This document shows positions 1 through 51,033 of a DNA stretch of 51,033 nt, in pieces. The DNA is taken from contig DATHQE010000268.1 of assembly GCA_035483035.1 (NCBI GenBank), positions 1-51,033 on the forward strand. The letters run 5' to 3'. Source of the DNA: Streptosporangiaceae bacterium (GTDB lineage: Bacteria; Actinomycetota; Actinomycetes; Streptosporangiales; Streptosporangiaceae). The position numbers were made by a program, and so were the translations under genes. Every line of letters starts with the position of its first letter. The first letter of the stretch is position 1. The notes beneath the pieces were generated by a model, which was given only the letters and a program-made list of their open reading frames with translations, did no database searches and was not told where the DNA came from.

Positions 1-630
1 TGCGGGACCGCGACCATAGGCAACCCCGAGACCGACCCGGAGACAATGGCCCGCACGGTCGGCAAGGCGGTCCCCGACACCGAGGTCCGCGTGGTCGATG
101 AGCGCGGCAAGCACCTGCCACCCGGCCAGAGCGGCGAGGTAGTAGTGCACGGATTCAACGTGATGCAGGGCTATTTCGAGGATCCTGAGGCCACGGCCGC
201 GGCCATCGACCCTGGCGGGTGGCTGCATACCGGCGACATCGGCACGTTCGATCCAGACGGCAATCTCCGCATCACCGATCGGCTCAAGGACATGTTCGTC
301 GTCGGCGGTTTCAATGCCTATCCGGCTGAGATCGAACAGACGATCTCCCAGCATGAGGCCGTCTCCGAGGTGCACGTCATCGGGGTACCCGACGAGCGAC
401 TGGGGGAGGTCGGCCGAGCGTACGTGATCCCGCGGCCAGGGCAGCACGTCACCGAGGAGGACATTATCGCCTTCTGCCGGCCCCGCCTGGCCAACTTCAA
501 GGTGCCACGTTCGGTGCGCATCGTGGACAACGTGCCGCGCAACGCGTCGGGGAAGGTGCTCAAATTTGACCTGCGGCGGCAGGCGGGCGAGGAGAAGGGG
601 CGGGCATCCGCAAGTGGCGACCATAACTGA
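1..630 (+). CDS. AMP-forming acyl-CoA synthetase/ligase (FadD-type, ANL superfamily), C-terminal part; 5' end lies upstream of the window
   Basis: Frame 1 is open from nt 1 to TGA 628-630. Motifs GWLHTGD, DRLKDMFVVGGFNAYPAEIE, ANFKVPR and terminal PRNASGKVLK are hallmark C-terminal motifs of adenylate-forming ligases. Confidence 0.9.
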   Translation, partial: CGTATIGNPETDPETMARTVGKAVPDTEVRVVDERGKHLPPGQSGEVVVHGFNVMQGYFEDPEATAAAIDPGGWLHTGDIGTFDPDGNLRITDRLKDMFVVGGFNAYPAEIEQTISQHEAVSEVHVIGVPDERLGEVGRAYVIPRPGQHVTEEDIIAFCRPRLANFKVPRSVRIVDNVPRNASGKVLKFDLRRQAGEEKGRASASGDHN

Positions 631-1063
631 AGACGAGCTGCGCTGGCTGGCTGACCAGCTCGAGATCCGCAACCTGGTGGCGCGGCTGGCACAACTGGCT
701 GACACCGGAGACCTGTCTGACTACGCCCGCTGCTTCGCAGCCGACGCGGTCTGGGTGCCGCCCGCGGACGCTGGGGTGGCCGGGGTCGGTGGCGCCCAGG
801 CGGGCATTGATGACATCGTCGCGGGCGCACAGTCGCGACGCGATCTGGGCATTCAGGGACCAGGGTCGAACACGCGGCACGTAGTCTCGGTGACCACGCT
901 GCAGCGGGTCGACGCCAGCCACGCGCTAGGCCGTACATACTGGCGCTACTACGTCCATACGAACGCCCAGCCGCAATTGCTGACCATGGGCCACTACGAC
1001 GACCGGTTCATCCGAGGGCCTGCGGGCTGGCTGCTCGCCCGGCGCGAGACCACTCGAGGCTGA
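614..1063 (+). CDS. NTF2-fold / SnoaL-like small protein
   Basis: ORF 566-1063. In-frame GTG at 614 gives VATITEDELRWLADQLEIRNLVARLAQLADTGDL..., typical of SnoaL_4-like proteins, and overlaps the ligase stop by 17 nt. Start choice is uncertain. Confidence 0.7.
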   Translation: MATITEDELRWLADQLEIRNLVARLAQLADTGDLSDYARCFAADAVWVPPADAGVAGVGGAQAGIDDIVAGAQSRRDLGIQGPGSNTRHVVSVTTLQRVDASHALGRTYWRYYVHTNAQPQLLTMGHYDDRFIRGPAGWLLARRETTRG

Positions 1064-1093
1064 CCAGCGGCGAGGGTCACTGGGCGATGGACG

Positions 1094-1846
1094 TCACTGT
1101 GCGATGGTCCAGCCGCCGTCCACGGGCAGCAGCACGCCGTGAATGTAGGACGCTAGCGGGCTCAGCAGGTACAGGATTGCCCACGCGATCTCGTCTGGGC
1201 TGGCGAGCCGGTGCAGTGGCATCCGGGCGAGCGCGCGCTGGCCGACATCGCTTGCAGTGAAGCCGGCTAGCCGTGGGGTGTCCGTCATACCGGGCGCCAC
1301 CGCGTTCGATCGCACGTCATCAGTCCGGTATGCGGCCAGATGCCGCGTGTAGCCCATGATCCCGGCCTTGGCAGCGCCGTACCAGTCCGGCTGGGTACCG
1401 ATGATGTTGCCCGCCACCGAGGCCACATTCACCAGTGCGGCACCGTCGTGCTTGCCGCGGGCCAGCCAGGCTTCTGTCACTCGTCGGACGCTGCCGACGC
1501 AGAGGGCTAGGGCCCTGTCGAACTCCATGGCTGACGCACTGGCGGGCCCGGCGTTGTTCACGAGGTACCGGGCCTCGCCCACAGCGGCGGCCGAACGAGC
1601 GAGGGCAGCAGTGACTTGCGCGTCGTCTCCCACATCAGCCGTGCAGGCGACACCCTTGCCGCCCGCCGCCTCAATGGTGGCCACTGTCTGTCTGACGGTG
1701 TCAGGATTGAGGTCCCAGGCCGCCACCGCGAGGCCAAGCTCAGCGGCGTGAATGCTGGTGGCCCGCCCGATTCCGCTGCCGGCGCCGGTCACGATGACGA
1801 CGTCCCCAGCGGCGAAGCCGAACGATATTGCAGTGGCGCTAGTCAT
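1094..1846 (-). CDS. Classical short-chain dehydrogenase/reductase (SDR)
   Basis: 250-aa ORF with TGAGSGIGRAT cofactor motif, NNAG, and YGAAKAG (Tyr-x3-Lys). Confidence 0.9.
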   Translation of the reverse strand: MTSATAISFGFAAGDVVIVTGAGSGIGRATSIHAAELGLAVAAWDLNPDTVRQTVATIEAAGGKGVACTADVGDDAQVTAALARSAAAVGEARYLVNNAGPASASAMEFDRALALCVGSVRRVTEAWLARGKHDGAALVNVASVAGNIIGTQPDWYGAAKAGIMGYTRHLAAYRTDDVRSNAVAPGMTDTPRLAGFTASDVGQRALARMPLHRLASPDEIAWAILYLLSPLASYIHGVLLPVDGGWTIAQ

Positions 1847-1891
1847 GCCGATCCGTCTCTCCGTCGGTGAAAGGTTTGGTGCGAGCTGTCA

Positions 1892-1905
1892 AGCAAGCGC
1901 TTGCT
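1892..1905. promoter_or_regulatory. KstR2-type operator box 1: AGCAAGCGCTTGCT (perfect 14-bp palindrome)
   Basis: Lies in the 101-nt divergent region between the SDR start (1846) and the TIM-barrel gene start (1948). Abuts a TACATT -10-like hexamer (1905-1910). Fits AnCAAGnnCTTGnT. Confidence 0.75.
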
Positions 1906-1947
1906 ACATTAGGCAGGATACCCATGTTCCTACTAGCAGGAGTGGCG

Positions 1948-2748
1948 ATGCACCCGCGGCTGTCCGTCAATACGCTGGGTTTCGGACCAGGTCCGATCAG
2001 GACACGACTGGACCTGCTAGCGGCGCAGGGCATCACGCGCCTCGGCGTTCCCCTCGATCAGCTCACCGACGGGGATCTGCACGCCAACCTTGCAGCGGTG
2101 CGCTCGGGCGGCTTCGAGATCGTGACCAGCGTCATCCCGTATGCCTTCACCCTGACACAGCCGGGCTGCTGGCCGGCGGAGCGGGACAGGCTGCGTGCCG
2201 GTCTGGACGTCGCCGCCGAGGCCGGCTGCCGGGTGCTGTACACCACGACCGGGCCGGCCGGAGATCTGACCTGGCAGCAGGCGGCGGCGCGGTTCATTGA
2301 CGCGGTGGCTCCGGTGGCAAGTTACGCACAGACCCTGCCGGTCAGGTTCGCCTTTGAGAACACTGCCACGATGCGAGTGGACCTCGGATTCGTGCACGTG
2401 CTTGCCGACGCTGTCGACCTGGCCCGTGAGGCCGGACTGGCCGTGTGCGCGGATCTGTTTGTGGCCTGGACGGACCGGCACTTGCAGGAAACGATCGCCC
2501 GCTCGGCCGCAGACTTCGCGATGGTGCAAATCGCCGACTTCGTTGTGGGTACCCGGATGACGTCGGATCGGGCCGTACCCGGCGACGGCAGCGTACCGAT
2601 CGGCCGGCAGCTGGCCTGGTTGCAGGAGGCTGGCTATCCGGGTCTAGTGGAGCTCGAACTGCTCGGCCCCCGGATAACAGCCGAGGGTCCGGCACAGGCG
2701 GCGGCGCGGGCGCTGACCACCATCACGCCGTTGCTCGTGCGCGCGTAA
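1948..2748 (+). CDS. Sugar-phosphate isomerase/epimerase-like TIM-barrel protein (xylose isomerase-like fold)
   Basis: ORF 1867-2748. ATG 1948 is preferred because AGGAG (1937-1941) precedes it and the longer ORF would include operator box 1. The pattern RLSVNTLGF...FAFEN...VELELLG resembles AP_endonuc_2/IolE-type proteins. Confidence 0.75.
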   Translation: MHPRLSVNTLGFGPGPIRTRLDLLAAQGITRLGVPLDQLTDGDLHANLAAVRSGGFEIVTSVIPYAFTLTQPGCWPAERDRLRAGLDVAAEAGCRVLYTTTGPAGDLTWQQAAARFIDAVAPVASYAQTLPVRFAFENTATMRVDLGFVHVLADAVDLAREAGLAVCADLFVAWTDRHLQETIARSAADFAMVQIADFVVGTRMTSDRAVPGDGSVPIGRQLAWLQEAGYPGLVELELLGPRITAEGPAQAAARALTTITPLLVRA

Positions 2749-2788
2749 CCGCTTGGTCCGGTGCCGCAAGCGGCACCGGACCAAGCGG
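2749..2788. terminator. Bidirectional terminator-like hairpin between convergent genes
   Basis: Perfect 19-nt inverted repeat CCGCTTGGTCCGGTGCCGC / GCGGCACCGGACCAAGCGG separated by AA. It sits exactly between TAA 2746-2748 (+ gene) and the stop at 2796-2798 (- gene). There is no U tract. Confidence 0.7.
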
Positions 2789-2795
2789 CTCAGAC

Positions 2796-4010
2796 TCAGG
2801 ACGAGCCGGGTGCGCCGAACTGACCGTCGATGACCTTGGACGGCTGCACGAAGGCAAATGCCGTTGGGTCGATATTGGCCGCGTGCGAGGTCGCGCTGAA
2901 GTGGTAGGCCGGGAAGATCGCGGTCTGGTAACTACCAGCCGGCAGTGACTGCACGGCGTGAGCGATCTTGGCACCGTCGGTCGTCGTATCCGCCGCCTTA
3001 GCGCCGGCCGCGGCAAGAATGACCGCGTCGTAGGCGTAGGCGAGGATGAGCGGCGCGGGTATCGGGCCTAGGGCCTTCATCCCCTTGATCATGTCGGTCA
3101 CCGCCGCGGGCGCGTGGGCCGAGTACACCGTGCTCGCAAAGACCAGTGCCTTGGCGTCGCTCTCCAGCGCAGTGCCCAGCATTCCGGTTGGCGGTGGCGA
3201 GGTGATCACCGGCGAGACCATGAAAGCGTCGTCGCCGAGCAGCGGAACCTTCCACTGCAGACGGTTCAGATCGTTGAGGACGTACCCCGACGGCGCCCCG
3301 TACGAGGAGACCACGAGGACGTCGGGATGCCCTGCTTTCAGCGCCGACAGCTGCGGCGTCAGGTCGAGCGCGGTGAGCTCGAACTGCTGGTCGCCCGTCA
3401 TTTTGAGCCCCTGAGCCTGGCACTGCGAGGCGATCGCGGCCGCCTCCGGGTCGGCGAAAGCGTCGTCACCGTGGAGGATCGCGAACGTCTTGTACCCCTT
3501 GGCCTTGATCGCCGGGCAGAACGCTGCGGCGTAGTTCGGGGTCGACGGCGACAGGTCGAAGTTGTAAGGCGAGACCTTCGGATCGCTCGAGGTGGCCGTC
3601 GGGGCCTGGTTGAACGAGACAATCTTGTTCTGGGTCAGGATCGGCAGTTCTGCCTCGGCCTCGGGCGAGGCGTCTGCCTGGATGAAGACGGCGGGCTTAT
3701 CGCTGCTAGCGAGCGCGCCCTGCAGCTTGGTGACGGCGGTCGTCGGGTCACCGGCGTCGTCTTCCACGGTGAGCTGGACCGGGTGGCCGAGCACGCCTCC
3801 TGCCTTGTTGACGACGGCCAGGGCGGCCTTGGCCGCGTTGACCGCAGTCTGGGCGTTGGGGCCTAGTACCGAAGAGCTGATGGGCGCGACGAGCAGGATC
3901 CGCAGCGGCTGCGCCGCGGTCGAACTCGAGTTGCCGCTCGAACTACCGCATCCGGATGCGGTGGCTCCGAGAGCGGCCACCGCCATCAATGCGACCAAAG
4001 ACTTTCTCAC
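2796..4010 (-). CDS. ABC transporter substrate-binding lipoprotein, LivJ/LivK (type I periplasmic binding protein) family
   Basis: ORF 2796-4052. GTG 4010 is preferred because GAGGAG lies on the minus strand at 4018-4023. The N-terminus VRKSLVALMAVAALGATASGC is a signal peptide plus lipobox. The remainder resembles branched-chain amino acid/amide binding proteins. Confidence 0.9.
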   Translation of the reverse strand: MRKSLVALMAVAALGATASGCGSSSGNSSSTAAQPLRILLVAPISSSVLGPNAQTAVNAAKAALAVVNKAGGVLGHPVQLTVEDDAGDPTTAVTKLQGALASSDKPAVFIQADASPEAEAELPILTQNKIVSFNQAPTATSSDPKVSPYNFDLSPSTPNYAAAFCPAIKAKGYKTFAILHGDDAFADPEAAAIASQCQAQGLKMTGDQQFELTALDLTPQLSALKAGHPDVLVVSSYGAPSGYVLNDLNRLQWKVPLLGDDAFMVSPVITSPPPTGMLGTALESDAKALVFASTVYSAHAPAAVTDMIKGMKALGPIPAPLILAYAYDAVILAAAGAKAADTTTDGAKIAHAVQSLPAGSYQTAIFPAYHFSATSHAANIDPTAFAFVQPSKVIDGQFGAPGSS

Positions 4011-4035
4011 TCGGAGTCTCCTCAAAGGGTTGTCT

Positions 4036-4049
4036 ACCAAACGCTTGCT
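4036..4049. promoter_or_regulatory. KstR2-type operator box 2: ACCAAACGCTTGCT (one mismatch)
   Basis: About 26 nt upstream of the binding-protein start (4010, minus strand). On the minus strand it is followed by a TAGACA hexamer. Confidence 0.6.
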
Positions 4050-4257
4050 CAAGGCATGCTAGAGACCAAGCTCGGAGTCCGTCCAGGTATCTCGTCAGTC
4101 AGGTTGGATCAGCCGAAAAATTGTTTCCTCACCGTTATCAACTGACTGTGATCAGGCGTGCCGCCAGGCGGTGGGTGGAGTACGCCCAGTTCGGCGCGCG
4201 GCCGTGCGGCCGACCTCGCCTGCGATGTTGCAGCAAGTCGTTGGGCCAGAAGACGTG

Positions 4258-4271
4258 ACCAAGCGCTTGAT
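4258..4271. promoter_or_regulatory. KstR2-type operator box 3: ACCAAGCGCTTGAT
   Basis: Perfect CAAGCGCTTG core, 128 nt upstream of the permease start at 4399. A weaker relative, AGCAAGTCGTTGGG, sits at 4232-4245. Confidence 0.75.
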
Positions 4272-4398
4272 TATGTCCTAAAGTCGGTGCGGGCTCGAAG
4301 TTCACGTGGGAACCCTGGCGGGACGTTCGTCCTGGTTGACAAGCTATGACCGACTTATCGCTACAGTCGGAATTCCAGCGGAAAGGACGTAACGCCCG

Positions 4399-5256
4399 AT
4401 GGATGCAGTCTGGTCTGGCCTTGCGCTTGGCGCGGTCTACGCGCTGGTAGCGCTCGGCTACCACATTGTGTTCGTGTCGTCGAACGCCTTCAACTTCGCG
4501 CACGCGCAGCTGATCATGCTGGGCACCTTCATCGTCTACTGGGGGTCGGTCACCCTCAAGCTGCCGATTGGTCTGGTCTTCCTGCTGGCAGCGGCGATTG
4601 TGGGCGGCGTCGCGGTCCTCGAGGAACGCACCGCGATCCGCATCGTGCGCGGCACGGAAGGCCAGCTGGTCACAACGCTGGGATTCGCGACGCTGCTGAA
4701 CGGTGCCACCCAGGTCATCTGGGGAGGTAGCCCATTGCAGGTGCCGTTCTTCGGCTCCTCCAACGTGCTGGTCGTGCTGGGTGGCCACGTATTCCCGGAC
4801 GATCTGATCCTCATGGGCGTGGCCGTCGTCCTCACGATCGGTTTCGTGCTCGTCAGTCGGATGACTGTGCTGGGAATCGCCCTGCTCGCTGTCTCCGAGG
4901 ACCGCGAAGCCGCGCTGATGCGCGGCATCAACGTGCGCGCGCTCGGGATCGGCGCGTTCGCGGTGTCCGGGATCGTGGCCGGCCTCCTCGGGCCGCTCAT
5001 CGGACCGAAGACGTTCGCCGTGGCCACCCTCGGATCCGATCTTGCGCTCAAAGGCTTCGTCGCCATGGCGATCGGCGGCTTCGGCAGCGCACCCGGCGCA
5101 CTGATCGGCGGTTTCGCCGTCGGTCTTATCGAGTCAGAGGCGGGTCGTTACCTAGGCGCGTCCTACTCGAATCTGATGATCTTCGCTGTGCTGCTAGGCG
5201 TGCTACTCCTGCGGCCTACGGGCCTGTTCGGGCATGCCCGCGAACGGATGGTGTGA
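4399..5256 (+). CDS. ABC transporter permease, LivH type
   Basis: 285-aa hydrophobic ORF. MDAVWSGLALGAVYALVALGYHIVF...NFAHAQLIMLG is the typical LivH N-terminus. Confidence 0.9.
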   Translation: MDAVWSGLALGAVYALVALGYHIVFVSSNAFNFAHAQLIMLGTFIVYWGSVTLKLPIGLVFLLAAAIVGGVAVLEERTAIRIVRGTEGQLVTTLGFATLLNGATQVIWGGSPLQVPFFGSSNVLVVLGGHVFPDDLILMGVAVVLTIGFVLVSRMTVLGIALLAVSEDREAALMRGINVRALGIGAFAVSGIVAGLLGPLIGPKTFAVATLGSDLALKGFVAMAIGGFGSAPGALIGGFAVGLIESEAGRYLGASYSNLMIFAVLLGVLLLRPTGLFGHARERMV

Positions 5257-5260
5257 GGCC

Positions 5261-7084
5261 ATGGACGTGCTCTCGGTCGCGCGACGCATTCCGACGTGGC
5301 TGCTGCCGCTCATCGCGGCCGTCATCGTGATCGCCTTCCCCTACCTCGGGGCCCAGTCCCCGGTGCAGCGGCAGGTGATCCTCATCTGCAGCCTGGCCTT
5401 GCTTGTCAGCGGCCTTAACCTCAGCCTCGGATACGCCGGCGAACTCGCACTCGGGCAAGCCGCGATCTACGCCTGCGGCGCGTACATGACCGGCTACCTT
5501 GGCTCCCACGGGTACACGGACATTGTGCTGCAACTGGCGTGTGCCATCGCAGCCGCGCTGGTGATCGGACTTGTGACCGGCATCCCCGGCCTGCGACTGG
5601 GCGGCTGGGCCCTGGCCATGGTGTCGTTCTTCCTGGTCCTGCTCGTGCCTGACATCCTGCAGCTTTTCGCCAACCAGACCGGCGGGGCGCAGGGCCTCAC
5701 CGGTATCGCGTCCCCCAGCCTGCTCGGGAAGACCCTCACCCCGAACGGCTTTTACGTGTTCGCCACGACAGTGACGGCGCTCTGGCTGCTAGTGCTGCGG
5801 AACCTGGTCACCTCACGGCACGGGACGGCGTTCCGGGTGCTGCGTGAGAATCCGGTGCTGGCATCATCGGTCGGCATCTCGGTGTTCCGCATGAAACTGA
5901 GCGCGTACGCGATCGGCGCCGTGCCCGCTGGCATCGCCGGCTGCATCTTCGCCAACCTTGACCAGTACCTGTCGCCCGACTCGTTCGGCTTCGCCTTGGC
6001 GGTGTCCATACTGGCCGCGTCCGTTCTGGGCGGGTCGGCCAGCATCTACGGCGCCGTGGTCGGTGCTGTCATCCTGACGCTGGGCCCGCTGGAATCGACG
6101 TCGTTCCAGCAGTATTCGCTGGTGGTCTACGGATTGCTGCTGCTGGTGGGCGGCATCGTGCTCTCCATCGGCATCGCGGGCGTGCTGCAGCGGGTCTGGG
6201 CTAGGGTGCAGCGGCGCTGGCTTCCGCCCGCGCGGTCGGCCCCCTACGAGGGTGATTTGCTGCCTCGGACTGCAGGGACTGCGCTGTCGGTTGATCATCT
6301 GGTGAAGTCCTTCGGCGGTGTGAACGCCTTGCAAGACGTCTCGCTGGTCGCCCAGCCTGGCCAGGTAACCGCCCTCATCGGCCCGAATGGCTCCGGCAAG
6401 ACGACGCTGCTCAACTTGATCTGCGGCTACTACCGCATCGACGGCGGCACCATCAGCGTCGGCAAGGAACAGACCACGCACCGGCCGTACCGGATAGCCC
6501 GGTCGGGCGTGGCGCGAACATTCCAGACGCCGTCGATCCCGCGGGAGATCACCGTGGCCGAGGCGGTGCGGGCTGGCCGGTACGCCACACAGCGTGCCGG
6601 CTTCGTGCCCGCCGTGCTCCGGCTGCCGTCCTACCGTCGCGCGCGGGCTAGTGATGTGGAGGAGGCCAGACGCGTCCTGGCCCTGGTCGGGCTCGCCGAC
6701 CAGGAGAACGAGATCGCCGCGTCGATGCCGCTCGGAACGCGCCGTTTGCTGGAGGTCGCCCGGTGCGTCATTGCGCGTCCCAAGGTGCTGCTGCTTGACG
6801 AGCCCGCGTCCGGCCTCGATGAGAATGAGGTGGAGCGGCTGGCCGGCCTCATCCGCAAGATCAGCGACAGCGGCGGCACGGTGGTGCTCGTCGAGCACAA
6901 CTTCCGGCTCGTGCTGTCGGTGGCGGACCAGATCTATGTCCTGGCTCGAGGCCAGATCATCGCGGAGGGCCCGCCGTCCGTGATCGAGGTTCACCCCGAG
7001 GTGCTGACGGAGTATCTAGGCGTCAGGGTCCCGGAAGCGGACGACTTGCTGCGCACCCCCTCGGAGGTGGCTGACAATGACTGA
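5261..7084 (+). CDS. Fused LivM-type permease and LivG-type ATPase
   Basis: ORF 5234-7084, with ATG 5261 preferred. The N-terminal ~330 aa is multi-TM and LivM-like (LNLSLGYAGELALGQAA). The C-terminal part has Walker A GPNGSGKTT, a signature-like MPLGTRRLLEVAR and Walker B LLLDEPASG, all in one frame without a stop. Confidence 0.85.
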   Translation: MDVLSVARRIPTWLLPLIAAVIVIAFPYLGAQSPVQRQVILICSLALLVSGLNLSLGYAGELALGQAAIYACGAYMTGYLGSHGYTDIVLQLACAIAAALVIGLVTGIPGLRLGGWALAMVSFFLVLLVPDILQLFANQTGGAQGLTGIASPSLLGKTLTPNGFYVFATTVTALWLLVLRNLVTSRHGTAFRVLRENPVLASSVGISVFRMKLSAYAIGAVPAGIAGCIFANLDQYLSPDSFGFALAVSILAASVLGGSASIYGAVVGAVILTLGPLESTSFQQYSLVVYGLLLLVGGIVLSIGIAGVLQRVWARVQRRWLPPARSAPYEGDLLPRTAGTALSVDHLVKSFGGVNALQDVSLVAQPGQVTALIGPNGSGKTTLLNLICGYYRIDGGTISVGKEQTTHRPYRIARSGVARTFQTPSIPREITVAEAVRAGRYATQRAGFVPAVLRLPSYRRARASDVEEARRVLALVGLADQENEIAASMPLGTRRLLEVARCVIARPKVLLLDEPASGLDENEVERLAGLIRKISDSGGTVVLVEHNFRLVLSVADQIYVLARGQIIAEGPPSVIEVHPEVLTEYLGVRVPEADDLLRTPSEVADND

Positions 7085-7889
7085 GCCCCAGAACGGTCCG
7101 GCCTCGCCGGACGTCACGCAGCCACCGGCTGCGACGGGGCCGGCCGCATCGCCCGGTGCGCCGCTGCTGAGCGTCAATGAGCTGGCAACCGGCTACGGTG
7201 ACCTGCGCGTCGTCTGGGACGTCTCGTTCGAGGTGCGTCCCGGACAGGTCACGGCCCTGCTAGGGCGCAACGGCGCTGGCAAGACCACCACACTGCGGGC
7301 GATCGCGGGACTCAATCGGGTCCAGGGCGGATCAGTGCTGCTGGAGGGCCGCGACATCGCCGGCCTGCCGCCGCACAAGCGCATCCGGGCTGGCCTGGGC
7401 TTCGTGCAGGAGAACAAGAGAGTGTTCAAGCGCCGCACTGTGGAAGCGAACCTGATGCTGGGCGGGTACACCCGGAGCATCGGGCGCAAGGGACTGATGA
7501 AGGCGGTCGACGAAATCTACGAGCTCTTCCCGGTCCTGCGCGGGCGTGCGACCACCACGGCAGGGCAGTTGTCCGGCGGGCAGCAGCAAATGCTGGCGAT
7601 CGGCCAGGCGTTGATGGGCAAGCCAAAGCTGCTGATGCTCGACGAGCCTTCCTCGGGCCTGGCGCCCTCCATCGTGAGCGAGGTGATGGGGAGCGTGGCG
7701 GCCCTCAAGTCAGCCGGGCTGGGGATCCTGCTCGTGGAGCAGGCCGTCGAGGCAGCCGTCCGCGTCGCCGACCAGATCGCTGTCCTCGACGTGGGGCGGA
7801 TAGTCATGTCCGGCGCAGCGAGCGAGATATCCGACCTGGAGATCATCCAGGACGCTTACTTCGGCCGCGTTCGAGAGCGCCCGCAGTGA
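7077..7889 (+). CDS. ABC transporter ATPase, LivF type, with Pro/Ala-rich N-terminal extension
   Basis: Walker A GRNGAGKTT, signature LSGGQQQM, Walker B LLMLDEPSSG. The start overlaps the upstream stop (ATGACTGA). Confidence 0.9.
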   Translation: MTEPQNGPASPDVTQPPAATGPAASPGAPLLSVNELATGYGDLRVVWDVSFEVRPGQVTALLGRNGAGKTTTLRAIAGLNRVQGGSVLLEGRDIAGLPPHKRIRAGLGFVQENKRVFKRRTVEANLMLGGYTRSIGRKGLMKAVDEIYELFPVLRGRATTTAGQLSGGQQQMLAIGQALMGKPKLLMLDEPSSGLAPSIVSEVMGSVAALKSAGLGILLVEQAVEAAVRVADQIAVLDVGRIVMSGAASEISDLEIIQDAYFGRVRERPQ

Positions 7890-7929
7890 GGATGGACGAC
7901 TCCGCGTCAGGTACGGCAGCGGAGCGGTT

Positions 7930-9081
7930 GTGACCGGGCCGCTGGAGTCGGTGAACGTGCTCGACCTCGGCACTCTCGGGCCCGGCGCGCGGGCCGTCAG
8001 AATCCTGTCGGACCTGGGCGCCGCAGTGGTCCGGATCGGCGCTTTGTCGGGCGCCTGGCAGCTCCCCTTCTACGCCTACGGCGGCATGCGCGGGGTCCGG
8101 CGCTGCCAGGTCGACCTGCGCAGCGAGGCTGGCCGCGCCGTGGCGCTCGACCTGGCCGCCGTGGCTGACGTGGTGGTGGAGGGGTTCCGTCCCGGCGTCG
8201 CGGACCGGCTAGGCGTCGGATACGAGGCGGTGCGCGCCGTGAGCCCGTCGGTGGTCTATTGCTCTGCCACCGGATTCGGGCAAGCTGGCCCGCGAGCGGG
8301 GTGGGCCGGCCACGACCTGAACTACCTGGCCTTGTCCGGGTTCCTCGCCGTCGGCCAGCCGCTCGAAGACAGCCGGCCCGCGCTGCCCGGCGCCACGATT
8401 GCGGACGCCGCCGGCGGCGGCATGTCTGCCGCACTGGCCATCGTTGCTGCCCTGGTCCGGCGTGCTCGCACGGATTCCGGTGCCTACCTGGATGTGGCTG
8501 CAACTGACGGGATGCTGGGCGTCATGGCGATGCATCTGGAGAACCACCTCGCGACCGGCGCGGACGTCACCTATGGCGCCGACGTCATCACCGGCGCCTA
8601 CGCTTGCTACGGCATCTACGAGTGCGCCGACGGGCGGTTCCTGTCGGTTGCCGCCGTGGAGCCAAAGTTCTTCGCCAACCTGTGCCACGCCCTCGGGCTG
8701 GCGGAGCTCATCCCGCTCCAGTATGCGGACGACGAGCAGGAGCGGGTTCGGATCGCGCTTGACGCTGCTTTCGCCGGCCGCGACCGCGACGACTGGGTCG
8801 ACAGCCTGAGCGGCCGGGAGACCTGCGTCGCCCCGGTGCTCACGGTCGCCGAGGTCGTGACGGACGAGGGCTTCCGCGAGCGAGGCGCCTTCGTGCTGGC
8901 CGAAGACCCGGTCCGCGGCCAGTTCCGGCAGCTAGGGCCGGTGATCGCTGGTGCGCGGCGACCCGCGGAACCGGTCCTGCTGCCCGGGCAGGACGTGTCC
9001 GACACAGACGAGGTGCTGGCCGGTGTTGGCTACTCCAGCGACGACATCGACCGGCTGCGGCGGGAGCGGGTCGTCAGGTGA
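7930..9081 (+). CDS. Family III CoA-transferase (CaiB/BaiF/alpha-methylacyl-CoA racemase family)
   Basis: GTG start preceded by GGAGCGG. N-terminal VNVLDLGTLGPGARAVRILSDLGAAVVRI and internal VVEGFRPGVADRLGVGYEAV are typical of the family. Confidence 0.9.
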   Translation: MTGPLESVNVLDLGTLGPGARAVRILSDLGAAVVRIGALSGAWQLPFYAYGGMRGVRRCQVDLRSEAGRAVALDLAAVADVVVEGFRPGVADRLGVGYEAVRAVSPSVVYCSATGFGQAGPRAGWAGHDLNYLALSGFLAVGQPLEDSRPALPGATIADAAGGGMSAALAIVAALVRRARTDSGAYLDVAATDGMLGVMAMHLENHLATGADVTYGADVITGAYACYGIYECADGRFLSVAAVEPKFFANLCHALGLAELIPLQYADDEQERVRIALDAAFAGRDRDDWVDSLSGRETCVAPVLTVAEVVTDEGFRERGAFVLAEDPVRGQFRQLGPVIAGARRPAEPVLLPGQDVSDTDEVLAGVGYSSDDIDRLRRERVVR

Positions 9082-9135
9082 GTCTCGTCTGGTGCGGGCC
9101 GGACCCCCGGATCGCCGACAGCATCGGAGGTTGCC

Positions 9136-10377
9136 ATGAAGCTTGGTGAGGTGCGCAATGAGCAGGCGCGGCCGTTCGGCAAGCCGCTGGACGGCGTGCG
9201 GGTGCTGGCCATCGAGCAATTGCAGTCGCTGCCGTTTGCGACGCAGCTGCTAGCTCGGCTGGGCGCAGACGTCGTGAAGATCGAGAAGACCGGCATCGGT
9301 GACTCCGGTCGCGGCGCGCTGCCGGCGATGACCGATCCGCAGGGGCGCCGGGTCGGGGCCACCTTCCTGCGCAACAACCTCGACAAGCGCAGCGCCGCGG
9401 TCGACATCAAAACACCCGCCGGAAGAGACCTGGTGCTGCGGCTGGCGCCCCGCTTCGACGTGGTCGCCGAAAACTTCCGGCCTGGCGTGCTCGACCGGCT
9501 GGGCCTCGGCTACGAGGACGTCCACGCGGTCGCGCCGCAGTGCATCTACCTGTCAGTCTCTGGATTCGGTCACGCCGATTCGCCGTATCGCGACCTGCCC
9601 GCCTACGCGCCGGTCCCGGAGGCGATGTCGGGGATCTACGAGATGAAACGGCTCCCGGGCGCGGCCCCGATCCCGGCCCCGATGGGCGGGGTCGGCGACA
9701 CCGGCACCGGCCTGTTCGCCGTCATCGGCGTTCTGTCGGCACTGCGGCAGCGGGAACGCACTGGGCGCGGACAGCACGTCGACATAGCTATGTATGACTG
9801 TGTCCTGTCCATCACCGACATCGTCACCAACTTCTGGTCGATGGGGCTCGGCGAGGGCGAGCTCGGCGCCGCGATCATGCACGGCTTCCGGGCCGGCGAC
9901 GGCTGGTTCATCCTCATCTGCTTCCGCGAGTATGAGTTCGCTCGGCTCGCTGACTGCATCGGTCGCCCGGACTGGCACACCGATCCGCGGCTGTCCACGC
10001 GGGCCGGCTGGATCGAGCACCTGGAGACCGTGATCCGTCCGGCAGTTGAAGGCTGGGCCAGGGCGCGCACCCGCGCACAAGTCTGCGCTGAGCTGGGCCG
10101 CGCGGGAGTGGCGACCGCGCCGTGCCTGAAGGCCGCAGAGGTCGCCGCTGACCCCCACGTGGCTGCGCACGACATGATGGTGGAGGTGGAGCGGACCGAC
10201 GGGATCGCGCAACCGGTACTGGTGCCGGGTAATCCGGTGCGGATGACGGACATGGCCGTCGGTCCGGAGACGCGGATCCCGTGGCTGGGGGAGCACACCG
10301 ACGCCGTGCTACGCGCTGAGCTTGGCCTTTCCGACGACGAACTGGCGGAGCTGCGCGCCGACAAGACCATCGAATGA
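9136..10377 (+). CDS. Family III CoA-transferase (CaiB/BaiF family), second tandem copy
   Basis: GGAGG precedes the ATG. Motifs are LDGVRVLAIEQLQSLPFATQLLARLGADVVKIE, ENFRPGVLDRLGLGYEDV and GVGDTGTGLFAVIGVLSAL. Confidence 0.9.
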   Translation: MKLGEVRNEQARPFGKPLDGVRVLAIEQLQSLPFATQLLARLGADVVKIEKTGIGDSGRGALPAMTDPQGRRVGATFLRNNLDKRSAAVDIKTPAGRDLVLRLAPRFDVVAENFRPGVLDRLGLGYEDVHAVAPQCIYLSVSGFGHADSPYRDLPAYAPVPEAMSGIYEMKRLPGAAPIPAPMGGVGDTGTGLFAVIGVLSALRQRERTGRGQHVDIAMYDCVLSITDIVTNFWSMGLGEGELGAAIMHGFRAGDGWFILICFREYEFARLADCIGRPDWHTDPRLSTRAGWIEHLETVIRPAVEGWARARTRAQVCAELGRAGVATAPCLKAAEVAADPHVAAHDMMVEVERTDGIAQPVLVPGNPVRMTDMAVGPETRIPWLGEHTDAVLRAELGLSDDELAELRADKTIE

Positions 10378-11306
10378 GCGACAGCGCCGCCGCTCAGCTC
10401 GGCCTGCTGGAGACCCTCTCCAACTGGGGGCGGTGGGGACCAGATGACGAGCTAGGAACGCTGAATTTCATCACGCCGGAGGTCCGGCGCGCGGCGCTGG
10501 CGGTGACGCGCTCCGGACGCAGCGTGTCGTGCGCGCGGGAGTTGCGTCCTGACGTCATGCCCTACGCGGCGGGGGCGAGCGCAGTCCAGCGGTACATGGT
10601 GCGCTCGGGCGAGGGATACCCGGCGGACGTGCCAGCGGCGGCCGCCAGTGAGTATCTGGGCCTGGTCTTCCATGGCCGGTTGCACACCCACCTGGACTCG
10701 CTCGCTCATGTATTCGCGGGTGGCAGGCTCTACAACGGCGCCCCGGCCGGACAGGTGAGCACGGCCGCCGGAGCGGCCCGGCACGCCGTGACGGCAGTAG
10801 CCGACGGTATCCTCGCCCGCGGCGTGCTCATCGACGCAGCGCGGCACCGCGGTGTGGCGTGGCTGCCGGAGGGCGCGCGTGTCGAGCCGGATGAGGTGGT
10901 GGCCATCGCGGCCGCGCAGGCCGTCGAGCTGCGGCCTGGCGACGCTCTGCTGCTGCGAACCGGGCACGGGGCGCAGGTGGCGGCCTGGCAGCGCGGCGAC
11001 CCGCCGATTACGGGCTATGCCGGCTGGGCCGCGTCGTGCCTGCCATGGTTCCGCGACCGCCAGGTGTCGCTGATCGGCGCGGATACCGCGCAAGACCCGG
11101 TGCCGCCAGCTCCCGGCGCGCTGGTGAGCCCGATCCACGTCGCCGGGATCGTCGGGATGGGACTCTGGCTGCTCGACAACTGCAACCTCGAGGGCGTGAG
11201 CCGGGCGGCGGCCGAGGCGGAACGCTGGGAGTTCTTGCTGGTGATAGGCGCCCTGCGGCTGGCCGGGGGGACCGGCAGCCCGGTGAACCCGATCGCGGTG
11301 TTCTGA
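10374..11306 (+). CDS. Putative cyclase family protein (kynurenine formamidase-like, PF04199 type)
   Basis: ATGA overlap with the upstream stop. N-terminal SNWGRWGPDDELGTLNFITPE and the metal motif HGRLHTHLDSLAHVF are typical of this family. Confidence 0.8.
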   Translation: MSDSAAAQLGLLETLSNWGRWGPDDELGTLNFITPEVRRAALAVTRSGRSVSCARELRPDVMPYAAGASAVQRYMVRSGEGYPADVPAAAASEYLGLVFHGRLHTHLDSLAHVFAGGRLYNGAPAGQVSTAAGAARHAVTAVADGILARGVLIDAARHRGVAWLPEGARVEPDEVVAIAAAQAVELRPGDALLLRTGHGAQVAAWQRGDPPITGYAGWAASCLPWFRDRQVSLIGADTAQDPVPPAPGALVSPIHVAGIVGMGLWLLDNCNLEGVSRAAAEAERWEFLLVIGALRLAGGTGSPVNPIAVF

Positions 11307-12040
11307 TGGACTTCCGGGTGTGGGATCGTCCGCCCGTGCGCTGGCTGGCGCCGGCCCGACCGCACAAGCTCAACGCCTGGACCTACGAGATGGCCGCGCG
11401 GCTCACGGAGGAGTTTTCCGCTGCGGATCAGGACGACTCTGTCGCGGTGATCGTGCTCGCGGGTACCGGCGGCGTGTTCAGCGCTGGCATCGACAGGAGC
11501 GTCATTGCGGGTGAGATCAGGCAGACGCCGTTCGACGTCGAGGCCTTCATCCGGTCCCGCAAGCCCACCGTCGCCTGCGTCGACGGCCTTGCGTACGGGA
11601 TGGGCGCGACCAGCGCCCTGGCGTGCGACCTGCGCGTTGCCTCGGCTCGCGCAAGCTTCGTGTTCGGCTTCGTTCGCATCGGGCTCACGCCCGAGTGGGG
11701 CTCGTCGTTCCTGCTCAGCCGCCAGGTCGGGCTGTCCAGGGCCATGGACCTGTGCCTGACCGGACGCCCGGTCGCGGCCGACGAGGCCTACCGGATCGGG
11801 CTGGTCGACCGGGTCGTGGACGGCGAGGCGGATGCGGTCGAGGAGGCAACGCAAGCCTTCGCTGAGCAGATCGCCGCGAACGACCCGGGCACCGTGCAGC
11901 GCACGAAGGCCCTGCTCTGGGCTGGGTTCGAGGCGGCCGAGCTGGCCAGAGCGCGGGCGGCCGAGCTGGACGCGGCACTGGAGCGGCGCCGGTGGCTGAA
12001 GGAGCACGCCGATTCGCCGTCACGGCGCGACCCGGCATGA
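11306..12040 (+). CDS. Crotonase-fold enzyme (enoyl-CoA hydratase/isomerase family)
   Basis: ORF 11036-12040. ATG 11306 overlaps the upstream TGA by 1 nt. IVLAGTGGVFSAGID oxyanion-hole motif and ACVDGLAYGMGATSALACDLRVA. Confidence 0.85.
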   Translation: MDFRVWDRPPVRWLAPARPHKLNAWTYEMAARLTEEFSAADQDDSVAVIVLAGTGGVFSAGIDRSVIAGEIRQTPFDVEAFIRSRKPTVACVDGLAYGMGATSALACDLRVASARASFVFGFVRIGLTPEWGSSFLLSRQVGLSRAMDLCLTGRPVAADEAYRIGLVDRVVDGEADAVEEATQAFAEQIAANDPGTVQRTKALLWAGFEAAELARARAAELDAALERRRWLKEHADSPSRRDPA

Positions 12041-12049
12041 GTTGCTGCC

Positions 12050-13207
12050 TCAGGTCAGGCCGGGAAACAGCAATCGTGCGTTCTCGACGAAGAACTCTGC
12101 GGCGAAGCGCGAGTCGACCTTCGCAGCCATCGACGTGAAGACCTCGACCGGCCGTCGGCCACCCTCGACGTGCGGGTAGTCCGAGCTGAACACGTAGGAC
12201 TCGCGCAGGCCGTAGCGCTCGACAAGGACGTCTACGGGCTCGCTCCAGAATGGCGTGACGCGCACGTTGCGGCGCAAATACTCACTTGGCCGCAGCGGCA
12301 GCGCCTCGCTTACCTTGGCCAGCAGATCAGCGTGCCGGTCCAGCCGTTCGGCGAGCGGGCCGAACCAGGCCGCGCCGTACTCGATGACGCCGACGCGCAA
12401 CTGCGGGAAGCGCTCGAAGACCCCGCCCATTACCAGCGCGGTGAGAAATAGCTCGGCAGCCTGGTGGGCGACCACCACGAACCACGGGCCGAGGCGCTCT
12501 TCTGCGCCCGGCATGTCGGAGAACCGGGCCTGTAGCTGCGGGGCGTTAGCCCACTCCCGCGCGGGCATGCAGGGGTCGTCCGCGTCGCTGCTGACGAGGC
12601 CGCCACTGCCGATGTGGATCAGCGCGGGCACGTCCGCTTCCTGCAGCAGCGCCCACAGCGGGTCCCAGGTCGAGTGGGCGAACGCCACGCCCCCTGGCGG
12701 CTCGGCGCACGGCAGCAGCAGGCCGCGTGCGCCGGCGGCAACCACGCGCTGCGCCTCGGCCAGCGCCCACTCCGCGGAACTCATGTTCAGCTCGCAGACC
12801 GCGCGGGCCCGGCCGTTCGCCGCGGCAGTCCAGGCCAGGGCGTAGTTGTTGTAACGTCGGCACGCCTCCTGCGCCTGCGGACCTGGCACGCGCAGCTCAC
12901 GGAGAGCGGTGTTCGGGAACAGCAGCTGAGCCCGGATGCCGAGCAGGTCAAGGGCCGTGAGCCGGTCGGCCGCGTTCGTTGAGCCCAGCGCGGAGATGCC
13001 CTTCACCTGCCAGATCTCCTGGGCTGACCGGGCACGCGCCGCCAGGTCGGCGGGCGTGCCCACCCAGCCGCGCAGCAGCTCGATAACGAAGCCTGCCCCG
13101 ACGTCGCCGACAATCTCGGCCATGACATCCGGGTCCTGGTACAGGTGCGAATCGCAGTCCAGCAGCTGCCCGGTCAGGGTCGCCGCGGGCTCAGCAACGG
13201 TCGTCAT
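12050..13207 (-). CDS. Amidohydrolase_2 (PF04909) metal-dependent hydrolase/decarboxylase-like protein
   Basis: 385 aa with N-terminal DCDSHLY metal motif and C-terminal FSSDYPHVEG. It is a paralogue of 14222-15370. Confidence 0.85.
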   Translation of the reverse strand: MTTVAEPAATLTGQLLDCDSHLYQDPDVMAEIVGDVGAGFVIELLRGWVGTPADLAARARSAQEIWQVKGISALGSTNAADRLTALDLLGIRAQLLFPNTALRELRVPGPQAQEACRRYNNYALAWTAAANGRARAVCELNMSSAEWALAEAQRVVAAGARGLLLPCAEPPGGVAFAHSTWDPLWALLQEADVPALIHIGSGGLVSSDADDPCMPAREWANAPQLQARFSDMPGAEERLGPWFVVVAHQAAELFLTALVMGGVFERFPQLRVGVIEYGAAWFGPLAERLDRHADLLAKVSEALPLRPSEYLRRNVRVTPFWSEPVDVLVERYGLRESYVFSSDYPHVEGGRRPVEVFTSMAAKVDSRFAAEFFVENARLLFPGLT

Positions 13208-13242
13208 GGCACTCCTCGTAGCAAGTCCGACAGGATGCAGGC

Positions 13243-14106
13243 TCAGCCCGGCAGCTTCAGCAGCCGCAGGGCATTGGTACGCAGGAACTTGGGCCAGACT
13301 TCGTCCTTCAGTGGCAACAGCGGCAGCTCAGCGAAGATCCGCTCTAGCTCCAGCCCGAACGGGTAGTAGCCCCCGTAGAGAACCTTGTCCGCGCCCCTGG
13401 TGTTGGCGTAATCGATGATGGCCCTGGGGTAGTACTTCGGTGCGAACGCGGTGGTCGAGTAGTACAGGTTCTCCCACTTGAGCATCAGCTTGATCGTCAG
13501 GTCCACCCAGGGCTCGCAGCAGTGCCGGAAGACGAACTTCAAGTCGGGGAAGAACCAGCACACTTCATCGACGTGTCCCGGGTACTGGCTGTCCATCGGC
13601 ACACGCGGGCCGGGGACGCCGCCGTTGACGAAGATCGGAATATCGAGTTCGACGCACTTGGCGTAGATGGGATACGCCTTCTTGTCGTTGATGGGCACCG
13701 GGGGCACTACGCCGGCGGGCATGTACTGGGCAGCGATGATGCCGAGTTCGGACACGGCGCGCTCAAGCTCGCGCACGGCATCCATGGCTCGATTGGGGTC
13801 GACCATCAGGCTGCCGCTGAGCCGGTCGGGGTGGTCACGCAGGGCTGCCAACACCATCTCGTCCGACGGGTCTACGGCCAGCAGGCCGCGCTCGATGCCG
13901 AAGCGGTCCATTTCGCGGAGCAGCTCGCTGGCACTGTCGGTCGTGCGCCTGACCTTCGGCGGCTGCTTGTACATGTACCCCGCGGGATGCTCGAACTCCT
14001 TGCTGCCTGCGTCGTGCAGCATCGGCTCGAAGGACTTGTACCAGCCTCGCCGGTCGGCGTTCGGGATTCCGAGCAGAGTGTCTACGACTCCGATGTCGGT
14101 CGGCAT
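13243..14106 (-). CDS. Amidohydrolase_2 (PF04909) family protein
   Basis: ORF 13243-14151 starts at TTG. Internal ATG 14106 (MPTDIGVVDTLLGIP) is preferred. RHCCEPW and LYGGYYPF motifs resemble TIM-barrel amidohydrolases. Confidence 0.8.
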   Translation of the reverse strand: MPTDIGVVDTLLGIPNADRRGWYKSFEPMLHDAGSKEFEHPAGYMYKQPPKVRRTTDSASELLREMDRFGIERGLLAVDPSDEMVLAALRDHPDRLSGSLMVDPNRAMDAVRELERAVSELGIIAAQYMPAGVVPPVPINDKKAYPIYAKCVELDIPIFVNGGVPGPRVPMDSQYPGHVDEVCWFFPDLKFVFRHCCEPWVDLTIKLMLKWENLYYSTTAFAPKYYPRAIIDYANTRGADKVLYGGYYPFGLELERIFAELPLLPLKDEVWPKFLRTNALRLLKLPG

Positions 14107-14161
14107 TCCCACGCGTGCCCCTGAAGTATGTGAGACGTCGTCTCGGCCCAATTGTCAGTCT

Positions 14162-14175
14162 ACCAAGCGCTTGCT
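14162..14175. promoter_or_regulatory. KstR2-type operator box 4: ACCAAGCGCTTGCT
   Basis: Perfect core, centred between divergent amidohydrolase genes. It is bracketed by -10-like hexamers TAGACT (minus strand, 14157-14162) and TAGATT (plus strand, 14175-14180). Confidence 0.8.
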
Positions 14176-14221
14176 AGATTAGCGCCATTCGCTGACCGCA
14201 CAAGGCCTGGGGAGATTCGAG

Positions 14222-15370
14222 ATGGCAACTGACGCGCCAGCCGCGGTCACTGGCCGCATCATCGACGCCGACTCGCACCTGTACATGGAGCCCGAGGTCA
14301 TGGCGGGCATCCTCGAACCGATCGGGCGCGACTGGGTAGTGGACATGATCGAGTCGTTCAAGAACCGCGACGGTTTCGAGGCCGACCGGGAGCGTGCCAA
14401 GGACGACCCGTGGGCGGTGAAAGGGCTGGCGGCCTGGGGCTCGGCCGACGCACTTGGCCGGGTGGCGGTGATGGACCGCATGGGCATCTCCCGCGCCCTC
14501 GCCTTCCCCAACACCCTCGGCCGCGAGACCTGGCTGACCAGTGACGCCGCCTGGTCGGTTGTGCGCAGCTACAACGACTACAGCCTGCAATGGACACGCG
14601 ACACTGGTGGCCGCTCCATCGGCGTCTGCCAGCTCAACCTCACCGACATCGATCGGGCCCTGGCGGAGGCGAATCGGGTGATTGCGGCTGGCGCACGGGC
14701 TGTGTGCGTCTCCTACGCCACGCCGCCCGGCGGGACCTCCCCGGCCAATCCGGTCTGGGATCCCCTCTACGCCCTGCTCTCAGAGGCGAACGTGCCGCTG
14801 CTGGCGCACTTGGGCGCAACCGGCCAGTTCTCAGGCGGGCCAGACAGCCCGATGATGCTGCCGCGCGCGTTGTGGGACTCGCCCACGCTGCGCTCGGCGT
14901 TCCCCGATCAGCCCGGCGCAGAGGAACGCATCGGCCCGATCTGGACGATCATCGCGCCCATCGGGATGGAGGTCGTTCTCACCGCGCTAGTAATGGGCGG
15001 GGTCTTCGAGCGATTCGCGGCGCTCCGCTTCGGCGTTATTGAGTTCGGCGCGCAATGGCTCGGTCCCATCGTTGAGCGCATGGACCTGCATGCCGATCTG
15101 ATGGCTAAGGTCGGGGTTGGCCTGCCGCTGAAGCCGAGCGAGTATGTCCGCCGCAATGTGCGCGTCACCCCGTTCTGGAGTGAGCCGATCGATGTCTACA
15201 TCGATCGTTACGGCCTGGCGGAGACCTACATGTTCTCCACCGACTATCCGCACGTTGAGGGTGGCAAGGATCCGGTCGGCAAGTTCCTCGGCAGGCTCGA
15301 GCGCTTCGGCGACGAGGCGCTGGAGCGCTTCTTCGTCACTAACGCCGAACTGCTGCTGCCCTCGAGCTAG
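14222..15370 (+). CDS. Amidohydrolase_2 (PF04909) metal-dependent hydrolase/decarboxylase-like protein
   Basis: GGGGAG precedes the ATG. DADSHLY and FSTDYPHVEG motifs are present. Long colinear similarity to 12050-13207 (e.g. RVTPFWSEPIDVYIDRYGL vs RVTPFWSEPVDVLVERYGL). Confidence 0.85.
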   Translation: MATDAPAAVTGRIIDADSHLYMEPEVMAGILEPIGRDWVVDMIESFKNRDGFEADRERAKDDPWAVKGLAAWGSADALGRVAVMDRMGISRALAFPNTLGRETWLTSDAAWSVVRSYNDYSLQWTRDTGGRSIGVCQLNLTDIDRALAEANRVIAAGARAVCVSYATPPGGTSPANPVWDPLYALLSEANVPLLAHLGATGQFSGGPDSPMMLPRALWDSPTLRSAFPDQPGAEERIGPIWTIIAPIGMEVVLTALVMGGVFERFAALRFGVIEFGAQWLGPIVERMDLHADLMAKVGVGLPLKPSEYVRRNVRVTPFWSEPIDVYIDRYGLAETYMFSTDYPHVEGGKDPVGKFLGRLERFGDEALERFFVTNAELLLPSS

Positions 15371-15389
15371 CCGGCCGCTCAGCGGCCGG
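15371..15389. terminator. GC-rich hairpin at a convergent gene junction
   Basis: CCGGCCGC-tca-GCGGCCGG lies between the TAG stop 15368-15370 (+ gene) and overlaps the stop 15379-15381 of the minus-strand crotonase. The loop is very tight and there is no U tract. Confidence 0.4.
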
Positions 15390-16194
15390 TGAACGACACC
15401 GGACGCCGGTCGATGAAGGCGCGCAATCCTTCGGTGAAGTCCGCCGAGCGGGAGTTGACCTCGATGGCCAACGCCTCCTCCCGGAAGGCGGTGCCCCGGT
15501 CCTGATCGAGTGACCGGTTCACCAACGATTTGACCAGCCCGTACGCGACGGTGGGTCCGGATGCCAGCCGGTCAGCCCATTCGGTCACCACCTCGTCCAG
15601 CTGCGCGCGCGGAACTGCGCGGTTTATCAGTCCGATCGCGGCAGCCTCGGTGGCCGGCAGCGGATCTGCGAAGAACATGAGCTCCTTGGTCTTGTGGGGC
15701 CCGATAAGTCGCGACAGCAGATATGCGCCGCCGCCGTCGGCCACCAGGCCGCGGCGCGCGAACACCTCGATGAAGCTAGCGTCGTCGGCGGCGACCACGA
15801 GGTCGCAGCACAGGGCCAGGTGCACGCCGATGCCGGCGGCGGTGCCGTTGACGGCAGCGATAACGGGCTTGTCGCAGTCCAGGACAGCGCTCATCAGCCG
15901 GTGCATGCCGGCGGCGATGAGGCGGGCGATGTCGCCCACGGGACGCGCCGGCCCATTCGGGTCCGGCGGCGCCGCGCCGGCGTGCCGCAGGTCCCCTCCG
16001 GTACAGAAGTGCCGGTCGCCGCTCCCGGTCAGGACGATGACCCTGATCTCAGGGTCGCCGCTGGCCGCTTCGAAATGGGCAGTCAGCGAGTCCCGCTGCG
16101 GTGGCGAGATCGCGTTGCCGCGCTCCGGACGGTCGATGGTCAGCCGGAGCACGCCGCCGCCGAGGGCACGCCTGATCTGGTTGTCCTGCACCAT
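15379..16194 (-). CDS. Crotonase-fold enzyme (enoyl-CoA hydratase/isomerase family)
   Basis: ORF 15379-16512. Internal ATG 16194 (MVQDNQIRRALGGGVLRLTIDRPERGNAIS) gives a normal 271-aa crotonase. VLTGSGDRHFCTGGD and AAVNGTAAGIGVHLALCCDLVVA motifs are present. Confidence 0.85.
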   Translation of the reverse strand: MVQDNQIRRALGGGVLRLTIDRPERGNAISPPQRDSLTAHFEAASGDPEIRVIVLTGSGDRHFCTGGDLRHAGAAPPDPNGPARPVGDIARLIAAGMHRLMSAVLDCDKPVIAAVNGTAAGIGVHLALCCDLVVAADDASFIEVFARRGLVADGGGAYLLSRLIGPHKTKELMFFADPLPATEAAAIGLINRAVPRAQLDEVVTEWADRLASGPTVAYGLVKSLVNRSLDQDRGTAFREEALAIEVNSRSADFTEGLRAFIDRRPVSFTGR

Positions 16195-16225
16195 GCGTGG
16201 GACCTTAACGCAGCCCGGTCCGCGA

Positions 16226-16239
16226 AGCAATCGCTTGCT
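16226..16239. promoter_or_regulatory. KstR2-type operator box 5: AGCAATCGCTTGCT (one mismatch)
   Basis: Lies in the 76-nt divergent region between the crotonase start (16194) and the CoA-transferase start (16271). Confidence 0.65.
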
Positions 16240-16270
16240 TGGTAGCGAAGGGCCGTGCCACCATACCCGC

Positions 16271-17503
16271 ATGGCCGCCCCCCTCGCCGGGATCACGGTG
16301 CTCGACCTCGGCCGAGTGATCTCTGGTCCGCTGTGCGCGCTGACCCTCGCCGAGCTGGGCGCCACAGTGATCCGCGTCGAGAAGCCTGGCGGGGACTCGA
16401 GCTGGCAGCTGCCGCCTTTTGCCCACCCGGACGGCTCCATGGACGGCACCAGGCGGACCGAGGCGGACATCTCCCTCAGCCACCTCAAGCGCGACCACGG
16501 CAAGCGCAGCATCGAGGTGGACTACACCACGCCGCAGGGACGCGACCAGCTGCTGGCCCTCGTCGGCCGGGCCGACGTCCTGGTCGAGAACTTCCGCCCG
16601 ACCGTGATGTCGTCACTGGGGCTGGACTACGAGGTGCTCAAGCGCGTCAATCCGCGGATCATCCACTGTTCCATTACGGGGTATGGCCATGGCGGGCCAT
16701 ACCAGCACCGGCACGGTATGGCGCTGCTGGTCGCCGCCATGTCCGGCGCGCTCGGCAAGACCGGGTTCCCTGACGGCCCTCCGGTCACGCCGGGCTTCCC
16801 GGTCGGCGACCACGTCTCGGCTGTGTACGGCGTCATCGCGATCCTGGCGGCGCTGAGGCACCGCGACCATTGCGGACTCGGCCAGTTCATCGACGTCTCG
16901 ATGTACGACGTGATGGTCAACATGCTCTGGGACGAGCCGCTGGATCAGTATCAAGACGAGAGCCGCGCGGACCGACTCGGCAATACGGATCTGCGCGGCG
17001 CGCCGATCAACGTCTATCCGACGAGGGACGGCTGGATCGCGATCATGGGTCTCAGCACGGCGCACCTGGCCAGGCTCTGCGTCGAGCTCGACCGGCCTGA
17101 CCTCGCCGTGCATGACACGCTTGCGGCGCGCACCGCCGCGGCGGGCGAGATCGACGCCGCGGTGACCAGGTGGACGTCGTGCCTCAGCACTGCGGAGGCC
17201 ATGGCACGCCTTGATGCCATCGACGTGCCCAACGCGCCGGTACGGTCGCCGTGGGCGACCCGTGACGATCCGCATGTCGACGCGCGAGGGATGCTAGTCA
17301 CCCTGGAACACGCGGCTAGCCCGGGAGTGCCGCTGCCCTACCGCGCCGCGCGACTGCCGCTGATCATGCCGGCGGTCGAGCTTGGCGCTTCGCCGGTGGT
17401 CGAGCCGCTCGGCGCCAGCACCGCCGAGCTCGTGGGCGTGACTGACGAGGGGTCGCTAGGCGGGACGCCGGCCGCCGATGGCGGCGGTCACCAGGTCCAC
17501 TGA
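16271..17503 (+). CDS. Family III CoA-transferase (CaiB/BaiF family)
   Basis: ORF 15530-17503, whose first 247 codons are antisense to the crotonase. ATG 16271 gives MAAPLAGITVLDLGRVISGPLCALTLAELGATVIRVEKPG, the normal family N-terminus. ENFRPTVMSSLGLDYEVL is also present. Confidence 0.9.
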   Translation: MAAPLAGITVLDLGRVISGPLCALTLAELGATVIRVEKPGGDSSWQLPPFAHPDGSMDGTRRTEADISLSHLKRDHGKRSIEVDYTTPQGRDQLLALVGRADVLVENFRPTVMSSLGLDYEVLKRVNPRIIHCSITGYGHGGPYQHRHGMALLVAAMSGALGKTGFPDGPPVTPGFPVGDHVSAVYGVIAILAALRHRDHCGLGQFIDVSMYDVMVNMLWDEPLDQYQDESRADRLGNTDLRGAPINVYPTRDGWIAIMGLSTAHLARLCVELDRPDLAVHDTLAARTAAAGEIDAAVTRWTSCLSTAEAMARLDAIDVPNAPVRSPWATRDDPHVDARGMLVTLEHAASPGVPLPYRAARLPLIMPAVELGASPVVEPLGASTAELVGVTDEGSLGGTPAADGGGHQVH

Positions 17504-18334
17504 CTGCAGCAGCGGCCGGGCGAACGTCTCCACGTTGCCGCCGTTGACCTGGCCCGGCCGTCCGACGATGGTCAGCGTCAGCACCACCCGGCCGGCGGCG
17601 TCAAACGCGGGCGCGATCAGGTGGGTCACCGGGTAAGGCGCCTGCTGTCCGTCGGGTGCCCCGCGGACCAGGTCGGCGACAGTAAGCGCGAGTTCAAGGC
17701 GTTCGCTGGCGGAGCTGCGGCCGATCCGCTCGATCAGCTGCTCCACTTGCAGCGCCACCTCCATGCCGCCGCCGATGGAGTAACCGCGGCCCTTGATCGC
17801 GGCTAGCGCGCGCCGGTGCGCCTCGAACTCGGCGGCGTCGGTGGTGCCGCCGACGCGGTCAAGCCAGTCGTCGATCACCGCTGGCGGTGACCAGGCGAAG
17901 TACACCGACCCCAGCGGCGGCCTGGCGGGCACCCGGAGCGCGTCCAGCGACGGGAGGTCAAACTCCCTGCTCTCGCCGCCAGCTCTATCCAGGATGACCA
18001 TTTCCATGCCGACCAGGCGGCAGGCGAAGCAGGCCACGTCCAGCCGCCGGGCTAGGGCGAACATCTCCCGGCGGGCAACATCGATGCCGGGCACCTGCTC
18101 AATGCTGGCCCAGCCGAGGTGAACAAGCTCGGGACCGGGGCGATAGGTCTTGCTCGATTCCTCGCGCACCACCCAGCCCAGCTCGGCCAGGCAGGCCAGC
18201 TGAGCGAAGCAGGTTGCCTTCGACATTCCCGTTGCCACGGCTACTGCTGAGACTGTGAGCGCACGGCCTGGATCTGAGCAGAGCAGCCGGAGTATCTGAT
18301 CGGCCCGCTGGAGCGCGGGAACTGCGGTCGCCAT
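17456..18334 (-). CDS. IclR-family transcriptional regulator
   Basis: 292 aa. N-terminal wHTH ALQRADQILRLLCSDPGRALTVSAVAVATGMSKATCFAQLACLAELGWV followed by an IclR-type effector domain. Confidence 0.9.
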   Translation of the reverse strand: MATAVPALQRADQILRLLCSDPGRALTVSAVAVATGMSKATCFAQLACLAELGWVVREESSKTYRPGPELVHLGWASIEQVPGIDVARREMFALARRLDVACFACRLVGMEMVILDRAGGESREFDLPSLDALRVPARPPLGSVYFAWSPPAVIDDWLDRVGGTTDAAEFEAHRRALAAIKGRGYSIGGGMEVALQVEQLIERIGRSSASERLELALTVADLVRGAPDGQQAPYPVTHLIAPAFDAAGRVVLTLTIVGRPGQVNGGNVETFARPLLQSVDLVTAAIGGRRPA

Positions 18335-18371
18335 CGTCTGCTCCCTCTGTCGATCGGGCGCTGGACCCTTG

Positions 18372-18397
18372 ACGCTATGGCAGACCGCTCATAGCGT
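18372..18397. promoter_or_regulatory. Inverted repeat ACGCTATG-N10-CATAGCGT, candidate IclR operator
   Basis: 8-bp perfect arms in the 108-nt divergent region between the IclR gene (start 18334) and the LLM oxidoreductase (start 18443). Confidence 0.4.
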
Positions 18398-18417
18398 GTT
18401 CTTGATACTGTCCTTCT

Positions 18418-18433
18418 GTTTAGTATACGAAAC
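18418..18433. promoter_or_regulatory. AT-rich near-palindrome GTTTAGTATACGAAAC overlapping a TAGTAT -10-like hexamer
   Basis: 14 of 16 positions are self-complementary. It lies 9 nt upstream of GTG 18443 within the only AT-rich patch of this intergenic region. Confidence 0.4.
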
Positions 18434-18442
18434 GGATGCACT

Positions 18443-19636
18443 GTGCCGTTCAAGGTTGATCTGTTGTTCGAGGTGGAAGTGCCGCGCCCGTGGGATGAGG
18501 GCAAGGAGCGGAACCGATTCCACGAGGCGCTGGAGCAGGCGATATTCGCCGACCAGATGGGCTTCGACACGGTCTGGTTCGTGGAGCACCACTTCTTGGA
18601 GGAGGCGGCGCACTGCTCCGCGCCTGACGCGTTGCTGGGCGCCGTCGCCGCGCGTACCGAGCGCATCCGGATTGGCCTCGGCGTGGCGCTCATGCCCGGC
18701 CGGGTGAACCACCCGATCCGGGTCGCGGAACGAGCCGCGATCCTCGACATCCTCTCCGATGGCCGCCTGGAGATGGGCACTGGCCGGTCGAGCAGCCCCT
18801 ACCAGCTACGGGCCTTTGGCGTGGACGTCGCGAAGACGCGCGAGGAGTGGGCCGAGGCCACGCGGCTGCTGCCGCAGCTGTGGACGAAGGAGAAGTTCAG
18901 CTATCAGGGCGAGTTCTTCTCCTGGACGGACAAGATCACCGTGGTGCCCCGCCCGGTGCAGAAGCCGCATCCGCCCCTCTGGGTCGCCTCGACGCAGCCG
19001 GACACCTGCGCGCTGGCGGGCAGCAAGGGACTGGGCCTGCTGATGCCGCAGCTCGGAGGTCCGGACAGTGCCAGGGAGGGCATCGCGGCCTATAAGGCAG
19101 CCGTCAGCGCCCCGGCTGACCCGATCGGCGCATTCGTCAACGACCAGTGCGCCCTGTTCACCTGTGCCTTCACCAGCGACGACGATGACCGCGCCCGCAC
19201 GCTGGGCGGTCAGGCGGCGCTGTGGTACCTCAAGTGCCTCGGGGCGATCTATGCCAACGATTGGGCCGGACAGCCGCTCGAGGCCGTCCCTGACTCCTAC
19301 CGGTTCCACGCCGAGAGCCGGCGCAAGGGACTGCTCACTGGTGGCACCCTTCAGACGGGGATGAAGAGCGGCGACATGACGGACCCGCGAGCCTACGAGA
19401 AGATGATCGACTCCGGCGCATTCTGCGTCGGCGACCCGAAGCACGTCGTGGCCAACCTGGAACGGTACCGCCAGGCTGGCGCTGACCGGATCGTCTGCGT
19501 CATGCAGCTGGCCGAGCTCCGTCACGACGACCTGATGCGCTCGATCGAGCTCTTCGGCCGCGAGGTCATCCCGGCAATTCGGGCCAACGAGGCCGCCGAG
19601 TCGGCCGCATCGGGCCATGCAGTCGCATCGGGCTGA
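18443..19636 (+). CDS. LLM-class (luciferase-like) flavin-dependent oxidoreductase/monooxygenase
   Basis: 397 aa. FDTVWFVEHHF, LGVALMPGRVNHPIRVAERAAILDILSDGRLEMGTGR and the PHPPLW pattern are typical of bacterial luciferase-like monooxygenases. Confidence 0.9.
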   Translation: MPFKVDLLFEVEVPRPWDEGKERNRFHEALEQAIFADQMGFDTVWFVEHHFLEEAAHCSAPDALLGAVAARTERIRIGLGVALMPGRVNHPIRVAERAAILDILSDGRLEMGTGRSSSPYQLRAFGVDVAKTREEWAEATRLLPQLWTKEKFSYQGEFFSWTDKITVVPRPVQKPHPPLWVASTQPDTCALAGSKGLGLLMPQLGGPDSAREGIAAYKAAVSAPADPIGAFVNDQCALFTCAFTSDDDDRARTLGGQAALWYLKCLGAIYANDWAGQPLEAVPDSYRFHAESRRKGLLTGGTLQTGMKSGDMTDPRAYEKMIDSGAFCVGDPKHVVANLERYRQAGADRIVCVMQLAELRHDDLMRSIELFGREVIPAIRANEAAESAASGHAVASG

Positions 19637-19662
19637 GGAATGGCACGAGGATGCTGCACCCG

Positions 19663-19676
19663 AACGAGCGCTTGCT
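19663..19676. promoter_or_regulatory. KstR2-type operator box 6: AACGAGCGCTTGCT (one mismatch)
   Basis: 65 nt upstream of the SDR start at 19741 and immediately followed by TTGACA. Confidence 0.6.
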
Positions 19677-19740
19677 TGACAAGGAAACACATCGCACGAT
19701 TCGATCGACGCGACCTGCACCGTGTCGCTGAGGAGCATTG

Positions 19741-20553
19741 ATGGCCGAGCCGTTGTCGTGGCCCATGAGCATAGATCTGTCCGGACGGGTGGCGGTGGTC
19801 ACCGGCGCCAGCGAGGGCATCGGCGCGGCAACTGTCGAGGCTCTGGCCGCGCACGGTGCCGACGTCGCCTTCTGTGCCCGCGGCGAGGAGGGGGCAGCGC
19901 AGCTGGCGAGTGAGCTTGCTTCGCTGCCCGGCAAGGTCCGGTCCTACGTCGCTGACATGGGCGATTCCGGCTCTGTCGAGCGCTTCCTTGACGGGGTCAC
20001 CGCAGATCTCGGTCATGTCGACATCCTGGTCAACAACGTCGGCAGCTCGCCGTCGCGGAACTTCCTGCACATGAGCGACGAGGACTGGACTGGGCTGTTC
20101 GAGCTCAACCTCATGTCGGCCGTCCGCTGCACCCGCCGGCTGCTGCCTGCCATGCGCCAGCAGAAATGGGGCCGCGTCGTCATGGTGGCCACCGCCGGGG
20201 CCAAGTACCCGAACCCCGCGCTTATCGATTACGCGGCGTCGAAAGCCGCCCTGATTGCCACCGCCAGCGCCCTGTCGAAGAAGTACGGTCCGGACGGGGT
20301 CCTGGTCAATTCGGTGCTGCCCGGCCTGATCCGCACGCCGATGTGGGAGCGCACGGCTGCCGAGGTCGCCGCAGCCACGAACAGTGATCCGGAGTCGGTG
20401 TTCGCGGCCCGCTCTGCGAGCGTGCCGCTGAAGCGGTATGGGACCGCCGACGAGGTAGCCGCGCTGATCCTCTTTCTGGTCTCGCCATACGGCCGGTACC
20501 TCAACGGCGCCGCGGTGGACATCGACGGCGGCTTCGGCACCTACATGTACTGA
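19741..20553 (+). CDS. Classical SDR
   Basis: The ORF track starts at TTG 19738. ATG 19741 is preferred because GAGGAG lies at 19730-19735. TGASEGIGAAT, NNVG and YAASKAAL are present. Confidence 0.9.
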   Translation: MAEPLSWPMSIDLSGRVAVVTGASEGIGAATVEALAAHGADVAFCARGEEGAAQLASELASLPGKVRSYVADMGDSGSVERFLDGVTADLGHVDILVNNVGSSPSRNFLHMSDEDWTGLFELNLMSAVRCTRRLLPAMRQQKWGRVVMVATAGAKYPNPALIDYAASKAALIATASALSKKYGPDGVLVNSVLPGLIRTPMWERTAAEVAAATNSDPESVFAARSASVPLKRYGTADEVAALILFLVSPYGRYLNGAAVDIDGGFGTYMY

Positions 20554-20586
20554 CCCAGGTCCACTAGTTCGGATACTCGCGTCGGC

Positions 20587-21477
20587 TCACTCGACGAAGG
20601 TCGCGACCGCCGTCGTGATGGTCGCCCGGTCGCTGTCCCGCACGCACGCCAGCTCAGCGTGCAGCACCCCGCCGGCGTGCCGGACGGTCGATCTCAGCTC
20701 GCAGCGCAGTCGGTCGCCTAGCCATGATGGCGACAGGAACCGGAGGTCCAGTGACCGGATCCGCTCCGCCCCGTACAGCTCGGTAGCCAGATCGCAGAGC
20801 ACGGCGGCTGGGTACAGCCCAGGCACCAGGACGGCCGGCCAGCCTGCTCTCATGGCGGCCGCGGGGTCGTGGTGCACGGGATTGAAGTCACCGCTGGCGC
20901 CCTGATAGCGCACGATCTCGGTCTGCGTGATCGGGCCGAGCCTGCGGGCCGCCTGCGACCGGCTCGCCGTCGCAAGCCGGCTGGCGACGTGCGCCTTGTC
21001 GGATAGCTGGGTCAAGGGCCGGGCAGCAGGCGCTGCGTCCCGGTTGGGCAACGGCTGGACCGAAGTCGTGCATGCGGTCGCTACCAGAATGCCGCTGCCT
21101 GTCCGAAACTCGGTATCAAGCCGGACCTCGGCTGCAGTGCCCAGGCTGCGCGACGGGCGGGTCCGCACGTCCGTCACGGCGGTTCGGACGAAGAGCGCGG
21201 TTCCGGCTGGTGGTGCTCCGCCGGTGAACCTGAACTCCTGGCGCGCGTGCAGCGGCGGAGTTCGCACGTCCCAGCCGACGCGGCGGACGGCCGATCCCTC
21301 GGCGGGCTCCCAGAGGAACTGCGCCACCTTGAGCAGGACCGGCATAGCGATCGGATCGGGGCCCAGGTAGGCCGGCTGCCCGGAGCCCACCGCCCGGGCC
21401 AGCTCGCGGATCTTGCCGGCCTCGACAACGAAGCCAAATTCTGGGCCGTGATACCCGAGCGCCGACGCGTCGACCAT
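20587..21477 (-). CDS. Double hotdog MaoC-like (R)-specific enoyl-CoA hydratase (fused N- and C-terminal MaoC domains)
   Basis: ORF 20587-21591, with ATG 21477 (MVDASALGY) preferred. The N half (FGFVVEAGKIRELARAVG) resembles MaoC N-terminal/FAS1-like dehydratase domains. The C half has RYQGASGDFNPVHHDPAAA. Confidence 0.8.
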   Translation of the reverse strand: MVDASALGYHGPEFGFVVEAGKIRELARAVGSGQPAYLGPDPIAMPVLLKVAQFLWEPAEGSAVRRVGWDVRTPPLHARQEFRFTGGAPPAGTALFVRTAVTDVRTRPSRSLGTAAEVRLDTEFRTGSGILVATACTTSVQPLPNRDAAPAARPLTQLSDKAHVASRLATASRSQAARRLGPITQTEIVRYQGASGDFNPVHHDPAAAMRAGWPAVLVPGLYPAAVLCDLATELYGAERIRSLDLRFLSPSWLGDRLRCELRSTVRHAGGVLHAELACVRDSDRATITTAVATFVE

Positions 21478-21505
21478 CCCGGCTTCCGTCCGCCGCGTGC
21501 GCTCG

Positions 21506-22357
21506 TCAGGGCGCGATAGGGCGGTTGGTCCAGTTCCGCCCAGGGCGCGAGGAGGAGCGGAACCACCCGCCAGCCGCCCCGGTGCCGCCATCGGTCGGGA
21601 TGGTGTGACCGGTGACGAAGCCCGACATGTCGCTGGCGAGGAACAAGATGACCCGAGCCTGGTCTTCGGGCACTCCCATGCGCCCGGCCGGCACCCACAG
21701 CGGCCACATCGCGTGCTGATCAGGCGTCAGCCACTGCGAGTACGGCACCTGGAGCGACTCGGTAACATCCGGCCCGACGCCGTTGACGCGAACGCCCTGG
21801 TGGCCGACTTGGACAGCCAGGCTGCGGGTGAAGTGGACAACGGCAGCCTTGAACGCCGCGTACACCGGGTCCTCCGGGTAGCCTCGCAGGCCCTCTACCG
21901 ACGAGACGTTGACGATCGCGCCGGATCCGCGAGCGGTCATCGAGGGCAGGAACGCGTGGCAGGCGAGGAACACATGGAACAGGTTGACCTTGTACAGCTC
22001 GTCCCAATGTGCCAGGTCGCCGTCGGCGAAGGCGCCCACCTGCCGGACCCAGTGCCCGACATTGTTGACCAGCACGTCGACGTGACCGTGCTGGCTGAGC
22101 GCGGTACGGGCCAGGGCATGCACCTGATCTGGCACGCGCACGTCCGTGATCACCGACGTGGCCGCGCCCCCTAGGGCGGTGATCTCGTTGGTGGTGCGGG
22201 CGGCCAGCTCAGGGTCGATGTCGGCGATGACCACCTGGGCGCCGTGAGCAGCGAAGAGGCGGGCCGTAGCCGCGCCGATGCCGCCGCCACCGCCTGTGAC
22301 GACCGCTACCTTTCCCGCAAGCAGCGTCCCGGAATCGCCGGGCTGTGGCGTAGTCAC
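21506..22357 (-). CDS. Classical SDR
   Basis: GTG start in a GTGA overlap with the upstream stop. TGGGGGIGAAT, NNVG and YAAFKAAV are present. Confidence 0.9.
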   Translation of the reverse strand: MTTPQPGDSGTLLAGKVAVVTGGGGGIGAATARLFAAHGAQVVIADIDPELAARTTNEITALGGAATSVITDVRVPDQVHALARTALSQHGHVDVLVNNVGHWVRQVGAFADGDLAHWDELYKVNLFHVFLACHAFLPSMTARGSGAIVNVSSVEGLRGYPEDPVYAAFKAAVVHFTRSLAVQVGHQGVRVNGVGPDVTESLQVPYSQWLTPDQHAMWPLWVPAGRMGVPEDQARVILFLASDMSGFVTGHTIPTDGGTGAAGGWFRSSSRPGRNWTNRPIAP

Positions 22358-23334
22358 GCTGATTCCCCTCTGGTGAGCGCAGTACCGACGGCGTCCGTCC
22401 GGCCTGCCGCCGCCCGGAACGCCGCCACGATCTCCGGCAGCACGTCGGACGCCGTGAGGTGATCGTCCGGCAGCGAGATGCGGCTGCGGAAGTCAGTGAC
22501 GCCTGCCGCAGCCAGCTCCGGCACGGCGGCCATTGTCGCGGGCAGGTCAAGCGCGCCGTCGCCGGCTCGGACGGCGCGCAGGCTCCCGACCACTTGCAGG
22601 CCAGCGGGATCGCGTCCGGCATCGGCGAGCGCGTCTTTCATCGCGACGACCGCAGCCGCAACGTCGCGGGCGGCGTCGCCCCACGGAATCCAGCCGACAC
22701 CGAACCGGGCAAGCCTGCGCACGACCCGCGGGTTCACCGTGCCTGACACCCAGATTGGTACCCCGTGCGGCCGCACCGGCTTCGGCATCATGTGGATGGC
22801 CTCGAAGCTCAGGTAGGGCGAGGAATACTCGGCGCGCTGCTGGCTCCATAGCGTCTGGCAGACGGCCAGGGTGTCGTCCAGCAGGGCGCCGCGATCGTCG
22901 AAGTCAAGTCCGGCGGCCAGGTACTCCTCGCGCTGCCAGCCGACGCCAACGCCAAGGTCGAGGCGGCCGCCAGACAGCACGTCCAGCGTCGCCGCCGACT
23001 TCGCCAGCACGGCCGGCCGACGCAGTGCGGCGATCATGATGTTGGTGCCCAGGCGAATGTGCCTGGTCGCCCCCGCCACCACGGCGAGAGTGGTCAGCGG
23101 CTCCAGCCAGTGCCCGTCGGGACCGGTCGGCTGCACACCGCCGGCCTGGCCGCCGATCTCAGGACGGCCATATTCCTCCAGGCGCTCGCCGAACACGACG
23201 TGGTCGGACACCACCAGCCGATCGACGCCGGCCGCATCGAGCAATCGGGCGCGGTCCAGGACGAAGTCCCAGCTGCCGGGGTCAGCTGCGCTGTAGCACG
23301 GCAGCGGCATGGACAGCTGAGGGAAGGCTGCCAT
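22354..23334 (-). CDS. LLM-class oxidoreductase, probably F420-dependent subgroup
   Basis: 326 aa. AGVDRLVVSDHVVF, IRLGTNIMIAALRRPAVLAKSAATLDVLSGGRLDLGVGVGW and PHGVPIWVSG are typical of LLM/F420 family members. Cofactor assignment is tentative. Confidence 0.8.
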   Translation of the reverse strand: MAAFPQLSMPLPCYSAADPGSWDFVLDRARLLDAAGVDRLVVSDHVVFGERLEEYGRPEIGGQAGGVQPTGPDGHWLEPLTTLAVVAGATRHIRLGTNIMIAALRRPAVLAKSAATLDVLSGGRLDLGVGVGWQREEYLAAGLDFDDRGALLDDTLAVCQTLWSQQRAEYSSPYLSFEAIHMMPKPVRPHGVPIWVSGTVNPRVVRRLARFGVGWIPWGDAARDVAAAVVAMKDALADAGRDPAGLQVVGSLRAVRAGDGALDLPATMAAVPELAAAGVTDFRSRISLPDDHLTASDVLPEIVAAFRAAAGRTDAVGTALTRGESA

Positions 23335-24528
23335 TCAGGTGCGGTCGAGGCTCAGCATGCGGATCGCGTTGCCGCGAAGGATCTTGTACTTCTCCTCATC
23401 GGAAAGGCCGTCCAGGTGCTCCTCTGCGATCTTCTTAGTGTCCGGCCAGGTTGAGTCCGTGTGCGGGTAGTCCGTCTCGAACGTGATGGTGTCGATGCCG
23501 ATGGAGTCCCGTGCCTGCACCCCGTGGCGATCACGGAAGAAGCAGCCGAAGATGTTGCGTCCGTAGTAGGTGGACGGCGGTTCTGGTACCAGGTCCTTGG
23601 CGCCGATCCAGGCGCGATGCTCCTGCCACACCGTGTCGGCCCGCTCGAGCAGGTAGGGCAGCCAGCCGATCTGACCCTCGGAGTAGGCGAGCTTCAGCGC
23701 GGGGAACTGCACCAGCTTGCCGGAGAACAGCCAGTCGGCCATGGATGCCATGGCGTTGTTGAACGACAGCGTGGCCGCGACGCCGTCCGGCGCATCGGCT
23801 GATGTCGCGGGCATCCGAGACGACGAGCCGATGTGCATGTTGATCGTCGTGGCGGTCTCCGCGCAGGCGGCGAAGAACGGGTCCCAGAATCCGCTGTGGA
23901 TGCTCGGCAGCCCGAGGTGCGGCGGAATCTCACTGAAGCACACGGCGTGCACGCCACGCGCGGCGTTGCGGCGGACCTCCTGAGCGGCCAGCTCAGCGTC
24001 CCAGAGCGGCACGATGATTAGCGGTATCAGTACGCCGCCGCTATCTCCGCACCACTCGTCCACCATGAAGTCGTTGTAGGCCTTGATGCAGGCCAGCCCG
24101 AGGTCGTGGTCTTTGACCTCGGTGAAGGTCTGACCGCAAAACCGCGGGAACGTCGGGAAGCAGAGCGAACCGTCCACCCAGTTCAGCACCATGTCGTCGA
24201 CCCGCGCCTTGGGGTCATAACACCCCGGACGCATCTCGTCGTACGTCATCGGCGTCATCGTCATCTCGTCCCGGCTGTAGCCGACCGCGGCGACGTGGCG
24301 CTTGTGGATGTAGACCAGGTCCTCGAAAACCCAGCAGTCAGCCGGCTGCCCGGCGGGGTCGAACGTCTGCTGATAGGTGCCGCCACCGACGTGCTTGATC
24401 TCACCGATGCCGCGCCGCTCGATCCGCGGGCCACGGTCCCGGTACCTGGCGGGCAGCCAGTTGAGCCACGTGTGCGGTGGCTCCACCACGTGATCGTCCA
24501 CGCTGATGATCTTCGGCAGCTCGGTCAT
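23335..24528 (-). CDS. Amidohydrolase_2 (PF04909) family protein, long form
   Basis: 397 aa. N-terminal ISVDDHVVEPPHTW metal motif and C-terminal FETDYPHTDSTWP. GAGGAA precedes the ATG. Its stop directly abuts the next gene start (23334/23335). Confidence 0.85.
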   Translation of the reverse strand: MTELPKIISVDDHVVEPPHTWLNWLPARYRDRGPRIERRGIGEIKHVGGGTYQQTFDPAGQPADCWVFEDLVYIHKRHVAAVGYSRDEMTMTPMTYDEMRPGCYDPKARVDDMVLNWVDGSLCFPTFPRFCGQTFTEVKDHDLGLACIKAYNDFMVDEWCGDSGGVLIPLIIVPLWDAELAAQEVRRNAARGVHAVCFSEIPPHLGLPSIHSGFWDPFFAACAETATTINMHIGSSSRMPATSADAPDGVAATLSFNNAMASMADWLFSGKLVQFPALKLAYSEGQIGWLPYLLERADTVWQEHRAWIGAKDLVPEPPSTYYGRNIFGCFFRDRHGVQARDSIGIDTITFETDYPHTDSTWPDTKKIAEEHLDGLSDEEKYKILRGNAIRMLSLDRT

Positions 24529-24551
24529 GCGGGTTCCTCGGGTTTCGTCGC

Positions 24552-24594
24552 TTCTGATGCTCCGTCAGAAACCGATTCTGACAGTCCGTCAGAT
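24552..24594. promoter_or_regulatory. Two tandem palindromic operators, TTCTGA-N7-TCAGAA and TTCTGA-N7-TCAGAT, 24 nt apart
   Basis: 24552-24570 is TTCTGAtgctccgTCAGAA and 24576-24594 is TTCTGAcagtccgTCAGAT. They lie 24-66 nt upstream of the amidohydrolase ATG (24528, minus strand) and upstream of the divergent TetR gene. Confidence 0.6.
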
Positions 24595-24654
24595 AGCTGT
24601 CGAGACCTGAAGCGTGGCGGAGACGAGGAAAACGCCGCAATCAGGGGTCGCCAT

Positions 24655-24673
24655 ATCTGACGGGCCGTCAAGT
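24655..24673. promoter_or_regulatory. Third, imperfect copy of the TCTGA-N7-TCAGA operator (ATCTGAcgggccgTCAAGT)
   Basis: Shares the TCTGA arm, 7-nt spacer and CCGTCA. It lies 12 nt upstream of the TetR ATG (24685) and overlaps a TACGCT -10-like hexamer (24673-24678). Confidence 0.45.
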
Positions 24674-24684
24674 ACGCTTGCTCA

Positions 24685-25404
24685 ATGGTGCGGAAGCTGG
24701 ATGACATGAGCCTGGCAGAGAGCGCACAGGCCGCTGTCGGGCCGCGTGAAGTGCGAGCAGCCAGTGGCCGCTTGGCGGGAACGCGCGCGCTCGCGACGCG
24801 AGCCCGGCTGCTGGACTGCACCAGGCAGCTACTGGCCGGGCGTTCCTATCGCGACCTGACCGCGATCGAAATCGCCCGCGAGTGCGGTACGAGCCCGGCG
24901 ACCTTCTACCAGTACTTCCCGGACGTCGAGTCCGCCGTGCTGACCGTCGCGGCAGAGCTGGCTGGTCACCGCGGCGAGCTGAGCGAGATCGTCCGCAGTG
25001 CGAACTGGCGCGACCGGACCGCGGCCGAGACGGCTGCTCGAGACCTGGCCAGGGCTTTCATGGACTTCTGGGGCCGGCACCGCTCGGTGCTGCGAGTGAT
25101 AGACCTGAGCTCCGCCGAGGGGGACATGCGCTTCCGCACGCTGCGCACGGAGCTACTCAACGATGTCACCAACGCGCTGGCAGAGGCGATCGCGGATGTC
25201 CGCGACCCGCGCCGGCCCGGTCATCTTGGGCCTGGCACCGATCCGATGGCGGTTGCCGCCGTGCTCGTCTCGATGCTGGCGCACGTGGCGTCCCATCGCG
25301 AAGGGCTCGAAACCTGGGGCATAGCCTCCGCCGACACCGAGGCGGTGATGGCGGACATCGTGTGCGAGGCGGTGGCCGGGCGTCCGTCGCGCCGGGGCAG
25401 CTAG
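24685..25404 (+). CDS. TetR-family transcriptional regulator
   Basis: 239 aa. HTH region TRARLLDCTRQLLAGRSYRDLTAIEIARECGTSPATFYQYFPDVESAV. The stop TAG (25402-25404) shares CTAG with the convergent gene. Confidence 0.9.
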   Translation: MVRKLDDMSLAESAQAAVGPREVRAASGRLAGTRALATRARLLDCTRQLLAGRSYRDLTAIEIARECGTSPATFYQYFPDVESAVLTVAAELAGHRGELSEIVRSANWRDRTAAETAARDLARAFMDFWGRHRSVLRVIDLSSAEGDMRFRTLRTELLNDVTNALAEAIADVRDPRRPGHLGPGTDPMAVAAVLVSMLAHVASHREGLETWGIASADTEAVMADIVCEAVAGRPSRRGS

Positions 25405-27554
25405 CCTGACGGATGCCAGAGCGGATCGGCGGCCCGCACGACTGGCTCGCCGCGCAACAGGACTTGCGCATCGACCTGAGTGGCGCAGCCAGGGCAGTAC
25501 AGCCGGTGCAGCTGGAAACGCTCGCCACCCGGGTAGCCGGCCGACCAGGGCGCTACGGACCGCGTCGGCACCGCGTCGTCGATCAGTCGGGCGTACGCGT
25601 CACCGCCCGGCGGCGCCAGCAGCGTGCCGCAGGTCCGGCACTCCAGGCTCCCGTCAGCGCGAATCGCCAGGGCCGCGCTGAACCGCGAGCCGGTTCCGCC
25701 GTCGCGGGGCACCGGGACCCGGCCGCCTAGGCGCCGTCGGCGCCGCTGCTCGCGCAGTCGCGTGGTAGCCGCGACGTCGAGCACCCAGCCGACCCCGGCA
25801 TCCCCGGTGAGGACGGTGCCGTAGTCCAGCGCCGCCCGCCGCGGGCTCACCCGGCCGAGCTGTACGTCCCGCGTGACAGCGTGCGGGTCGCGCTCAAGCG
25901 GATCACCATGACCACCGCCGCCCTGGCTCACCGCCACATGCGCCTGACCGGTGGCGACCGCGGAGCGCCGGGTCGGCAGTTCCAGCTCGGCCCCCTCAGT
26001 AAGGCCATCGGCCAGCTGCAGCGCGGCGGCGCGGTCAGCGATGGCGTAGATGCTCTGGCGGCCCGGCTCGCCCCCGGCCAGTCCAGCGGCGGCAGGGTGC
26101 TGCAGCCCCTGTGCGAACGACAGCACGGCGACTGGTCCGTCCGCCGCATGGGGGGCGATGACGTTCACGCAGCCGAGGCCGCCGCGATATCGGCCCGGGC
26201 CGCCAGAGTCGGCCAGCTCGGAGCGCCGCAGGTACAGCAGCGGCAGATAGCTCTCATTGACCTCGACGTCGGCGCATGAGGCGCCTGGCGAGGTGGTCGT
26301 GCCCGAACTGCTGAGCCCGTCGTGCTCGCCGCTGGCCCCGCCGCCGCCGGCCAGCTCGTCTAGCGTCATGGCGGCGAACGCCTCGCCGTCCGTGCCTAGC
26401 CCGGCGAATACCCCGCCGCCGCCGCCCGACGAACAGCAGCTGGCCAGTGCGGTGCGGGCCAGCACCGGGTCGGATTCGAGCATCCTGGACACGCACGCGT
26501 TCACCGCGACCCGGATCGCCTGGCAGGACGAGGCCGTGCTCATCGCGACACCGCCGGGCCACCGGGCGTGGGCGATGGTGCCCTCCCGGCTGGTGATCGT
26601 GCAGACGGCCATGATCGCGCCGGGCACCCACGGCAGGTCGCCGCACAGGTAGATCATGACGGCGGCGACAGCGAAATTGACCAGAGCCGGGTAGGCGGCG
26701 TTGATCGCGCCGGGTGCCTGGTCCGAGCTCGCTGAGAAGTCGAGGTCCAGGCTGTCGCCCACCTTGGTGACGGTGAGCCGGACCGCGTAGACGTCGCTGT
26801 CATCGGGCTGCGGCGTTCCCCGCTCCAGGTAGCTGACATGACGCCAGCGGCCATCGGGAAGCGCGGCCAGTCGTGCCCGCAGCCGCTGTTCGGCGGCGAC
26901 GATCAGGCTGTCCATCACCTGCGTGACCGTTTCCGTGCCGTACTTCTCGCACAGCGCCTGCACAGCCGCGACGGTGCCGCGATTGGCGGCCAGCTGGCCG
27001 CGCAGGTCGAGCTCGTTCAGCTCAGGCGTCCGCGAGCGGCGCAGGAAGTCGCGCTGGACATCTCGCTGGACCCGGCCGCCGGCGACGATCTTGATCGGCG
27101 GCAGGGGAGTGGGCTCGTCGAAGATCGACCCGGCCTCGAAGGTCATGCCGCCCGCCGACGGGCCACCCACGTCGAACTGGTGGACGCTGGACCCGCACCA
27201 GGCGACGAGCTGGCCGCCGTGGAAGACCGGTGCCACGACGACGACGTCTGGCTGATGCAGGGTCCCCACGTACGGGTCATTCGTCAGGAACTGGTCGCCA
27301 GGTCCGATGCCCGGGCTGTCGCGATACTCCCGCATGATGTCGGTGGTGACCAGGTTCATCGAAGCGAGCTGGCAAAGGACGTAGTAGCCGCAGGCGACCA
27401 CAGTGCCGTCGGCGGTCGTGATCGCGGTATTCAGGTCGTTAGCCTCGACCGCTACGGGCGAGCCTGACACCTGCCGCAAGGTGATCGCTGCTTCCTCGTT
27501 GATGCTGTCGAGGCGGTGCCGGATGATCTCAAGTCTGATCGGGTCGACAGGCAT
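25401..27554 (-). CDS. Hydantoinase B/oxoprolinase-family subunit fused to a C-terminal four-Cys domain resembling acetone carboxylase gamma
   Basis: ORF 25401-27593, with ATG 27554 (MPVDPIRLEIIRHRL) preferred and GGAG upstream. The body is HyuB-like. The last ~80 aa contain CRTC-x44-CPGC with FQLHRLYCPGCATQVD, resembling the Zn-binding gamma subunit of acetone carboxylases (from memory of that family). Confidence 0.85.
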   Translation of the reverse strand: MPVDPIRLEIIRHRLDSINEEAAITLRQVSGSPVAVEANDLNTAITTADGTVVACGYYVLCQLASMNLVTTDIMREYRDSPGIGPGDQFLTNDPYVGTLHQPDVVVVAPVFHGGQLVAWCGSSVHQFDVGGPSAGGMTFEAGSIFDEPTPLPPIKIVAGGRVQRDVQRDFLRRSRTPELNELDLRGQLAANRGTVAAVQALCEKYGTETVTQVMDSLIVAAEQRLRARLAALPDGRWRHVSYLERGTPQPDDSDVYAVRLTVTKVGDSLDLDFSASSDQAPGAINAAYPALVNFAVAAVMIYLCGDLPWVPGAIMAVCTITSREGTIAHARWPGGVAMSTASSCQAIRVAVNACVSRMLESDPVLARTALASCCSSGGGGGVFAGLGTDGEAFAAMTLDELAGGGGASGEHDGLSSSGTTTSPGASCADVEVNESYLPLLYLRRSELADSGGPGRYRGGLGCVNVIAPHAADGPVAVLSFAQGLQHPAAAGLAGGEPGRQSIYAIADRAAALQLADGLTEGAELELPTRRSAVATGQAHVAVSQGGGGHGDPLERDPHAVTRDVQLGRVSPRRAALDYGTVLTGDAGVGWVLDVAATTRLREQRRRRRLGGRVPVPRDGGTGSRFSAALAIRADGSLECRTCGTLLAPPGGDAYARLIDDAVPTRSVAPWSAGYPGGERFQLHRLYCPGCATQVDAQVLLRGEPVVRAADPLWHPSG

Positions 27555-27564
27555 ATGCGCTCCG

Positions 27565-29616
27565 CTAACTCCCGAGCTCGAGATGCAGCTCACCGGTCTG
27601 CCCGACGACGGCGGCCTGCCCTGGGCGGACGATCGCCGTCGTCGTCTCGGCTTCGATGAAGGCCGGCCCGGCCACGCGCTGGCCCGCGCCTAGATCCGCC
27701 CAGCGATAGACGCTGCAGCGCACGTCCCAGCCTTCGAACACCGCGGTCTTGTGCCGGGCGGGCCGGCCGGGGGCCGGCCCGCGGGAGGCGGTGGCCGGAA
27801 CTGCCGTTGGCAGCCAGGCGTCAACGGCGACCGACAGGACCTCGACGGGCGTCTCCTCGGGTGCCGTGCCAGGGCCGATCACCCGCTCGTATCGATCGCG
27901 GAAGCGCTCGATGAGGTCCCCGGCCGTCGCGGCCGCGGGAACCTCGACCTCGATGCGGTGCAGCTGGCGGTGGAAGCGCAGCCCGGCGCTGCGGGTGACG
28001 CGGATCTCCGCGTGCGGACCCGCGCCGTGCAGCTGACGGCGAACCTCGGGCTCAAGCTCGGCCAGAGCGGCCCGGACCTGGCTGAGCGCCTCGGCTAGCG
28101 GCTGCGGGCGCAGGTCCCGCTCGGCGCGCACGCGCAGGTCACCGCACAGTGCGCCGTACGCGGACAGGCCTGCTGCGAGCGCAGGGATAATCACGCCGCG
28201 GACGCCTAGCCCGGCGGCGAACCAGGCCGCGTACTGAGGCCCGGCGCCGCCGTAGGCCAGCAGCGCGAAGTCGGCCGGGTCATGGCCGCGCTGGATCGTT
28301 GCGCGGCGAACCAGGTCGCGCATCTGCTCGCAGGCGACCTGCACGATCCCGTCCGCCGCAGCTGTCACGCTGAGCCCGAGCGGCTCGGCGATCTCCCTGC
28401 GTATCGCGTCGGTAGCGGCGTCGCCGTCCAGCTGGAGGCTGCCGCCCAGCCGGTCAATATAGCCCAGCACGACGGCTGCGTCGGTCAGCGTCGGCCGGAT
28501 ACCGCCGAGTCCGTAGCAGGCCGGTCCCGGGCTGGCCGCGGCCGTCTGCGGCCCTACGCGCAGCGACCCGAGCGCGTCGTCGATCCAGGCTATGCTGCCG
28601 CCCCCGGTGCCAATCGACTCGATGTCGACCGCCCTTACCGCGAGCGGCAGTCGGCTGATCGTCGGCCGGCGGGCGTACTGAGGCTCGCCGTCGATGATCA
28701 GCCCGACGTCGAAGCTGGTGCCGCCGACGTCGGCGGCGATGACGCTGGCGAAGCCGGCCTGGGCGCACAGCCGGCGTGCGGCGGCGACACCGCCAGCCGG
28801 CCCGGACCGCAGCGTGTGGACCGGTTGCTGCCGGGCAGCCTGGGCCGGCTGGACTCCGCCGCCCATCCGCACCACGAGGAGCGTTCCGCCGAAGCCAAGC
28901 TCACGCAGCTGCTTTTCCAGCCGCTCCAGGTATGAGCTCACCAGTGGCGCAATGTAGGCATCGATGACCGCGGTGGTCATCCGCTCGTACTCACCGATCC
29001 GGGACGCAAGGCGGTTTGATGTCGTGACCGGCACACCGGGCGCGAGTTCTGCGACTAGCTCGCGGACTCGGTCCTCATGCACAGGATTGGCCGGCGACCA
29101 CAACAGGCAGACCGCCAGGGACCGCACCCCGCGGCGCAGCAGCCCGGCGATCGCTGCCCTGACCTGATCATCGTCCAGATCGGCCAGCACGGCGCCGGAA
29201 GCGTCGACGCGACCGGCGACGCCGACGATGTCACGCGGATCAACGAGAACGTCCGGCTTGGCCCATCGGGCTGGCGCCTGCCGGTCGGCAATCGGCAGAT
29301 CGTGGATCTTGTTCGACTTCGCGATGGACAGCGTCGATTCAAAGCCCTCGGTCGTGATCAGGCCGACCCGAGCGCCCGCGCCCGTCAGCACAGCGTTCAA
29401 GCCAACCGTCGTGCCATGCGCCAGGACGTCTGTGGTCGCGAGCAGCCCGGCGAGATCGGTGCCGACCATCGGTGCGGCCCGGCGCAACGCAGCCAGCACA
29501 CCGTCTTCGAGGTGGCCGGGAGTCGACAGCGCCTTGGCAACGGCCAGCTGTCCGCTGCCGGTGACCACGACGACGTCCGTGAACGTGCCGCCCGTGTCGA
29601 CGCCGATCAGTTGCAT
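27565..29616 (-). CDS. Hydantoinase A/oxoprolinase-family ATP-binding subunit
   Basis: 683 aa. N-terminal MQLIGVDTGGTFTDVVV ASKHA-fold phosphate motif and a second ADVGGTSFDVG motif. Confidence 0.9.
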   Translation of the reverse strand: MQLIGVDTGGTFTDVVVVTGSGQLAVAKALSTPGHLEDGVLAALRRAAPMVGTDLAGLLATTDVLAHGTTVGLNAVLTGAGARVGLITTEGFESTLSIAKSNKIHDLPIADRQAPARWAKPDVLVDPRDIVGVAGRVDASGAVLADLDDDQVRAAIAGLLRRGVRSLAVCLLWSPANPVHEDRVRELVAELAPGVPVTTSNRLASRIGEYERMTTAVIDAYIAPLVSSYLERLEKQLRELGFGGTLLVVRMGGGVQPAQAARQQPVHTLRSGPAGGVAAARRLCAQAGFASVIAADVGGTSFDVGLIIDGEPQYARRPTISRLPLAVRAVDIESIGTGGGSIAWIDDALGSLRVGPQTAAASPGPACYGLGGIRPTLTDAAVVLGYIDRLGGSLQLDGDAATDAIRREIAEPLGLSVTAAADGIVQVACEQMRDLVRRATIQRGHDPADFALLAYGGAGPQYAAWFAAGLGVRGVIIPALAAGLSAYGALCGDLRVRAERDLRPQPLAEALSQVRAALAELEPEVRRQLHGAGPHAEIRVTRSAGLRFHRQLHRIEVEVPAAATAGDLIERFRDRYERVIGPGTAPEETPVEVLSVAVDAWLPTAVPATASRGPAPGRPARHKTAVFEGWDVRCSVYRWADLGAGQRVAGPAFIEAETTTAIVRPGQAAVVGQTGELHLELGS

Positions 29617-29638
29617 GCCGCTGGTTTCGTGCAGGCGA

Positions 29639-30481
29639 TCACGGCTGAGCCCCGCCGTGCACCGGAATGGTCACGCCGGAGACATACGACGCGGCGTCTG
29701 AGCAGAGGAACTCGATCACCGCGGCGGTCTCGTCTGCGTCCTGAGCGCGGCCTAGCGGGATCTGACGGGCGGTCCACTCGGCGAACGAGATGCCCTGCCG
29801 CTCGGCCAGAGCGATAAGGCCGGGATTGGGGAACCGCTGGCTCGGGGCGACGCTGAGCGGGGCGACGGCATTGACCCGAATCTGGTCCGGGCCGAGTTCC
29901 TTAGCCAGGACGGACACCAGGTGATTCACGGCGACCCGGGCGGCGCCAAGAGCCCCGACGCCTGCCTTGGGGACGAGCGCGGCCTGCGAGGACAGCACCA
30001 CGATCGTGCCCGGCCGGCCCGCAGCCCGCATAGCCCGCGCCGCGGCTCGAACCAGCAGCCAGGGAGCTGTCAGGTTGAGTTCCAGGCCGCGGGCCCAGGC
30101 ATCCTCGGTCACGTCAAGCAGCGCACCGTCGCCAGCGTGCGGGCCGGTGATGCCGTTGAGCGCGCAGCACACGTCCAGGCGGCCGAAGCGGGCGGTCGTG
30201 GCATCGACGAGCTGCTGCCACGAACGCGAGTCGGCCTCGCGCTGCGGGAGCGCCAGCACGTGGCCGCCGCCGGGCCGGGCGGCCTGCTCGATCTCGGCCA
30301 CCACGTCGTCGAAGAGCGCTGGCGTGACCGTGCCAGTGTCTGCGGGCCGTGCCGCGAGCAGGTCCGCGCACGCCACCGTGAAGCCAGCGCGGGCCAGGCG
30401 CAGCGCCGTCGCCCGGCCGATGCCCGGCGGCCTGGCGACGCCTGAGACCAGCGCGACGCGGTTGACGGGCGCAGGGTGCAC
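29639..30481 (-). CDS. Atypical SDR-fold protein (catalytic Tyr-x3-Lys apparently replaced)
   Basis: GTG start with GGAGG 5 nt upstream. The Rossmann-like motif is VALVSGVARPPGIGRAT. Where YxxxK is expected after LSSQAAL the sequence reads GALGAARVAV (Leu and Arg by manual alignment). Confidence 0.8.
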   Translation of the reverse strand: MHPAPVNRVALVSGVARPPGIGRATALRLARAGFTVACADLLAARPADTGTVTPALFDDVVAEIEQAARPGGGHVLALPQREADSRSWQQLVDATTARFGRLDVCCALNGITGPHAGDGALLDVTEDAWARGLELNLTAPWLLVRAAARAMRAAGRPGTIVVLSSQAALVPKAGVGALGAARVAVNHLVSVLAKELGPDQIRVNAVAPLSVAPSQRFPNPGLIALAERQGISFAEWTARQIPLGRAQDADETAAVIEFLCSDAASYVSGVTIPVHGGAQP

Positions 30482-30526
30482 GGTACCTCCGGCCGCTCGC
30501 GACGAGCGCTACCTGGACGAGTAAAG

Positions 30527-30545
30527 ATCTGATTGACCGTCAGAA
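30527..30545. promoter_or_regulatory. Fourth copy of the TCTGA-N7-TCAGA operator (ATCTGAttgaccgTCAGAA)
   Basis: Lies in the 132-nt divergent region between the SDR start (30481) and the ligase start (30614), 11 nt upstream of a TAGGCT -10-like hexamer (30557-30562). Confidence 0.6.
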
Positions 30546-30583
30546 AGTAGCGCCGTTAGGCTCTGCGATCAAGGCCACGGGTG

Positions 30584-30597
30584 ACCAAGCGCTTGGC
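30584..30597. promoter_or_regulatory. KstR2-type operator box 8: ACCAAGCGCTTGGC
   Basis: Perfect CAAGCGCTTG core, 3 nt upstream of the GGAGGA Shine-Dalgarno (30601-30606) of the ligase gene. Confidence 0.7.
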
Positions 30598-30613
30598 CGG
30601 GGAGGATTTGCCG

Positions 30614-32743
30614 ATGACCGCAGTTGCCCATCCCGGCTCAGGAGCGGCCCTCGCCGATGCCCCTGACCTGCACAGATTCTTCCATCCGCGCAGCGTCGCT
30701 GTCATTGGCGCGACCGACAAGCAGGGCAGTCCCGGGACCATCAACTGGAGACTGATCCACCGCTGGGCACAGCGGGCCGGCGCGGAGATCTACCCGGTCA
30801 ACCCGAACCGGCCCACCGTGGACGGCGTCCGCGCCTACCCGTCGCTCGCCGATGTCCCGGAAGTGCCGGACGTGGCAGTCGTGATGGTCGGCGACGTCGT
30901 GGCAGCCCTGCGCGAAGTGGTCGCCAAGGGGGCTGGGTTCGTGGTGATCTTCGCCAGTGACTTCGCCGAGACAGGCGCAGAAGGCGCGGCCCGGCAGCGG
31001 GAGCTCGTGTCGATCATCGAGGGCACCGGCGTACGGCTGCTGGGCCCGAACACCAATCTGAACGCATTCGAGAACTTCCGCGCCGACCTGCCCGGGCCAG
31101 CGATCTCGATGATCACTCAAAGCGGACACCAGGGCCGACCGGTCTTCCAGGGTCAGGAGATCGGCATCCGGCTCAATCACTGGGCCCCGACCGGGAACGA
31201 AGCTGACCTCAGCTCGGCCGATTTCATCGACTACTTCTCCACCCTGCCAGAGACCGGGGCGATCGCTGCGTACCTGGAGGGCGTCACCGATGGCCCGGCG
31301 TTCCAGCGCGCGATCGCGGCGGCGGCAAGGCGCGCTGTCCCGGTCGTGGTGGTGAAAGTAGGCCGGACCGAAGTGGGCAGGTCATGGGCGCTGTCGCACA
31401 CCGGTCATCTGGCCGGGTCGGACGAGATCGTGTCTGCCGTGCTGCGTCAGTACGGCGTGATCCGGGTCGAGGGCCTCGACGAACTGCTGGACACTGCGAC
31501 CATGCTGGCCAGGTCCCGCCCGCCTGCCGTCGCCGGCGTGTGCGTCTACTCGATCTCGGGCGGAACCAGCGCCCACATGGCCGACATGCTCACGGCCGCC
31601 GGGGTCGCCCTGCCCGAGTTGGAAGAATCGACCAGGACGCAGCTTCGCGAGTGGATTCCCGGCTACCTGCGGATCAGCAACCCCATCGACAACGGCGGGC
31701 ACCCGGTCGGGGACTGGCGCGGTCGCAAGATCCTGGCTGCGCTGCTCGCTGACCCGAACGTCGGCGTCCTGGTCGTCCCCATCACGGGCGCCTTCAGCCC
31801 GATGAGCGACAAGTTCGTCGCCGACCTCGCCGCGGCCGCGGAGACCACCGACAAGCCCATCTGCGTGGTGTGGGGATCGCCGGTCGGCACCGAGGCCGCC
31901 TATTGCGAGGGACTGCTGTCATCGTCACGCATCGTCACCTTCCGCACTTTCCGCAACTGTGTCACAGCAGTGCGCGCTTACCTGGACTTCCACGCCTTCC
32001 AGCAGCGCGTCCACGAGCTCCCTGCCGAGCCGGCGCAGCAGCCCGGCCGAACAGCCGAAGCGACCCGGGCACTGACCGAGCCTGAGGCCAAGCGACTGCT
32101 GGCGCGCTACGGGATCCCGGTCACCCTGGACGTCCTCGCCAGCACAGCAGACGATGCCGTCGCTGCGGCGGCCGAGATCGGCCCGCCGGTGGTGCTGAAG
32201 GCGGTGTCGGCCGGGATTGCGCACAAGTCCGACCTCGGCCTGGTGCGAATCGGGGTGACCGCGCCGGACGACGTGCGCAGCACCTTTAGCGACTTCGAGG
32301 CCAGGGTGGCAGCGGTGCCCGGCGCCGAGTTCGACGGGGTTCTGGTCTGCGAGCAGGCCAGCGGCGGGGTCGAGATGGTGGTCGGCATCGCGAGGGACGA
32401 GGTGTTCGGCCCCGTGGTGATGGCCGGGATCGGCGGGGTCGCGGTCGAGGTGTACCGCGACGTGACCTTCCGGCTGCCGCCGTTCAGCCGGGCCGAGGCG
32501 CGCCGGATGATCGATGACCTGCGCGGGGCAGTGCTCCTGCTCGGCCATCGGGGTTCCCCGCCCGCGGACCTCGACGCTCTCGTCGACGTGATCATGAAAG
32601 TTCAGCAGATCGCCCTGGACGGCTCGGTCGGCGAGCTAGACATCAATCCGCTGCTCGTATCTGAGCACGGTGCTGTCGCGCTGGATGCGCTCGCTACCGT
32701 CATCGGTGCGGAAGCTATGAATGACGAGGCCACACATGACTGA
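30614..32743 (+). CDS. ADP-forming (NDP-forming) acyl-CoA synthetase, fused CoA-binding/succinyl-CoA-synthetase-like and ATP-grasp domains
   Basis: The ORF track starts at GTG 30581. ATG 30614 is preferred because of GGAGGA and because it leaves box 8 untranslated. FFHPRSVAVIGATDKQGSPG is a CoA-binding motif, GPNTNLNAF is present, and the C-terminal part (AKRLLARYGIPV...VLKAVSAGIAHKSDLGLV) is ATP-grasp. Confidence 0.85.
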   Translation: MTAVAHPGSGAALADAPDLHRFFHPRSVAVIGATDKQGSPGTINWRLIHRWAQRAGAEIYPVNPNRPTVDGVRAYPSLADVPEVPDVAVVMVGDVVAALREVVAKGAGFVVIFASDFAETGAEGAARQRELVSIIEGTGVRLLGPNTNLNAFENFRADLPGPAISMITQSGHQGRPVFQGQEIGIRLNHWAPTGNEADLSSADFIDYFSTLPETGAIAAYLEGVTDGPAFQRAIAAAARRAVPVVVVKVGRTEVGRSWALSHTGHLAGSDEIVSAVLRQYGVIRVEGLDELLDTATMLARSRPPAVAGVCVYSISGGTSAHMADMLTAAGVALPELEESTRTQLREWIPGYLRISNPIDNGGHPVGDWRGRKILAALLADPNVGVLVVPITGAFSPMSDKFVADLAAAAETTDKPICVVWGSPVGTEAAYCEGLLSSSRIVTFRTFRNCVTAVRAYLDFHAFQQRVHELPAEPAQQPGRTAEATRALTEPEAKRLLARYGIPVTLDVLASTADDAVAAAAEIGPPVVLKAVSAGIAHKSDLGLVRIGVTAPDDVRSTFSDFEARVAAVPGAEFDGVLVCEQASGGVEMVVGIARDEVFGPVVMAGIGGVAVEVYRDVTFRLPPFSRAEARRMIDDLRGAVLLLGHRGSPPADLDALVDVIMKVQQIALDGSVGELDINPLLVSEHGAVALDALATVIGAEAMNDEATHD

Positions 32744-34022
32744 GCCAGCACCGCTGCTGTCGGGTGTCCGGGTGCTTGAGGCATCGCTGCTGGAGCCAGC
32801 GGCCCTCGGCATGATCCTCGCCGATCTCGGCGCTGACGTGATCAAGGTGGAGCCACCTGGCGGGGACTACGTGCGCACCATGGCCTGGCCGATCATCGAG
32901 GGTGTCTCGCTGCTGCACTGGCACGTGAATCGCGGCAAGCGCAGCGTCGAGCTAGACCTGCGCACGGAGGCCGGTGTCTCGGTGTTCCTGGACCTGGCCG
33001 CGCAGAGCGACATCGTGATCGAGGCCATGCGACCGGGCGCGCTCGCCCGGCGCGGCATCACCGTCGAGCGGCTGCGCGAGCGGCGGCCGGATCTGGTGAT
33101 CTGCAACGTCTCCGGCTGGGGCAGCACCGGTCCGTACCGCAATATCCCGTCACACGGCATCGGGTTCGACGTGTGGGCTGGACTCGCGGAGCCGGCTACC
33201 GACGACGAGGGGTTCGCCTACATGCCGGACCACACCACCGTCGGCGTGCGGGTGACGCCGGTGTGGGGCGCGCTCGCCGTCTGTGCTGCGCTGCTGCGGG
33301 CCCGCGCGACCGGAGTTGGCGCCCAGATCGACCTGGCGCAAAGCGATGTGGCAGCGATCACGAACTGGTTCCGGATCGAGGGAGCACGCGCTTACGAGCG
33401 TCCGGAGGAAGAAGTGACTGGCAACCCCGCCGACGGGGGACAGCGGCGTGATCCGGGCATCACCGGCATGCTGGGGTCGGTGCGCTACCAGTACTACCGG
33501 ACCAGCGACGGCTACATTCTGCTGATGGCGTCCGAGCGGGAGTTCTGGCAGAACTTCTGCGCTGCCGTGAACCGCATGGACCTGTTCGAGGGGCGAACCG
33601 GCAGCAGGTACGCCGACCACGCCCGCGGCGACCGGGTGCTACAGCGAGAATTGCAGCAGCTGTTCGTGACCCGGACCACGGCGGAGTGGGTGGCACTGGG
33701 CAATTCGGCCAACTGCCCGATTGCCAAAGTGAACGACGCCACCTCAATCACTGCCGACCCGGCATTCGCGGAGCGGCTGCCGTGGCTGCCTGCCGCCGAG
33801 TTCGGCACCGACCTGATGCCGTCCCCGGTCGGCCTCATCGGCGAGCAACGGGTCGCCTCGCGGCGGGCGCCGCGGCCGGGCGAGCACACCGCCGAGGTGC
33901 TGCGTGAGGTGCTGGGCGTGACCGGCGAGCGGCTGGCAGAGCTGCGCGCGGCCGGCGCGGTGCCGGATACGCACCAGCCGGATGCGCACCAGCCGGAGAA
34001 GTCGCCCGGAGCGACGCAGTGA
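32736..34022 (+). CDS. Family III CoA-transferase (CaiB/BaiF family) with repeat-containing C-terminal tail
   Basis: ATG 32736 (ATGACTGA overlap) or ATG 32721. LLSGVRVLEASLLEPAALGMILADLGADVIKVEPPGG and EAMRPGALARRGI are present. The tail is PDTHQPDAHQPEKSP. Confidence 0.9.
   Translation: MTEPAPLLSGVRVLEASLLEPAALGMILADLGADVIKVEPPGGDYVRTMAWPIIEGVSLLHWHVNRGKRSVELDLRTEAGVSVFLDLAAQSDIVIEAMRPGALARRGITVERLRERRPDLVICNVSGWGSTGPYRNIPSHGIGFDVWAGLAEPATDDEGFAYMPDHTTVGVRVTPVWGALAVCAALLRARATGVGAQIDLAQSDVAAITNWFRIEGARAYERPEEEVTGNPADGGQRRDPGITGMLGSVRYQYYRTSDGYILLMASEREFWQNFCAAVNRMDLFEGRTGSRYADHARGDRVLQRELQQLFVTRTTAEWVALGNSANCPIAKVNDATSITADPAFAERLPWLPAAEFGTDLMPSPVGLIGEQRVASRRAPRPGEHTAEVLREVLGVTGERLAELRAAGAVPDTHQPDAHQPEKSPGATQ
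33969..33998 (+). repeat. 15-nt tandem repeat x2 (acGCACCAGCCGGAt / gcGCACCAGCCGGAg)
   Basis: Read directly. Encodes THQPD-AHQPE at the 3' end of the CoA-transferase gene. A partial third unit (CCGGAT) precedes it. Confidence 0.85.
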
Positions 34023-34070
34023 ACGAGAGCGATGCAGTGAACGAGAGCGACAGGGTGAACGAGAAGGTGT
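34017..34070 (+). repeat. 18-nt tandem repeat x3 spanning a stop/start junction (CAGTGAACGAGAGCGAnn)
   Basis: The units are cagtgaacgagagcgatg, cagtgaacgagagcgaca and gggtgaacgagaaggtgt. Each carries an in-frame GTG, and they encode VNESDA-VNESDR-VNEKVY. Confidence 0.85.
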
Positions 34071-34789
34071 ACATCCACGAGCTCATCGACATCATCGGCC
34101 AGAACCGGGCCAGGTACATGTATCACATGACCGCCAACTGGAGCCCGATCGGTCAAGAGGAGCGCGGCCAGCAGTGCTACGGCGTCTGGGGGGTAGTGGG
34201 CAGCACCGCCCGGTGGCCGCAAGTCGTGAATATCTGGGAGGAGGACGGCTTCGACGGGCTGGCGCGGTCGTTCCAGCACGAGCTCGGGCACGACACTTTG
34301 CAGGATCCCAAGCTGGCGAAATGGTGGGCGCAGGCCGCGGGCTATCGGTCTGGCGGCTTCGATCGCATCCTGGTGCCGGCGCCGTGGATGCGCACCGGCG
34401 CTGAGGCCATTGCCGACGGGGTGGCCGGCGAAGTGCACGCGCATGTGCAGGTGCAGCTGCGCCCCGGTGCCGCGCCCGAGTACCTGGCCGCTGCGCACGA
34501 CGGCTCGAAGGCAATGACGTCACGGTTCGGCTGGCAGCTGACTGGCGCATGGCGCACAGCGATGGCCGGCGACGCGGAGTGCATCCTGCTGTGGACCATC
34601 CCGACCTGGCACGCCTGGGCCGAAGCCGAGAAGGCGCTGACCGCCGAGCCCGGGCTTGGCCGGCTGGGCGCCGAGCTGGACGTACTTAGCGTCCACCGGT
34701 TCCTGATGGTCGACGCGCCGCTGTCCCCATTCCGGATTCGCCGACAGCCAGCCCGTTCCGATCGCACGGACGCCTACAGCGAGGTGTGA
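34019..34789 (+). CDS. Hypothetical protein, possibly tandem NIPSNAP-like (dimeric alpha/beta barrel) domains
   Basis: GTGA overlap with the upstream stop. Two ~100-aa halves each have a pattern like VYIHELIDI...YGVWGVVGSTARWPQVVNIWEEDGF, reminiscent of NIPSNAP proteins. The functional call is weak, and the true start could be any of three repeated GTGs. Confidence 0.5.
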   Translation: MNESDAVNESDRVNEKVYIHELIDIIGQNRARYMYHMTANWSPIGQEERGQQCYGVWGVVGSTARWPQVVNIWEEDGFDGLARSFQHELGHDTLQDPKLAKWWAQAAGYRSGGFDRILVPAPWMRTGAEAIADGVAGEVHAHVQVQLRPGAAPEYLAAAHDGSKAMTSRFGWQLTGAWRTAMAGDAECILLWTIPTWHAWAEAEKALTAEPGLGRLGAELDVLSVHRFLMVDAPLSPFRIRRQPARSDRTDAYSEV

Positions 34790-34859
34790 TCAACGGGTCA
34801 TGTGATCCCGAGCGCCGGCCGGCGCCGGCACCGCCAGCGGACGCAGCCATCAGCACCCC

Positions 34860-34881
34860 GATCCCCGCCTGGGCGGGGATC
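34860..34881 (+). terminator. Terminator-like hairpin GATCCCCGCC-tg-GGCGGGGATC followed by GACCTTTGA
   Basis: 10-nt perfect inverted repeat, 70 nt after the stop at 34789 and 8 nt before operator box 9. The T tract is short. Confidence 0.55.
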
Positions 34882-34889
34882 GACCTTTG

Positions 34890-34903
34890 ATCAAGCGCTT
34901 GCT
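34890..34903. promoter_or_regulatory. KstR2-type operator box 9: ATCAAGCGCTTGCT
   Basis: Perfect core. It overlaps a TACCAT -10-like hexamer (34903-34908), 46 nt upstream of the ipdA-like start. Confidence 0.8.
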
Positions 34904-34948
34904 ACCATACGACGGGGCTCGCGGTCGTGACAGGAGATAGCAGGCGCA

Positions 34949-35842
34949 GTGGCTGACAAACGGATGTCTGAGGATGATGTCGTCGGGCGGCTACGGTCGG
35001 GCATGACGATCGGCATCGGTGGCTGGGGATCGCGCCGCAAGCCCATGTCGCTGGTCCGTGCCATGCTGCGCAGCGACCTGCGCGACCTCACCGTTGTCTC
35101 TTATGGTGGCCCGGACGTCGGAATGCTGTGCGCCGCGGGCAAGGTGCGCCGGCTCATCTACGGCTTCGTGTCGCTCGACTCGATCCCGCTCGAGCCGCAT
35201 TTCCAGGCCGCACGGCAGTCGGCGGCGATCGAGGTCACCGAGTATGACGAGGGAATGCTGCAGTGGGCCCTCTACGCGGCTGCGTGCCGGCTGCCGTTCC
35301 TTCCCACGAGGACGGGTCTTGGCTCGGACGTGATGCGGGTCAACCCGCAGCTGCGCACGGTGCGGTCACCCTACGACGACGGCGCCGAGCTGGTGGCCGT
35401 GCCGGCGCTGCCGCTTGATGCCGCGCTGGTGCACCTGAACCGGGCCGACGCGGCAGGCAATGCCCAGTTCCTGGGTGACGACCTCTACTTCGACGACCTG
35501 TTCTGCTCGGCCGCGGACCAGGCATTCATCTCCTGCGAACGGATCGTGCCGACCGCCGAGCTGGCCGCGGGCGGCCTGCACACGCTGCGGGTGCACCGGT
35601 GGATGGCCACGGGAGTGGTGGAGGCGCCGAACGGCGCGCACTTCACCTCCTGCGCGCCCGACTATCAGCGGGACGAGGCGTTTCAGCTGGAGTACGTCAC
35701 CGCGGCCAAGGACGCTCAGGCTTGGTCGCAGTTCGTCGACACTTACCTCACTGGTGGCGAAGCGAGCTACCAGGCGGCACTGGCAGCCCGCATGACAGCA
35801 GCCCGCCCAACAGCAGCCCGCGAGACCGAGTTGACGGCGTGA
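34949..35842 (+). CDS. ipdA: CoA-transferase-fold subunit A, IpdA-like (glutaconate CoA-transferase family)
   Basis: GTG start. LRSGMTIGIGGWGSRRKPMSLVRAMLRSDLRDLTVVSYGGPDVGMLCAAGKVRRLIYGFVSLDS closely matches my recollection of M. tuberculosis Rv3551. The symbol is tentative. Confidence 0.8.
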   Translation: MADKRMSEDDVVGRLRSGMTIGIGGWGSRRKPMSLVRAMLRSDLRDLTVVSYGGPDVGMLCAAGKVRRLIYGFVSLDSIPLEPHFQAARQSAAIEVTEYDEGMLQWALYAAACRLPFLPTRTGLGSDVMRVNPQLRTVRSPYDDGAELVAVPALPLDAALVHLNRADAAGNAQFLGDDLYFDDLFCSAADQAFISCERIVPTAELAAGGLHTLRVHRWMATGVVEAPNGAHFTSCAPDYQRDEAFQLEYVTAAKDAQAWSQFVDTYLTGGEASYQAALAARMTAARPTAARETELTA

Positions 35843-36633
35843 CCGGCGTCGCTGAGGTCGCAGACGATCTGACCGGCGCGACCGCATCGCGGGCCGAGGT
35901 GTGCGTCGTGGCCTGCGCCGAAGCGTGGCGCGGTGATGGCGAGATCGCCGCGAGCCCGATGGGCACGATCCCGACCGCTGCCGCGAGGCTGGCCAGGGCC
36001 ACATTCGAGCCGGATCTCCTGCTGACCGACGGCGAGGCCCGCTACGTGACGGGGACGTGGGCGCTCGGCCAGCCGGCGTCCGGCGCGGTAGAGGGCTGGA
36101 TCCCGTTCCGGTCGGTCTTTGACCTGGCGTGGGGCGGGCGGCGGCACGTCATGATGAGCCCGGCGCAGATCGACCGCTACGGCAACGCCAACATCTCGGC
36201 CATCGGCGATTTCGACCGGCCCGCCCGCCAGCTACTCGGCGTCCGCGGCGCACCCGGCAACACCGTCAACCATGCCACCAGCTACTGGGTGCCGCGGCAT
36301 CAGCCGCGCGTATTCGTACCGCGGGTCGACATGATCTCCGGGGTCGGCTACGACCGCGCCGCCACAGCGGGCCCGGACGCGAGCCGGTTCCTCGAGCTGC
36401 GCCGCGTCGTGACGAACCTGGCTGTGCTCGACTTCGGCGGTCCTGGCCACAGCATGCGGCTGGTCTCGGTGCACCCGTGGGCGATGGCGGACGAGGTCGT
36501 CGCCGCGACCGGCTTCGAGCTCGCGATCGACGGCGACGTCCCTGACACGCGCCTGCCGTCGGCGGACGAACTGCGGCTGCTTCGCGAGGTCATCGACCCG
36601 TCCGGCCTGTGCGACCGTGAGGTGCCCGCGTGA
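35839..36633 (+). CDS. ipdB: CoA-transferase-fold subunit B, IpdB-like
   Basis: ORF 35599-36633. GTG 35839 is in a GTGA overlap with the ipdA-like stop. SRAEVCVVACAEAWRGDGEIAASPMG and IDRYGNANISAIGD are typical of beta subunits. The symbol is tentative. Confidence 0.8.
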   Translation: MTGVAEVADDLTGATASRAEVCVVACAEAWRGDGEIAASPMGTIPTAAARLARATFEPDLLLTDGEARYVTGTWALGQPASGAVEGWIPFRSVFDLAWGGRRHVMMSPAQIDRYGNANISAIGDFDRPARQLLGVRGAPGNTVNHATSYWVPRHQPRVFVPRVDMISGVGYDRAATAGPDASRFLELRRVVTNLAVLDFGGPGHSMRLVSVHPWAMADEVVAATGFELAIDGDVPDTRLPSADELRLLREVIDPSGLCDREVPA

Positions 36634-37412
36634 CCGGCCCGGCACCGCGGTCGCACCCGAGCCACGGGCTCCTGGCGGGCCGCACTGTTCTCGTCACGGC
36701 GGCGGCGGGCACCGGTATCGGGTTTGCGACCGCGCGCCGCTGCGCCGAGGAAGGCGCCCGCGTCGTGATCAGCGACAAGCACCAGCGCCGCCTCGGCGAG
36801 GCCGCGGCAGAACTTGCCGGGATCACCGGCGAGCCACCGCTGGCGGTGCCCTGCGACGTGACCTCAGAGGCCGACGTCCAGCACCTGTTTCAGGCGGCGA
36901 TCGACGCATGCGGTCACCTTGACGTGGTGGTGAACAACGCGGGGCTTGGCGGCAACGCAGCGCTGGTGGAGATGACCGATGAGCAGTGGAGCGTCGTCCT
37001 CGACGTGACCCTGAACGGGACGTTCCGGTGCACCAGAGCCGCGCTGCGGCACATGATCCCGCGCGGCACCGGCGTGATCGTCAACAACGCGTCAGTGATC
37101 GGCTGGCGGGCCCAGGCGGGCCAGTGCCATTACGCAGCCGCCAAGGCCGGGGTGATGGCGCTGACGCGGTGTGCCGCGATGGAGGCCGCGCCGGCCGGTG
37201 TACGGGTCAACGCCGTCTCCCCGAGCATCGCCATGCACCCGTTCCTCGCGAAGGTCAGCAGCGAGGAACTACTGGCTGACCTGTCAGCGGCAGAGGCGTT
37301 CGGCCGGGCAGCCGAGCCGTGGGAAGTCGCCGACGTGATCGTGTTCCTCGCCAGCGACTACTCCTCCTACATGACCGGCGAGATCGTCTCGGTAAGCAGC
37401 CAACATCCGTGA
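36630..37412 (+). CDS. SDR, IpdF-like (TAAAGTGIG subgroup)
   Basis: GTGA overlap. VLVTAAAGTGIGFATARR, NNAGLGG, HYAAAKAGVMALTRC and C-terminal FLASDYSSYMTGEIVSVSSQHP resemble my recollection of Rv3559c. Confidence 0.8.
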   Translation: MTGPAPRSHPSHGLLAGRTVLVTAAAGTGIGFATARRCAEEGARVVISDKHQRRLGEAAAELAGITGEPPLAVPCDVTSEADVQHLFQAAIDACGHLDVVVNNAGLGGNAALVEMTDEQWSVVLDVTLNGTFRCTRAALRHMIPRGTGVIVNNASVIGWRAQAGQCHYAAAKAGVMALTRCAAMEAAPAGVRVNAVSPSIAMHPFLAKVSSEELLADLSAAEAFGRAAEPWEVADVIVFLASDYSSYMTGEIVSVSSQHP

Positions 37413-37419
37413 CGGAGGA

Positions 37420-37875
37420 ATGATGGCCAACCCGGCAGCCCAGGGAGCGGTAGGTGCACCGTTCATGGTCGAGATCGAGCGGGGCAAGATCCGCGAGTTC
37501 GCCGCTGCGACTCACTCTGCCAACCCCGCCTACTGGCACGATGAGAACCCTGTGGTTCCGCCCACGTTCCTGACCACCCAGATGTTCTGGGAGTCCTGGG
37601 CGGGCCCGGAGAGCAGCCCGTGGCACCTGGTCGACCTCGACCAGCAGCGTGGTGTGCATGCCGAGCAGGAATACATCTTCTATGGCCCGCCGCCGCGAGC
37701 GGGCGCCCGGCTGACGGCCCAGTCGCGGATTGGTGACGTCTACACCAAGCAGGGCCGCAGCGGGCCGCTGACCTTTGCGGTGATGATCACCGAGTACCGA
37801 GACGAGTCGGGACGGCTGGTCGCGGAGGCGAAGCTGACGGGCGTGGAGGCCGCGCCGCCGGGGGACCGGTCATGA
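37420..37875 (+). CDS. MaoC N-terminal-type hotdog subunit of a heteromeric enoyl-CoA hydratase
   Basis: GGAGGA precedes ATG 37420/37423. FMVEIERGKIREFAAATHSANPAYW parallels the N half of the fused MaoC at 20587-21477 and ChsH/HadA-type subunits. Confidence 0.8.
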   Translation: MMANPAAQGAVGAPFMVEIERGKIREFAAATHSANPAYWHDENPVVPPTFLTTQMFWESWAGPESSPWHLVDLDQQRGVHAEQEYIFYGPPPRAGARLTAQSRIGDVYTKQGRSGPLTFAVMITEYRDESGRLVAEAKLTGVEAAPPGDRS

Positions 37876-38285
37876 CCGCCACGCCTCCGCCGCCTCCGCC
37901 GCCTCCGCCGCTCGTCGTCGGGCCGCTCACCCGCACCGACTTCGTTCGCTACCAGGGCGCATCCGGAGACTTCAACCCGCTGCATCACGACGAGACGTTC
38001 GCACGCGCGGCCGGGTACGACGCGCCGCTGGCGGTGGGCATGCTCAACGCCGGGCTGCTGGCTACCTACGCGACCAACTGGCTGGGCGCCGAGGCGGTCC
38101 GCCGGTTCAAGATCCGGTTCCGCGGCAGGGTGTGGCCGGGCGACACCGTCACCTGCACCGGTGCACTTGTGCGCGAGTACGAGCAGGACGGCAGTCAGCT
38201 CGTGGACGTCGAGCTCACCTGCACGAGCCAGGCTGGTGTCGTCGCGGTCCAGGCGTGGGCTACCTTCGCGCGGGAGCCGGCGTGA
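37872..38285 (+). CDS. MaoC dehydratase hotdog subunit with N-terminal Pro9 tract
   Basis: ATGA overlap. RYQGASGDFNPLHHDETFARAAGY is the MaoC hydratase motif. The N-terminus is MTATPPPPPPPPPLVVG. Confidence 0.85.
   Translation: MTATPPPPPPPPPLVVGPLTRTDFVRYQGASGDFNPLHHDETFARAAGYDAPLAVGMLNAGLLATYATNWLGAEAVRRFKIRFRGRVWPGDTVTCTGALVREYEQDGSQLVDVELTCTSQAGVVAVQAWATFAREPA
37884..37910 (+). repeat. 9-nt tandem repeat (CCTCCGCCG)x3 encoding nine consecutive prolines
   Basis: Read directly at codons 5-13 of the MaoC gene. Confidence 0.9.
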
Positions 38286-38300
38286 TCACGAGCACGGTGC

Positions 38301-38360
38301 CAGCGCGGAACGCCCGACAGCGGAACGCCCGGCAGCTGGACGCCCGGCAGCGGGACGAGA
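38301..38360 (+). repeat. About four copies of a 15-nt tandem repeat (CAGCGGAACGCCCGG-like) filling an intergenic spacer
   Basis: The units are cagcgcggaacgcccga, cagcggaacgcccgg, cagctggacgcccgg and cagcgggacgaga, between the MaoC stop (38285) and the SDR start (38362). Confidence 0.85.
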
Positions 38361-38361
38361 A

Positions 38362-39237
38362 GTGAGCACGCCAGCCACCGGCCGTGTGGTCATCGTGACC
38401 GGCGCTGGGCAAGGCCTGGGCCGCGAGCACGCGCTCGCCTTCGGTCGCGACAGCGCTCGGGTTGTCGTGAACGACGTCAGCGCGGCGGCCGTGGACGTAG
38501 CGGGCGCCATAGTGGAGGCCGGCGGCACTGCGGTCGCGAGCGTGGGTGATTGCAGCGACTGGGACTATGCGCAGCAGCTGGTGCGTACTGCGGTCGAGGC
38601 CTATGGCGGTCTGGACATCCTGGTCAACAACGCTGGCATCAACCGCGATCGAATGCTGGTCGGGATGTCTGAGGCGGAGTGGGATACGGTTATTCGCGTT
38701 GATCTGAAGGGGCACTTCGCGCCGATGAGGCACGCCGCAGCGTACTGGCGCGAGCGCAGCAAAGCCGGCGACACGCTGCACGCGCGAATTGTCAACACCA
38801 GCTCAGGCGCCGGACTGATGGGCAGCGTCGGCCAGGGCAACTACGCGGCAGCGAAGGCTGGTATCGCCGCGCTGACGCAGGTTGCTGCTGTCGAGTTTGG
38901 CCGGTACGGGGTTACCGTCAACGCGATTGCTCCCTCGGCCCGCACGGCCATGACCGAGGCGGTGTTCGCCGAGCAGATGCGCGCGCCCGAGTCCGGATTC
39001 GACGTGATGCACCCGGCCAACGTCTCGCCGCTGGTGGTGTGGCTGGCCAGCGTCGATGCGGGGGACGTCACCGGCCGCATCTTCGAGATCGAGGGCGGTC
39101 GACTGAGCGTCGCAGACGGCTGGCAGCACGGCGAGCCGGTGGTGAAGCAAGCCCGCTGGCGATCCGGTGAGCTGGGTCCGCAGGTCCGCGCCCTGCTGGC
39201 GGCGGCTCCGCCACCGGCCCCGGTCTACGGAGCCTGA
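38362..39237 (+). CDS. SDR resembling the dehydrogenase domain of MFE-2/Hsd4A-type (R)-3-hydroxyacyl-CoA dehydrogenases
   Basis: ORF 38161-39237. GTG 38362 is the only start after the upstream stop. VTGAGQGLGREHALAF, NNAGINRDRML, NYAAAKAGIAALT and the C-terminal extension are typical of this subgroup. Confidence 0.8.
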   Translation: MSTPATGRVVIVTGAGQGLGREHALAFGRDSARVVVNDVSAAAVDVAGAIVEAGGTAVASVGDCSDWDYAQQLVRTAVEAYGGLDILVNNAGINRDRMLVGMSEAEWDTVIRVDLKGHFAPMRHAAAYWRERSKAGDTLHARIVNTSSGAGLMGSVGQGNYAAAKAGIAALTQVAAVEFGRYGVTVNAIAPSARTAMTEAVFAEQMRAPESGFDVMHPANVSPLVVWLASVDAGDVTGRIFEIEGGRLSVADGWQHGEPVVKQARWRSGELGPQVRALLAAAPPPAPVYGA

Positions 39238-39239
39238 CG

Positions 39240-40451
39240 ATGCATGCCCCGGACGAGCAGGCCCCGGCCAAGCAGGCCGCGGACAAGCAAGCCCCGGACG
39301 AGCAGGCCTTTCGGGCTGAGGTGCGCGACTGGCTTTCCGCGAACCTGTCCGGCGAGTTCGCCCCGCTGGTCGGCAGCGGCGGTCCAGGTCGGGAGCACGA
39401 GTTCATCGAGCAGCGGATGGCGTGGGAACGGCGACTGGGCGCGGATGGCTGGATCGGCATCGGCTGGCCGGTAAGCGCTGGCGGTCGCGGGCTGCCATGG
39501 AGCCATCAGGTCATCTTCTATGAGGAATACGCCCGCGCCGGGGCGCCGGCCAGAGTCGGTCACATGGGGGAGCAGTTGCTCGGCCCGACGCTGCTGATGT
39601 TCGGCACTGCCGAGCAACGCGGCAGGTTCCTGCCCGGAATCCTCGCCGGGACGCAGCTGTGGTGCCAGGGCTATTCCGAGCCTGGCGCCGGCTCCGACTT
39701 GGCTGCGGTCGCCACCAGGGCCCGGCTCGATGGCGGCGAGTGGCATGTCGACGGGCAGAAGGTGTGGACATCGCTCGCGCAGTTTGCGGACTGGTGTTTC
39801 GTGCTGGCGCGGACCGAGCCGGCGGCGCAGCGTCATCGCGGCCTGTCCTACCTGCTCGTGCCGATGCGCCAGCCCGGCATCGAGGTCCGCCCGATTGTGC
39901 AGCTGACCGGCACAGCCGAGTTCAACGAGGTGTTCTTCGACGACGCCCGAGCCGCGGCCGGAGATGTCGTCGGCGTGCCCGGTGATGGCTGGCGGGTGGC
40001 GATGGGGACGCTGGCCGTCGAGCGGGGCGTATCAACGTTCGGGCAGCAGCTGGGCTTTCAGCGCGAGTTCGACGCGGTCCTCGTGACCGCGAGGTCCACC
40101 GGCGCGCTGGAGGATCCGGACATCGCGGCGCGGATCGCCGAGGCGTGGGTCGGCCTGCAGGTCATGCGGTACACGGCACTGGCCGCGCTCGACCGGCCAG
40201 CTGCGGACGTGCCGGGCGCGGAGGTGAGCATTAACAAGCTCATCTGGGGGACCTGGCATCAGCGGCTCGGCGAGCTCGCCGTCGACGTGGCCGGAGCCGC
40301 GGCGACCGTTGTCGGCGCTGGCTATGACCTCGACAACGCGCAGCGGCTGTTCCTGTACACGAAGGCCGACACCATCTATGGCGGATCCGCCGAGATCCAG
40401 CGGAATGTGATCGCCGAGCGGCTCCTTGGCCTGCCGCGGGAGGCGCGCTGA
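39240..40451 (+). CDS. Acyl-CoA dehydrogenase (FadE-type), first of an adjacent pair, with N-terminal pentapeptide repeats
   Basis: FRAEVRDWLSANL, WCQGYSEPGAGSDLAA and YGGSAEIQRNVIAERLLGLP are ACAD hallmarks. Confidence 0.9.
   Translation: MHAPDEQAPAKQAADKQAPDEQAFRAEVRDWLSANLSGEFAPLVGSGGPGREHEFIEQRMAWERRLGADGWIGIGWPVSAGGRGLPWSHQVIFYEEYARAGAPARVGHMGEQLLGPTLLMFGTAEQRGRFLPGILAGTQLWCQGYSEPGAGSDLAAVATRARLDGGEWHVDGQKVWTSLAQFADWCFVLARTEPAAQRHRGLSYLLVPMRQPGIEVRPIVQLTGTAEFNEVFFDDARAAAGDVVGVPGDGWRVAMGTLAVERGVSTFGQQLGFQREFDAVLVTARSTGALEDPDIAARIAEAWVGLQVMRYTALAALDRPAADVPGAEVSINKLIWGTWHQRLGELAVDVAGAAATVVGAGYDLDNAQRLFLYTKADTIYGGSAEIQRNVIAERLLGLPREAR
39249..39308 (+). repeat. 15-nt tandem repeat x4 (CCGGACGAGCAGGCC-like) at codons 4-23 of the ACAD gene
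   Basis: The units are ccggacgagcaggcc, ccggccaagcaggcc, gcggacaagcaagcc and ccggacgagcaggcc, encoding PDEQA-PAKQA-ADKQA-PDEQA. Confidence 0.9.
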
Positions 40452-41500
40452 TGGAGTTCGCCGACACGCCCGAGCAGGCCCTGCTGCGCGACACGGTGCG
40501 GGCGTTCGCCGCCCGGCACGGCACGCCGGAGCAGGTCCGGGCGACGATGACCGGGCCCACGGGGTGCGACCATCACACCTGGGAACGGCTGGCGCGTGAG
40601 CTCGGTCTCACCGCCCTCGCGGTGCCCGAACGCTACGGTGGCGCAGGCGCCGGACCCGCCGAGGTCGCGATCGCAGTCGAGGAGCTAGGCCGGGTGCTGC
40701 TGCCGTCACCGTACCTGTCCACGGCGGTCGTGGCGCTCGCCCTGTCCGATCAGGCCGACCCGGCGTTCGCCGAGCGCTACCTGCCGGGTCTCGCTGACGG
40801 CTCGCTCATCGGGGCACTCGCCCTGGACGCCGACGTCGTCTCGGCCGGCGGCACGATTAGCGGCGTAGCCCGTCACGTGGTCGATGGCGGGCTCGCGGGC
40901 CTGCTGCTAGTTCGCGCTGGCGACCAGCTGATGGCCGTGTCCGCCGCGGACACCGCCATCGAGCAGCTGAACACGCTGGACCAGACGCGTCGCCAGGCGC
41001 TCGTACGCTTCGACCAGACTCCCGCACTGCTGGCTGGACCCGCGGCTCCGGTGATCGCGATGCAGCGGGTGCTGCTTGCCGCCGAGTGCGCCGCGGCGGC
41101 CCGGCACTGCCTCGAGGTGACGGTCGAGTACCTGAAGACCCGGCGCCAGTTCGGTCGGCCGATCGGCTCGTTCCAGGCACTCAAGCACCGCGCGGCGGAC
41201 CTCGCGGTGGCGGTCGAGTCTGCACACGCAACCGCGCGGGCGGCGGTCTGGACAGCGGCCACCGACCCGGCCGGGCTGGCCACGCTGGCACCGCTCGCGG
41301 CCCTGCACTGCTCGCGCACCTTTGTCCAGGTGGCCGCGGAGATGATTCAGCTGCACGGCGGGATCGGCTTCACCTGGGAACACGAAACTCACCTGTACCT
41401 CAAGCGCGCCAAGTCCACTCAGCTGCTGCTCGGACCCGTCAGCGGGTTGCGGACGGAGATCGCCGGGCAGGCAGATCTACTTCCGGGCCGACGGGGCTAA
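40451..41500 (+). CDS. Acyl-CoA dehydrogenase-fold protein, second of the pair (probable partner subunit)
   Basis: 1-nt overlap (TGATG). RRQFGRPIGSFQALKHRAADL and QLHGGIGFTWEHETHLYLKRA are typical. It is shorter than the first gene, as in heterotetrameric steroid-type ACAD pairs. Confidence 0.85.
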   Translation: MEFADTPEQALLRDTVRAFAARHGTPEQVRATMTGPTGCDHHTWERLARELGLTALAVPERYGGAGAGPAEVAIAVEELGRVLLPSPYLSTAVVALALSDQADPAFAERYLPGLADGSLIGALALDADVVSAGGTISGVARHVVDGGLAGLLLVRAGDQLMAVSAADTAIEQLNTLDQTRRQALVRFDQTPALLAGPAAPVIAMQRVLLAAECAAAARHCLEVTVEYLKTRRQFGRPIGSFQALKHRAADLAVAVESAHATARAAVWTAATDPAGLATLAPLAALHCSRTFVQVAAEMIQLHGGIGFTWEHETHLYLKRAKSTQLLLGPVSGLRTEIAGQADLLPGRRG

Positions 41501-41504
41501 TCCG

Positions 41505-42122
41505 ATGGGCGGCTGCTACAGCATCGACGGCGTCGTTCCGGTCGTTCACCCGACAGCATTTGTCCACCCGGACGCGGTGCTGATCGGCGACGTGCGGATC
41601 GGGCCAGGGTGCTACATCGGGCCGCTGGCCTCGCTGCGCGGTGACCTCGGCACGATCAGCATTGGCGCGGGCGCCAACATCCAGGACTCGTGCGTCCTGC
41701 ACTGCTTCCCCGGCCGTGAGCTTGTCGTCGAGGACGACGGCCACATCGGACATGCGGTGGTCCTGCACGGCTGCCGGGTCGGCCGGGGCGCGCTCGTCGG
41801 CATCAACGCCGTACTCATGGACGGGGCGGTCGTCGGGACGAGGTCGTTCATCGGCGCGTGCAGCTTCGTTCCCGCAGACATGGCGATACCCGACGGCTGG
41901 CTGGCCGTCGGCTCGCCCGCCCGGATCGTACGCGCTCTGACTGAGCAGGAGATGTCGTGGAAGGCCAACGGAACCGCGGTGTATCAGGAGCTCGCGGCGC
42001 GCTCAGCCGCGACGCTGAGCGCCGTCACCCCGCTGACCGAGCTCGACGCCGGCCGGCCCGCCCTCGCGGTAGACGCAGCCCGCGCCGTGCCGCTTCGGCA
42101 GTACCGCCAGCAGCGGGGCTGA
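41505..42122 (+). CDS. Left-handed beta-helix hexapeptide-repeat protein, gamma-carbonic anhydrase/PaaY/CaiE family
   Basis: IDGVVPVVHPTAFVHPDAVLIGDVRIGPGCYIGPLASLRGD...IGAGANIQDSCVLH is the classic pattern of this family. Confidence 0.85.
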   Translation: MGGCYSIDGVVPVVHPTAFVHPDAVLIGDVRIGPGCYIGPLASLRGDLGTISIGAGANIQDSCVLHCFPGRELVVEDDGHIGHAVVLHGCRVGRGALVGINAVLMDGAVVGTRSFIGACSFVPADMAIPDGWLAVGSPARIVRALTEQEMSWKANGTAVYQELAARSAATLSAVTPLTELDAGRPALAVDAARAVPLRQYRQQRG

Positions 42123-42151
42123 GGAACTGCCTGCTACGCGGGGCTAGTCAG

Positions 42152-42649
42152 TCACACGCGATAGAGCGGGTCATCGCGGTCGCGAGTGCCACTCGGCCCC
42201 GTTCCCTCTTTCGGCAGGTACCGTCCGGCATCGGATCGAGTCCACTCACGCACAGCCCAGCGCTCGGCGATCGCCCACCGGCCATCGCGGTGCTCCATCC
42301 GGTCGATGTAGCGGAAACCGCTGGTGAAGTTGCGACGCGGGTCGTCTGCTGGCTCGCCCCAGTGCACGGCGGTGCCGTAGGTCTCAGCCCGCGCCCAGTC
42401 GCCGTCGACCTCGGCATAGTGGTTACCGACGATGTGCATGGTCCCGGCGAACCGCGACAGCGCGGCCCGCACCCACGGCACGTATTCCTCTACTGTCCCG
42501 TCGAAGCCGGTGTGGTGGTCTAGCGCGCCCGGGTGATAGCAGGCGCGGACTAGATCCAGGTCGAGGCGGTCCACGCCGCGGCAGTAGCGCAGTACGACGT
42601 CGTGGATCTCCTGCCTGGCCAGCAGGCCCGCCACCGGCTCGGTCGTCAC
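42152..42649 (-). CDS. NTF2-fold / SnoaL_4-like protein
   Basis: ORF 42152-42793. GTG 42649 is in a GTGA overlap with the upstream SDR stop. LLARQEIHDVVLRYCRGVDRLDLDLVRACYHPGA and DRMEHRDGRWAIAERW are typical. Confidence 0.75.
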   Translation of the reverse strand: MTTEPVAGLLARQEIHDVVLRYCRGVDRLDLDLVRACYHPGALDHHTGFDGTVEEYVPWVRAALSRFAGTMHIVGNHYAEVDGDWARAETYGTAVHWGEPADDPRRNFTSGFRYIDRMEHRDGRWAIAERWAVREWTRSDAGRYLPKEGTGPSGTRDRDDPLYRV

Positions 42650-43455
42650 GGTGCCGTGCCACCATTCGGCCCACCCGGGTCGGTGGTGGCCTGCTGGGAG
42701 GCGATGAATCTCGCCGGGATCTCGCCCCCACCGTGCACTGCCAGGTCGGCCCCAGTGATGTAAGCCGCGAGCGGGGAGGCGAGGAAGAGGCATGCCGATG
42801 CGACGTCAGCGGGCTCAGCCATCCGGCCCATGGGTATCGTCGCGGCGACCGCCGCGCCGCCATCAGGGCCGTAGTGCGACGCCGCACTGTCCGTCAGGAT
42901 CAGGCCCACGGTGATGTGATTGATGCGAACCTTCGGCGCCCACTCCAGCGCAAGCGAGCGAGTCAGCTGCACGAGGCCGGCCTTGGCCGCCGAGTACGCG
43001 GCACTAAGCGGCGCAGCCTGGTGTGCGGACACGCTGCCGATGTTGATGATCGCACCGCCGCTGTCCTGTTGCTGCATAACAGCGTTGGCAGGCTGGGACA
43101 CGTAGAACGGCGCCAGCAGATTCAGGGCCACGACTCGCTCCGCGAACCGCGGAGACATGGTGGCCGCGTCGGCGTTGGGGGAGCCGCCAGCATTGTTGAC
43201 CAGCACGTCCAGTCGCCCGAACTGGTCGACCGCGGCTGTGATCACGGCCCGCGCCTGCTCGGGGTCGCGGACGTCCGCCGCGATGAACACGGCCTCGTGC
43301 TCGCTGCTGGCCGGCAGCCGCTCGGGCTCGGTTCGCCCGCAGACGAGCACGCCGGCTCCAGCAGTCAGGAACGCCTCAGCGATCGTTCGGCCGATGCCGC
43401 GCGTGCCGCCAGTGACGATGACCGAGCGGCCGGTGAAGTCGACGGGGTTATCCAT
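42646..43455 (-). CDS. Classical SDR
   Basis: TGGTRGIGRTI, NNAGGSP and YSAAKAGLVQLTR. Confidence 0.9.
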   Translation of the reverse strand: MDNPVDFTGRSVIVTGGTRGIGRTIAEAFLTAGAGVLVCGRTEPERLPASSEHEAVFIAADVRDPEQARAVITAAVDQFGRLDVLVNNAGGSPNADAATMSPRFAERVVALNLLAPFYVSQPANAVMQQQDSGGAIINIGSVSAHQAAPLSAAYSAAKAGLVQLTRSLALEWAPKVRINHITVGLILTDSAASHYGPDGGAAVAATIPMGRMAEPADVASACLFLASPLAAYITGADLAVHGGGEIPARFIASQQATTDPGGPNGGTAP

Positions 43456-43498
43456 CGCGCGAGGTCAGGGCTTCTTGCCTCTCCGGTCCTCGTACCTC

Positions 43499-44167
43499 TC
43501 AGGCTTTCCGCGCCTTGGCGGAGCCTACGCTGACAGACCCGTTGGATTTCCTTGACACCTGCGCCGGTACGCCGCCGTCGTTCTTCCTCGCCGCGAACCC
43601 GTTCAGGAAGATCGAAGTGATGTCTTCGGCCAGCTGCGCCGTCGTGTAGGGCCCCTCGGGCCGGTGCCAGCGGATCGACAGCCAGACCGCGTCGCGCAGA
43701 AGCCGGTAAAACACGCGGGGCGGGATGTCGTCCCGGAAGCTGCCGTCGGCCACGCCGGCCTCGATCACTTGCAGCCAGGTCTGCTGCACGTCGGCCACAG
43801 CGACCTGGACGTGCTCGAAGCCAGGCATGTCCCGCATGAACTGGCCCTCGTTCTGGTAGATCGCCTGAGCGTGCGGTTGCTCCTCGGCCACCTGGAGCGA
43901 CGTGACCACCAGGTCGTGCAGGCTCTCCGCGGGACTCTTCCCCTCCGCCAGCACCGACGCGTAGCACGACCTGATGGAGTCCAGGTAGCGAGTCAGCAGC
44001 TCATCGATGATGGTGTCCTTTGAGGGAAAATAGTGATAAAGGCTGCCCGAGAAAACGCCGACCGCCTCGGCGATCTGCCGCACGGTGGTGGCTCGCAGCC
44101 CCCGCCGCGCGAACAACTCGGCTGCGGTAGAGAGGATCAGCTCGCGCTTGTCCTGAACCTCAGTCAT
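43499..44167 (-). CDS. kstR2: TetR-family regulator, KstR2-like (acyl-CoA-responsive FadR/KstR2 subgroup)
   Basis: RRGLRATTVRQIAEAVGVFSGSLYHYFPSKDTIIDELL, HAQAIYQNEGQ and FYRLLRDAVWLSIRWHRPEGP track my recollection of Rv3557c. The symbol is tentative, and orthology versus paralogy is unresolved. Confidence 0.8.
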   Translation of the reverse strand: MTEVQDKRELILSTAAELFARRGLRATTVRQIAEAVGVFSGSLYHYFPSKDTIIDELLTRYLDSIRSCYASVLAEGKSPAESLHDLVVTSLQVAEEQPHAQAIYQNEGQFMRDMPGFEHVQVAVADVQQTWLQVIEAGVADGSFRDDIPPRVFYRLLRDAVWLSIRWHRPEGPYTTAQLAEDITSIFLNGFAARKNDGGVPAQVSRKSNGSVSVGSAKARKA

Positions 44168-44234
44168 CAGGTGGCCTCCATCACCGTCGCGGTCGGCTCG
44201 CGACGCGACTATCGCATTATCTTATCGTGCAGTG

Positions 44235-44248
44235 ATCTAACGCTTGCT
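44235..44248. promoter_or_regulatory. KstR2-type operator box 10: ATCTAACGCTTGCT (degenerate left half)
   Basis: About 70 nt upstream of the kstR2-like start (44167, minus strand). The right half CGCTTGCT is intact. Confidence 0.5.
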
Positions 44249-44262
44249 CTATCAGTCCGGGT

Positions 44263-45030
44263 TCAGACGCCATAACCGCCGTCCACGTCCAGTTTCTGAC
44301 CACTGATGAATGAGGCGCGATCGGAGGCGAGGAAGCAGACAGCCTCTGCGATATCCGCCGCAGTTCCGAACCGGCGCATCGGGATGCTGGAGCGGGCCAC
44401 GTCCAGGGCGCGCTCGTCCAGGTCGCCGGCGGCGATAAGCCGCTCGGCCATCCCATCGGTCAGCATGCCGGGACCGACGCAGTTGGCGCGCACGCCAAAC
44501 CGGCCCTCCTCCGCCGCGATTCCGCGCACCGCCGCCTCAACGGCCGCCTTCGGTATCGATGACAGGCCGTCCCGCACTGGGAATCGCGTGGTGGCAGCGG
44601 TAGTGACGGCTACGAGGTTGCCCTGGCTGGAGCGAAGCAGCGGCAAGGTCGGTAGCACGGCATTGAGGAATGCGACTGCATCCTCTTCCAGCTGCTGACG
44701 GAAGCTCGCCTGCGGCACCTTGCTGATGTGGATCATGGGGACGTGCGGTCCAGAGGCGTAGACGACAGTGTGCAGCGCGCCGAAATCCGCGGCGGCAGCA
44801 GCGACTACGTCCGAGCACGCGGCCGCGTCGGTGAGCTCCAGCTGGTAGGCCACCGCCCGGTCGGGCTGGCGTGCCGTCAGCTCGGCCACGACGGAAGACG
44901 TGCGCCGATAGGTCATCGCGACCCGGCTGCCGCGGTCGAGAAGCATCGCGGCGATGGCGGCGCCCAGCCCGCCGCTGGCACCGAACACCAAGGCTGCGCC
45001 AGAGCGAGCGCCGAAATCGTGTTCGTTCAT
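44263..45030 (-). CDS. SDR-fold protein with atypical active site
   Basis: FGASGGLGAAIA glycine motif. At the expected YxxxK the sequence reads GLSSIPKAAVEA (Ser at the Tyr position by manual alignment). Confidence 0.8.
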   Translation of the reverse strand: MNEHDFGARSGAALVFGASGGLGAAIAAMLLDRGSRVAMTYRRTSSVVAELTARQPDRAVAYQLELTDAAACSDVVAAAAADFGALHTVVYASGPHVPMIHISKVPQASFRQQLEEDAVAFLNAVLPTLPLLRSSQGNLVAVTTAATTRFPVRDGLSSIPKAAVEAAVRGIAAEEGRFGVRANCVGPGMLTDGMAERLIAAGDLDERALDVARSSIPMRRFGTAADIAEAVCFLASDRASFISGQKLDVDGGYGV

Positions 45031-45043
45031 GGGTCGCTAGCCT

Positions 45044-45057
45044 ACCAAGCGCTTGCT
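45044..45057. promoter_or_regulatory. KstR2-type operator box 11: ACCAAGCGCTTGCT
   Basis: Perfect core, 14 nt upstream of the SDR ATG (45030, minus strand). It overlaps a TAGGCT -10-like hexamer (minus strand, 45039-45044). Confidence 0.8.
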
Positions 45058-45213
45058 TGCTCCGGGAGATATATCAATGACGACTCGGCTCCTGGTGCTG
45101 CCTGCTGACCGGGATGTCCGGCTTACGCGCCAGGCTGAGCGTGACCGCGAACGCACAAGCCGCAGTCCCGGCCGTCATGGCCTTAGATCGCGACGGCACG
45201 GATGTCCTTCACG

Positions 45214-45693
45214 TCAATCGGATTCAGGCCGATGCGGCAGAACGAAGTGGCGCGAGAGATCGCCCTCCAGATCGCGGAAGTCGCGTCGCTCGGCGAACCG
45301 CCAGCGCCCGTTGACCTTCTCGAAGGTGTCCTCGTGTCGGCTTGCAACAATGACCTGCAGCGGGAACCCTGGCAATGCCTGCACGGCTGTCGCGTAGCTA
45401 TTAGCTGTCGCGCGCTGACCGTCGTCGCTCACTCGCACGTCGACGTTAGTGATCAGGTGATGGGTTCGCGGGCTGCCGTCGTACAGCTGCAGACCGGTCG
45501 CCCACAGCTCGCGCAGCATCTTCCGGCCTGAGATCACGTGGCCCTCGGAGGACACGACTGACGCGTGCGCGAACAATTCCACCACCCCGTCGATGTCACC
45601 GCGGTCGATGCGGTCGGCATACGAGTGCACCAGGGTACGGATCTCGTCCCGATCGTCGGCCGCAGTCATCGCGGTCGGGTGCTGACTCGGCAC
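45214..45693 (-). CDS. NTF2-fold / SnoaL-like protein
   Basis: GTG start with AGGAGG 4 nt upstream. DRDEIRTLVHSYADRIDRGDIDGVVELFA and FEKVNGRWRFAERR are typical of SnoaL-like proteins. Confidence 0.75.
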   Translation of the reverse strand: MPSQHPTAMTAADDRDEIRTLVHSYADRIDRGDIDGVVELFAHASVVSSEGHVISGRKMLRELWATGLQLYDGSPRTHHLITNVDVRVSDDGQRATANSYATAVQALPGFPLQVIVASRHEDTFEKVNGRWRFAERRDFRDLEGDLSRHFVLPHRPESD

Positions 45694-46062
45694 ATGTCCT
45701 CCTGCCCGGTCGGCAGCTTCTTGGCTCTATGAGTCGGACAGCCGACCAATTTTTGCTCAGTCTGATACGGAACATATCTGAGGCCAGCTGGCATCGGCAA
45801 GACGATCTGTCGTCGTGGCCGCCAGTGCCGACAGCGAGGACGGCCCTGGGATAGTCGAGCAGTTCAAGGCCTGTCACAAGGTGTAAGTCACCTCAAGACG
45901 TCCTCAAGTCAACGGTCCACGTCGTCGCCAATGAGCAAGGATGACAGCTTTGATCTCGGTGCGAAGTTTTCCTAGACATGGGAGGTCGGGCGCGATATCT
46001 TAATCAAGAATTTGGACAGTCGGCCAACTAATCTCTTCCGCTGTGCACGAGAGAAGGCACCC

Positions 46063-47337
46063 ATGGTGATTGACAGGTCGAGCAGCACGCGGGCGAAGAT
46101 CCGCGCGAGAGGCCGGTCGGGACGAGGGCTGCGCCGGTCAGGCGCTGGCGCGGGTGTCGCGGCCCTTGCCCTTGCGCTGGCTGCGTGTGGTAGTTCATCA
46201 GCTCCGGCGGCCAGCGGCAGTAGCGGCGCCAACTTCCTCAGCGCGCCGCTGAAGATCGTGTTCCTGTGGAGCATCAAGGGCGAAGATTCGGCGTCCGCCG
46301 ATTACTACAACCAGGGCGGCGTGATGGCTGTCGACGAGATCAACAAGGCTGGCGGCGTAGGCGGCCAGAAGATCTCGACCGTGCGCTTCCAATCTAATCC
46401 GCTCGATCCCACCAACGTTGTGACGAACTTCCTCAATGCCGTTGGTCAGAAGCCCGCTTTCATCATCGGCCTGGATGCCCCAGACGCCGAGGCGGCGTCA
46501 AGTCAGGTTACTAGGGCCGGGATCCCCACCTTCTCGATTACCCAGGACCAGAACCTGAACTACGGGGCCAAGGCTGGCAGTCCCTGGCTCTTCTCCACAG
46601 TCACTAACGATGGTCTTCAGGCGGCGGTCGCATCGACGTTCGTCGCCGATAACCTGAAGGCCACGAGCGTAGGGCTGCTCCATACCAATGAGTCCTTCGG
46701 CGACACCGGCTCGGCGATCCAGCAGGCGTATTTCAAGGCTCACGGCATAAATATCGTCGCCAACATTCCTTATGCCGTGGATGCGAGCGACCTCACGGGC
46801 CCAGTGCTCGCGGTCAAGAGCGCGCAAGCCGTGATCGACTGGGGCTACCCCAATCCGGTCGCGGTCCAGCTGAACCAATTCGTGCAAAATGGCATCAGCA
46901 TTCCGACCATCACCGGTGGTGCCGCGCCTTACATTGTCGATGGCAAGCTGGCGGCCGGCTCCGCGATCAAGAAGCTGTACTCGATCGACCCGTGCAACCC
47001 CACCCCCAGCACGCCACGGGTGGCGAACTGGATCAAGTCATTTGAGGCGAAGTACGGCGCACCCCCGACGGCCAGCTCGGCCGAGTCCTATGACGCCGTC
47101 TACCTGGCCGTCGCGGCAATCAAGGCTGCAAGGTCGATCGATCCGGACAAGGTGAGAGCCGCGATCGAGAGCTTGCATTACACCAACGGCATCTGCACGA
47201 ACGACTATCACGCTGACGCGGCGCACGACCTGATGCATTCAGTCACAGTCATCTCCTGGTCGACAGGCGTAGGGAAGACCGAGGCCGTCATCGACACCAA
47301 GGACCAGTCAGCGGGAACGCCGAACCCACTGCCCTAA
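46063..47337 (+). CDS. ABC transporter substrate-binding lipoprotein, LivJ/LivK family (second system)
   Basis: ORF 46012-47337. ATG 46063 is preceded by GAGAAGG. A basic N-region (RGRSGRGLRRSGAG) is followed by AALALALAACGSS (lipobox). The body resembles type I binding proteins. Confidence 0.9.
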   Translation: MVIDRSSSTRAKIRARGRSGRGLRRSGAGAGVAALALALAACGSSSAPAASGSSGANFLSAPLKIVFLWSIKGEDSASADYYNQGGVMAVDEINKAGGVGGQKISTVRFQSNPLDPTNVVTNFLNAVGQKPAFIIGLDAPDAEAASSQVTRAGIPTFSITQDQNLNYGAKAGSPWLFSTVTNDGLQAAVASTFVADNLKATSVGLLHTNESFGDTGSAIQQAYFKAHGINIVANIPYAVDASDLTGPVLAVKSAQAVIDWGYPNPVAVQLNQFVQNGISIPTITGGAAPYIVDGKLAAGSAIKKLYSIDPCNPTPSTPRVANWIKSFEAKYGAPPTASSAESYDAVYLAVAAIKAARSIDPDKVRAAIESLHYTNGICTNDYHADAAHDLMHSVTVISWSTGVGKTEAVIDTKDQSAGTPNPLP

Positions 47338-47379
47338 GCTCGGCGGTCGGCCTGCGGGCAGATCAGGTGACCAACGTCG

Positions 47380-47419
47380 GATTCCTGTCCGTATTCCCCA
47401 GGGCATGCGGACAGGAATC
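47380..47419 (+). other. Intercistronic stem-loop (12-bp perfect stem, 16-nt loop)
   Basis: GATTCCTGTCCG (47380-47391) pairs with CGGACAGGAATC (47408-47419), between the binding-protein stop (47337) and the permease start (47463). There is no U tract. Confidence 0.6.
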
Positions 47420-47462
47420 GGGCATAGAACGCGGCTCGGTTGTCGCCGACAGAAGGGTGAGA

Positions 47463-48341
47463 ATGGCTAGGTTCGTTGCGCTCTTCGCGAGTGGCATCTC
47501 GTTCGGCGCGATCGTCGCGATCGTGGCGGCGGGATTCCTCGTGCTCTACAAAGCCACGGGCGTTGTGAACTTCGCCCACGGCGACCTGATGACCGCGGGC
47601 GCGTTCGTCGCGGTCTGGAGTATCGATAGTCTGCACCTGCCCATCCTCGCCGCATATGCGCTGGCCCTAGTCGTGCTGTGGGGTGTTGGAATGCTGATGG
47701 AACGCCTGGTATACGCACCACTTCGACATCGCTCGATGATGGTCATCGTCATCGGCACGCTGGGCGCGGCCACTGTAATCCGCTACACCCTGGCGGTGTG
47801 GCAGGGCAGCACTCCACTTCAGCTCCAGACCCCGGTCGGGACCGACAGCGTCTGGCACCTCCTCGGCGCCGCCATTTCTTACCAGCGGACGATGATCGTC
47901 ATCGTCGCCGCTGTTGTGCTCGGCTTCCTTTACTTCTTGTTCTATGGGACGTCGTTCGGCCGCCAGGTCAGGGCCCTAGCTACGGATCGGGAGACGGCAC
48001 AGCTACAGGGCATTCGGGTGCGCAGGATGGCTTTCATCGCCTTCGGGCTGTCGGCGGCGCTCGCGGCCCTGGCCGGCATTCTGATCGCCCCGCTGAGCTC
48101 GGTCGACCTAACGTTGGGTTTCAATGTGATGCTCACGGCCTTCGCCGCGGCCATTCTTGGTGGCTTCGGCAACCTTACTGGCGTCATCGTCGGCTCGCTC
48201 ATCATCGGCCTCGTGCAGCAACTGGTCGGCGGTTATGTCTTCCTCGCCTATAGCTCAGCGCTGCCTTTCGTCGTGATGCTGCTCATCATGGTTCTGCGGC
48301 CGACGGGCCTGTTTAGTGAGGAAGCTCGTGCCAGGCTCTGA
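47463..48341 (+). CDS. ABC transporter permease, LivH type
   Basis: ORF 47367-48341, with ATG 47463 (MARFVALFASGISFGAIVAIVAAGFLVLYKATGVVNFAHGD) preferred. Confidence 0.9.
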   Translation: MARFVALFASGISFGAIVAIVAAGFLVLYKATGVVNFAHGDLMTAGAFVAVWSIDSLHLPILAAYALALVVLWGVGMLMERLVYAPLRHRSMMVIVIGTLGAATVIRYTLAVWQGSTPLQLQTPVGTDSVWHLLGAAISYQRTMIVIVAAVVLGFLYFLFYGTSFGRQVRALATDRETAQLQGIRVRRMAFIAFGLSAALAALAGILIAPLSSVDLTLGFNVMLTAFAAAILGGFGNLTGVIVGSLIIGLVQQLVGGYVFLAYSSALPFVVMLLIMVLRPTGLFSEEARARL

Positions 48342-49452
48342 GCAACCGGCGACGGCCGGTGCTCAGACCCTGTGGCGGCCAACGCTGCTGGCACGCCGTG
48401 GACACAAGGACGTGCTGCCCGACGTTTACCGCCGACACGATTACTCGTCGATCTCGATTTTCGTGGTCATCGTGCTGGCCGTCCGAACGCTCTTCGTCAG
48501 CGGTCTGTCCGCCCAGGATTCATACAACCTCTGGCTCATCTACGCGATTGCGGCGCTTGGCTTCTATCTGGTCTTCGGAGTCGCGGGCCGGTTCGCTTTC
48601 TCACAGACCTTCATGATGGCGCTGGGCGCCTACCTGGCAGCGTGGCTGTCGAAGTCAGTCCCGGTTTGGCAAGCAATGCTCTATTCGCTGGCGATCTCCG
48701 CAGTCGTCGCTCTCATTCTCGCGGTCTTGCTGATCAGGACGAACGAGTTCTATTTCGGCATAGCGACGTTGGCTATCGCCGGGATCGGCACTCTCGTCTT
48801 CCAGAACTGGACCGCCTTCGCAGGCCCAAGTGGACTTGTCTACAACATCCCGTCAATTGAGATTGGTGGTTTCGTCGCCGAGACGGAGACTGATTTCTTC
48901 TGGGTAATGCTGGTAGGGGTCGTGGTCGCCCTGCTGGTCGTCTCGCTGATCGAGCGCTCGCCGTTGCGTCGGGAGGCGATCGCGGCCAGAGACGCTCCGA
49001 TGGTTGCTCGCACGCTCGGTATTCCGGTCGCGTGGATCCAGGTGATCATGTTTGTCCTGGGCTCGGTGTTCGCGGCCGTGGCCGGCTCGCTATATGCGCA
49101 GTGGCAAGGAGTGATCTCTCCCGACACCTTCGGCATCGACCTGTCGATCGGAATCTTCCTCATGGCCATCCTGGGCGGCCTCGGTTCGATGTGGGGCGTG
49201 ATCATTGGCGCAGCCTTCTACGTCTTCATCCCGCAGTACCTGCAGTCATTCAGCCAGTACCAGAACATCATTTATGGCGGCTTGCTAGTGGTTATCCTCA
49301 TCCTGCTGCCGGAAGGACTCGTGGGGATCGCCGCCCGCGTGCGTGACGCGCGCCGCGGCCGGGCGCATTTGACCACGGGCCCTGGCGGCAACGGCGGTGT
49401 TCTGCACTGGCTCGCGGAGGCGGTGAGTCATGCTCGAAGCAGCCGGAGTTAA
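48316..49452 (+). CDS. ABC transporter permease, LivM type
   Basis: Multi-TM ORF with LWLIYAIAALGFYLVFGVAGRFAFSQTFMMALGAY. The start is uncertain (GTG 48316 or 48328), and both overlap the upstream gene. Confidence 0.85.
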   Translation: MRKLVPGSEQPATAGAQTLWRPTLLARRGHKDVLPDVYRRHDYSSISIFVVIVLAVRTLFVSGLSAQDSYNLWLIYAIAALGFYLVFGVAGRFAFSQTFMMALGAYLAAWLSKSVPVWQAMLYSLAISAVVALILAVLLIRTNEFYFGIATLAIAGIGTLVFQNWTAFAGPSGLVYNIPSIEIGGFVAETETDFFWVMLVGVVVALLVVSLIERSPLRREAIAARDAPMVARTLGIPVAWIQVIMFVLGSVFAAVAGSLYAQWQGVISPDTFGIDLSIGIFLMAILGGLGSMWGVIIGAAFYVFIPQYLQSFSQYQNIIYGGLLVVILILLPEGLVGIAARVRDARRGRAHLTTGPGGNGGVLHWLAEAVSHARSSRS

Positions 49453-50185
49453 TGTTCGGTTCGGCGGTGTGCGCGCCGTAAGCCAGGTGAGCCTGTCCGT
49501 CACGCGTCACGAGATCGTCGGACTGGTCGGCCCGAACGGGAGCGGCAAGTCTACGTTCTTGAACGCGCTAACCGGAGTGGTTCCCGCCTCTGGGTCGTTT
49601 GCTGTCGATGGCCAGGCGGTGAGTCTTGGTCGGCCAGCTAAGGCACGGGCCGCTGGCGTCTTGCGCACCTACCAGACACCGCAGGTCTATACGGCGCTGA
49701 GCTGCGTGGAGAACGTCATGCTTGCGACAGCACCCCGGCGCTGGATGGGTGCGAGCTCCGCCATCGCGGCGCGGCCCAGGATGATCGCCGCGGAGCGGAA
49801 TCGCTATAGCCGGGCCGTGGAGATGCTCTCAAGGGTCGGCCTTGCGGATCTCGCTGGCGCGCCAGCTGCCGGCCTAAGCTACGGCGATCGGCGCATACTC
49901 GAGGTTGCCCGTGCCCTCGCAGGAGATCCCAAGGTTCTCCTGCTCGACGAGCCGAGCGCTGGCCTGAACGAGCAGGAAACCGCGCGGGTCGGCGCCATCC
50001 TGGCTGAGTTCCGCGCCGATGGTTTGACGCTGCTCGTAGTCGACCACAAGATCGAGTTCGTCTCGAAGCTATGCGACCGAGTGGTGGTGCTGGCGCTCGG
50101 CGAGGTCATCGCACAGGGCGAGCCAGCGGATGTCTGGCGTGACCAGCAGGTCATCGATGCATATCTGGGTCTCGAAGATGCTTGA
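49430..50185 (+). CDS. ABC transporter ATPase, LivG type
   Basis: GGAGG upstream. Walker A GPNGSGKST, signature-like LSYGDRRILEVARAL and Walker B LLLDEPSAG. Confidence 0.9.
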   Translation: MLEAAGVNVRFGGVRAVSQVSLSVTRHEIVGLVGPNGSGKSTFLNALTGVVPASGSFAVDGQAVSLGRPAKARAAGVLRTYQTPQVYTALSCVENVMLATAPRRWMGASSAIAARPRMIAAERNRYSRAVEMLSRVGLADLAGAPAAGLSYGDRRILEVARALAGDPKVLLLDEPSAGLNEQETARVGAILAEFRADGLTLLVVDHKIEFVSKLCDRVVVLALGEVIAQGEPADVWRDQQVIDAYLGLEDA

Positions 50186-50894
50186 GGTCAGTCGACTAGA
50201 GGTGGAGTACGGCTCCGTCCGCGCCGTAAAAGGCATCTCCATAGACGTCAAGGAAGCCGAGGTAGTGGGGATTCTCGGCTCAAACGGGGTGGGGAAGACG
50301 TCCACGCTGCGCGCAATCACCCGACTGATCCCCAGTGGCGGCCAGGTGCGCTTCGACGGCGTGGACTTGCGCCGGATGGAACCCGACGAGGTGGCCAGGC
50401 TTGGTTTGCTGCATGTGCCCGAAGGACGCCACGTTTTCGCCGGCCTATCGGTGCACGAGAACCTTCAGGTCGGAGCCTCCGCACGTTGCGGCCGCAACGG
50501 AGGGCTGTCTATCTCCGACATCTATGACCTGTTCCCGGCGCTCGCGCCGCTCAGCAAACGCAGCGGCTGGGCGTTGTCAGGGGGCGAGCAGCAGATGGTG
50601 GCGATTGGCCGGGCCCTTGTCGGCGCGCCAAGGATGTTGCTGCTCGATGAGCCCTCGCTAGGCCTCGCGCCTGTTGTCGTGCAGGCCATGTTTGCCGCGC
50701 TCGCGCAGGTAAGCCGCCAAACTCCGATGCTGATCGTGGAGCAGGCAACTGGGCTGCTGCTGCGTATCGCCGCCCGCGGATATGTGCTAGCAGGCGGCGA
50801 GATCGTGATGAGCGGCTCCGCGTCGGCGCTGCAAGACCGCAAAGCTCTGCTGGATTCTTACCTGGGTCATCGCGGATCGAAAGGGGTCTCCTAG
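50178..50894 (+). CDS. ABC transporter ATPase, LivF type
   Basis: ORF 50130-50894. ATG 50178 (MLEVSRLEVEYG) overlaps the upstream stop by 8 nt. Walker A GSNGVGKTS, signature LSGGEQQM and Walker B LLLDEPSLG. Confidence 0.9.
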   Translation: MLEVSRLEVEYGSVRAVKGISIDVKEAEVVGILGSNGVGKTSTLRAITRLIPSGGQVRFDGVDLRRMEPDEVARLGLLHVPEGRHVFAGLSVHENLQVGASARCGRNGGLSISDIYDLFPALAPLSKRSGWALSGGEQQMVAIGRALVGAPRMLLLDEPSLGLAPVVVQAMFAALAQVSRQTPMLIVEQATGLLLRIAARGYVLAGGEIVMSGSASALQDRKALLDSYLGHRGSKGVS

Positions 50895-50949
50895 CCGACG
50901 TTGGGCCGTTCCGGAACCCTGTGATTGCCACCTCGAAGGGAACATTCTG

Positions 50950-51033
50950 ATGGCAAGCCTCGAAGACCTGATGACGGACACGAGCTTCACCAGGGCAGCC
51001 AAGGGCAAGGTCACCTTCCTGCCCGATCCGCCC
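50950..51033 (+). CDS. Possible 5' end of a further gene running off the window (MASLEDLMTDTSFTRAAKGKVTFLPDPP...)
   Basis: ATG 50950 preceded by GAAGGGAA, with 28 open codons to the window edge. This is too short to assign a function or be sure it is coding. Confidence 0.25.
   Translation, partial: MASLEDLMTDTSFTRAAKGKVTFLPDPP

Follow-up and report, generated by a model that had tools for sequence, protein, structure and literature searches.

Ten KstR2-type palindromes and a probable regulon for uptake and breakdown of HIP-like acids in a Streptosporangiaceae bacterium

The canonical KstR2 regulon of Mycobacterium tuberculosis (Mtb), M. smegmatis and Rhodococcus jostii RHA1 comprises three operators and 15 genes (PMC3068626; Crowe 2017, PMC5380842). 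Its operator, AnCAAGnnCTTGnT, is bound by purified KstR2 in EMSA, and an identity of >50% has been reported for accepted KstR2 orthologues (Kendall 2010, PMC3068626). A predicted KstR2 regulon of 29 operons has been published for Nocardioides simplex, so large predicted regulons are on record. In N. simplex VKM Ac-2033D, the multi-operon “cluster C” (KR76_25015–25200) spans ≈38 genes and contains predicted KstR2 sites; phytosterol raises expression of its ipdAB, liv and CamA genes 10–59x (PMC7593942, PMC7807495). The ipdA2B2 genes of Rhodococcus (Prescottella) equi, REQ_00850/00860, are not clustered with echA20 (van der Geize 2011, PMC3161971). CamABCD (ro04888–ro04885) of RHA1 is described, in papers citing the original study, as importing excreted perhydroindane-type cholate metabolites (Swain 2012, cited in PMC8399759, PMC6678751, PMC6498646).

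The window analyzed here is a 51,033-nucleotide stretch of DNA, in which ten boxes built on the palindrome CAAGCGCTTG were located, listed here with their scores on the matrix described below:

1890–1907: Box 1 (CAAGCAAGCGCTTGCTAC), between the divergent SDR1 and TIM-barrel genes; exact core, 25.3 bits
4034–4051: Box 2 (core CAAACGCTTG), 27 nt ahead of the gene for the importer's binding protein; 24.0 bits
4256–4273: Box 3, 129 nt ahead of the operon for the permease LivH-a; exact core, 25.6 bits
14160–14177: Box 4 (CTACCAAGCGCTTGCTAG), in the gap separating the divergent AH2-2 and AH2-3, both PF04909 genes; 26.1 bits
16224–16241: Box 5 (core CAATCGCTTG), between the divergent ECH-2 and family III CoA-transferase CoAT3-3 genes; 22.6 bits
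19661–19678: Box 6 (core CGAGCGCTTG), upstream of SDR2; TTGACA abuts the core; 19.7 bits
30582–30599: Box 7, between SDR4-HydA-HydB (− strand) and the ADP-forming acyl-CoA synthetase operon (+ strand); exact core, 19.9 bits
34888–34905: Box 8, 47 nt upstream of ipdA; exact core, 24.4 bits
44233–44250: Box 9 (TGATCTAACGCTTGCTCT), 69 nt upstream of the regulator gene; 17.7 bits, the weakest
45042–45059: Box 10, 15 nt upstream of the SDR8 ATG; 26.1 bits

Exact copies of CAAGCGCTTG were found six times, with cores starting at 1894, 4260, 14164, 30586, 34892 and 45046, the same six intergenic positions given in an initial annotation of this DNA, vs 0.04 expected; none of 100 shuffles gave six. One-mismatch cores start at 4038, 16228 and 19665, making nine in total vs 2.15 expected. 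In an unbiased census, all six exact and all three one-mismatch cores were intergenic, as were three of the 30 two-mismatch cores (920, 2746 and 44237). By our gene calls the intergenic share of the window is 6.2%, and the probability of all nine cores falling there is ~1.4e-11. The positions listed earlier for the imperfect boxes (4036, 16226, 19663 and 44235) are 14-mer starts, 2 nt before the core.

An 18-nt position weight matrix (PWM) was derived from the boxes and scanned along the window. In the scan with shuffled controls that the initial annotation had proposed, 10 positions reached ≥17 bits vs 0.01 across 100 dinucleotide shuffles. The proposed comparison of intergenic with coding DNA, made within the window, placed all ten boxes (17.7–26.1 bits) in intergenic DNA; the best non-box position, inside a CDS, scored 12.2 bits, in agreement with the earlier impression that no CDS holds a full copy. 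The half-site at 24669, which had rightly been rejected, scores nothing on the PWM. When each box was left out of the matrix in turn, it still ranked ≤11; box 44237 (Box 9) was the weakest at 12.3 bits and, because of this score, is accepted chiefly for where it lies, ahead of the regulator gene. Conservation is limited to ≈16–18 nt and the flanking DNA is unrelated among the boxes, which therefore do not represent a dispersed repeat. Relative to AnCAAGnnCTTGnT, nine boxes have ≤1 core deviation and 44237 has two; the fit to the KstR2 consensus noted in the initial annotation agrees with the published operator (PMC3068626).

The boxes hold a fixed geometry relative to promoter hexamers: five promoters have TAnnnT starting 2 nt past the core, and two have TTGACA directly next to it. 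At Box 1, TACATT begins 2 nt past the core toward the TIM-barrel gene, and TTGACA abuts the core toward SDR1. Box 4 has TAGATT and TAGACT, each 2 nt from the core, one per side, while TACCAT and TAGGCT lie 2 nt past the cores of Boxes 8 and 10, respectively; the SDR8 transcript is probably leaderless. Box 5 forms the centre of a 76-nt intergenic region, Box 7 lies 18 nt ahead of the ATG at 30614, and Box 9 is likely autoregulatory.

The presumed binder of the boxes is encoded near the right end of the box-rich region:

43499–44167, − strand: KstR2-family TetR repressor (TetR_N + TetR_C_24)

The protein matched the Pfam families TetR_N (1e-17) and TetR_C_24 (7.7e-15). In a PDB search, 2IBD (1.3e-45) and 4W97, which is Mtb KstR2 (4e-44), stood far above the next TetR (1.5e-19), consistent with its first description as KstR2-like. 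It is 38% identical to Mtb KstR2 and 42% identical to RHA1 KstR2 (MAFFT alignment) and roughly equidistant (40–49%) from several paralogue groups; because of these values we class it, on sequence, as a KstR2-family member and not as an orthologue of Rv3557c. Its DNA-binding helix is nearly identical to that of Mtb KstR2. Arg162 and Trp166 of the Mtb protein reportedly contact HIP-CoA. Both positions are present here: YRLLRDAVW aligns with Mtb YRFIRDTTW (residues 158–166), keeping YRxxRDxxW (motif positions for R162/W166 taken from PMC13176608). The equivalents are kept in every paralogue compared and therefore do not discriminate between effectors. The KstR2 family holds paralogues that share an operator type, and some of the boxes could be targets of a further paralogue encoded outside the window.

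The window encodes 50 proteins, and ≈35 genes in up to 14 transcription units, whose boundaries we infer, were assigned to boxes:

1094–2748: SDR1 (− strand) and a TIM-barrel AP_endonuc_2 gene (+ strand, start ~1948), from Pfam
2796–4010, − strand: Liv/HAAT-type ABC importer substrate-binding protein (LivK-a; Pfam Peripla_BP_6)
4399–12040, + strand: operon of LivH, LivM/LivG fusion, LivF, two family III CoA-transferases, PF04199 cyclase and enoyl-CoA hydratase
12050–15370: PF04909 amidohydrolases AH2-1 and AH2-2 (− strand) and AH2-3 (+ strand)
15379–17503: ECH-2 (− strand) and CoAT3-3 (+ strand); no equivalog reached
19741–20553, + strand: SDR2
25401–30481, − strand: SDR4, hydantoinase A and hydantoinase B; caprolactamase/acetophenone-carboxylase-like, sub-threshold
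30614–34789, + strand: ADP-forming acyl-CoA synthetase, CoAT3-4 and a 256-aa protein without Pfam match
34949–42122, + strand: operon of ipdA, ipdB, SDR5, MaoC-N, MaoC-C, SDR6, ACAD alpha, ACAD beta and a hexapeptide protein (PDB, Pfam and model matches)
42152–43455, − strand: SDR7 (PRK07856, above cut-off) and SnoaL-1, downstream of the regulator gene
44263–45030, − strand: SDR8; the gene just before the regulator in L085, one of the loci compared (L numbers), is 74% identical to it

The initial annotation had found no canonical HIP-pathway function behind the boxes. This is contradicted by the operon at box 34892, which contains ipdA and ipdB homologues, SDR genes resembling Rv3548c/Rv3549c, a pair of MaoC genes and a pair of IpdE-like ACAD genes. 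The IpdA and IpdB homologues matched 6CO6_A (2.7e-104) and 6CO6_B (3.9e-86), and 6CON at 3e-98 and 1.4e-85; the best match of ACAD-a was Tcur3483 (6WY9, 8e-53), and ACAD-b scored 258 bits on the IpdE2 model, under its cut-off of 450. The claim also fails for the TIM-barrel gene, which is first in an ipdAB-type operon in Nocardia and whose homologue (34–35% identical) heads such an operon in L001, L006 and L007, and for the Liv-type importer, which elsewhere is found in KstR2-type clusters and in N. simplex responds to steroids by induction. An SDR1 homologue (52–55%) follows ipdB in L175 and L176. The TIM-barrel gene, SDR8 and the regulator gene itself are usual targets as well. A FadD3-like AMP ligase, 55–59% identical to the L011, L015 and L085 copies, is cut by the left edge, with no promoter visible in the window. 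Domains for NMO (ipdC) and thiolase (fadA6) were absent from the 50 window proteins and could sit outside the window, as may a clear echA20; two crotonases are present, neither reaching an equivalog.

LivK-a may be regarded as CamA-like by analogy. Its counterparts behind boxes are 42–44% identical in Acidimicrobiia, L175 and L176 and 62% in L179, and the importer genes are 58–66% identical to those of L011, L019, L175 and L176. A set equivalent to LivK-a, LivH-a, the LivM/G fusion and LivF-a adjoins KstR2-like/ipdAB genes in these four loci and in L179. A word-indexed search for LivK-a homologues at ≥39% identity returned 66 proteins, none from RHA1 or N. simplex. The undescribed elements are modules (PF04909, family III CoA-transferase, hydantoinase-like and ADP-forming ligase) that lie behind boxes and have no described role; a divergent AH2 pair is present in L175/L176 (AH2-2 74–76% and AH2-3 61% identical to those of the window).

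Scanning with the window PWM placed sites immediately ahead of KstR2-like genes in many actinobacteria, with loci from Nocardia, Rhodococcus, Prescottella, Acidimicrobiia and Microbacterium among them. The comparative-genomics check, also proposed initially, showed that several box–gene links, though not every box, recur in relatives. The importer carries two boxes in L175, L176 and L179 (LivK|LivH arrangement) and one in L011 and L019. In L175 and L176 a box separates the two divergent AH2 genes; in L095 and L096 a box lies 53–54 bp upstream of AH2-3, and in L097 one stands before the SDR6-like gene that precedes AH2-3. Boxes precede ipdA in L177, L179, L175, L176 and L006 and the regulator gene in L177, L179, L006 and L091, the ipdA/regulator link recurring in L177, L179, L175 and L176; the SDR8 homologue in L085 is preceded by an equivalent box. 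The links for importer, AH2 pair and ipdA/regulator are conserved at 44–76% protein identity in diverged metagenomic relatives, one relative having 8 boxes within 17 kb. The box background is near zero: at ≥14 bits, ~524 kb of mostly AH2-1-type loci contained 7 sites, 4 of them upstream of AH2-3 or AH2-1 orthologues. L175 has an ECH–CoAT3 pair without a box. Comparative support covers the importer, AH2, ipdA, regulator and SDR8 boxes and does not extend to 16228, 19665 and 30586.

We consider it probable that the KstR2-family repressor at 43499–44167 uses the ten palindromes as its operators and that these define one regulon for uptake and breakdown of HIP-like acids. A repressor dimer would sit on each 14–18-bp box (consensus A-N-CAAGCGCTTG-N-T, with TA-rich outer flanks) and, because the boxes overlap or abut a promoter −10 or −35, would keep RNA polymerase from as many as 14 transcription units (≈35/50 genes) and from the repressor's own promoter. 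Release would come, by analogy with Mtb KstR2, from the CoA thioester of a perhydroindanone-type (HIP-like) acid. The derepressed genes could provide uptake of such acids by the four-gene Liv/HAAT-type ABC importer, working in a CamABCD-like manner; their CoA activation; side-chain β-oxidation by the heteromeric ACAD, the heteromeric MaoC hydratase and SDRs; and hydrolytic ring opening by the IpdAB-type enzyme and crotonases. Four PF04909 enzymes, four family III CoA-transferases, the hydantoinase A/B pair and the ADP-forming ligase would be accessory modules of unassigned role. Most likely, then, the boxes mark the promoters of ≈35 genes for import and breakdown of steroid-ring fragments in an uncultured soil actinobacterium.

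A much less likely arrangement is that the boxes are shared among at least two KstR2-family paralogues with one operator type and overlapping regulons, for example the ipdAB core and a PF04909/CoA-transferase module answering to a different effector. KstR2-like paralogues (41–47% identical) do adjoin AH2-3 orthologues in L096 and L098, with the CAAGCGCTTG core; L021 and L085 each have two TetR_C_24 genes, and Prescottella genomes have at least two KstR2-like loci beyond canonical kstR2. The window itself, however, holds a single TetR_C_24 gene in 51 kb, its box cores are identical across modules, and in L175/L176 the AH2 pair, ipdAB and importer surround one TetR_C_24 gene. Two other regulators lie inside the box-rich region, a TetR_C_38 TetR (24685–25404), whose gene also occurs in the box-rich locus L179, and an IclR (17456–18334). 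That either owns the boxes is improbable: their promoter regions lack a full box and carry other palindromes (TCTGAC...GTCAGA twice at 24553–24593, GTATAC-centred at 18410–18441), box loci without such regulators are common (e.g., L006, L011, L175 and L177), and the motif agrees with the experimentally defined KstR2 operator (PMC3068626).

It is more improbable still that the boxes are non-regulatory palindromes (REP-like elements, terminator hairpins or a restriction-related bias), even though they are short, GC-rich and intergenic only, like REP elements. Their flanks are unrelated, they keep a fixed register with −10/−35 hexamers, and they lie upstream of gene starts, whereas gaps between convergent genes, such as TIM|LivK-a, contain none. 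Box positions are also kept in organisms of 55–73% GC with otherwise diverged intergenic DNA, and an Rfam search gave no match.

The preferred reading, a single repressor acting on one regulon, can be set against the known systems. The importer resembles, by analogy, CamABCD-type importers of perhydroindane acids, having a binding protein, a permease, a permease–ATPase fusion and an ATPase in a lower-steroid context; the likeness is one of parts list and gene context, and the LivK-a search gave no RHA1 relative at ≥39%. The window enzymes fall with the ipdA2B2-type paralogues, a set of poorly understood physiological role: window IpdA is 70–76% identical to ipdA2B2-type copies and 74% identical to the P. 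equi copy in L009/L028, which is only 60–63% identical to RHA1/Mtb IpdA and which we infer, from identity values and not locus tags, to be REQ_00850. In Nocardia the corresponding operon (TIM-ipdA-ipdB-...-SDR-SDR-MaoC-MaoC) and a KstR2-like gene point away from each other, and two boxes are present. Unlike the window, the R. equi ipdA2B2 set is small, with no importer reported (PMC3161971). The initial suggestion of a repurposed regulon for an uncharacterised substrate stands in part: the ipdA2B2-type grouping and the modules without described role speak for it.

Cluster C shares with the window, by its published description, a second ipdAB, kstR2|fadD3, an IclR regulator, a luciferase-type monooxygenase, a hexapeptide/γ-CA-like protein, SDRs, ECHs and a four-gene Liv-type importer with several predicted sites, whose binding protein is annotated CamA in N. 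simplex; its supplementary table, in contrast, shows no PF04909, family III CoA-transferase or hydantoinase genes. Like the KstR2 regulon, the window has a TetR_N + TetR_C_24 repressor, the 14-bp operator AnCAAGnnCTTGnT in divergent promoter regions, an autoregulatory site, ipdAB, Rv3548c/Rv3549c-type SDRs, heteromeric ACADs and a FadD3-like ligase nearby. It differs in its regulator (only 38–42% identical), in its lack of ipdC, fadA6 and a clear echA20, in its IpdA, which is 61–63% identical to the RHA1 and Mtb proteins whereas these share 77% with each other, and in the ABC importer, PF04909, family III CoA-transferase, hydantoinase-like and ADP-forming ligase genes behind its boxes. With ten operators and ≈35 genes vs 3 and 15 in the canonical regulon, whose small size the initial annotation gave correctly (Kendall 2010, PMC3068626), the initial proposal of one regulon larger than the canonical one very probably holds, and the locus would represent a larger, partly undescribed version of the known KstR2-type circuit.

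The exact 10-mer CAAGCGCTTG occurs six times in the window, with cores at 1894, 4260, 14164, 30586, 34892 and 45046, where 0.04 copies are expected; none of 100 shuffled sequences contained six or more. Allowing one mismatch added the copies at 4038, 16228 and 19665, giving nine against 2.15 expected. Genes were called from GC3 and Pfam, which yielded 50 genes and an intergenic share of 6.2%, and all nine of these copies were intergenic (P ≈ 1.4 × 10⁻¹¹). Just three of 30 two-mismatch copies were intergenic, so the bias is not general to degenerate copies. With a symmetrised 18-nt matrix, the ten boxes (these nine and 44237, each named by core position) scored 17.7–26.1 bits, while the runner-up, which lies within a CDS, scored 12.2 bits; ten sites in the window reached at least 17 bits, versus 0.01 in dinucleotide shuffles. 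In leave-one-out scoring, all boxes ranked 11th or better, with 44237 the weakest. The palindrome reported in the initial annotation, with six exact intergenic copies far over expectation, thus withstood comparison with coding DNA and shuffled controls, and the half-site at 24669, which that annotation had rightly dismissed, had no PWM score. The likeness among the boxes is confined to ≈16–18 nt and their flanks are unrelated, which ruled out copies of a larger dispersed repeat. An Rfam search of the window gave no match.

At five promoters (in the directions of the TIM-barrel gene TIM, the PF04909 amidohydrolase genes AH2-3 and AH2-2, ipdA and SDR8), a TAnnnT hexamer starts exactly 2 nt past the core, and TTGACA directly abuts the core in the SDR1 and SDR2 directions. 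Box 45046 has its core 15 nt from the start codon of SDR8, which implies a leaderless transcript. A repressor at the boxes would occlude core promoter elements, and the layout is as needed for that. Boxes are present in nine of the 13 sizeable promoter-bearing intergenic regions of the window; the other four are the IclR|LLM-1 gap (LLM-1 encodes a luciferase-like monooxygenase), the gap between AH2-4 and a second TetR gene (TetR2), and two regions around a second Liv-type system. In each of the three box-free regions scanned for inverted repeats, a different palindrome was found. Going by the orientation and spacing of the genes, 14 transcription units comprising 35 genes could be under the control of the boxes.

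The presumed box binder, encoded at 43499–44167 (−), is a 222-aa protein with TetR_N and TetR_C_24 domains. Its best PDB matches are KstR2 structures (2IBD, 1.3e-45; 4W97, 4e-44), with the next TetR protein at 1.5e-19, in keeping with its earlier description as KstR2-like; orthology to Rv3557c is not supported. Because it is only 38–42% identical to Mtb and RHA1 KstR2 and roughly equally distant from several paralogue groups, we file it as a KstR2-family protein. In the KstR2·HIP-CoA structure reportedly described by Crowe in 2015, Arg162 and Trp166 of the Mtb protein contact HIP-CoA. The YRxxRDxxW segment that spans these positions is kept in the regulator, but it is also kept in all paralogues compared and so does not identify the effector. 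The KstR2 motif AnCAAGnnCTTGnT is bound by the purified protein, and three operators per genome control 15 genes (PMC3068626), which agrees with the consensus and the small regulon given in the initial annotation. As a test of the label “KstR2-type”, the window-derived matrix was applied to other genomes, and strong sites lay just ahead of KstR2-like genes in loci of Nocardia, Rhodococcus, Prescottella, Acidimicrobiia and Microbacterium. Relatives of the regulator were retrieved with window-derived peptide patterns (YHYFPSKD and others), which yielded KstR2-like paralogue loci and no canonical kstR2 loci; identity matrices ruled out L001–L013 as canonical. The closest relatives (73–83% identical) adjoin ipdABC and fadD3-, fadA6- and echA-like genes, and one such locus, L177, has three perfect-core boxes within ±10 kb of its regulator, close to the number of operators in the Mtb regulon.

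The boxes had been described as fronting no canonical HIP-pathway function. This was incorrect, as box 34892 precedes homologues of ipdA and ipdB (RHA1 IpdAB 6CO6, 2.7e-104 and 3.9e-86; Mtb 6CON, 3e-98 and 1.4e-85; next family, 1e-19). These are followed by two SDRs (PRK07831 and PRK07791, each above cut-off), a heteromeric MaoC hydratase and a hexapeptide protein. The ACAD of the operon is likewise heteromeric, its large subunit best matching Tcur3483 (IpdE1) and its small subunit matching the IpdE2 model below cut-off. In Nocardia (L006), an operon divergent from a KstR2-like gene has the order TIM-ipdA-ipdB-...-SDR-SDR-MaoC-MaoC behind two boxes, which indicates that the window TIM gene (box 1894) and the whole ipdA operon are usual targets. 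Counterparts of SDR8 (box 45046) and SDR7, 74–82% identical, flank the regulator in a Streptosporangiaceae MAG. A FadD3-like ligase gene is truncated by the left edge of the window; ipdC, fadA6 and a clear echA20 are absent from the window and may be located elsewhere in the genome.

IpdA falls into two groups. The RHA1 and Mtb proteins are 77% identical to each other, while the window IpdA is 70–76% identical to copies that adjoin KstR2-like genes; these copies come from Prescottella (including P. equi), Nocardia, Rhodococcus, Microbacterium and metagenomic relatives and are just 58–63% identical to RHA1 or Mtb IpdA. R. equi has a second set, ipdA2B2, outside the cholesterol cluster and unlinked to echA20, for which catabolism of AD or 5OH-HIP was stated not to be the primary role (PMC3161971); our literature search found no later paper on it. 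The identity values make this paralogous, functionally orphan set the likeliest affiliation of the window system. To that extent the proposal of an uncharacterised substrate remains reasonable.

Boxes 4038 and 4260 separate a binding-protein gene (livK) from an operon encoding LivH, a LivM/G fusion and LivF. The same four genes (42–66% identical) are found behind one box beside KstR2-like genes in Acidimicrobiia MAGs, and two boxes front them in L175, L176 and L179. The fusion of the LivM permease and LivG ATPase (5234–7084 (+), ≈600–616 aa) was present in every box-associated importer seen (the window, L011, L019, L175, L176 and L179) and could be a marker of the importer subtype. Against the PDB, the binding protein matched remote HAAT relatives only (1e-13), from which no ligand can be deduced. 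Among cultured relatives, Pseudonocardia pini has a binding protein 57% identical to that of the window, and other homologues occur in Jatrophihabitans and Amycolatopsis taiwanensis. CamABCD is said to be an importer of RHA1, from work attributed to Swain in 2012. By analogy, the window importer may work like CamABCD; homologues of its binding protein at ≥39% identity included no RHA1 or N. simplex protein, and orthology to CamA was thus not found at that level. The substrates of CamABCD are described as excreted perhydroindane-type cholate metabolites (PMC8399759, PMC6678751, PMC6498646). Phytosterol induces livF/G/H of N. simplex cluster C 10–15-fold; the adjacent binding protein, annotated CamA, goes up 59-fold and has several predicted KstR2 sites (PMC7593942, PMC7807495). 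The second Liv-type ABC system, at the right end of the window (46063–50894 (+)), has five genes with LivM and LivG separate. It is 31–39% identical to the relatives' box-controlled importers, its 369-nt upstream region contains no box (best PWM score 8.0 bits, at 46005), and it appears to lie outside the regulon.

Among the remaining proteins, NCBIfam gave no match for the four PF04909 proteins, the cyclase or the TIM protein, and no equivalog for the binding proteins. Four family III CoA-transferases, a hydantoinase A/B pair resembling caprolactamase or acetophenone carboxylase, and an ADP-forming ligase matched below cut-off only. Comparative evidence for the PF04909 pair is good. Orthologues of AH2-3 at 75–76% identity (L095, L096) have a strong box 53–54 bp upstream, and in L097 (63%) a box lies ahead of the SDR6-like gene that precedes the orthologue. 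A further ≈524 kb of loci, mostly of the paralogous AH2-1 type, is nearly devoid of boxes. L175 (55% GC) and L176 (64% GC) each combine, within ≈16 kb, a divergent AH2 pair, enoyl-CoA hydratase (ECH) and family III CoA-transferase (CoAT3) genes, a MaoC pair, SnoaL-SDR-ipdB-ipdA, a TetR_C_24 gene and the importer, with boxes in the AH2|AH2-3, ipdA|TetR and LivK|LivH gaps; ECH-CoAT3 of L175 has no box. In L179 (73% GC), eight intergenic boxes lie in ≈17 kb. Comparative support for the proposed box–gene associations covers the importer, the PF04909 pair and ipdA/regulator, and does not extend to boxes 16228, 19665 and 30586.

Several further genes of the window were recorded alongside these modules:
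614–1063, plus strand: SnoaL_4 gene, 149 aa, overlooked by a simple GC3 gene call
42152–42649 and 45214–45693: the other two of the three SnoaL_4 genes
34019–34789, plus strand: 256 aa, without a hit in Pfam or NCBIfam; closes the ADP-forming ligase–CoA-transferase operon and recurs in every same-strain contig (L081, L082)
In L177 and L178 the ipdABC operon includes a PF04199 cyclase gene together with two SnoaL_4 genes; these are not close homologues of the window copies.

The main alternative to a single regulator is that control of the boxes is divided among KstR2-family paralogues. Extra KstR2-like TetR genes, 41–47% identical to the regulator, lie directly beside AH2-3 orthologues in L096 (395–976) and L098 (1560–1967), and in L096 the same CAAGCGCTTG core sits between the two genes, which suggests a family of paralogous regulators with one common operator type. 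The window, like L175 and L176, has a single TetR_C_24 gene, favouring one regulator. Binding of the boxes by TetR2 (24685–25404) or IclR (17456–18334) is unlikely, since their promoters carry other palindromes, and the view that the boxes are a non-regulatory repeat is excluded by their placement, register and cross-species conservation.

The box-free regions have features of their own:
18410–18441, IclR|LLM-1 gap: GTATAC-centred palindrome GTCCTTCTGTTTAGTATACGAAACGGATGCAC, a candidate IclR operator
22354–23334, minus strand: LLM-2, above the cut-off of F420-dependent TIGR03619 (Rv2161c), 216 bits vs 167
24553–24593, AH2-4|TetR2 gap: two adjacent 18-nt inverted-repeat arms, TCTGATGCTCCGTCAGAA / TTCTGACAGTCCGTCAGA, upstream of the TetR_C_38 gene (TetR2)
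The last is probably the operator of TetR2 itself, through which the box-free AH2-4-LLM-2-SDR3-MaoC-1 operon would be controlled; the related locus L179 also has a TetR_C_38 gene. LLM-2 points to F420-dependent redox chemistry in this operon, which fits an actinobacterial origin. Genes for an IclR regulator and a luciferase-type monooxygenase are likewise part of N. simplex cluster C.

With the boxes read as one regulon, a doubtful but specific picture can be drawn, in which a KstR2-gated importer allows an uncultured soil actinobacterium to scavenge excreted perhydroindanone acids from the steroid C/D rings. In this distinct lower-pathway branch, undescribed enzymology would take the place of IpdC, EchA20 and FadA6, with PF04909 hydrolases or decarboxylases, family III CoA-transferases, an ATP-dependent hydantoinase/carboxylase-like pair and an ADP-forming CoA ligase all recruited under one acyl-CoA-sensing repressor, and the branch would have a new core enzyme in the conserved divergent, box-fronted PF04909 pair. 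Provided that the regulon is real, it yields a concrete list of candidates for that end of bacterial steroid degradation which is least understood, from uncultured soil actinobacteria rather than pathogens, and ties the orphan ipdA2B2-type set to an importer and conserved PF04909 enzymes; it would also suggest that ring fragments released by other steroid degraders nourish many soil bacteria. With its ten near-identical operators, it comes with a ready reporter and EMSA system for an effector search.

Predictions of multi-operon KstR2 regulons already exist, with 29 operons in N. simplex and ≈38 genes in its cluster C (PMC7593942, PMC7807495), and steroid-fragment importers of the CamABCD type are already known, so that current understanding is not overturned. 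Undescribed so far are the link between an ipdA2B2-type set and an importer, the conserved box-fronted PF04909 pair, and the recruitment of family III CoA-transferases, a hydantoinase-like pair and an ADP-forming ligase behind the boxes.

Follow-up and report, generated by a model that had tools for sequence, protein, structure and literature searches.

Four copies of a 19-bp palindrome in the 51,033-nt stretch of Streptosporangiaceae DNA analysed here (the window) are probably operators of the TetR-family regulator encoded at 24685-25404, which would use them to repress three catabolic operons as well as its own gene, transcribed from an apparently leaderless promoter. We give this reading a probability of about 0.8. 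We infer repression as the sign of control, as we do the promoter positions and the nature of the ligand. The operons so switched would serve the breakdown of lipids or terpenoids. The switch would be of an ordinary kind, and the pairing of this repressor with this motif seems not to have been described before. An earlier sequence-only reading had claimed three co-regulated units. These are supported, but the number rises to four if the TetR gene itself is counted.

The same reading had listed four copies of a TCTGA-N7-TCAGA operator family, and each was found in the window at its position and with exactly the letters given (Table 1). The family is real, but the true motif is larger, a 19-bp palindrome of the form ATCTGACGG-n-CCGTCAGAT with the core CTGACG-N5-CGTCAG; it can also be written as A-TCTGACGG-n-CCGTCAGA-T (19 bp). 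Positions outside the original search pattern are conserved as well, at 85% for the flanking A/T and at 89, 78 and 55% for the inner C, G and G.

The window has three exact matches to TCTGA-N7-TCAGA where 0.03 would be expected, and none of 100 shuffles reached three. With two mismatches allowed, the pattern becomes uninformative (14 found in the window, 12.8 expected), so that copy 3 needed separate support. Copy 3 carries CCGTCAGA on the minus strand (seven occurrences in the window against 2.7 expected) and is hence the same palindrome read in the opposite direction. A 19-bp weight matrix trained on 166 sites, all of them from other genomes, found exactly four sites in the 51 kb, scoring 18.9-27.5 bits and all intergenic. 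The next-best position reaches 9.9 bits and lies within a gene, and in dinucleotide shuffles of the window, sites that reach 15 bits number 0.08 on average (maximum 2). Statistically, the four sites are exceptional.

Table 1. Candidate operators, promoter elements, genes and operons of the window (positions in nt).
Feature	Positions	Strand	Remarks
Operator copy 1	24552-24570		TTCTGATGCTCCGTCAGAA; 22.7 bits (weight matrix from other genomes)
Operator copy 2	24576-24594		TTCTGACAGTCCGTCAGAT; 27.5 bits
Operator copy 3	24655-24673		ATCTGACGGGCCGTCAAGT; 18.9 bits; better half-site on minus strand
Operator copy 4	30527-30545		ATCTGATTGACCGTCAGAA; 26.7 bits
Promoter-like site, DitZ-like operon	24575-24603	-	-35 TCGACA 24603-24598; TG-extended -10 CAGAAT 24580-24575
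TetR-family regulator gene	24685-25404	+	TetR_N + TetR_C_38; presumed binder
Target operon 1	20587-24528	-	genes abut or overlap
DitZ-like gene, Amidohydro_2/dinuclear-oxygenase type	23335-24528	-	operon 1
F420-type luciferase-like oxidoreductase	22354-23334	-	operon 1
SDR	21506-22357	-	operon 1
MaoC-like hydratase	20587-21591	-	operon 1
Target operon 2	25401-30481	-	converges on TetR gene, 4-nt overlap with its end
SDR	29639-30481	-	operon 2
Hydantoinase/oxoprolinase A-type subunit	27565-29616	-	operon 2
Hydantoinase/oxoprolinase B-type subunit	25401-27593	-	operon 2
Target operon 3	30581-34789	+	ligase, CoA-transferase, 256-aa protein
ADP-forming acyl-CoA ligase	longest ORF from GTG 30581	+	operon 3
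Family III CoA-transferase	32721-34022	+	operon 3
256-aa protein	34019-34789	+	operon 3; no Pfam match
KstR2-like palindrome	30585-30596		CCAAGCGCTTGG; other operator family; conserved in L083 and L087
KstR2-like candidate regulator	43499-44167		TetR_C_24

Copies 1 and 2 start 24 nt apart, as had been noticed, but the idea that they form a duplicated 24-nt unit found no support. Of the 24 positions, 17 are the same in both units, and nearly all of these belong to the motif; the flanks, like those of all four sites, resemble each other no more than random sequences do. The two copies are therefore adjacent operators and give no evidence of a duplication.

Copy 2 lies between the predicted minus-strand -35 and -10 elements of the DitZ-like operon and overlaps the latter, and copy 1, 24 nt 5' of the DitZ-like gene's ATG, spans the predicted transcription start at about 24568. 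This promoter has a 17-nt spacer (its pattern was found once, with 0.1 expected), and its TGTCGAGA block is invariant in orthologue alignment A2. Metatranscriptome contigs over the DitZ-like gene reach 24592-24600, upstream of the predicted start, so that the exact arrangement of promoter and operators at copies 1 and 2 is provisional. The last base of copy 3 (24673) is the first base of a -10-like hexamer, TACGCT (24673-24678), located 6 nt before the TetR ATG, which is conserved in all orthologues. Judged by eye, this hexamer is apparently the -10 element of the TetR promoter, and transcription from it is apparently leaderless. Copy 4, which includes a -35-like hexamer, TTGACC (30533-30538), stands in the control region from which the SDR-hydantoinase A/B operon runs off on the minus strand and the operon of the ADP-forming CoA ligase on the plus strand. 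For the ligase, ATG 30614, preceded by GGAGGA, is a more likely start than GTG 30581. Two of the names first given to the targets had to be revised. The 'amidohydrolase' does belong to Amidohydro_2, but its nearest relatives are dinuclear oxygenases of the DitZ/PtmU3 type, and the 'carboxylase-like' pair is instead an enzyme of the hydantoinase/oxoprolinase family.

Conservation of the sites in related genomes, proposed earlier as a check, was found. Orthologous regions at 96, 87 and 72% TetR identity have kept all the sites that lie in them, whereas the spacer between copies 2 and 3 diverges and has lost more than 30 nt at 72% identity. Copy 1 is kept in loci L087, L083-86 and L081/82, copy 2 is unchanged in all orthologues with at least 72% TetR identity, copy 3 is conserved (in L081 it reads TTCTGACGGTGCGTCAGGG), and copy 4 is identical in L087 and L083. 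The link between the hydantoinase operon and the motif was seen in close relatives only.

The regulator itself matches Pfam TetR_N (E 3.4e-9, residues 42-80) and TetR_C_38 (E 1.2e-33). Its AF2 model (pLDDT 88.5) has the canonical TetR fold, with a three-helix DNA-binding domain and helices up to residue 231, and the closest solved structures are all TetR-family proteins. Operators of this class are palindromes, roughly 15-20 bp long, in the promoter region of the regulator itself or in a divergent one; between the TetR gene and the divergent operon there are three 19-bp copies, and they are conserved in orthologues. All members of the family share the same DNA-reading helix region, GTSPATFYQYFPDVE; the family has 1624 proteins at E<=1e-20, and its genomic matches number at least 592.

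To follow the motif beyond the window, 80 loci were selected solely by homology to the TetR protein (TetR_C_38). At 15 bits or more, they contain 217 sites, compared with 0-2 in shuffles. When the window is included, 188 of 221 sites are intergenic, although about 86% of this DNA is coding, and the nearest start codon follows a site at a median distance of 18 nt. Paired sites in other loci are 32-155 bp apart. Streptomyces loci (174 sites) and Acidimicrobiia-type loci (43 sites) yield the same motif logo. The targets recur as well. A site stands directly upstream of homologues of the DitZ-like gene in 10 loci of other genomes and of the ADP-forming ligase in nine loci plus four truncated ones, ligase homologues in Streptomyces loci also having a site just 5' of them. 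Within the TetR-selected loci, the motif further lies upstream of CoA-transferase III homologues and of genes for FadD, FadE and thiolase, the last three also in Streptomyces. Of 25 non-Streptomyces loci, at least 12 have an autoregulatory layout, with a site in front of an operon whose final gene is that of the TetR, in the order site, isochorismatase, FadD, LLM or DoxX, TetR. Judged by this distribution, the repressor-motif pair is a family-wide system that extends from soil Acidimicrobiia to Streptomyces. The claim that the operator family links the local TetR to both promoter regions is supported by orthologue conservation, enrichment at TetR loci, shared targets and motif-selected contigs.

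Those contigs, 120 from metagenomes chosen by a perfect palindrome only, also provide an argument for the strongest alternative, namely that the operator is genuine but is bound by a regulator encoded elsewhere, for example a global regulator of lipid catabolism, the TetR genes being members or neighbours of the regulon. Only seven of the 120 carry the TetR family and the other 113 have no TetR gene nearby, which fits a dispersed regulon but an unlinked binder as well. In addition, no site was found within 10 kb in 13 of the 80 TetR loci, and the Streptomyces TetR genes have no canonical site upstream (the best candidate, at 8.7 bits, overlaps the -10 and the ATG), so that autoregulation is not universal. 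Against this, no other regulator family was found to recur in the 120 contigs, where the recurrent small proteins near sites are MaoC-type hydratases, flavin reductase, isochorismatase and a DinB-like protein. Homologues of the window's IclR-type and KstR2-like regulators occur in 1 of the 80 and 3 of the 120 loci, or in none. Site density is highest beside the TetR gene (0.1-0.37 per kb), the window's clade has a site directly at the TetR promoter, other Acidimicrobiia have one before the TetR-containing operon, and the invariant recognition helix is paired with an invariant motif. We consider a binder encoded elsewhere unlikely, at roughly one chance in ten.

Somewhat less probable still is that the sites belong to this TetR family but are served mainly by, or shared with, a paralogue encoded outside the window. 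The family is large, as given above, and genomes may hold several copies with the same recognition helix; since that helix is invariant, cross-recognition is expected wherever paralogues coexist. However, the triple-site layout is tightly and specifically conserved with the promoter of this very gene in all close orthologues, and no second family member was found within the 51 kb.

Where sites depart from the palindrome, the change is one-sided: it breaks the pair in 525 cases, and in 25 a double change preserves it. This fits half-site recognition by a protein and not an RNA stem. Hence, even though many sites lie just 10-30 nt before start codons and the RNA contigs suggest that copies 1 and 2 may be transcribed, we regard it as very improbable that the palindrome acts as a hairpin in a 5' leader affecting translation or stability, or is a dispersed repeat or a chance likeness: the stem would close on a 1-nt loop, orientation makes no difference to the sites, which also lie in divergent regions, Rfam gave no match, the flanks are unrelated, and chance predicts 0.03-0.08 sites per window.

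If the four sites are operators of the 24685-25404 protein, a homodimer would read the 19-bp palindrome, with one CTGACG half-site for each helix-turn-helix, and without ligand would occupy three places. At copy 3, abutting the -10 of the apparently leaderless TetR promoter, it would regulate its own gene; at copies 1 and 2, which lie in tandem across the core promoter and the start region, it would control the DitZ-like operon; and at copy 4, 5-6 kb away between back-to-back promoters, it would control the hydantoinase A/B and ligase operons. The repressor would let go on meeting an intermediate of the pathway, for which a hydrophobic acid or the CoA thioester of one is the most plausible candidate, and all four units would be induced together. 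In Acidimicrobiia and Streptomyces, the same pair would govern dispersed catabolic genes of the acyl-CoA type, such as FadD, FadE, an SCP2-type thiolase with its ChsH2-type OB-fold partner, CoA-transferase III, the DitZ-like oxygenase and the ADP-forming ligase.

The ligase promoter would additionally be under a KstR2-like operator. The motif of that family, CAAGCGCTTG, occurs six times in the window with 0.28 expected, and the places where CAAGNNCTTG is found there, six in number, are distinct from copies 1-4; only one of them, 30586-30595, shares a control region with copy 4. The presence of both operator types at the ligase promoter suggests dual control, and to this extent the proposal that the system is nested in a KstR2-type regulon stands; the other promoters do not have both, and the TetR-motif pair is family-wide. 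We also considered copies 1-4 as KstR2-type operators (CAAG-NN-CTTG) and rejected this because the palindrome is a different one, and likewise the assignment of the 24685 protein as a KstR2-type regulator because it has TetR_C_38 and not TetR_C_24. Its family profile matches the window's KstR2-like protein with an E-value of 1e-4 only.

KstR2 (Rv3557c) of actinobacteria is a TetR repressor that governs the catabolism of steroid rings C and D and responds to HIP-CoA. Its effector is a CoA thioester produced by an enzyme of its own regulon (PMC5380842). The present system resembles it as a TetR repressor with a short palindrome repeated in several, often divergent, promoters of operons for CoA-thioester catabolism, and a KstR2-like system coexists with it in the window, with one promoter in common. 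KstR2 and the present system differ in the operator (CAAG-NN-CTTG versus CTGACG-N5-CGTCAG), in the C-terminal domain (TetR_C_24 versus TetR_C_38), in taxonomic spread and in gene set, which here includes the FadD, FadE and thiolase genes of Streptomyces.

The Streptomyces relatives of the TetR protein (43-47% identity over residues 22-236) adjoin an AfsK-type kinase gene (Pkinase plus PQQ propeller) and a glyoxalase-fold, KbpA-like gene. SCO4421 and SAV3818 are TetR genes beside kbpA-afsK. In S. coelicolor, SCO4421 lies near afsK (SCO4423), and its deletion gave no visible phenotype (PMC3878966). In S. avermitilis, afsK-av is SAV3816, and overexpression of SAV3818 raised antibiotic production (PMC5640586). 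The position of the relatives matches that of the published SCO4421 and agrees with the gene numbering of SAV3818; hence both are probably orthologues of the window's TetR, on the basis of synteny rather than of the published sequences. Unlike the window's TetR gene, the gene of this group has no canonical site upstream in Streptomyces.

The nearest solved structure is EthR (TM 0.84 at 20% identity), followed by DesT, FasR and FadR, acyl-CoA-sensing regulators of fatty-acid metabolism; all four count as sensors of the lipid/acyl-CoA type. EthR, DesT, FasR and the Thermus/Bacillus FadR are also nearest by sequence profile, albeit distantly (E ~1e-8, ~20% identity). The operators of these four are not known to be related in sequence to the present motif. 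In its content (FadD, FadE, thiolase, CoA ligase/transferase), the present regulon is like that of FadR-type regulators. As in TetR systems with tandem operators, where a pair of dimers sits on neighbouring sites, two full palindromes 24-25 bp apart from centre to centre lie here over one promoter, and this arrangement is conserved in the orthologues.

The sequence-only reading had claimed four copies of the pattern TCTGA-N7-TCAGA in this window of soil-metagenome origin (68% G+C), and all four are present exactly where it placed them (sites 1–4 in the table). The exact pattern occurs three times in the window, where 0.03 occurrences are expected, and 100 shuffles never gave as many as three. 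Relaxing it to two mismatches abolishes the signal in the window (14 matches versus 12.8 expected), and site 3, which carries TCAAG in place of TCAGA, was therefore in need of other support. Since site 3 contains CCGTCAGA on the minus strand, it is the same element with the better half lying on the opposite side; all four sites represent an imperfect palindrome TCTGACGG-n-CCGTCAGA. Across 166 aligned hits from the TetR-selected loci described below, the positions that the pattern leaves unspecified are also conserved, with the inner C, G and G found in 89, 78 and 55% and the flanking A/T in 85%. Hence, the motif is a 19-bp palindrome, ATCTGACGG-n-CCGTCAGAT, with the core CTGACG-N5-CGTCAG. As the relaxed pattern was uninformative, we adopted a weight matrix made only from sites of other genomes. 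Its scan of the 51-kb window returned the same four sites and no others; the mean for a shuffled window was 0.08 sites. The proposal that sites 1 and 2 are a duplicated 24-nt unit did not hold up, as the likeness between the two units is limited to the motif.

Features of the window discussed in the text
Feature	Position	Strand	Score or detail
Site 1	24552-24570		22.7 bits
Site 2	24576-24594		27.5 bits
Site 3	24655-24673		18.9 bits
Site 4	30527-30545		26.7 bits
Next-best position	inside a gene		9.9 bits
TetR gene	24685-25404	+	239 aa, TetR_C_38 C-terminal domain
N-terminal arm of TetR	24751-24786	+	residues 23-34
TetR promoter hexamer	24673-24678	+	TACGCT
Predicted DitZ-like promoter	24603-24598, 24580-24575	-	-35 TCGACA, 17-nt spacer, TG-extended -10 CAGAAT; by scan
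Candidate ligase promoter	30533-30538, 30557-30562	+	TTGACC, 18 nt, TAGGCT; by eye
Candidate SDR-hydantoinase promoter	30572-30567, 30549-30544	-	TTGATC, 17 nt, TACTTT; by eye
KstR2-like palindrome	30585-30596		CCAAGCGCTTGG
KstR2-like sites, 10 bp each	1894, 4260, 14164, 30586, 34892, 45046		exact CAAGCGCTTG
TetR_N + TetR_C_24 regulator	43499-44167	-	KstR2-like
FadD gene	1-630		cut by window start
IclR-type regulator	17456-18334	-
DitZ-like gene	23335-24528	-
Further Amidohydro_2 genes	12050-13207	-
	13243-14151	-
	14222-15370	+
Family III CoA-transferase genes	7930-9081, 9136-10377, 15530-17503, 32721-34022

A mobile or dispersed repeat is contradicted by the flanks of the four sites, which are unrelated to each other. 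The sites could also be read as an RNA element that folds into a hairpin. However, departures from the palindrome are mostly one-sided and break complementarity (525, versus 25 compensated), so that pairing is not preserved by substitutions, and an Rfam search of the window gave no match. The one-sided changes, the lack of an Rfam match and the unrelated flanks argue for half-site recognition on DNA rather than for a hairpin or a repeat.

The candidate binder is the TetR-family protein encoded next to sites 1–3, whose closest relatives are metagenomic and Acidimicrobiia proteins and whose helix-turn-helix segment GTSPATFYQYFPDVE shows little or no variation among 32 relatives with identities as low as 46%. 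We collected 80 loci, with 10 kb on each side, by the sole criterion that they encode a relative of this TetR (25 from Acidimicrobiia-type MAGs and 55 from Streptomyces). The pattern is present in nearly all of them, and they contain 217 sites of at least 15 bits, versus 0–2 in shuffles. With the window included, 188 of 221 sites are intergenic in DNA that is about 86% coding, and the next start codon lies at a median distance of 18 nt. In at least 12 of the 25 non-Streptomyces loci, a site heads an operon whose last gene encodes the TetR (site, isochorismatase, FadD, LLM or DoxX, TetR), which is an autoregulatory layout. In the converse test, 120 metagenome contigs, almost all of high G+C, were selected solely by a perfect palindrome; seven encode a TetR of the same family, and no other recurrent regulator family was found among the 120. 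The Streptomyces and Acidimicrobiia sets give the same motif logo, in line with the invariant recognition helix. The IclR-type regulator and the KstR2-like TetR of the window were also considered as binders and rejected, since homologues of neither co-occur with the motif.

Conservation of the sites in orthologous regions had been proposed as a check, and it was followed in contigs whose TetR is 96% (L087), 87% (L083–86) or 72% (L081/82) identical to that of the window. Sites 1–3 are kept in all of these contigs, as is the order of the DitZ-like gene and the divergent TetR gene, and site 2 is identical in sequence in every one. In the 72% orthologue, the spacer separating sites 2 and 3 is more than 30 nt shorter and the flanking DNA has diverged, but the sites are retained, and site 3 is a better palindrome (TTCTGACGGTGCGTCAGGG). 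L087 and L083, both of which keep the hydantoinase and ligase operons, match the window exactly at site 4 and around it. Taken together, this conservation and the two-way association between motif and TetR family support the core of the sequence-only reading, in which sites 1–4 would be operators of the local TetR.

The segment in front of the helix-turn-helix, RAxDGRxPGxRG, varies hardly or not at all within the family and is modelled as an extended arm, preceded by the disordered residues 1–22. The N-terminal arms of some TetR proteins contact DNA flanks, and by analogy this arm might do so as well.

All orthologues retain the TetR ATG at 24685, and a TACGCT hexamer (TANNNT) is located 6 nt ahead of it, so that the TetR gene probably gives a leaderless mRNA. 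The same arrangement, TAAGCT-6 nt-ATG, is seen in the Streptomyces relatives, where it lies about 20 nt ahead of the TetR core (around 9990 in locus L030, for example) and belongs to a segment of about 90 nt that is almost unchanged across 48 of 55 species. A weak "site" of 8.7 bits upstream of the Streptomyces TetR genes is the -10 and ATG of this conserved leaderless promoter and not an operator. In the window, the last base of site 3 is the first of the hexamer, and the site would occupy about -30 to -12 of the TetR promoter. For the DitZ-like operon, the scan gave one promoter-like site, and its -35 block is invariant in the orthologue alignment. Site 2 would fill the spacer of this predicted promoter and overlap its -10, with site 1 over the start region. 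In the second control region, between the SDR-hydantoinase and ligase operons, a scan with a stricter consensus found no promoter, and two back-to-back candidates were read by eye with a relaxed actinobacterial -10. Site 4 would lie over the -35 of the ligase promoter and, on the other strand, over the -10 edge and start region of the SDR-hydantoinase promoter. As the presumed ligase start is closely followed by a KstR2-like palindrome, the ligase promoter is predicted to be under dual control by two TetR systems.

The ATG at 30614, behind GGAGGA, is a more likely ligase start than the GTG at 30581 that opens the longest ORF. This GTG is inside the KstR2-like control region, and the in-frame ATG is the start called in the 87% orthologue. 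Also of note is that the last 4 nt of the TetR gene (25401-25404) are shared with the 3' end of the convergent hydantoinase-B-type gene, so that transcription of the hydantoinase operon would proceed antisense into the terminal part of the repressor gene.

Within the 16–36 kb segment, four soil metatranscriptomes cover the stretch with the DitZ-like gene (23304-24600) most consistently; the next gene of its operon (22640-23303) has no coverage and the 30.5-kb region nearly none. RNA contigs end at 24555, 24592 and 24600, with none across 24601-24711, and at 2–4x they are too thin to fix a transcript start. If they represent RNA rather than carried-over DNA, the transcript begins at or beyond 24600, further upstream than the predicted promoter implies, which is a mild conflict. 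In that case, the leader and not the core promoter would contain sites 1 and 2, which would act as a roadblock.

The AlphaFold model of the TetR has a confident canonical fold (pLDDT 88.5). No solved structure of a close relative was found, the best match being EthR (E 1.5e-8); EthR, DesT, FasR and FadR are the nearest. Their ligands are hydrophobic or acyl-CoA, which by analogy suggests an acyl-CoA-like inducer.

The KstR2-like operator occurs as six exact copies in the window against 0.28 expected, and its likely binder is the TetR_N + TetR_C_24 regulator. This system also includes IpdAB-like CoA-transferase subunits, a FadE pair and the truncated FadD gene. The copy at 30586 is in the same control region as site 4. 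The present regulon had been described as nested in the KstR2-type regulon; the two systems do share the ligase promoter, but "nested" is too strong because only this one promoter carries both operators. The KstR2-like site at 14164 lies between two of the three further Amidohydro_2 genes, and four further family III CoA-transferase genes are packed in the window.

Two gene labels had to be changed. The "amidohydrolase" matches DitZ (8uyr, E 5e-58) and PtmU3 (3e-32), which are amidohydrolase-related dinuclear (diiron) oxygenases of diterpenoid hydroxylation (PMC13154177). As these best matches are oxygenases, its product is more likely an oxygenase than a hydrolase. The "carboxylase-like" pair is predicted to be a hydantoinase/oxoprolinase A/B enzyme, with a 5-oxoprolinase structure and caprolactamase and acetophenone-carboxylase models as best matches, all below family cut-offs.

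In the TetR-selected loci, the sites neighbour SCP2/Ltp-type thiolases with a ChsH2-type OB-fold partner close by, FadE-type acyl-CoA dehydrogenases, FadD-type AMP ligases, a flavin monooxygenase and family III CoA-transferases. DitZ-like Amidohydro_2 homologues adjoin sites in 10 loci (median identity 75%), and ADP-forming CoA ligase homologues in nine, plus four cut by the locus end. Beside the site in palindrome-selected contigs are acyl-CoA dehydrogenase (42), CoA-transferase III (13), thiolase-OB-fold fusion (9) and DitZ-like (8) genes. DitZ-like homologues in other Acidimicrobiia are unusually conserved, at a median of 75% identity versus about 50% for the TetR.

In Streptomyces, the sites precede thiolase, FadE, FadD, flavin monooxygenase and ADP-forming ligase genes. 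The TetR relatives there (L008, L030 and others) adjoin an AfsK-like Ser/Thr kinase (Pkinase + PQQ propeller) and a glyoxalase-fold KbpA-like gene. We know of no characterised member of the TetR_C_38 family, which comprises thousands of sequences in soil Actinomycetota. SCO4421, a "TetR family regulator" near afsK, is under developmental regulation and can be deleted without a phenotype (PMC3878966); overexpression of SAV3818 stimulates antibiotic production by no known mechanism (PMC5640586). The published position of SCO4421 matches that of the relatives beside the AfsK/KbpA-like genes, and the numbering of SAV3818 relative to afsK-av (SAV3816) fits as well; this synteny suggests that they are orthologous. 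No operator, regulon or ligand of either protein was found in the searchable literature, motif strings returned only primer and oligonucleotide coincidences, and literature on TetR with afsK, kbpA, acyl-CoA or diterpenoids gave no description of the palindrome as an operator. Hence, the predicted TetR-operator pair with its broad conserved catabolic regulon is apparently undescribed so far.

We tentatively propose, with a probability of roughly one in three, that the motif marks a so far unrecognised regulon, widespread in Actinomycetota, with the SCO4421/SAV3818-type TetR as master repressor, governing a dedicated pathway for CoA thioesters of polycyclic terpenoid- or steroid-like acids. Its enzymes would be DitZ-like diiron oxygenases, ChsH/Ltp-type hydratase and thiolase sets, family III CoA-transferases, ADP-forming ligases and ATP-dependent hydantoinase-type enzymes. 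If this is true, an effect of the TetR on Streptomyces acyl-CoA pools would explain the higher antibiotic titres upon SAV3818 overexpression. A large family would gain a concrete DNA target and a candidate regulon, and its probable Streptomyces representatives with their puzzling phenotypes a candidate DNA target. Furthermore, regulon members can now be sought across genomes by means of the motif, a search that would delimit an undescribed catabolic pathway of DitZ-like dinuclear oxygenases, CoA ligases/transferases and hydantoinase-type enzymes in uncultured Acidimicrobiia. The ligase promoter would be an example of dual control by two different TetR systems.

KstR2 is a TetR repressor that responds to a CoA thioester and whose palindromic operator recurs at several catabolic operons (PMC5380842). 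The present system resembles KstR2-type control in that its palindrome is likewise repeated at several catabolic operons, but the TetR differs from KstR2 in operator and in C-terminal domain family. In summary, it belongs to a well-known kind of system and involves no new regulatory principle.

Follow-up and report, generated by a model that had tools for sequence, protein, structure and literature searches.

A two-gene member of the hydantoinase/ketone carboxylase superfamily with a gamma-type zinc domain fused to its B subunit in a Streptosporangiaceae bacterium

Described relatives of the locus

Acetone carboxylase AcxABC from Xanthobacter autotrophicus (PDB 5m45/5svb) combines a Hydantoinase_A-type ATP-binding subunit and a Hydantoinase_B-type metal subunit with a Cys4-Zn gamma subunit, and its genes follow the order acxABC (PMC5214803). 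The same parts in the order A, B, gamma are encoded by the locus described here, which lies in a 51,033-nucleotide stretch of DNA from a Streptosporangiaceae bacterium (hereafter the window). Further shared traits are the contact of gamma chiefly with the B-type subunit and the C-terminal arm of the latter, which aligns with the linker of our protein (residues 541-616 vs 620-695 in Acx). However, the gamma subunit of Acx is a separate protein of 168 aa with an extra N-terminal part, its B-type subunit comprises 776 aa vs a core of ~607 aa here, and its first metal ligand is Glu89 instead of Asp40. By sequence, AcxABC is also the remotest reference: the comparison of A gives 285 bits, B aligns in no more than three fragments, and the neighbour-joining (NJ) trees place it apart from our clade. 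Acetophenone carboxylase ApcABCDE from Aromatoleum aromaticum (PDB 5l9w) resembles the locus in its short gamma subunit, to which the tail of our B protein is most similar, in the Asp-His-Asp-His site of its beta subunit and in a context of SDR, carboxylase and CoA activation genes. Whereas the window has a single A gene, Apc comprises two ATP-binding subunits, the second being alpha', as well as epsilon, and its gamma is encoded separately (apcA-gamma-apcC) rather than fused.

The nearest characterised relatives of the core subunits, judged from HMM and NJ analyses, are caprolactamase CapAB from Pseudomonas jessenii (PDB 6yra) and N-methylhydantoinase (PDB 7hk5/9h03), which have subunits of comparable length and an identical metal tetrad and ATP motifs. 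However, these enzymes are devoid of gamma, act on lactams or hydantoins and have a nitrogen-linked genomic context. Moreover, IaaCE, an Aromatoleum enzyme of the Hyd branch and proposed 2-oxoindoleacetyl-CoA gamma-lactamase, is, like our locus, an alpha/beta pair amid CoA ligase and CoA-transferase genes (PMC5214803, PMC8453981); in this comparison, which is by description only, it differs in that no gamma has been reported for it. Gamma has so far been encountered in carboxylases alone, and reports describe it as absent from all Hyd enzymes; in Apc and Acx it is distant from the active sites and has no known catalytic role (PMC5214803).

Organisation and conservation of the locus

On the minus strand, the genes for an SDR-fold protein, a HyuA-like alpha subunit and a HyuB-like B subunit form one operon (Table 1). 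This three-gene arrangement had been proposed in a first-pass annotation of the DNA, and re-examination returned the same coordinates and Pfam families that agree with it. Two metagenome contigs carry public gene calls of the same lengths (280, 683 and 717 aa). The ATG of the B gene lies 10 nt past the stop codon of the A gene and is preceded by GGAG.

Table 1 Features of the locus (positions in the window)
Feature	Position	Strand	Remarks
TetR-family regulator	24685..25404	+	Pfam TetR_N + TetR_C_38
HyuB-like B subunit, whole ORF	25401..27554	-	717 aa counted from ATG
B subunit stop codon	25401-25403	-	
Gamma-subunit-like Zn-ribbon domain	25404..25733	-	residues ~608-717; fused at beta C-terminus
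Second Cys pair, C687-P-G-C690	25485..25496	-	predicted Zn ligands 3 and 4; aligns with Apc-gamma Cys75/Cys78
First Cys pair, C639-R-T-C642	25629..25640	-	predicted Zn ligands 1 and 2; aligns with Apc-gamma Cys22/Cys25
HyuB-like beta core	25734..27554	-	residues 1 to ~607 of 717; Pfam Hydantoinase_B 2.3e-114
Metal-ligand codon H125	27180-27182	-	predicted
Metal-ligand codon D103	27246-27248	-	predicted
Metal-ligand codon H100	27255-27257	-	predicted
Metal-ligand codon D40	27435-27437	-	predicted
HyuA-like alpha subunit	27565..29616	-	683 aa; Pfam Hydant_A_N, Hydantoinase_A, Hydant_A_C
SDR-fold protein	29639..30481	-	280 aa; first gene of the operon; Pfam adh_short_C2 2.4e-41
Divergent intergenic/promoter region between the two operons	30482..30614	.	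sequence read directly
ADP-forming (NDP-forming) acyl-CoA synthetase, fused alpha-beta	30581..32743	+	Pfam CoA_binding_2, Succ_CoA_lig, ATP-grasp_5
Family III CoA-transferase	32721..34022	+	Pfam CoA_transf_3 6e-76
NIPSNAP-like protein	34019..34789	+	256 aa; conserved companion of the module; Pfam NIPSNAP E 0.03

The SDR-fold protein retains the Ser as well as a Gly-rich motif for nucleotide binding, GVARPPGIG; Leu takes the place of the catalytic Tyr and Arg that of the Lys. Alignment with two classical SDRs revealed (L/V/I)xxxR instead of YxxxK in this protein and in 10 syntenic orthologs, and a comparison with carveol dehydrogenase (3pgx) uncovered the identical substitutions, which bears out the previous description of the protein as an atypical SDR. 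Thus, a step converting an alcohol to a ketone is unsupported at the window locus.

The head-to-head arrangement with an operon for an ADP-forming synthetase and a CoA-transferase, also recognised earlier, is confirmed by the Pfam matches, and the linkage to these acid-activating genes is kept in ~10 actinobacterial genomes. The synthetase likely starts at the ATG at 30615, judged from the preceding GGGAGGA; among NCBIfam models it scores best with the CoA ligases for acetate, 4-hydroxybutyrate and 3-hydroxypropionate, but stays far under the cut-off of each. It is syntenic in 14 close-clade loci (38-68% identity), and the CoA-transferase is kept near the module in actinobacterial relatives (52-74% identity). 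The NIPSNAP-like gene is found in 11 close-clade loci, and its Aminobacter ortholog reaches 26.9 bits with the Pfam NIPSNAP model, which is above cut-off. The region between the operons contains a TCTGA-N7-TCAGA palindrome (30528-30544), whose 5-nt arms may be due to chance. At the other end, the TetR gene is convergent with the B gene and overlaps its end by 4 nt. A syntenic homolog of this gene was absent from all 80 related loci, and the protein may be a local regulator outside the conserved module. In orthologous loci of alphaproteobacteria, the genes immediately after B-gamma encode a DUF35 protein, a thiolase of the SCP-x type and a classical SDR.

The C-terminal gamma-type zinc domain

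The tail of the B subunit had been compared to the small zinc-binding gamma subunit of acetone and acetophenone carboxylases, from which a B-gamma fusion was deduced. The motif is exact, with CRTC at residues 639-642, 44 intervening residues and CPGC at 687-690 within FQLHRLYCPGCATQVD. The four Zn ligands of Apc-gamma are Cys22/Cys25 and Cys75/Cys78 (PMC5214803). In the tail-profile alignments, all four Cys residues of the tail fall on Zn ligands of solved gamma structures, C687/C690 also being aligned with Cys124/Cys127 of Acx-gamma. Among 71 full-length homologs (49-89% identity), C642, C687, C690, G676 and F680 show no variation, and at least 90% have C639; thus, the motif has not arisen by chance. 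The suggested search with the Pfam model Acetone_carb_G (PF08882) had a divided outcome: the tail from the window alone remained under the 21-bit cut-off (15.2 bits, E 0.026), whereas 42 of 52 orthologous tails were matched (best 4.3e-11). Furthermore, a tail profile searched against the PDB retrieved the gamma subunits of acetophenone carboxylase (5l9w_C, 9.7e-8) and acetone carboxylase (5m45_C, 3.5e-4). An AF2 model of the tail (pLDDT 93.5) matched only gamma chains in Foldseek (TM 0.65 for 5l9w_C and 0.62 for 5m45_C), all other matches having E values of at least 1 and TM scores below 0.3. The full-length B model (pTM 0.92, tail pLDDT 94-98) matches B-type and gamma chains, and the precomputed combination of PF02538 and PF08882 is found in ~20 of the 120 closest homologs.

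In 57 of 86 related B genes gamma is fused, and another 19 loci carry a separate ORF of ~100 aa immediately 3' of B, in the acxABC order. The profile, the fold and these split-gene relatives agree in identifying the tail as an Acetone_carb_G-type gamma domain. That the tail has no relation to carboxylase gamma and represents some zinc ribbon of a general kind or two CxxC motifs paired by chance, as the sub-threshold window tail and the slightly better score of the unrelated Zn-ribbon model DUF2089 (E 0.0018) might suggest, is extremely improbable and contradicted by the PF08882 matches of the orthologous tails, the tail profile, the downstream gamma genes and the Foldseek result.

Core subunits and position in the superfamily

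The alpha subunit is an ATP-binding ASKHA protein with the phosphate motifs DTGGTFTD (residues 7-14) and DVGGT (296-300) and the adenosine motif AASPGP, as defined previously (PMC8453981). In the PDB it is most similar to CapA (367 bits), followed by N-methylhydantoinase (347), Apc-alpha (340) and Acx (285). The Hydantoinase_B domain spans residues 4-552 of the B subunit. Alignments to ApcD, CapB, N-methylhydantoinase and Acx-alpha, with ligand identities drawn from PMC8453981 and PMC5214803, predict an Asp-His-Asp-His metal site formed by D40, H100, D103 and H125, which are invariant among the 71 homologs.

In NJ trees, both core subunits side with caprolactamase and N-methylhydantoinase and not with Apc and Acx (splits 90/100 and 89/100); grouping with Apc occurred in just 2/100 and 0/100 bootstraps. 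Clustering with hydantoinases, named beforehand as evidence against the earlier reading, is thus seen in part: the proteins fall on the Hyd side but form a separate deep clade that is not nested among the characterised hydrolases. CapA (490 bits) and CapB (212 bits) are the top NCBIfam models, above the Apc subunits, both with cut-offs of 1000 bits. Identity to CapAB and N-methylhydantoinase is 27-36%, no nearer than to Apc, and the distance to all characterised enzymes is roughly equal, identities being 26-28% in beta and 31-36% in alpha. The lengths of alpha (683 aa) and of the beta core (~607 aa) are Hyd-like (PMC5214803). The NJ topology suggests that gamma may be ancestral, in which case its presence alone would be no marker of carboxylation.

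Which reaction may be catalysed

The previous proposal, carboxylation of a ketone or opening of a lactam followed by formation of a CoA ester, is supported in its link to acid activation, which is conserved, and weakened, as far as a carboxylase is concerned, by the NJ trees and the CapA/CapB models. We see an even chance that A and B-gamma form a ketone carboxylase-type enzyme feeding a CoA-ester/thiolysis route. The alpha subunit, using ATP, would convert the carbonyl of a ketone, which is probably larger than acetone, to an enol phosphate and would activate bicarbonate as well. The intermediates would move to the metal site of beta, where a beta-keto acid would be formed, and gamma would be clamped onto beta in a structural role. 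The beta-keto acid would become a CoA ester through the divergently transcribed synthetase or transferase and would then be split by thiolysis. This route is favoured by its context, which is suggestive only: the synthetase and the CoA-transferase are conserved, and thiolase and DUF35 genes occur in orthologous loci; a carboxylase-type pathway is also preferred because gamma is so far restricted to carboxylases and no aminotransferase or amidase is conserved near the module in related loci. The gene context thereby mirrors the Ped/Apc/Bal logic of acetophenone catabolism. However, the first metal ligand is Asp rather than the gating Glu89 of Acx (PMC8453981), none of the window's ORFs of 220 aa or more encodes a thiolase, and the adjacent SDR lacks Tyr and Lys.

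It is possible, though unlikely, that the enzyme is an ATP-dependent hydrolase of the lactamase or hydantoinase type with a retained ancestral gamma, in which alpha phosphorylates a lactam, an imide or another cyclic carbonyl and the metal site of beta hydrolyses the ring. The substrate might be a CoA thioester that the adjacent synthetase or transferase has produced beforehand, in line with the proposal for IaaCE, a Hyd-branch precedent in such surroundings (PMC5214803, PMC8453981). The tree positions, the CapA/CapB models, the PDB neighbours of alpha, the subunit lengths and the metal tetrad, which is the same as in CapB (PMC8453981), are consistent with a hydrolase. However, gamma is missing from every characterised Hyd enzyme (PMC5214803), the equivalog cut-offs are far off, the low identity to CapAB and N-methylhydantoinase is matched by that to Apc, nitrogen-handling genes are not conserved nearby, and the presence of thiolase/DUF35 and SDR/aldehyde dehydrogenase genes in the neighbourhood suggests chemistry on a carbon skeleton. 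Caprolactamase likewise needs bicarbonate (PMC8453981), so an effect of bicarbonate would by itself not discriminate between hydrolase and carboxylase.

That the scaffold serves a different ATP-dependent reaction, involving no net carboxylation and no hydrolysis of a lactam, appears improbable. The enzyme might, for instance, form an enol phosphate that is then isomerised or undergoes elimination, or it might cleave a cyclic ketone; the SDR-fold protein without Tyr and the NIPSNAP-like protein would then be additional subunits or partners. Such a reaction would suit the deep clade roughly equidistant from all characterised enzymes and the two conserved partners without assignable activity, and the authors of the Apc structure have cautioned that function in these branches cannot be deduced from sequence (PMC5214803). 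However, the superfamily offers no precedent, and the known two-site scheme fits all conserved catalytic features.

Whichever reaction is catalysed, A and B-gamma constitute a two-gene ATP-dependent member of the hydantoinase/ketone carboxylase superfamily, from a large branch that is still uncharacterised. All previous descriptions of gamma concern the carboxylases of acetone and acetophenone, in which it is a protein of its own. As the domain is either fused or encoded directly downstream in relatives, the B-gamma fusion is real, and it is common in sequence databases.

Organisation of the operon

The genes encoding the SDR-fold protein, the HyuA-like subunit (A, the alpha subunit) and the HyuB-like subunit (B, the beta subunit) are arranged in one direction on the minus strand and fill positions 25401-30481 of the window. 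The ATG start codon of the B gene is located 10 nt past the stop codon of the A gene and is preceded by the sequence GGAG. Moreover, two public metagenome contigs encode an identical protein, and the independent gene calls agree on the lengths. The start codon of the ADP-forming acyl-CoA synthetase gene is probably ATG 30615, which is preceded by GGGAGGA, and not GTG 30581. Because the two ORFs of the CoA_trans A/B pair overlap, the second gene probably starts later than position 35599.

Genes of the operon and its surroundings in the window
Gene	Position	Strand	Product and remarks
TetR-family gene	24685-25404	+	convergent on the B-gamma gene, 4-nt overlap with its end
HyuB-like gene (B)	25401-27554	-	717 aa from ATG; Pfam Hydantoinase_B at residues 4-552 (2.3e-114)
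HyuA-like gene (A)	27565-29616	-	683 aa; Pfam Hydant_A_N + Hydantoinase_A + Hydant_A_C
SDR-fold gene	29639-30481	-	280 aa; Pfam adh_short_C2
ADP-forming acyl-CoA synthetase	30581-32743	+	divergent from the SDR gene
Family III CoA-transferase	32721-34022	+	divergent from the SDR gene
NIPSNAP-like protein	34019-34789	+	256 aa; weak NIPSNAP match (E 0.03)
CoA_trans A/B pair	34949-36633	+	3-oxoacid CoA-transferase-like; ORFs as listed share about 240 nt

The intergenic region 30482-30614 between the divergent genes contains the inverted repeat TCTGA-N7-TCAGA at 30528-30544, which could be a candidate operator; its arms are short and it may also have arisen by chance. The window as a whole is a dense catabolic island. 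Two sets of genes for Liv-type ABC transporters are located at 2796-7889 and 46012-50894, and there are also three family III CoA-transferases, four genes of the Amidohydro_2 family, a pair of acyl-CoA dehydrogenases, enoyl-CoA hydratases, and several SDRs and luciferase-like monooxygenases. Among the ORFs of at least 220 aa, no thiolase was found in the window.

The C-terminal tail of the B subunit as a gamma domain

The first-pass annotation had proposed that the C-terminal tail of B (residues ~608-717) corresponds to gamma, the small Zn-binding subunit of acetone and acetophenone carboxylases. The motif CRTC-x44-CPGC is present exactly as it was quoted, with CRTC at residues 639-642, CPGC at residues 687-690 and 44 residues in between. 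However, the tail taken singly did not reach the threshold of the Pfam family Acetone_carb_G (PF08882): the last 109 aa of B scored 15.2 bits (E 0.026, aligned positions 72-100 of 113), the gathering threshold being 21 bits. The match to the NCBIfam model ApcB had an E-value of 0.037, and the best PDB match by phmmer was 5l9w_C, the small Zn subunit of acetophenone carboxylase (E 0.06). Since all single-tail matches to Pfam and NCBIfam models were below threshold, profiles were needed, and it was the family-level evidence that proved decisive for the assignment to gamma.

The B protein has more than 1900 homologs, of which the best 120 are nearly all full length, and about 20 of these 120 carry precomputed PF02538 and PF08882 annotations. 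In an alignment of 71 homologs, C642, C687, C690, G676 and F680 do not vary, and C639 is retained in at least 90% of the sequences. PF08882 is matched at E<=0.01 by 42 of 52 orthologous tails, the best E-value being 4.3e-11. A profile built from the tails retrieved 5l9w_C from the PDB with an E-value of 9.7e-8, followed by the acetone carboxylase gamma chains 5m45_C (3.5e-4) and 5svb_C (1.3e-3), and gamma chains were also picked up by a profile of full-length B. The residues C639, C642, C687 and C690 align with Cys22, Cys25, Cys75 and Cys78 of the acetophenone carboxylase (Apc) gamma subunit, which are the published Zn ligands, and the second pair also aligns with Cys124 and Cys127 of the gamma subunit of acetone carboxylase (Acx). 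The AlphaFold2 model of the tail (pLDDT 93.5, pTM 0.84) matched the same chains in Foldseek searches, with TMq values of 0.65 for 5l9w_C and 0.62-0.63 for 5m45_C and 5svb_C, all at a probability of 1.0; the next match had an E-value of 1.0 and a TM of 0.17. The model of full-length B (pLDDT 88.7, pTM 0.92, tail blocks 94-98) matches both B-type and gamma chains, and its pTM suggests that gamma may be docked on beta. The proposed B-gamma fusion is thus borne out by the orthologous tails, the tail profile and the predicted fold, and we regard it as almost certainly real.

Distribution of fused and split forms

The B-gamma fusion is common in sequence databases. When one genome was scanned for each species, 80 related loci were obtained, and their ORFs were searched with the tail HMM. 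Among their 86 B-type genes, 57 carry a fused gamma domain and 19 are directly followed by a separate gamma ORF of about 95-105 aa; for the remaining 10, several of which are located on truncated contigs, no gamma domain was found. A search of the whole library with the tail profile gave 619 representatives, some of them fused proteins of full length, others fragments or small proteins that stand alone. The order A-B-gamma is that of the acxABC genes (PMC5214803), and the B-gamma architecture can therefore be explained by fusion of adjacent genes. Apart from Helicobacter genome papers, our limited literature library yielded nothing on the fused architecture, PF08882 or Acetone_carb_G.

The alpha/beta pairs that resemble the ATP-dependent hydantoinase/lactamase branch (Hyd) but bear gamma, either fused or separately encoded, form a large and taxonomically broad set in this survey, with members in Actinomycetota, Alpha- and Gammaproteobacteria, Chloroflexi, Binataceae and haloarchaea. 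Two Binataceae MAGs contain three tandem paralogous fused B-gamma genes (L048, 9698-17592; L064, 9698-17571) and a further locus contains two (L039, 7234-11945), suggesting local expansion of the family. In Nonomuraea cavernae (L032, 9602-12436), there are two matches of the tail to the gamma HMM (positions 1-55 and 27-107), which implies that part of the gamma domain is duplicated internally or that the domain contains an insertion.

Position within the superfamily

The characterised enzymes are all similarly distant from the window enzyme. The B subunit shares 26-28% identity with ApcD, the caprolactamase subunit CapB, N-methylhydantoinase (NMH) and Acx-alpha, and the A subunit shares 31-36% identity with the corresponding subunits of characterised enzymes. 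The best NCBIfam models were CapA (490 bits) and CapB (212 bits), which are less than half (CapA, cut-off 1000) and about a fifth (CapB) of the respective equivalog cut-offs. Both were ahead of the corresponding Apc subunits, with ApcC at 359 bits and ApcD at 190 bits versus cut-offs of 1500.

It had also been suggested to place both subunits in a phylogeny with the characterised enzymes. Unrooted neighbour-joining trees (Kimura distances, 100 bootstraps) were calculated with only four references, which were hand-copied from HMMER alignments over the aligned regions only, Acx-alpha being present in three fragments. The clade of the window enzyme was monophyletic in 100 of 100 replicates. For B, the gamma-linked clade was separated together with CapB and NMH from Apc and Acx in 90 of 100 replicates, and for alpha the corresponding split between the gamma-linked clade with the Hyd references and Apc plus Acx was recovered in 89 of 100. 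Grouping with ApcD (beta) or ApcC (alpha) occurred in only 2 and 0 of 100 replicates, respectively, and monophyly of the gamma-linked proteins relative to the Hyd members among the four references was found in 48 of 100. In these distance-based trees, both subunits fall on the side of the Hyd references and not with the two ketone carboxylases, and they probably form a separate deep branch. If this topology is right, gamma would be ancestral and would have been lost in the classical hydrolases, and it would be weaker as a marker of carboxylation.

Comparison of the architectures gives a mixed picture. Acx has long subunits (B-type about 720-776 aa), whereas the window enzyme has a beta core of ~607 aa and an alpha subunit of 683 aa, lengths that resemble those of Hyd enzymes. 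The Acx gene set alpha, beta and gamma, with gamma after beta, is matched here by A followed by B with its C-terminal gamma domain. The apcABCD(E) cluster encodes two ATP-binding subunits, the second being alpha', as well as epsilon, whereas no more than one Hydantoinase_A-type gene was found either in the window or in the related loci. The Hyd enzymes (HyuAB, CapAB, OplAB and NMH) are alpha/beta pairs without gamma, whereas the gamma domain is present and conserved in the window enzyme. A published rule takes the small Zn subunit as a mark of carboxylases that hydrolases lack (PMC5214803). The published criteria are therefore in conflict, because gene content is Acx-like and phylogeny and size are Hyd-like. 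Most simply, the window enzyme can be read as a member of a separate, deep branch that bears gamma and has a core like that of Hyd enzymes. This branch is large, and no description of it was found in the literature library searched.

Catalytic motifs

The catalytic features of the window enzyme are those general to the superfamily. According to the motif definitions (PMC8453981), the A subunit contains the phosphate motifs DTGGTFTD and DVGGT and the adenosine-binding motif AASPGP, the latter at residues ~358-363 in place of GxxPGP of the family. The metal tetrad Asp-His-Asp-His of B (D40/H100/D103/H125) is invariant in the family. The tetrad is common to carboxylases and hydrolases, with Glu as the first residue in Acx (PMC8453981), and the metal ligands were thus rejected as a discriminator between the two. 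In Acx (XaAc), Glu89 is the first Mn ligand and the tunnel gate, whereas the invariant Asp40 is aligned at this position in B. Likewise, Cys373-Cys374 was rejected as a counterpart of the CapB vicinal disulfide, as it does not align with Cys410-411 of CapB and the family consensus is C-Q.

Genomic context and the SDR-fold protein

When the proteins of the window were compared with the 80 related loci by tblastn, a conserved module emerged in the actinobacterial relatives (Micromonospora, Nakamurella, Nonomuraea, Streptosporangium, Sphaerimonospora and several MAGs). It consists of an SDR-like gene directly upstream of A-B-gamma, the divergent gene for the ADP-forming synthetase, the CoA-transferase gene and the gene for the 256-aa NIPSNAP-like protein; the products of the last three share 44-68%, 52-74% and 48-65% identity with those of the window, respectively. 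In 11 related loci (Actinomycetota and Aminobacter), the NIPSNAP-like protein is encoded beside the A/B-gamma module, and its ortholog in Aminobacter scores above the threshold of the Pfam NIPSNAP family. The TetR, CoA_trans A/B, luciferase-like monooxygenase, Amidohydro_2 and MaoC genes have no syntenic counterparts in the 80 loci and were therefore left out of the module. Several further "conserved" neighbour families were discarded by eye, since in this high-GC DNA they were ORFs on the antisense strand or out of frame.

In orthologous alphaproteobacterial loci (Aminobacter and others), B-gamma is immediately followed by three genes, which encode a DUF35 protein, a thiolase of the SCP-x type and a classical SDR, and the synthetase and NIPSNAP-like genes are also kept. 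The more distant split-gamma clade often shows the order A-B-gamma-SDR-aldehyde dehydrogenase. No conserved aminotransferase or amidase was found among the neighbours in the related loci.

The nearest solved relatives of the SDR-fold protein are mycobacterial, mycofactocin-type "carveol dehydrogenases". In the window protein, the Tyr of the YxxxK motif is replaced by Leu and the Lys by Arg, as is also seen in comparison with 3pgx. All 10 syntenic orthologs have Leu, Val or Ile instead of Tyr and Arg instead of Lys, and the catalytic Ser is retained in the window protein and in 8 of the 10. Judged from these replacements, the protein is probably not an ordinary alcohol dehydrogenase and may be a non-redox partner or use a different chemistry. 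An oxidation of an alcohol to the ketone by this SDR, which was implicit in the first-pass annotation, is thus unsupported in this clade.

Possible reactions and implications

Ketone carboxylases that depend on ATP but not on biotin are rare enzymes that fix CO2 and form C-C bonds, and to our knowledge the only characterised examples are those acting on acetone and acetophenone. In the acetophenone pathway, the ketone is carboxylated to a beta-keto acid, which is converted to the acyl-CoA and cleaved by thiolysis. By analogy, the conserved context of the window enzyme fits such a route, in which the ketone would be converted via the beta-keto acid and its acyl-CoA to the products of thiolysis. 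Overall, we give ketone carboxylation by the window enzyme about an even chance. ATP-dependent hydrolysis is a less likely alternative; the gene context is also compatible with hydrolysis of a CoA ester, the reaction proposed for IaaCE, the presumed 2-oxoindoleacetyl-CoA gamma-lactamase of the Hyd branch in Aromatoleum (PMC5214803). Some other chemistry appears improbable.

Ketone carboxylation can be extended to a more specific and speculative proposal, which we consider unlikely in its entirety. The window enzyme would represent a fourth, uncharacterised branch of the superfamily. As a minimal ketone carboxylase of alpha/(beta-gamma) composition, with a core resembling Hyd enzymes, it would fix bicarbonate onto a larger ketone and feed a CoA-dependent thiolytic pathway, and the Tyr-less SDR-fold and NIPSNAP-like proteins would be non-redox accessory subunits with a role like that of Apc-epsilon. 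As a corollary, if this were true, gamma would be ancestral to the whole superfamily and would have been lost in the classical hydantoinases and lactamases.

Related loci are present in the cultured hosts Aminobacter, Nakamurella lactea, Micromonospora and Nonomuraea. One outcome would be that many undiscovered ketone carboxylases exist, with a simple two-gene architecture that is easy to express. The other would be that gamma does not indicate carboxylation and that annotation rules need to be revised.

Follow-up and report, generated by a model that had tools for sequence, protein, structure and literature searches.

Gene content and architecture of the operon

When an ipdAB-like ring-opening module stands in an operon of unfamiliar composition, does it serve a new pathway or the catabolism of HIP, the residue of the steroid nucleus in which two rings are left? 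This question is raised by the stretch of Streptosporangiaceae DNA analysed here (51,033 nt, the window), where the plus strand from 34949 to 42122 carries nine ORFs with the domain content given in the original prediction.

34890..34903: KstR2-type operator ATCAAGCGCTTGCT, 45 nt 5' of the ipdA start, fitting AnCAAGnnCTTGnT
34949..35842, plus: ipdA, alpha subunit of the COCHEA-CoA ring-C hydrolase, 297 aa (PF01144; PDB matches)
35839..36633, plus: ipdB, beta subunit, 264 aa (PDB matches)
36630..37412, plus: IpdF-type SDR, 5-oxo/5-hydroxy HIP/HIC-CoA oxidoreductase type, 260 aa (NCBIfam PRK07831)
37420..37875, plus: MaoC/hotdog subunit a (MaoCa), non-catalytic, 151 aa (PF13452; weak HadA match)
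37872..38285, plus: MaoC/hotdog subunit b (MaoCb), catalytic, 137 aa (PF01575; SGDFNPLHHD hydratase motif)
38305..38357: tandem repeat, 15 nt x 3.5 (TRF score 78), occupying the one long spacer in the operon
38362..39237, plus: second SDR, Rv3548c/ScdE-type (3R)-hydroxyacyl-CoA dehydrogenase, 291 aa (PRK07791)
39240..40451, plus: ACAD alpha subunit (ACADa), 403 aa (three ACAD domains)
40451..41500, plus: ACAD beta subunit (ACADb), 349 aa (no middle-domain match)
41505..42122, plus: PaaY/CaiE-like hexapeptide protein of gamma-carbonic-anhydrase fold, putative acyl-CoA thioesterase

Four junctions are overlaps (GTGA at ipdA/ipdB and at ipdB/IpdF-type SDR, ATGA at MaoCa/MaoCb, and TGATG, with 1 nt shared, at ACADa/ACADb), three are gaps of 2–7 nt (7 nt before MaoCa, 2 nt before ACADa, 4 nt before the PaaY-like gene), and one is a spacer of 76 nt between MaoCb and the second SDR. 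The tight coupling by overlaps that had been claimed thus belongs to a real operon of nine genes, but the sixth gene does not overlap MaoCb: it starts at GTG 38362, as called on independent metagenome contigs.

The IpdAB pair

Compared with the PDB, IpdA matched best the crystallised enzymes of R. jostii RHA1 (6CO6_A, E = 2.7e-104) and M. tuberculosis (6CON_A, 3e-98), against 2.5e-19 for glutaconate CoA-transferase; for IpdB the values were 3.9e-86 (6CO6_B), 1.4e-85 (6CON_B), and 1.9e-13 (GctB). Identities to the RHA1 subunits were 63% for IpdA and 56% for IpdB. The IpdA Glu105 is retained in a DEGM motif, and no (S)ENG motif was found in the translation of the beta subunit. Among near-invariant columns, 159 of 162 are kept by the pair, with one of 108 deviating in IpdA; IpdB carries Trp214 (G214W) where Gly is invariant in 81/81 relatives. 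Judged from these sequences, the first gene pair is a true IpdAB, as had been proposed, and no glutaconate or 3-oxoacid CoA-transferase. An ordinary class I CoA-transferase operon of fatty or dicarboxylic acid metabolism, to which the Pfam result (CoA_trans fold only) and the name “glutaconate CoA-transferase” of homologues in source databases might point, is hardly conceivable, given the Glu105 motif, the lack of (S)ENG, a context of KstR2 operator and regulon, E-values that surpass those of GctAB by about 85 orders of magnitude for alpha and 73 for beta, and bit scores (alpha/beta) of 352/292 for crystallised IpdAB versus 73/54 for glutaconate CoA-transferase. In a neighbour-joining tree, the window pair falls within a clade of Streptosporangiaceae MAGs, of which the other members carry ipdC-ipdF-echA20.

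Putative genes for side-chain beta-oxidation

The IpdF-type SDR reached 440.9 bits with the PRK07831 equivalog model (cut-off 336), and orthologues 60–87% identical to it lie in the ipdAB clusters of 47/58 loci. The proposed heteromeric pairing of the two MaoC genes is supported. In MaoCa, HSANPAY replaces the hydratase motif GDxNPxH, which MaoCb, with HadB subunits as top PDB matches (3e-15), possesses. For RHA1, the Rv3548c orthologue RS22710 is given as the dehydrogenase, and the HIP side-chain hydratase is entered as “unknown” (PMC8399759, PMC5380842); for such an actinobacterial hydratase, the MaoC pair is a candidate. The second SDR, predicted to be Hsd4A/MFE-2-like, agrees with a (3R)-hydroxyacyl-CoA dehydrogenase type, scoring 428 bits with PRK07791 (cut-off 373) and matching 3QLJ (2e-108), the MFE-2 (3R)-hydroxyacyl-CoA dehydrogenase 2ET6 (1e-85), and 7LG9 (2e-63); it is 73% identical to the echA20-adjacent SDR in the ipdABC cluster of Streptomyces spiralis.

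The top PDB matches of both ACADs are chains from entries in which two distinct ACAD chains are combined (for ACADa, chain A of 6WY9, 7.8e-53, and chain A of 4X28, 3.1e-45), in keeping with the alpha/beta pair anticipated. Orthologues of ACADa (55–61%) stand directly 5' of ipdF in Acidimicrobiia, fadE30 and ipdF adjoin in RHA1, and ACADa is probably of the IpdE1/FadE30 type. ACADb, showing QR at the position of the ER catalytic-base motif of alpha, is probably IpdE2-type: IpdE2 was its top NCBIfam model, at 257.6 bits and under the cut-off of 450, and the other ACAD beta of the relatives scored only 118.6. The last gene was rightly called PaaY-like, with matches to TIGR02287 PaaY (284.6 bits, not reaching the cut-off of 319.6), CaiE (231), and the gamma-carbonic anhydrase 8GPM (2e-60); homologues of 53–58% lie beside ipdAB in loci L046, L056, and L083.

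KstR2-type operators and repressor homologue

The operator upstream of ipdA conforms to the published KstR2 motif AnCAAGnnCTTGnT (Kendall 2010, PMC3068626), and the same box occurs within 320 nt 5' of ipdA in 39/79 related loci. The window contains six copies of the core CAAGnnCTTG, where 0.28 would be expected, and nine sites that match the 14-mer with up to two mismatches; together with the box at 30584, detected by the core scan only, both scans yielded about 10 KstR2-type sites versus 0.5 expected. The repressor gene itself follows 1.4 kb downstream of the operon, and the next TetR reached 1.5e-19.

43499..44167, minus: kstR2 homologue, TetR repressor (PDB 2IBD, 1.3e-45; M. tuberculosis KstR2 4W97, 4e-44)
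44235..44248: KstR2-type box ATCTAACGCTTGCT, two mismatches, 5' of kstR2
46..630, plus: fadD3-type HIP-CoA ligase gene, 3' end only, truncated at the left window edge (NCBIfam)

The box 5' of kstR2 probably serves autoregulation. The C-terminal 194 aa of the ligase scored 273.9 bits with the “FadD3 family acyl-CoA ligase” model, and the complete gene (542 aa) is present on contig L092.

Synteny and missing genes

Ordered gene lists of 80 related loci were surveyed, along with the neighbourhoods, annotated by Pfam, of two relatives at 80% identity. The usual order is ipdABC-(TIM-SDR)-ipdF-MaoCab-echA20-ACAD-ACAD-ECH-SDR-ACAD-ACAD, within which ipdF-MaoCa-MaoCb are linked in 29/80 loci. From it the window differs by lacking ipdC and the echA20-ACAD-ACAD-ECH block and by the additional PaaY-like gene. 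All other gene types recur beside ipdAB in many Actinomycetota; PaaY does so in three loci only. Read from this synteny, the gene order of the window is derived from the common actinobacterial one by loss of two blocks, and the operon is a rearranged version of the well-known actinobacterial set of genes by which the two final steroid rings are degraded, rather than a novel pathway.

Tblastn with sequences of close relatives found neither IpdC nor a thiolase in the window, and for EchA20 only two crotonases at 29–33% identity, under the PRK07938 cut-off, so that the absence of all three from the window was correctly noted. Whether the genes lie just outside has a divided answer. A FadA6-type thiolase, 78% identical to that of the S. 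spiralis ipdABC cluster, stands immediately left of the window on L169, where it is oriented divergently to fadD3 and preceded by an exact KstR2 box (the linkage of L169 resting on 99% protein identity via a bridging contig, with no overlapping DNA), but ipdC (NMO) and a PRK07938-type echA20 are still absent from about 67 kb comprising the window, 5.6 kb to its left, and a gene table of about 10 kb to its right. What remains unusual is that no ipdC directly follows ipdB, as it does in 71/73 relatives (it is missing there in 2/73 other loci), and that there is no PRK07938-type echA20. Since ipdC and the echA20-ACAD-ACAD-ECH block are lost, ring desaturation, ring-D hydrolysis, and MOODA-CoA oxidation must be encoded elsewhere.

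The two absent blocks, and the tandem repeat that occupies the position of the echA20-ACAD-ACAD-ECH block of relatives like a “scar” at one deletion point, could be taken for signs of a decaying HIP cluster, deprived of essential genes and no longer able to sustain the complete pathway. We regard this as very improbable: all nine ORFs are intact with a coding GC3 of 82–88%, translational coupling, operator, and invariant residues are preserved, and the operon is 99.7–99.8% identical among independent assemblies from several samples.

Less improbable, yet still unlikely, is a KstR2-type regulon that is paralogous and specialised for some HIP-like alicyclic acyl-CoA (such as hydroxylated HIP derived from bile acids, HIP-like acids that are scavenged, or a terpenoid of non-steroid origin). 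In such a regulon, IpdAB would act without IpdC and EchA20. The ring would be prepared by other regulon enzymes, with the crotonases at 11036-12040 and 15379-16512, F420-type LLMs, amidohydrolase_2 proteins, family-III CoA-transferases, and a carboxylase-like hydantoinase pair as candidates. Besides the two missing genes and the unusual IpdB G214W, KstR2 boxes precede two Liv-type uptake systems and many non-canonical genes, including ones not known to take part in HIP catabolism; paralogous sets do exist, such as R. equi ipdA2B2 and the second N. simplex ipdAB (PMC3161971, PMC7807495), and one Micromonosporaceae MAG has an ipdC-less ipdAB-ipdF-MaoC locus (L045) as well as an ipdABC locus (L056). 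However, the window IpdAB falls among orthologues whose clusters are complete and forms no separate clade, nearly all its invariant residues are retained, neither fadD3 nor the FadA6-type thiolase is missing, and large KstR2 regulons are already known (N. simplex, 29 operons). Most “extra” genes (the LLM+SDR pair, a g09-like CoA-transferase, a g13-like amidohydrolase, Liv transporters, and the CoAT3+256-aa pair) also flank ipdABC+echA20 clusters of relatives, and therefore are no substitutes for ipdC and echA20. Neither the variant pathway for a bulky alicyclic acyl-CoA nor the “new context” for ring cleavage that had been suggested finds support here: the KstR2 operator, kstR2 and fadD3 nearby, and the recurring gene types speak against the latter. 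With ipdC and a PRK07938-type echA20 lacking, a variant route keeps a low probability, but no result demonstrates one.

Proposed role

We consider the region likely to be the core KstR2-controlled HIP operon, for side-chain beta-oxidation and ring-C hydrolysis, of an uncultured high-GC Streptosporangiaceae-like actinobacterium. Gene content, family membership, operator with repressor, and synteny are the observed basis; the mechanism follows from homology. FadD3 would form HIP-CoA, which would free the operator at 34890 from the KstR2 homologue, and the operon would then provide one complete round of side-chain beta-oxidation. The IpdF-type SDR would interconvert 5-oxo and 5-hydroxy forms, and the IpdE1/E2-like ACAD pair would desaturate the propionyl side chain. 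Its hydration, with R stereochemistry, would fall to the MaoCa/MaoCb heteromer, an analogue of ScdD, the MaoC-family protein of Comamonas. The (3R)-hydroxyacyl-CoA would then be oxidised by the Rv3548c/ScdE-type SDR, and the FadA6-type thiolase, whose gene lies just beyond the left edge, would remove acetyl-CoA. Later, IpdAB would hydrolyse the six-membered ring of COCHEA-CoA in a retro-Claisen reaction via alpha Glu105. The PaaY-like protein probably recycles CoA by hydrolysing dead-end CoA thioesters. Counted against the HIP reading were the sub-cut-off scores of ACADb (257 vs 450) and the PaaY-like protein, the Trp in IpdB, the absence of ipdC/echA20, the many regulon genes without a known HIP role, and the basis of the L169 linkage.

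Comparison with known systems

The KstR2 regulon of M. tuberculosis and R. jostii RHA1 comprises ipdAB, ipdC, ipdF, echA20, fadA6, fadD3, fadE30-33, Rv3548c, Rv3549c, and kstR2. Shared with the window are IpdAB with catalytic Glu, the KstR2 repressor and its operators, FadD3, IpdF-type and Rv3548c-type SDRs, alpha/beta ACADs, and a FadA6-type thiolase adjoining fadD3. In contrast to these strains, the window unites the shared genes except thiolase and fadD3 in a single nine-gene operon, adds the heteromeric MaoC hydratase and the PaaY-like gene, has ipdC and echA20 unlinked, and shows a much larger regulon (about 10 boxes in 51 kb).

Also related is the common ipdABC super-operon of non-mycolate Actinomycetota (for example MAG OY970235, L088; S. 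spiralis, L087; Micromonospora, Pseudonocardia, and Actinokineospora loci), which has the same order ipdAB ... ipdF-MaoCa-MaoCb ... Rv3548c-type SDR-ACADa-ACADb, a divergent SDR and kstR2, and the same box 5' of ipdA, with identities of 70–87%; the window differs by its missing ipdC and echA20-ACAD-ACAD-ECH(PRK08290) block and its terminal PaaY gene. The scd cluster of Comamonas testosteroni TA441 (ScdL1L2, ScdG, ScdC1C2, ScdD, ScdE, ScdF, ScdK, ScdY), in which ScdD is a MaoC-family protein and ScdE a dehydrogenase (bioRxiv 10.1101/2025.11.20.689525), corresponds one-to-one for IpdAB (ScdL1L2), the IpdF-type SDR (ScdG), the ACAD pair (ScdC1C2), the MaoC hydratase (ScdD), the (3R)-hydroxyacyl-CoA dehydrogenase (ScdE), and the thiolase (ScdF). 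Unlike the two separate MaoC subunits of the window, ScdD is a predicted homodimer; TesR replaces KstR2 as regulator, and counterparts of ScdK and ScdY are not linked in the window.

Two secondary ipdAB sets, KR76_25105/25110 of Nocardioides simplex and ipdA2B2 of Rhodococcus (Prescottella) equi, lie apart from the main cluster for cholesterol and likewise lack echA20 linkage. The likely P. equi counterpart of ipdA2B2 (L032, from a strain other than that of the paper) has IpdAB 74%/66% identical to the window versus 62%/52% to RHA1, and also a MaoC pair. Rhodococcus-type loci, unlike the window, have ipdC directly after ipdB and no IpdE-like ACAD pair, and the window IpdAB did not group with them in the tree.

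Flanking genes

42152..42649, minus: SnoaL_4/NTF2-like protein, convergent with the operon (PF13577)
42646..43455, minus: SDR conserved beside HIP clusters, 71% identical to an SDR in the S. spiralis ipdABC cluster

The SDR, tentatively of the Rv3549c type, has homologues in most related loci. Immediately right of the window follow Amidohydro_2-ACAD-ACAD-ECH, that is, another ACAD pair and a crotonase. The SnoaL_4/NTF2-like protein has a 70% homologue just 5' of ipdA in L057, and SteC of TA441 is a SnoaL/NTF2 dehydratase (bioRxiv 10.1101/2025.11.20.689525).

Organization and source of the operon

The window has a GC content of about 69%. Proteins identical to those it encodes occur on soil metagenome contigs only; among public genomes, Streptosporangiaceae MAGs come closest, with an IpdA identity of 84–86%. 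As predicted originally, nine plus-strand genes with the expected domain content form one tightly coupled operon, which was verified at the level of ORFs, domains and every junction: four junctions are overlaps (GTGA, GTGA, ATGA and TGATG), three are gaps of 2–7 nt, and one is a 76-nt spacer. The main features are the following.

34890–34903, box ATCAAGCGCTTGCT, upstream of ipdA and preceded by a hairpin
34949–42122 (+), operon of genes 1–9: ipdA, ipdB, IpdF-type SDR, MaoCa, MaoCb, SDR, ACADa, ACADb, PaaY-like
38305–38357, 15-nt tandem repeat in 3.5 copies, consensus GCGGAACGCCCGGCA, filling the sole long spacer of the operon
38362, GTG start of gene 6, on which independent gene calls agree

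Genes 1 and 2

Genes 1 and 2 are predicted to encode IpdAB, a hydrolase of the COCHEA-CoA type with a CoA-transferase fold. IpdA matched the crystallised Rhodococcus jostii enzyme (6CO6_A) with 351.8 bits (E = 2.7e-104) versus 73 bits (2.5e-19) for GctA, IpdB matched 6CO6_B with 292.1 bits (E = 3.9e-86) versus 53.8 bits (1.9e-13) for GctB, and IpdAB of Mycobacterium tuberculosis (Mtb) matched the window pair with E-values of 3e-98 (alpha) and 1.4e-85 (beta). Glu105 of IpdA, which Crowe et al. are said to have described in 2018 as the catalytic residue, is kept: ‘YDEGML’ of the window aligns with ‘MDEGMV’ of R. jostii RHA1, and PDB entry 6COJ has the same sequence as RHA1 IpdA with that Glu changed to Ala (‘MDAGMV’). 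In beta subunits of class I CoA-transferases, the thioester-forming Glu lies in an (S)ENG motif. This motif was not found in IpdB, no ENG occurring in all 264 aa of the translation, and the corresponding stretch reads LLTDGEA, as it does in IpdB of RHA1 and Mtb. By its PDB scores, the retained Glu105 and the absent (S)ENG, the pair is of the IpdAB type, as had been proposed, and does not group among glutaconate or 3-oxoacid CoA-transferases; the PDB comparisons and motifs rule out ordinary CoA-transferase subunits for genes 1 and 2, and an ordinary CoA-transferase operon is excluded.

The nearest 80 homologues are all about equally distant (60–67%) from RHA1 IpdA, and a neighbor-joining tree placed IpdAB of the window among Streptosporangiaceae MAG sequences from complete clusters. 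A separate ‘IpdA2B2-type’ paralogue clade was ruled out for the pair, the grouping in this tree following taxonomy. Aligned with 80 relatives and RHA1, IpdAB of the window deviates at three of 162 near-invariant columns. One of the three is residue 214 of IpdB (window 36478–36480), which is Trp where Gly is invariant in all 81 related IpdB sequences, turning HPG into HPW. This substitution is real and no assembly error, because it is present in five independent assemblies.

Further enzymes of the operon

Gene 3 scored above the PRK07831 equivalog cut-off and is probably an IpdF-type SDR, a kind that accompanies ipdAB and fadE30-like genes. Genes 4 and 5 lie side by side, and each encodes a single-hotdog protein. 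MaoCb displays the GDxNPxH hydratase motif as SGDFNPLHH and matches HadB (3e-15); the motif was not found in MaoCa, which matches HadA/FAS1_DH models only. With their ATGA coupling and a hydratase motif in the second subunit only, they bear out the proposed heteromeric pair and have the features of heteromeric MaoC (R)-enoyl-CoA hydratases of the HadAB or ChsH1–ChsH2 type. Gene 6 passed the PRK07791 cut-off. Structurally it is closest to three entries, namely 3QLJ, the yeast MFE-2 domain with (3R)-hydroxyacyl-CoA dehydrogenase function, and 7LG9 (presumably ChsB1 of Mtb), in agreement with the MFE-2-type SDR that had been suggested. It is 73% identical to the SDR adjoining echA20 in the ipdABC cluster of Streptomyces spiralis, which argues for an Rv3548c/ScdE-type enzyme.

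Genes 7 and 8, overlapping by 1 nt, probably encode the alpha and beta subunits of an ACAD, showing the gene features of the alpha2beta2 steroid type. ACADa has N, M and C domains and ACADb has only N and C, with no match for the middle domain; the position of the IVD-type catalytic base, as read from the translation, lies in ‘AVERG’ in ACADa and in ‘MQRV’ in ACADb. Two adjacent ACADs of heteromeric type had been claimed, and the overlap together with a beta subunit lacking a middle-domain match and the catalytic base supports this. Best PDB matches of both were chains of 6WY8/6WY9 and 4X28, presumably alpha2beta2 enzymes, each with two different ACAD chains. Equating 6WY8/6WY9 (Tcur3481/3483) with IpdE1–IpdE2 was dropped, since their PDB names are generic, and they were kept as evidence for two-chain pairing alone. 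The best NCBIfam model for ACADb is IpdE2, with 257.6 bits against a cut-off of 450, and a paralogous ACAD beta of relatives reached 118.6 bits on this model; a plasmid tblastn for PGAP-named IpdE2 returned generic ACAD names only. An ACADa orthologue adjoins ipdF in Acidimicrobiia, as fadE30 adjoins ipdF in RHA1.

Gene 9 scored 284.6 bits on the PaaY equivalog model TIGR02287, below its cut-off of 319.6, and no paa genes were found near it. The PaaY-like gene expected at the end of the operon is thus confirmed as a member of the PaaY/CaiE-like family and not as PaaY proper; its product, with a predicted gamma-carbonic-anhydrase fold, is a putative thioesterase.

Predicted control by KstR2

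The KstR2 regulon controls the catabolism of HIP, the two-ring (C/D) steroid remnant (PMC5380842), and the KstR2 operator is a 14-bp palindrome, AnCAAGnnCTTGnT (PMC3068626). The window contains six exact operator cores versus 0.28 expected, and about ten sites of this type versus 0.3–0.5 expected.

1892, 4036, 4258, 14162, 16226, 19663, 30584, 34890, 44235 and 45044, KstR2-type boxes
43499–44167 (−), KstR2 homologue (2IBD, 1.3e-45; Mtb KstR2 4W97, 4e-44; next TetR, 1.5e-19)
46–630, ligase fragment with a FadD3-family model as top match; the window starts inside this gene

In 39 of 79 related loci, the same box precedes ipdA. Based on the KstR2 homologue, the operators, the conserved ipdA box and the FadD3-family ligase, the operon is predicted to belong to a KstR2 regulon. 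Nearly the whole window (1892–45057) looks like one expanded regulon of this type, with operators also preceding genes foreign to the Mtb regulon, namely two Liv-type ABC transporters, four family-III CoA-transferases, four amidohydrolase_2 genes, two crotonases, two LLM oxidoreductases (one of the F420 TIGR03619 type), an ADP-forming acyl-CoA synthetase, and several SDR and SnoaL_4 genes.

Comparison with related loci

Proteins of the window and of two Pfam-annotated relatives were mapped onto the 80 best ipdA loci. This revealed a recurrent order in non-mycolate Actinomycetota, ipdA-ipdB-ipdC-(TIM barrel-SDR)-ipdF-(MaoCa-MaoCb)-echA20 type (PRK07938)-ACAD-ACAD-ECH (PRK08290)-(Rv3548c-type SDR)-ACADa-ACADb, with a divergent SDR, thiolase/fadD3 and kstR2 nearby. 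The MaoC pair occurs in 29 of the 80 loci, including Rhodococcus loci of the ipdA2B2 type; of the 58 loci that reach at least 8 kb past ipdB, 47 have ipdF and 43 have a gene of the echA20 type. In comparison, the window lacks ipdC and the block echA20-ACAD-ACAD-ECH and has gained the PaaY-like gene, which lies beside ipdAB in three other loci only. Its ipdB overlaps the IpdF-type SDR gene with no ipdC between them, while 71 of 73 relatives have ipdC immediately after ipdB (the exceptions being loci L009 and L045). At the second deletion point, exactly where relatives carry the echA20-ACAD-ACAD-ECH block, lies the tandem repeat 38305–38357, which could be the scar of a deletion or have a regulatory function. 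The lacking linkage to ipdC and echA20 is a trait of the context and not of the enzyme. A decaying HIP cluster is unlikely to underlie these losses, as the ORFs are intact, coupled and identical across assemblies.

Micromonosporaceae MAG CAYTMR01 harbors two ipdAB loci, one (L045) being ipdAB-ipdF-MaoCab without ipdC, like the window, and the other (L056) ipdABC with a PaaY-like gene nearby. Acidimicrobiia loci (L019–L026, L030, L036, L038, L039 and L048) share the conserved arrangement LivHGF-amidohydrolase_2-ACADa-ipdF / SDR / echA20-ipdABC / family-III CoA-transferase; the amidohydrolase is about 50% identical to window 13243–14151 and the CoA-transferase about 58% identical to window 9136–10377. 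Both thus accompany ipd genes repeatedly and in more than one class.

Genes beyond the window edges

IpdC, a FadA6-type thiolase and EchA20 had been reported as missing, and for the window itself this is true: no IpdC or thiolase homologue was found in it, and its two crotonases are 29–33% identical to the EchA20 type and both below the PRK07938 cut-off. For the thiolase, absence does not extend past the left edge. One left-edge contig (L092) carries the complete fadD3 of the same population, and another (L169) is 99% identical over FadD3 residues 1–174, a linkage to the window by protein identity and not by overlapping DNA. On L169, a FadA6-type thiolase gene (4410–5587), whose product shares 78% identity with its counterpart in the S. 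spiralis ipdABC cluster, is oriented divergently to fadD3, and an exact KstR2 box, ATCAAGCGCTTGGT, separates the two; IpdC and EchA20 were not found on this contig either. Further left of the thiolase follow an SDR, an epimerase-like ORF and two more AMP-binding ligase genes.

On the right, a 20.6-kb contig of JGI 3300050821, read from its Pfam gene table alone, encodes a LivG identical to that of the window. Past the Liv transporter, the table lists Amidohydro_2, an ACAD with three domains, another ACAD with the C domain alone, and a crotonase of 265 aa, so that the cluster extends at least 10 kb past the window edge. It is plausible that this second ACAD pair and crotonase are stand-ins for the lost block. 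The other strand of the contig carries a class II aldolase, an AMP-binding ligase, an alpha/beta-hydrolase and two SDRs. That the missing genes lie just outside the window thus held for the thiolase but not for ipdC, no NMO-type gene being seen in about 67 kb (window, L169 side and right-edge gene table). With IpdC of the closest MAG as query, thousands of soil sequences were retrieved at up to 95% identity, none attributable to this genome.

The enzyme families had been named correctly, but the ‘new context’ that had been claimed for IpdAB was not supported: the region is largely the usual HIP cluster of actinobacteria, which is rearranged here and cut by the window edge. A specialised paralogous regulon, using IpdAB without IpdC and EchA20, is a doubtful alternative. 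Secondary ipdAB sets are known from R. equi (ipdA2B2, PMC3161971) and N. simplex (PMC7807495), but most of the ‘extra’ genes of the window also flank clusters that have ipdC and echA20, and KstR2 regulons of large size have a precedent in N. simplex, where 29 operons are predicted. The lack of ipdC and the great size of the regulon deserve mention, but on their own they are no demonstration of new chemistry.

Proposed role of the operon

In Comamonas testosteroni, the HIP side chain is handled by ScdC1C2 (ACAD), ScdD (MaoC-family hydratase), ScdE (dehydrogenase) and ScdF (thiolase) (bioRxiv 10.1101/2025.11.20.689525; PMC8399759), while for R. jostii the literature gives ‘unknown’ for the hydratase and names the orthologue of Rv3548c as the dehydrogenase (PMC8399759, PMC5380842). 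Judged by homology, linkage and this literature, the operon would be a complete module for beta-oxidation of the HIP-CoA side chain together with the ring-C hydrolase. MaoCab would be the side-chain hydratase and gene 6 its (3R)-hydroxyacyl-CoA dehydrogenase, and ACADa/ACADb would fit IpdE1–IpdE2 (FadE30–FadE33, the 5-OH-HIP-CoA dehydrogenase). PaaY of E. coli is a thioesterase, and by analogy the PaaY-like protein may salvage CoA.

These assignments would extend the KstR2/HIP pathway to uncultured soil Streptosporangiaceae-like bacteria, and the tight linkage suggests that two side-chain steps are carried out by a MaoC hydratase of heteromeric type and a dehydrogenase of the Rv3548c type, the former applying to the 29 related loci with a MaoC pair. 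For actinobacteria as a whole, PMC8399759 still gives the hydratase step as ‘unknown’. Useful leads are MaoCab as candidate hydratase, the rarity of an arrangement without ipdC, the G214W change in IpdB and the extent of the regulon.

A quite improbable reading is that IpdAB operates without IpdC and EchA20 in a KstR2 regulon expanded to more than 60 kb, with Liv-type ABC import of HIP-like or other alicyclic acids and alternative enzymes preparing the ring, which would be the boxed crotonases, F420-dependent LLM oxidoreductases, amidohydrolase_2, family-III CoA-transferases and a carboxylase-like hydantoinase pair. If true, this would be an alternative route into retro-Claisen ring opening of the IpdAB type, and IpdB G214W could then reflect an altered substrate.

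Further genes in the region

The hydantoinase A/B pair (25401–29616, −) sits inside the KstR2-boxed region. The named proteins that it most resembles are subunits of caprolactamase and acetophenone carboxylase, though its scores fall far short of the cut-offs of both; we know of no role in HIP catabolism for an ATP-dependent ketone- or lactam-opening enzyme. Immediately upstream of ipdA, the last gene of an acyl-CoA synthetase/CoA-transferase operon is a 256-aa ORF (34019–34789, +) with coding-like GC3 and no Pfam or NCBIfam match, whose 65% identical homologue adjoins the same CoA-transferase near ipdA in a MAG locus (L088). SnoaL_4/NTF2-like genes are scattered through the regulon (566–1063, +; 42152–42649, −; 45214–45693, −). 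Since SteC (SnoaL/NTF2) of C. testosteroni dehydrates the C12 hydroxyl of bile-acid-derived intermediates, these three genes hint, by analogy, at processing of hydroxylated HIP derivatives.
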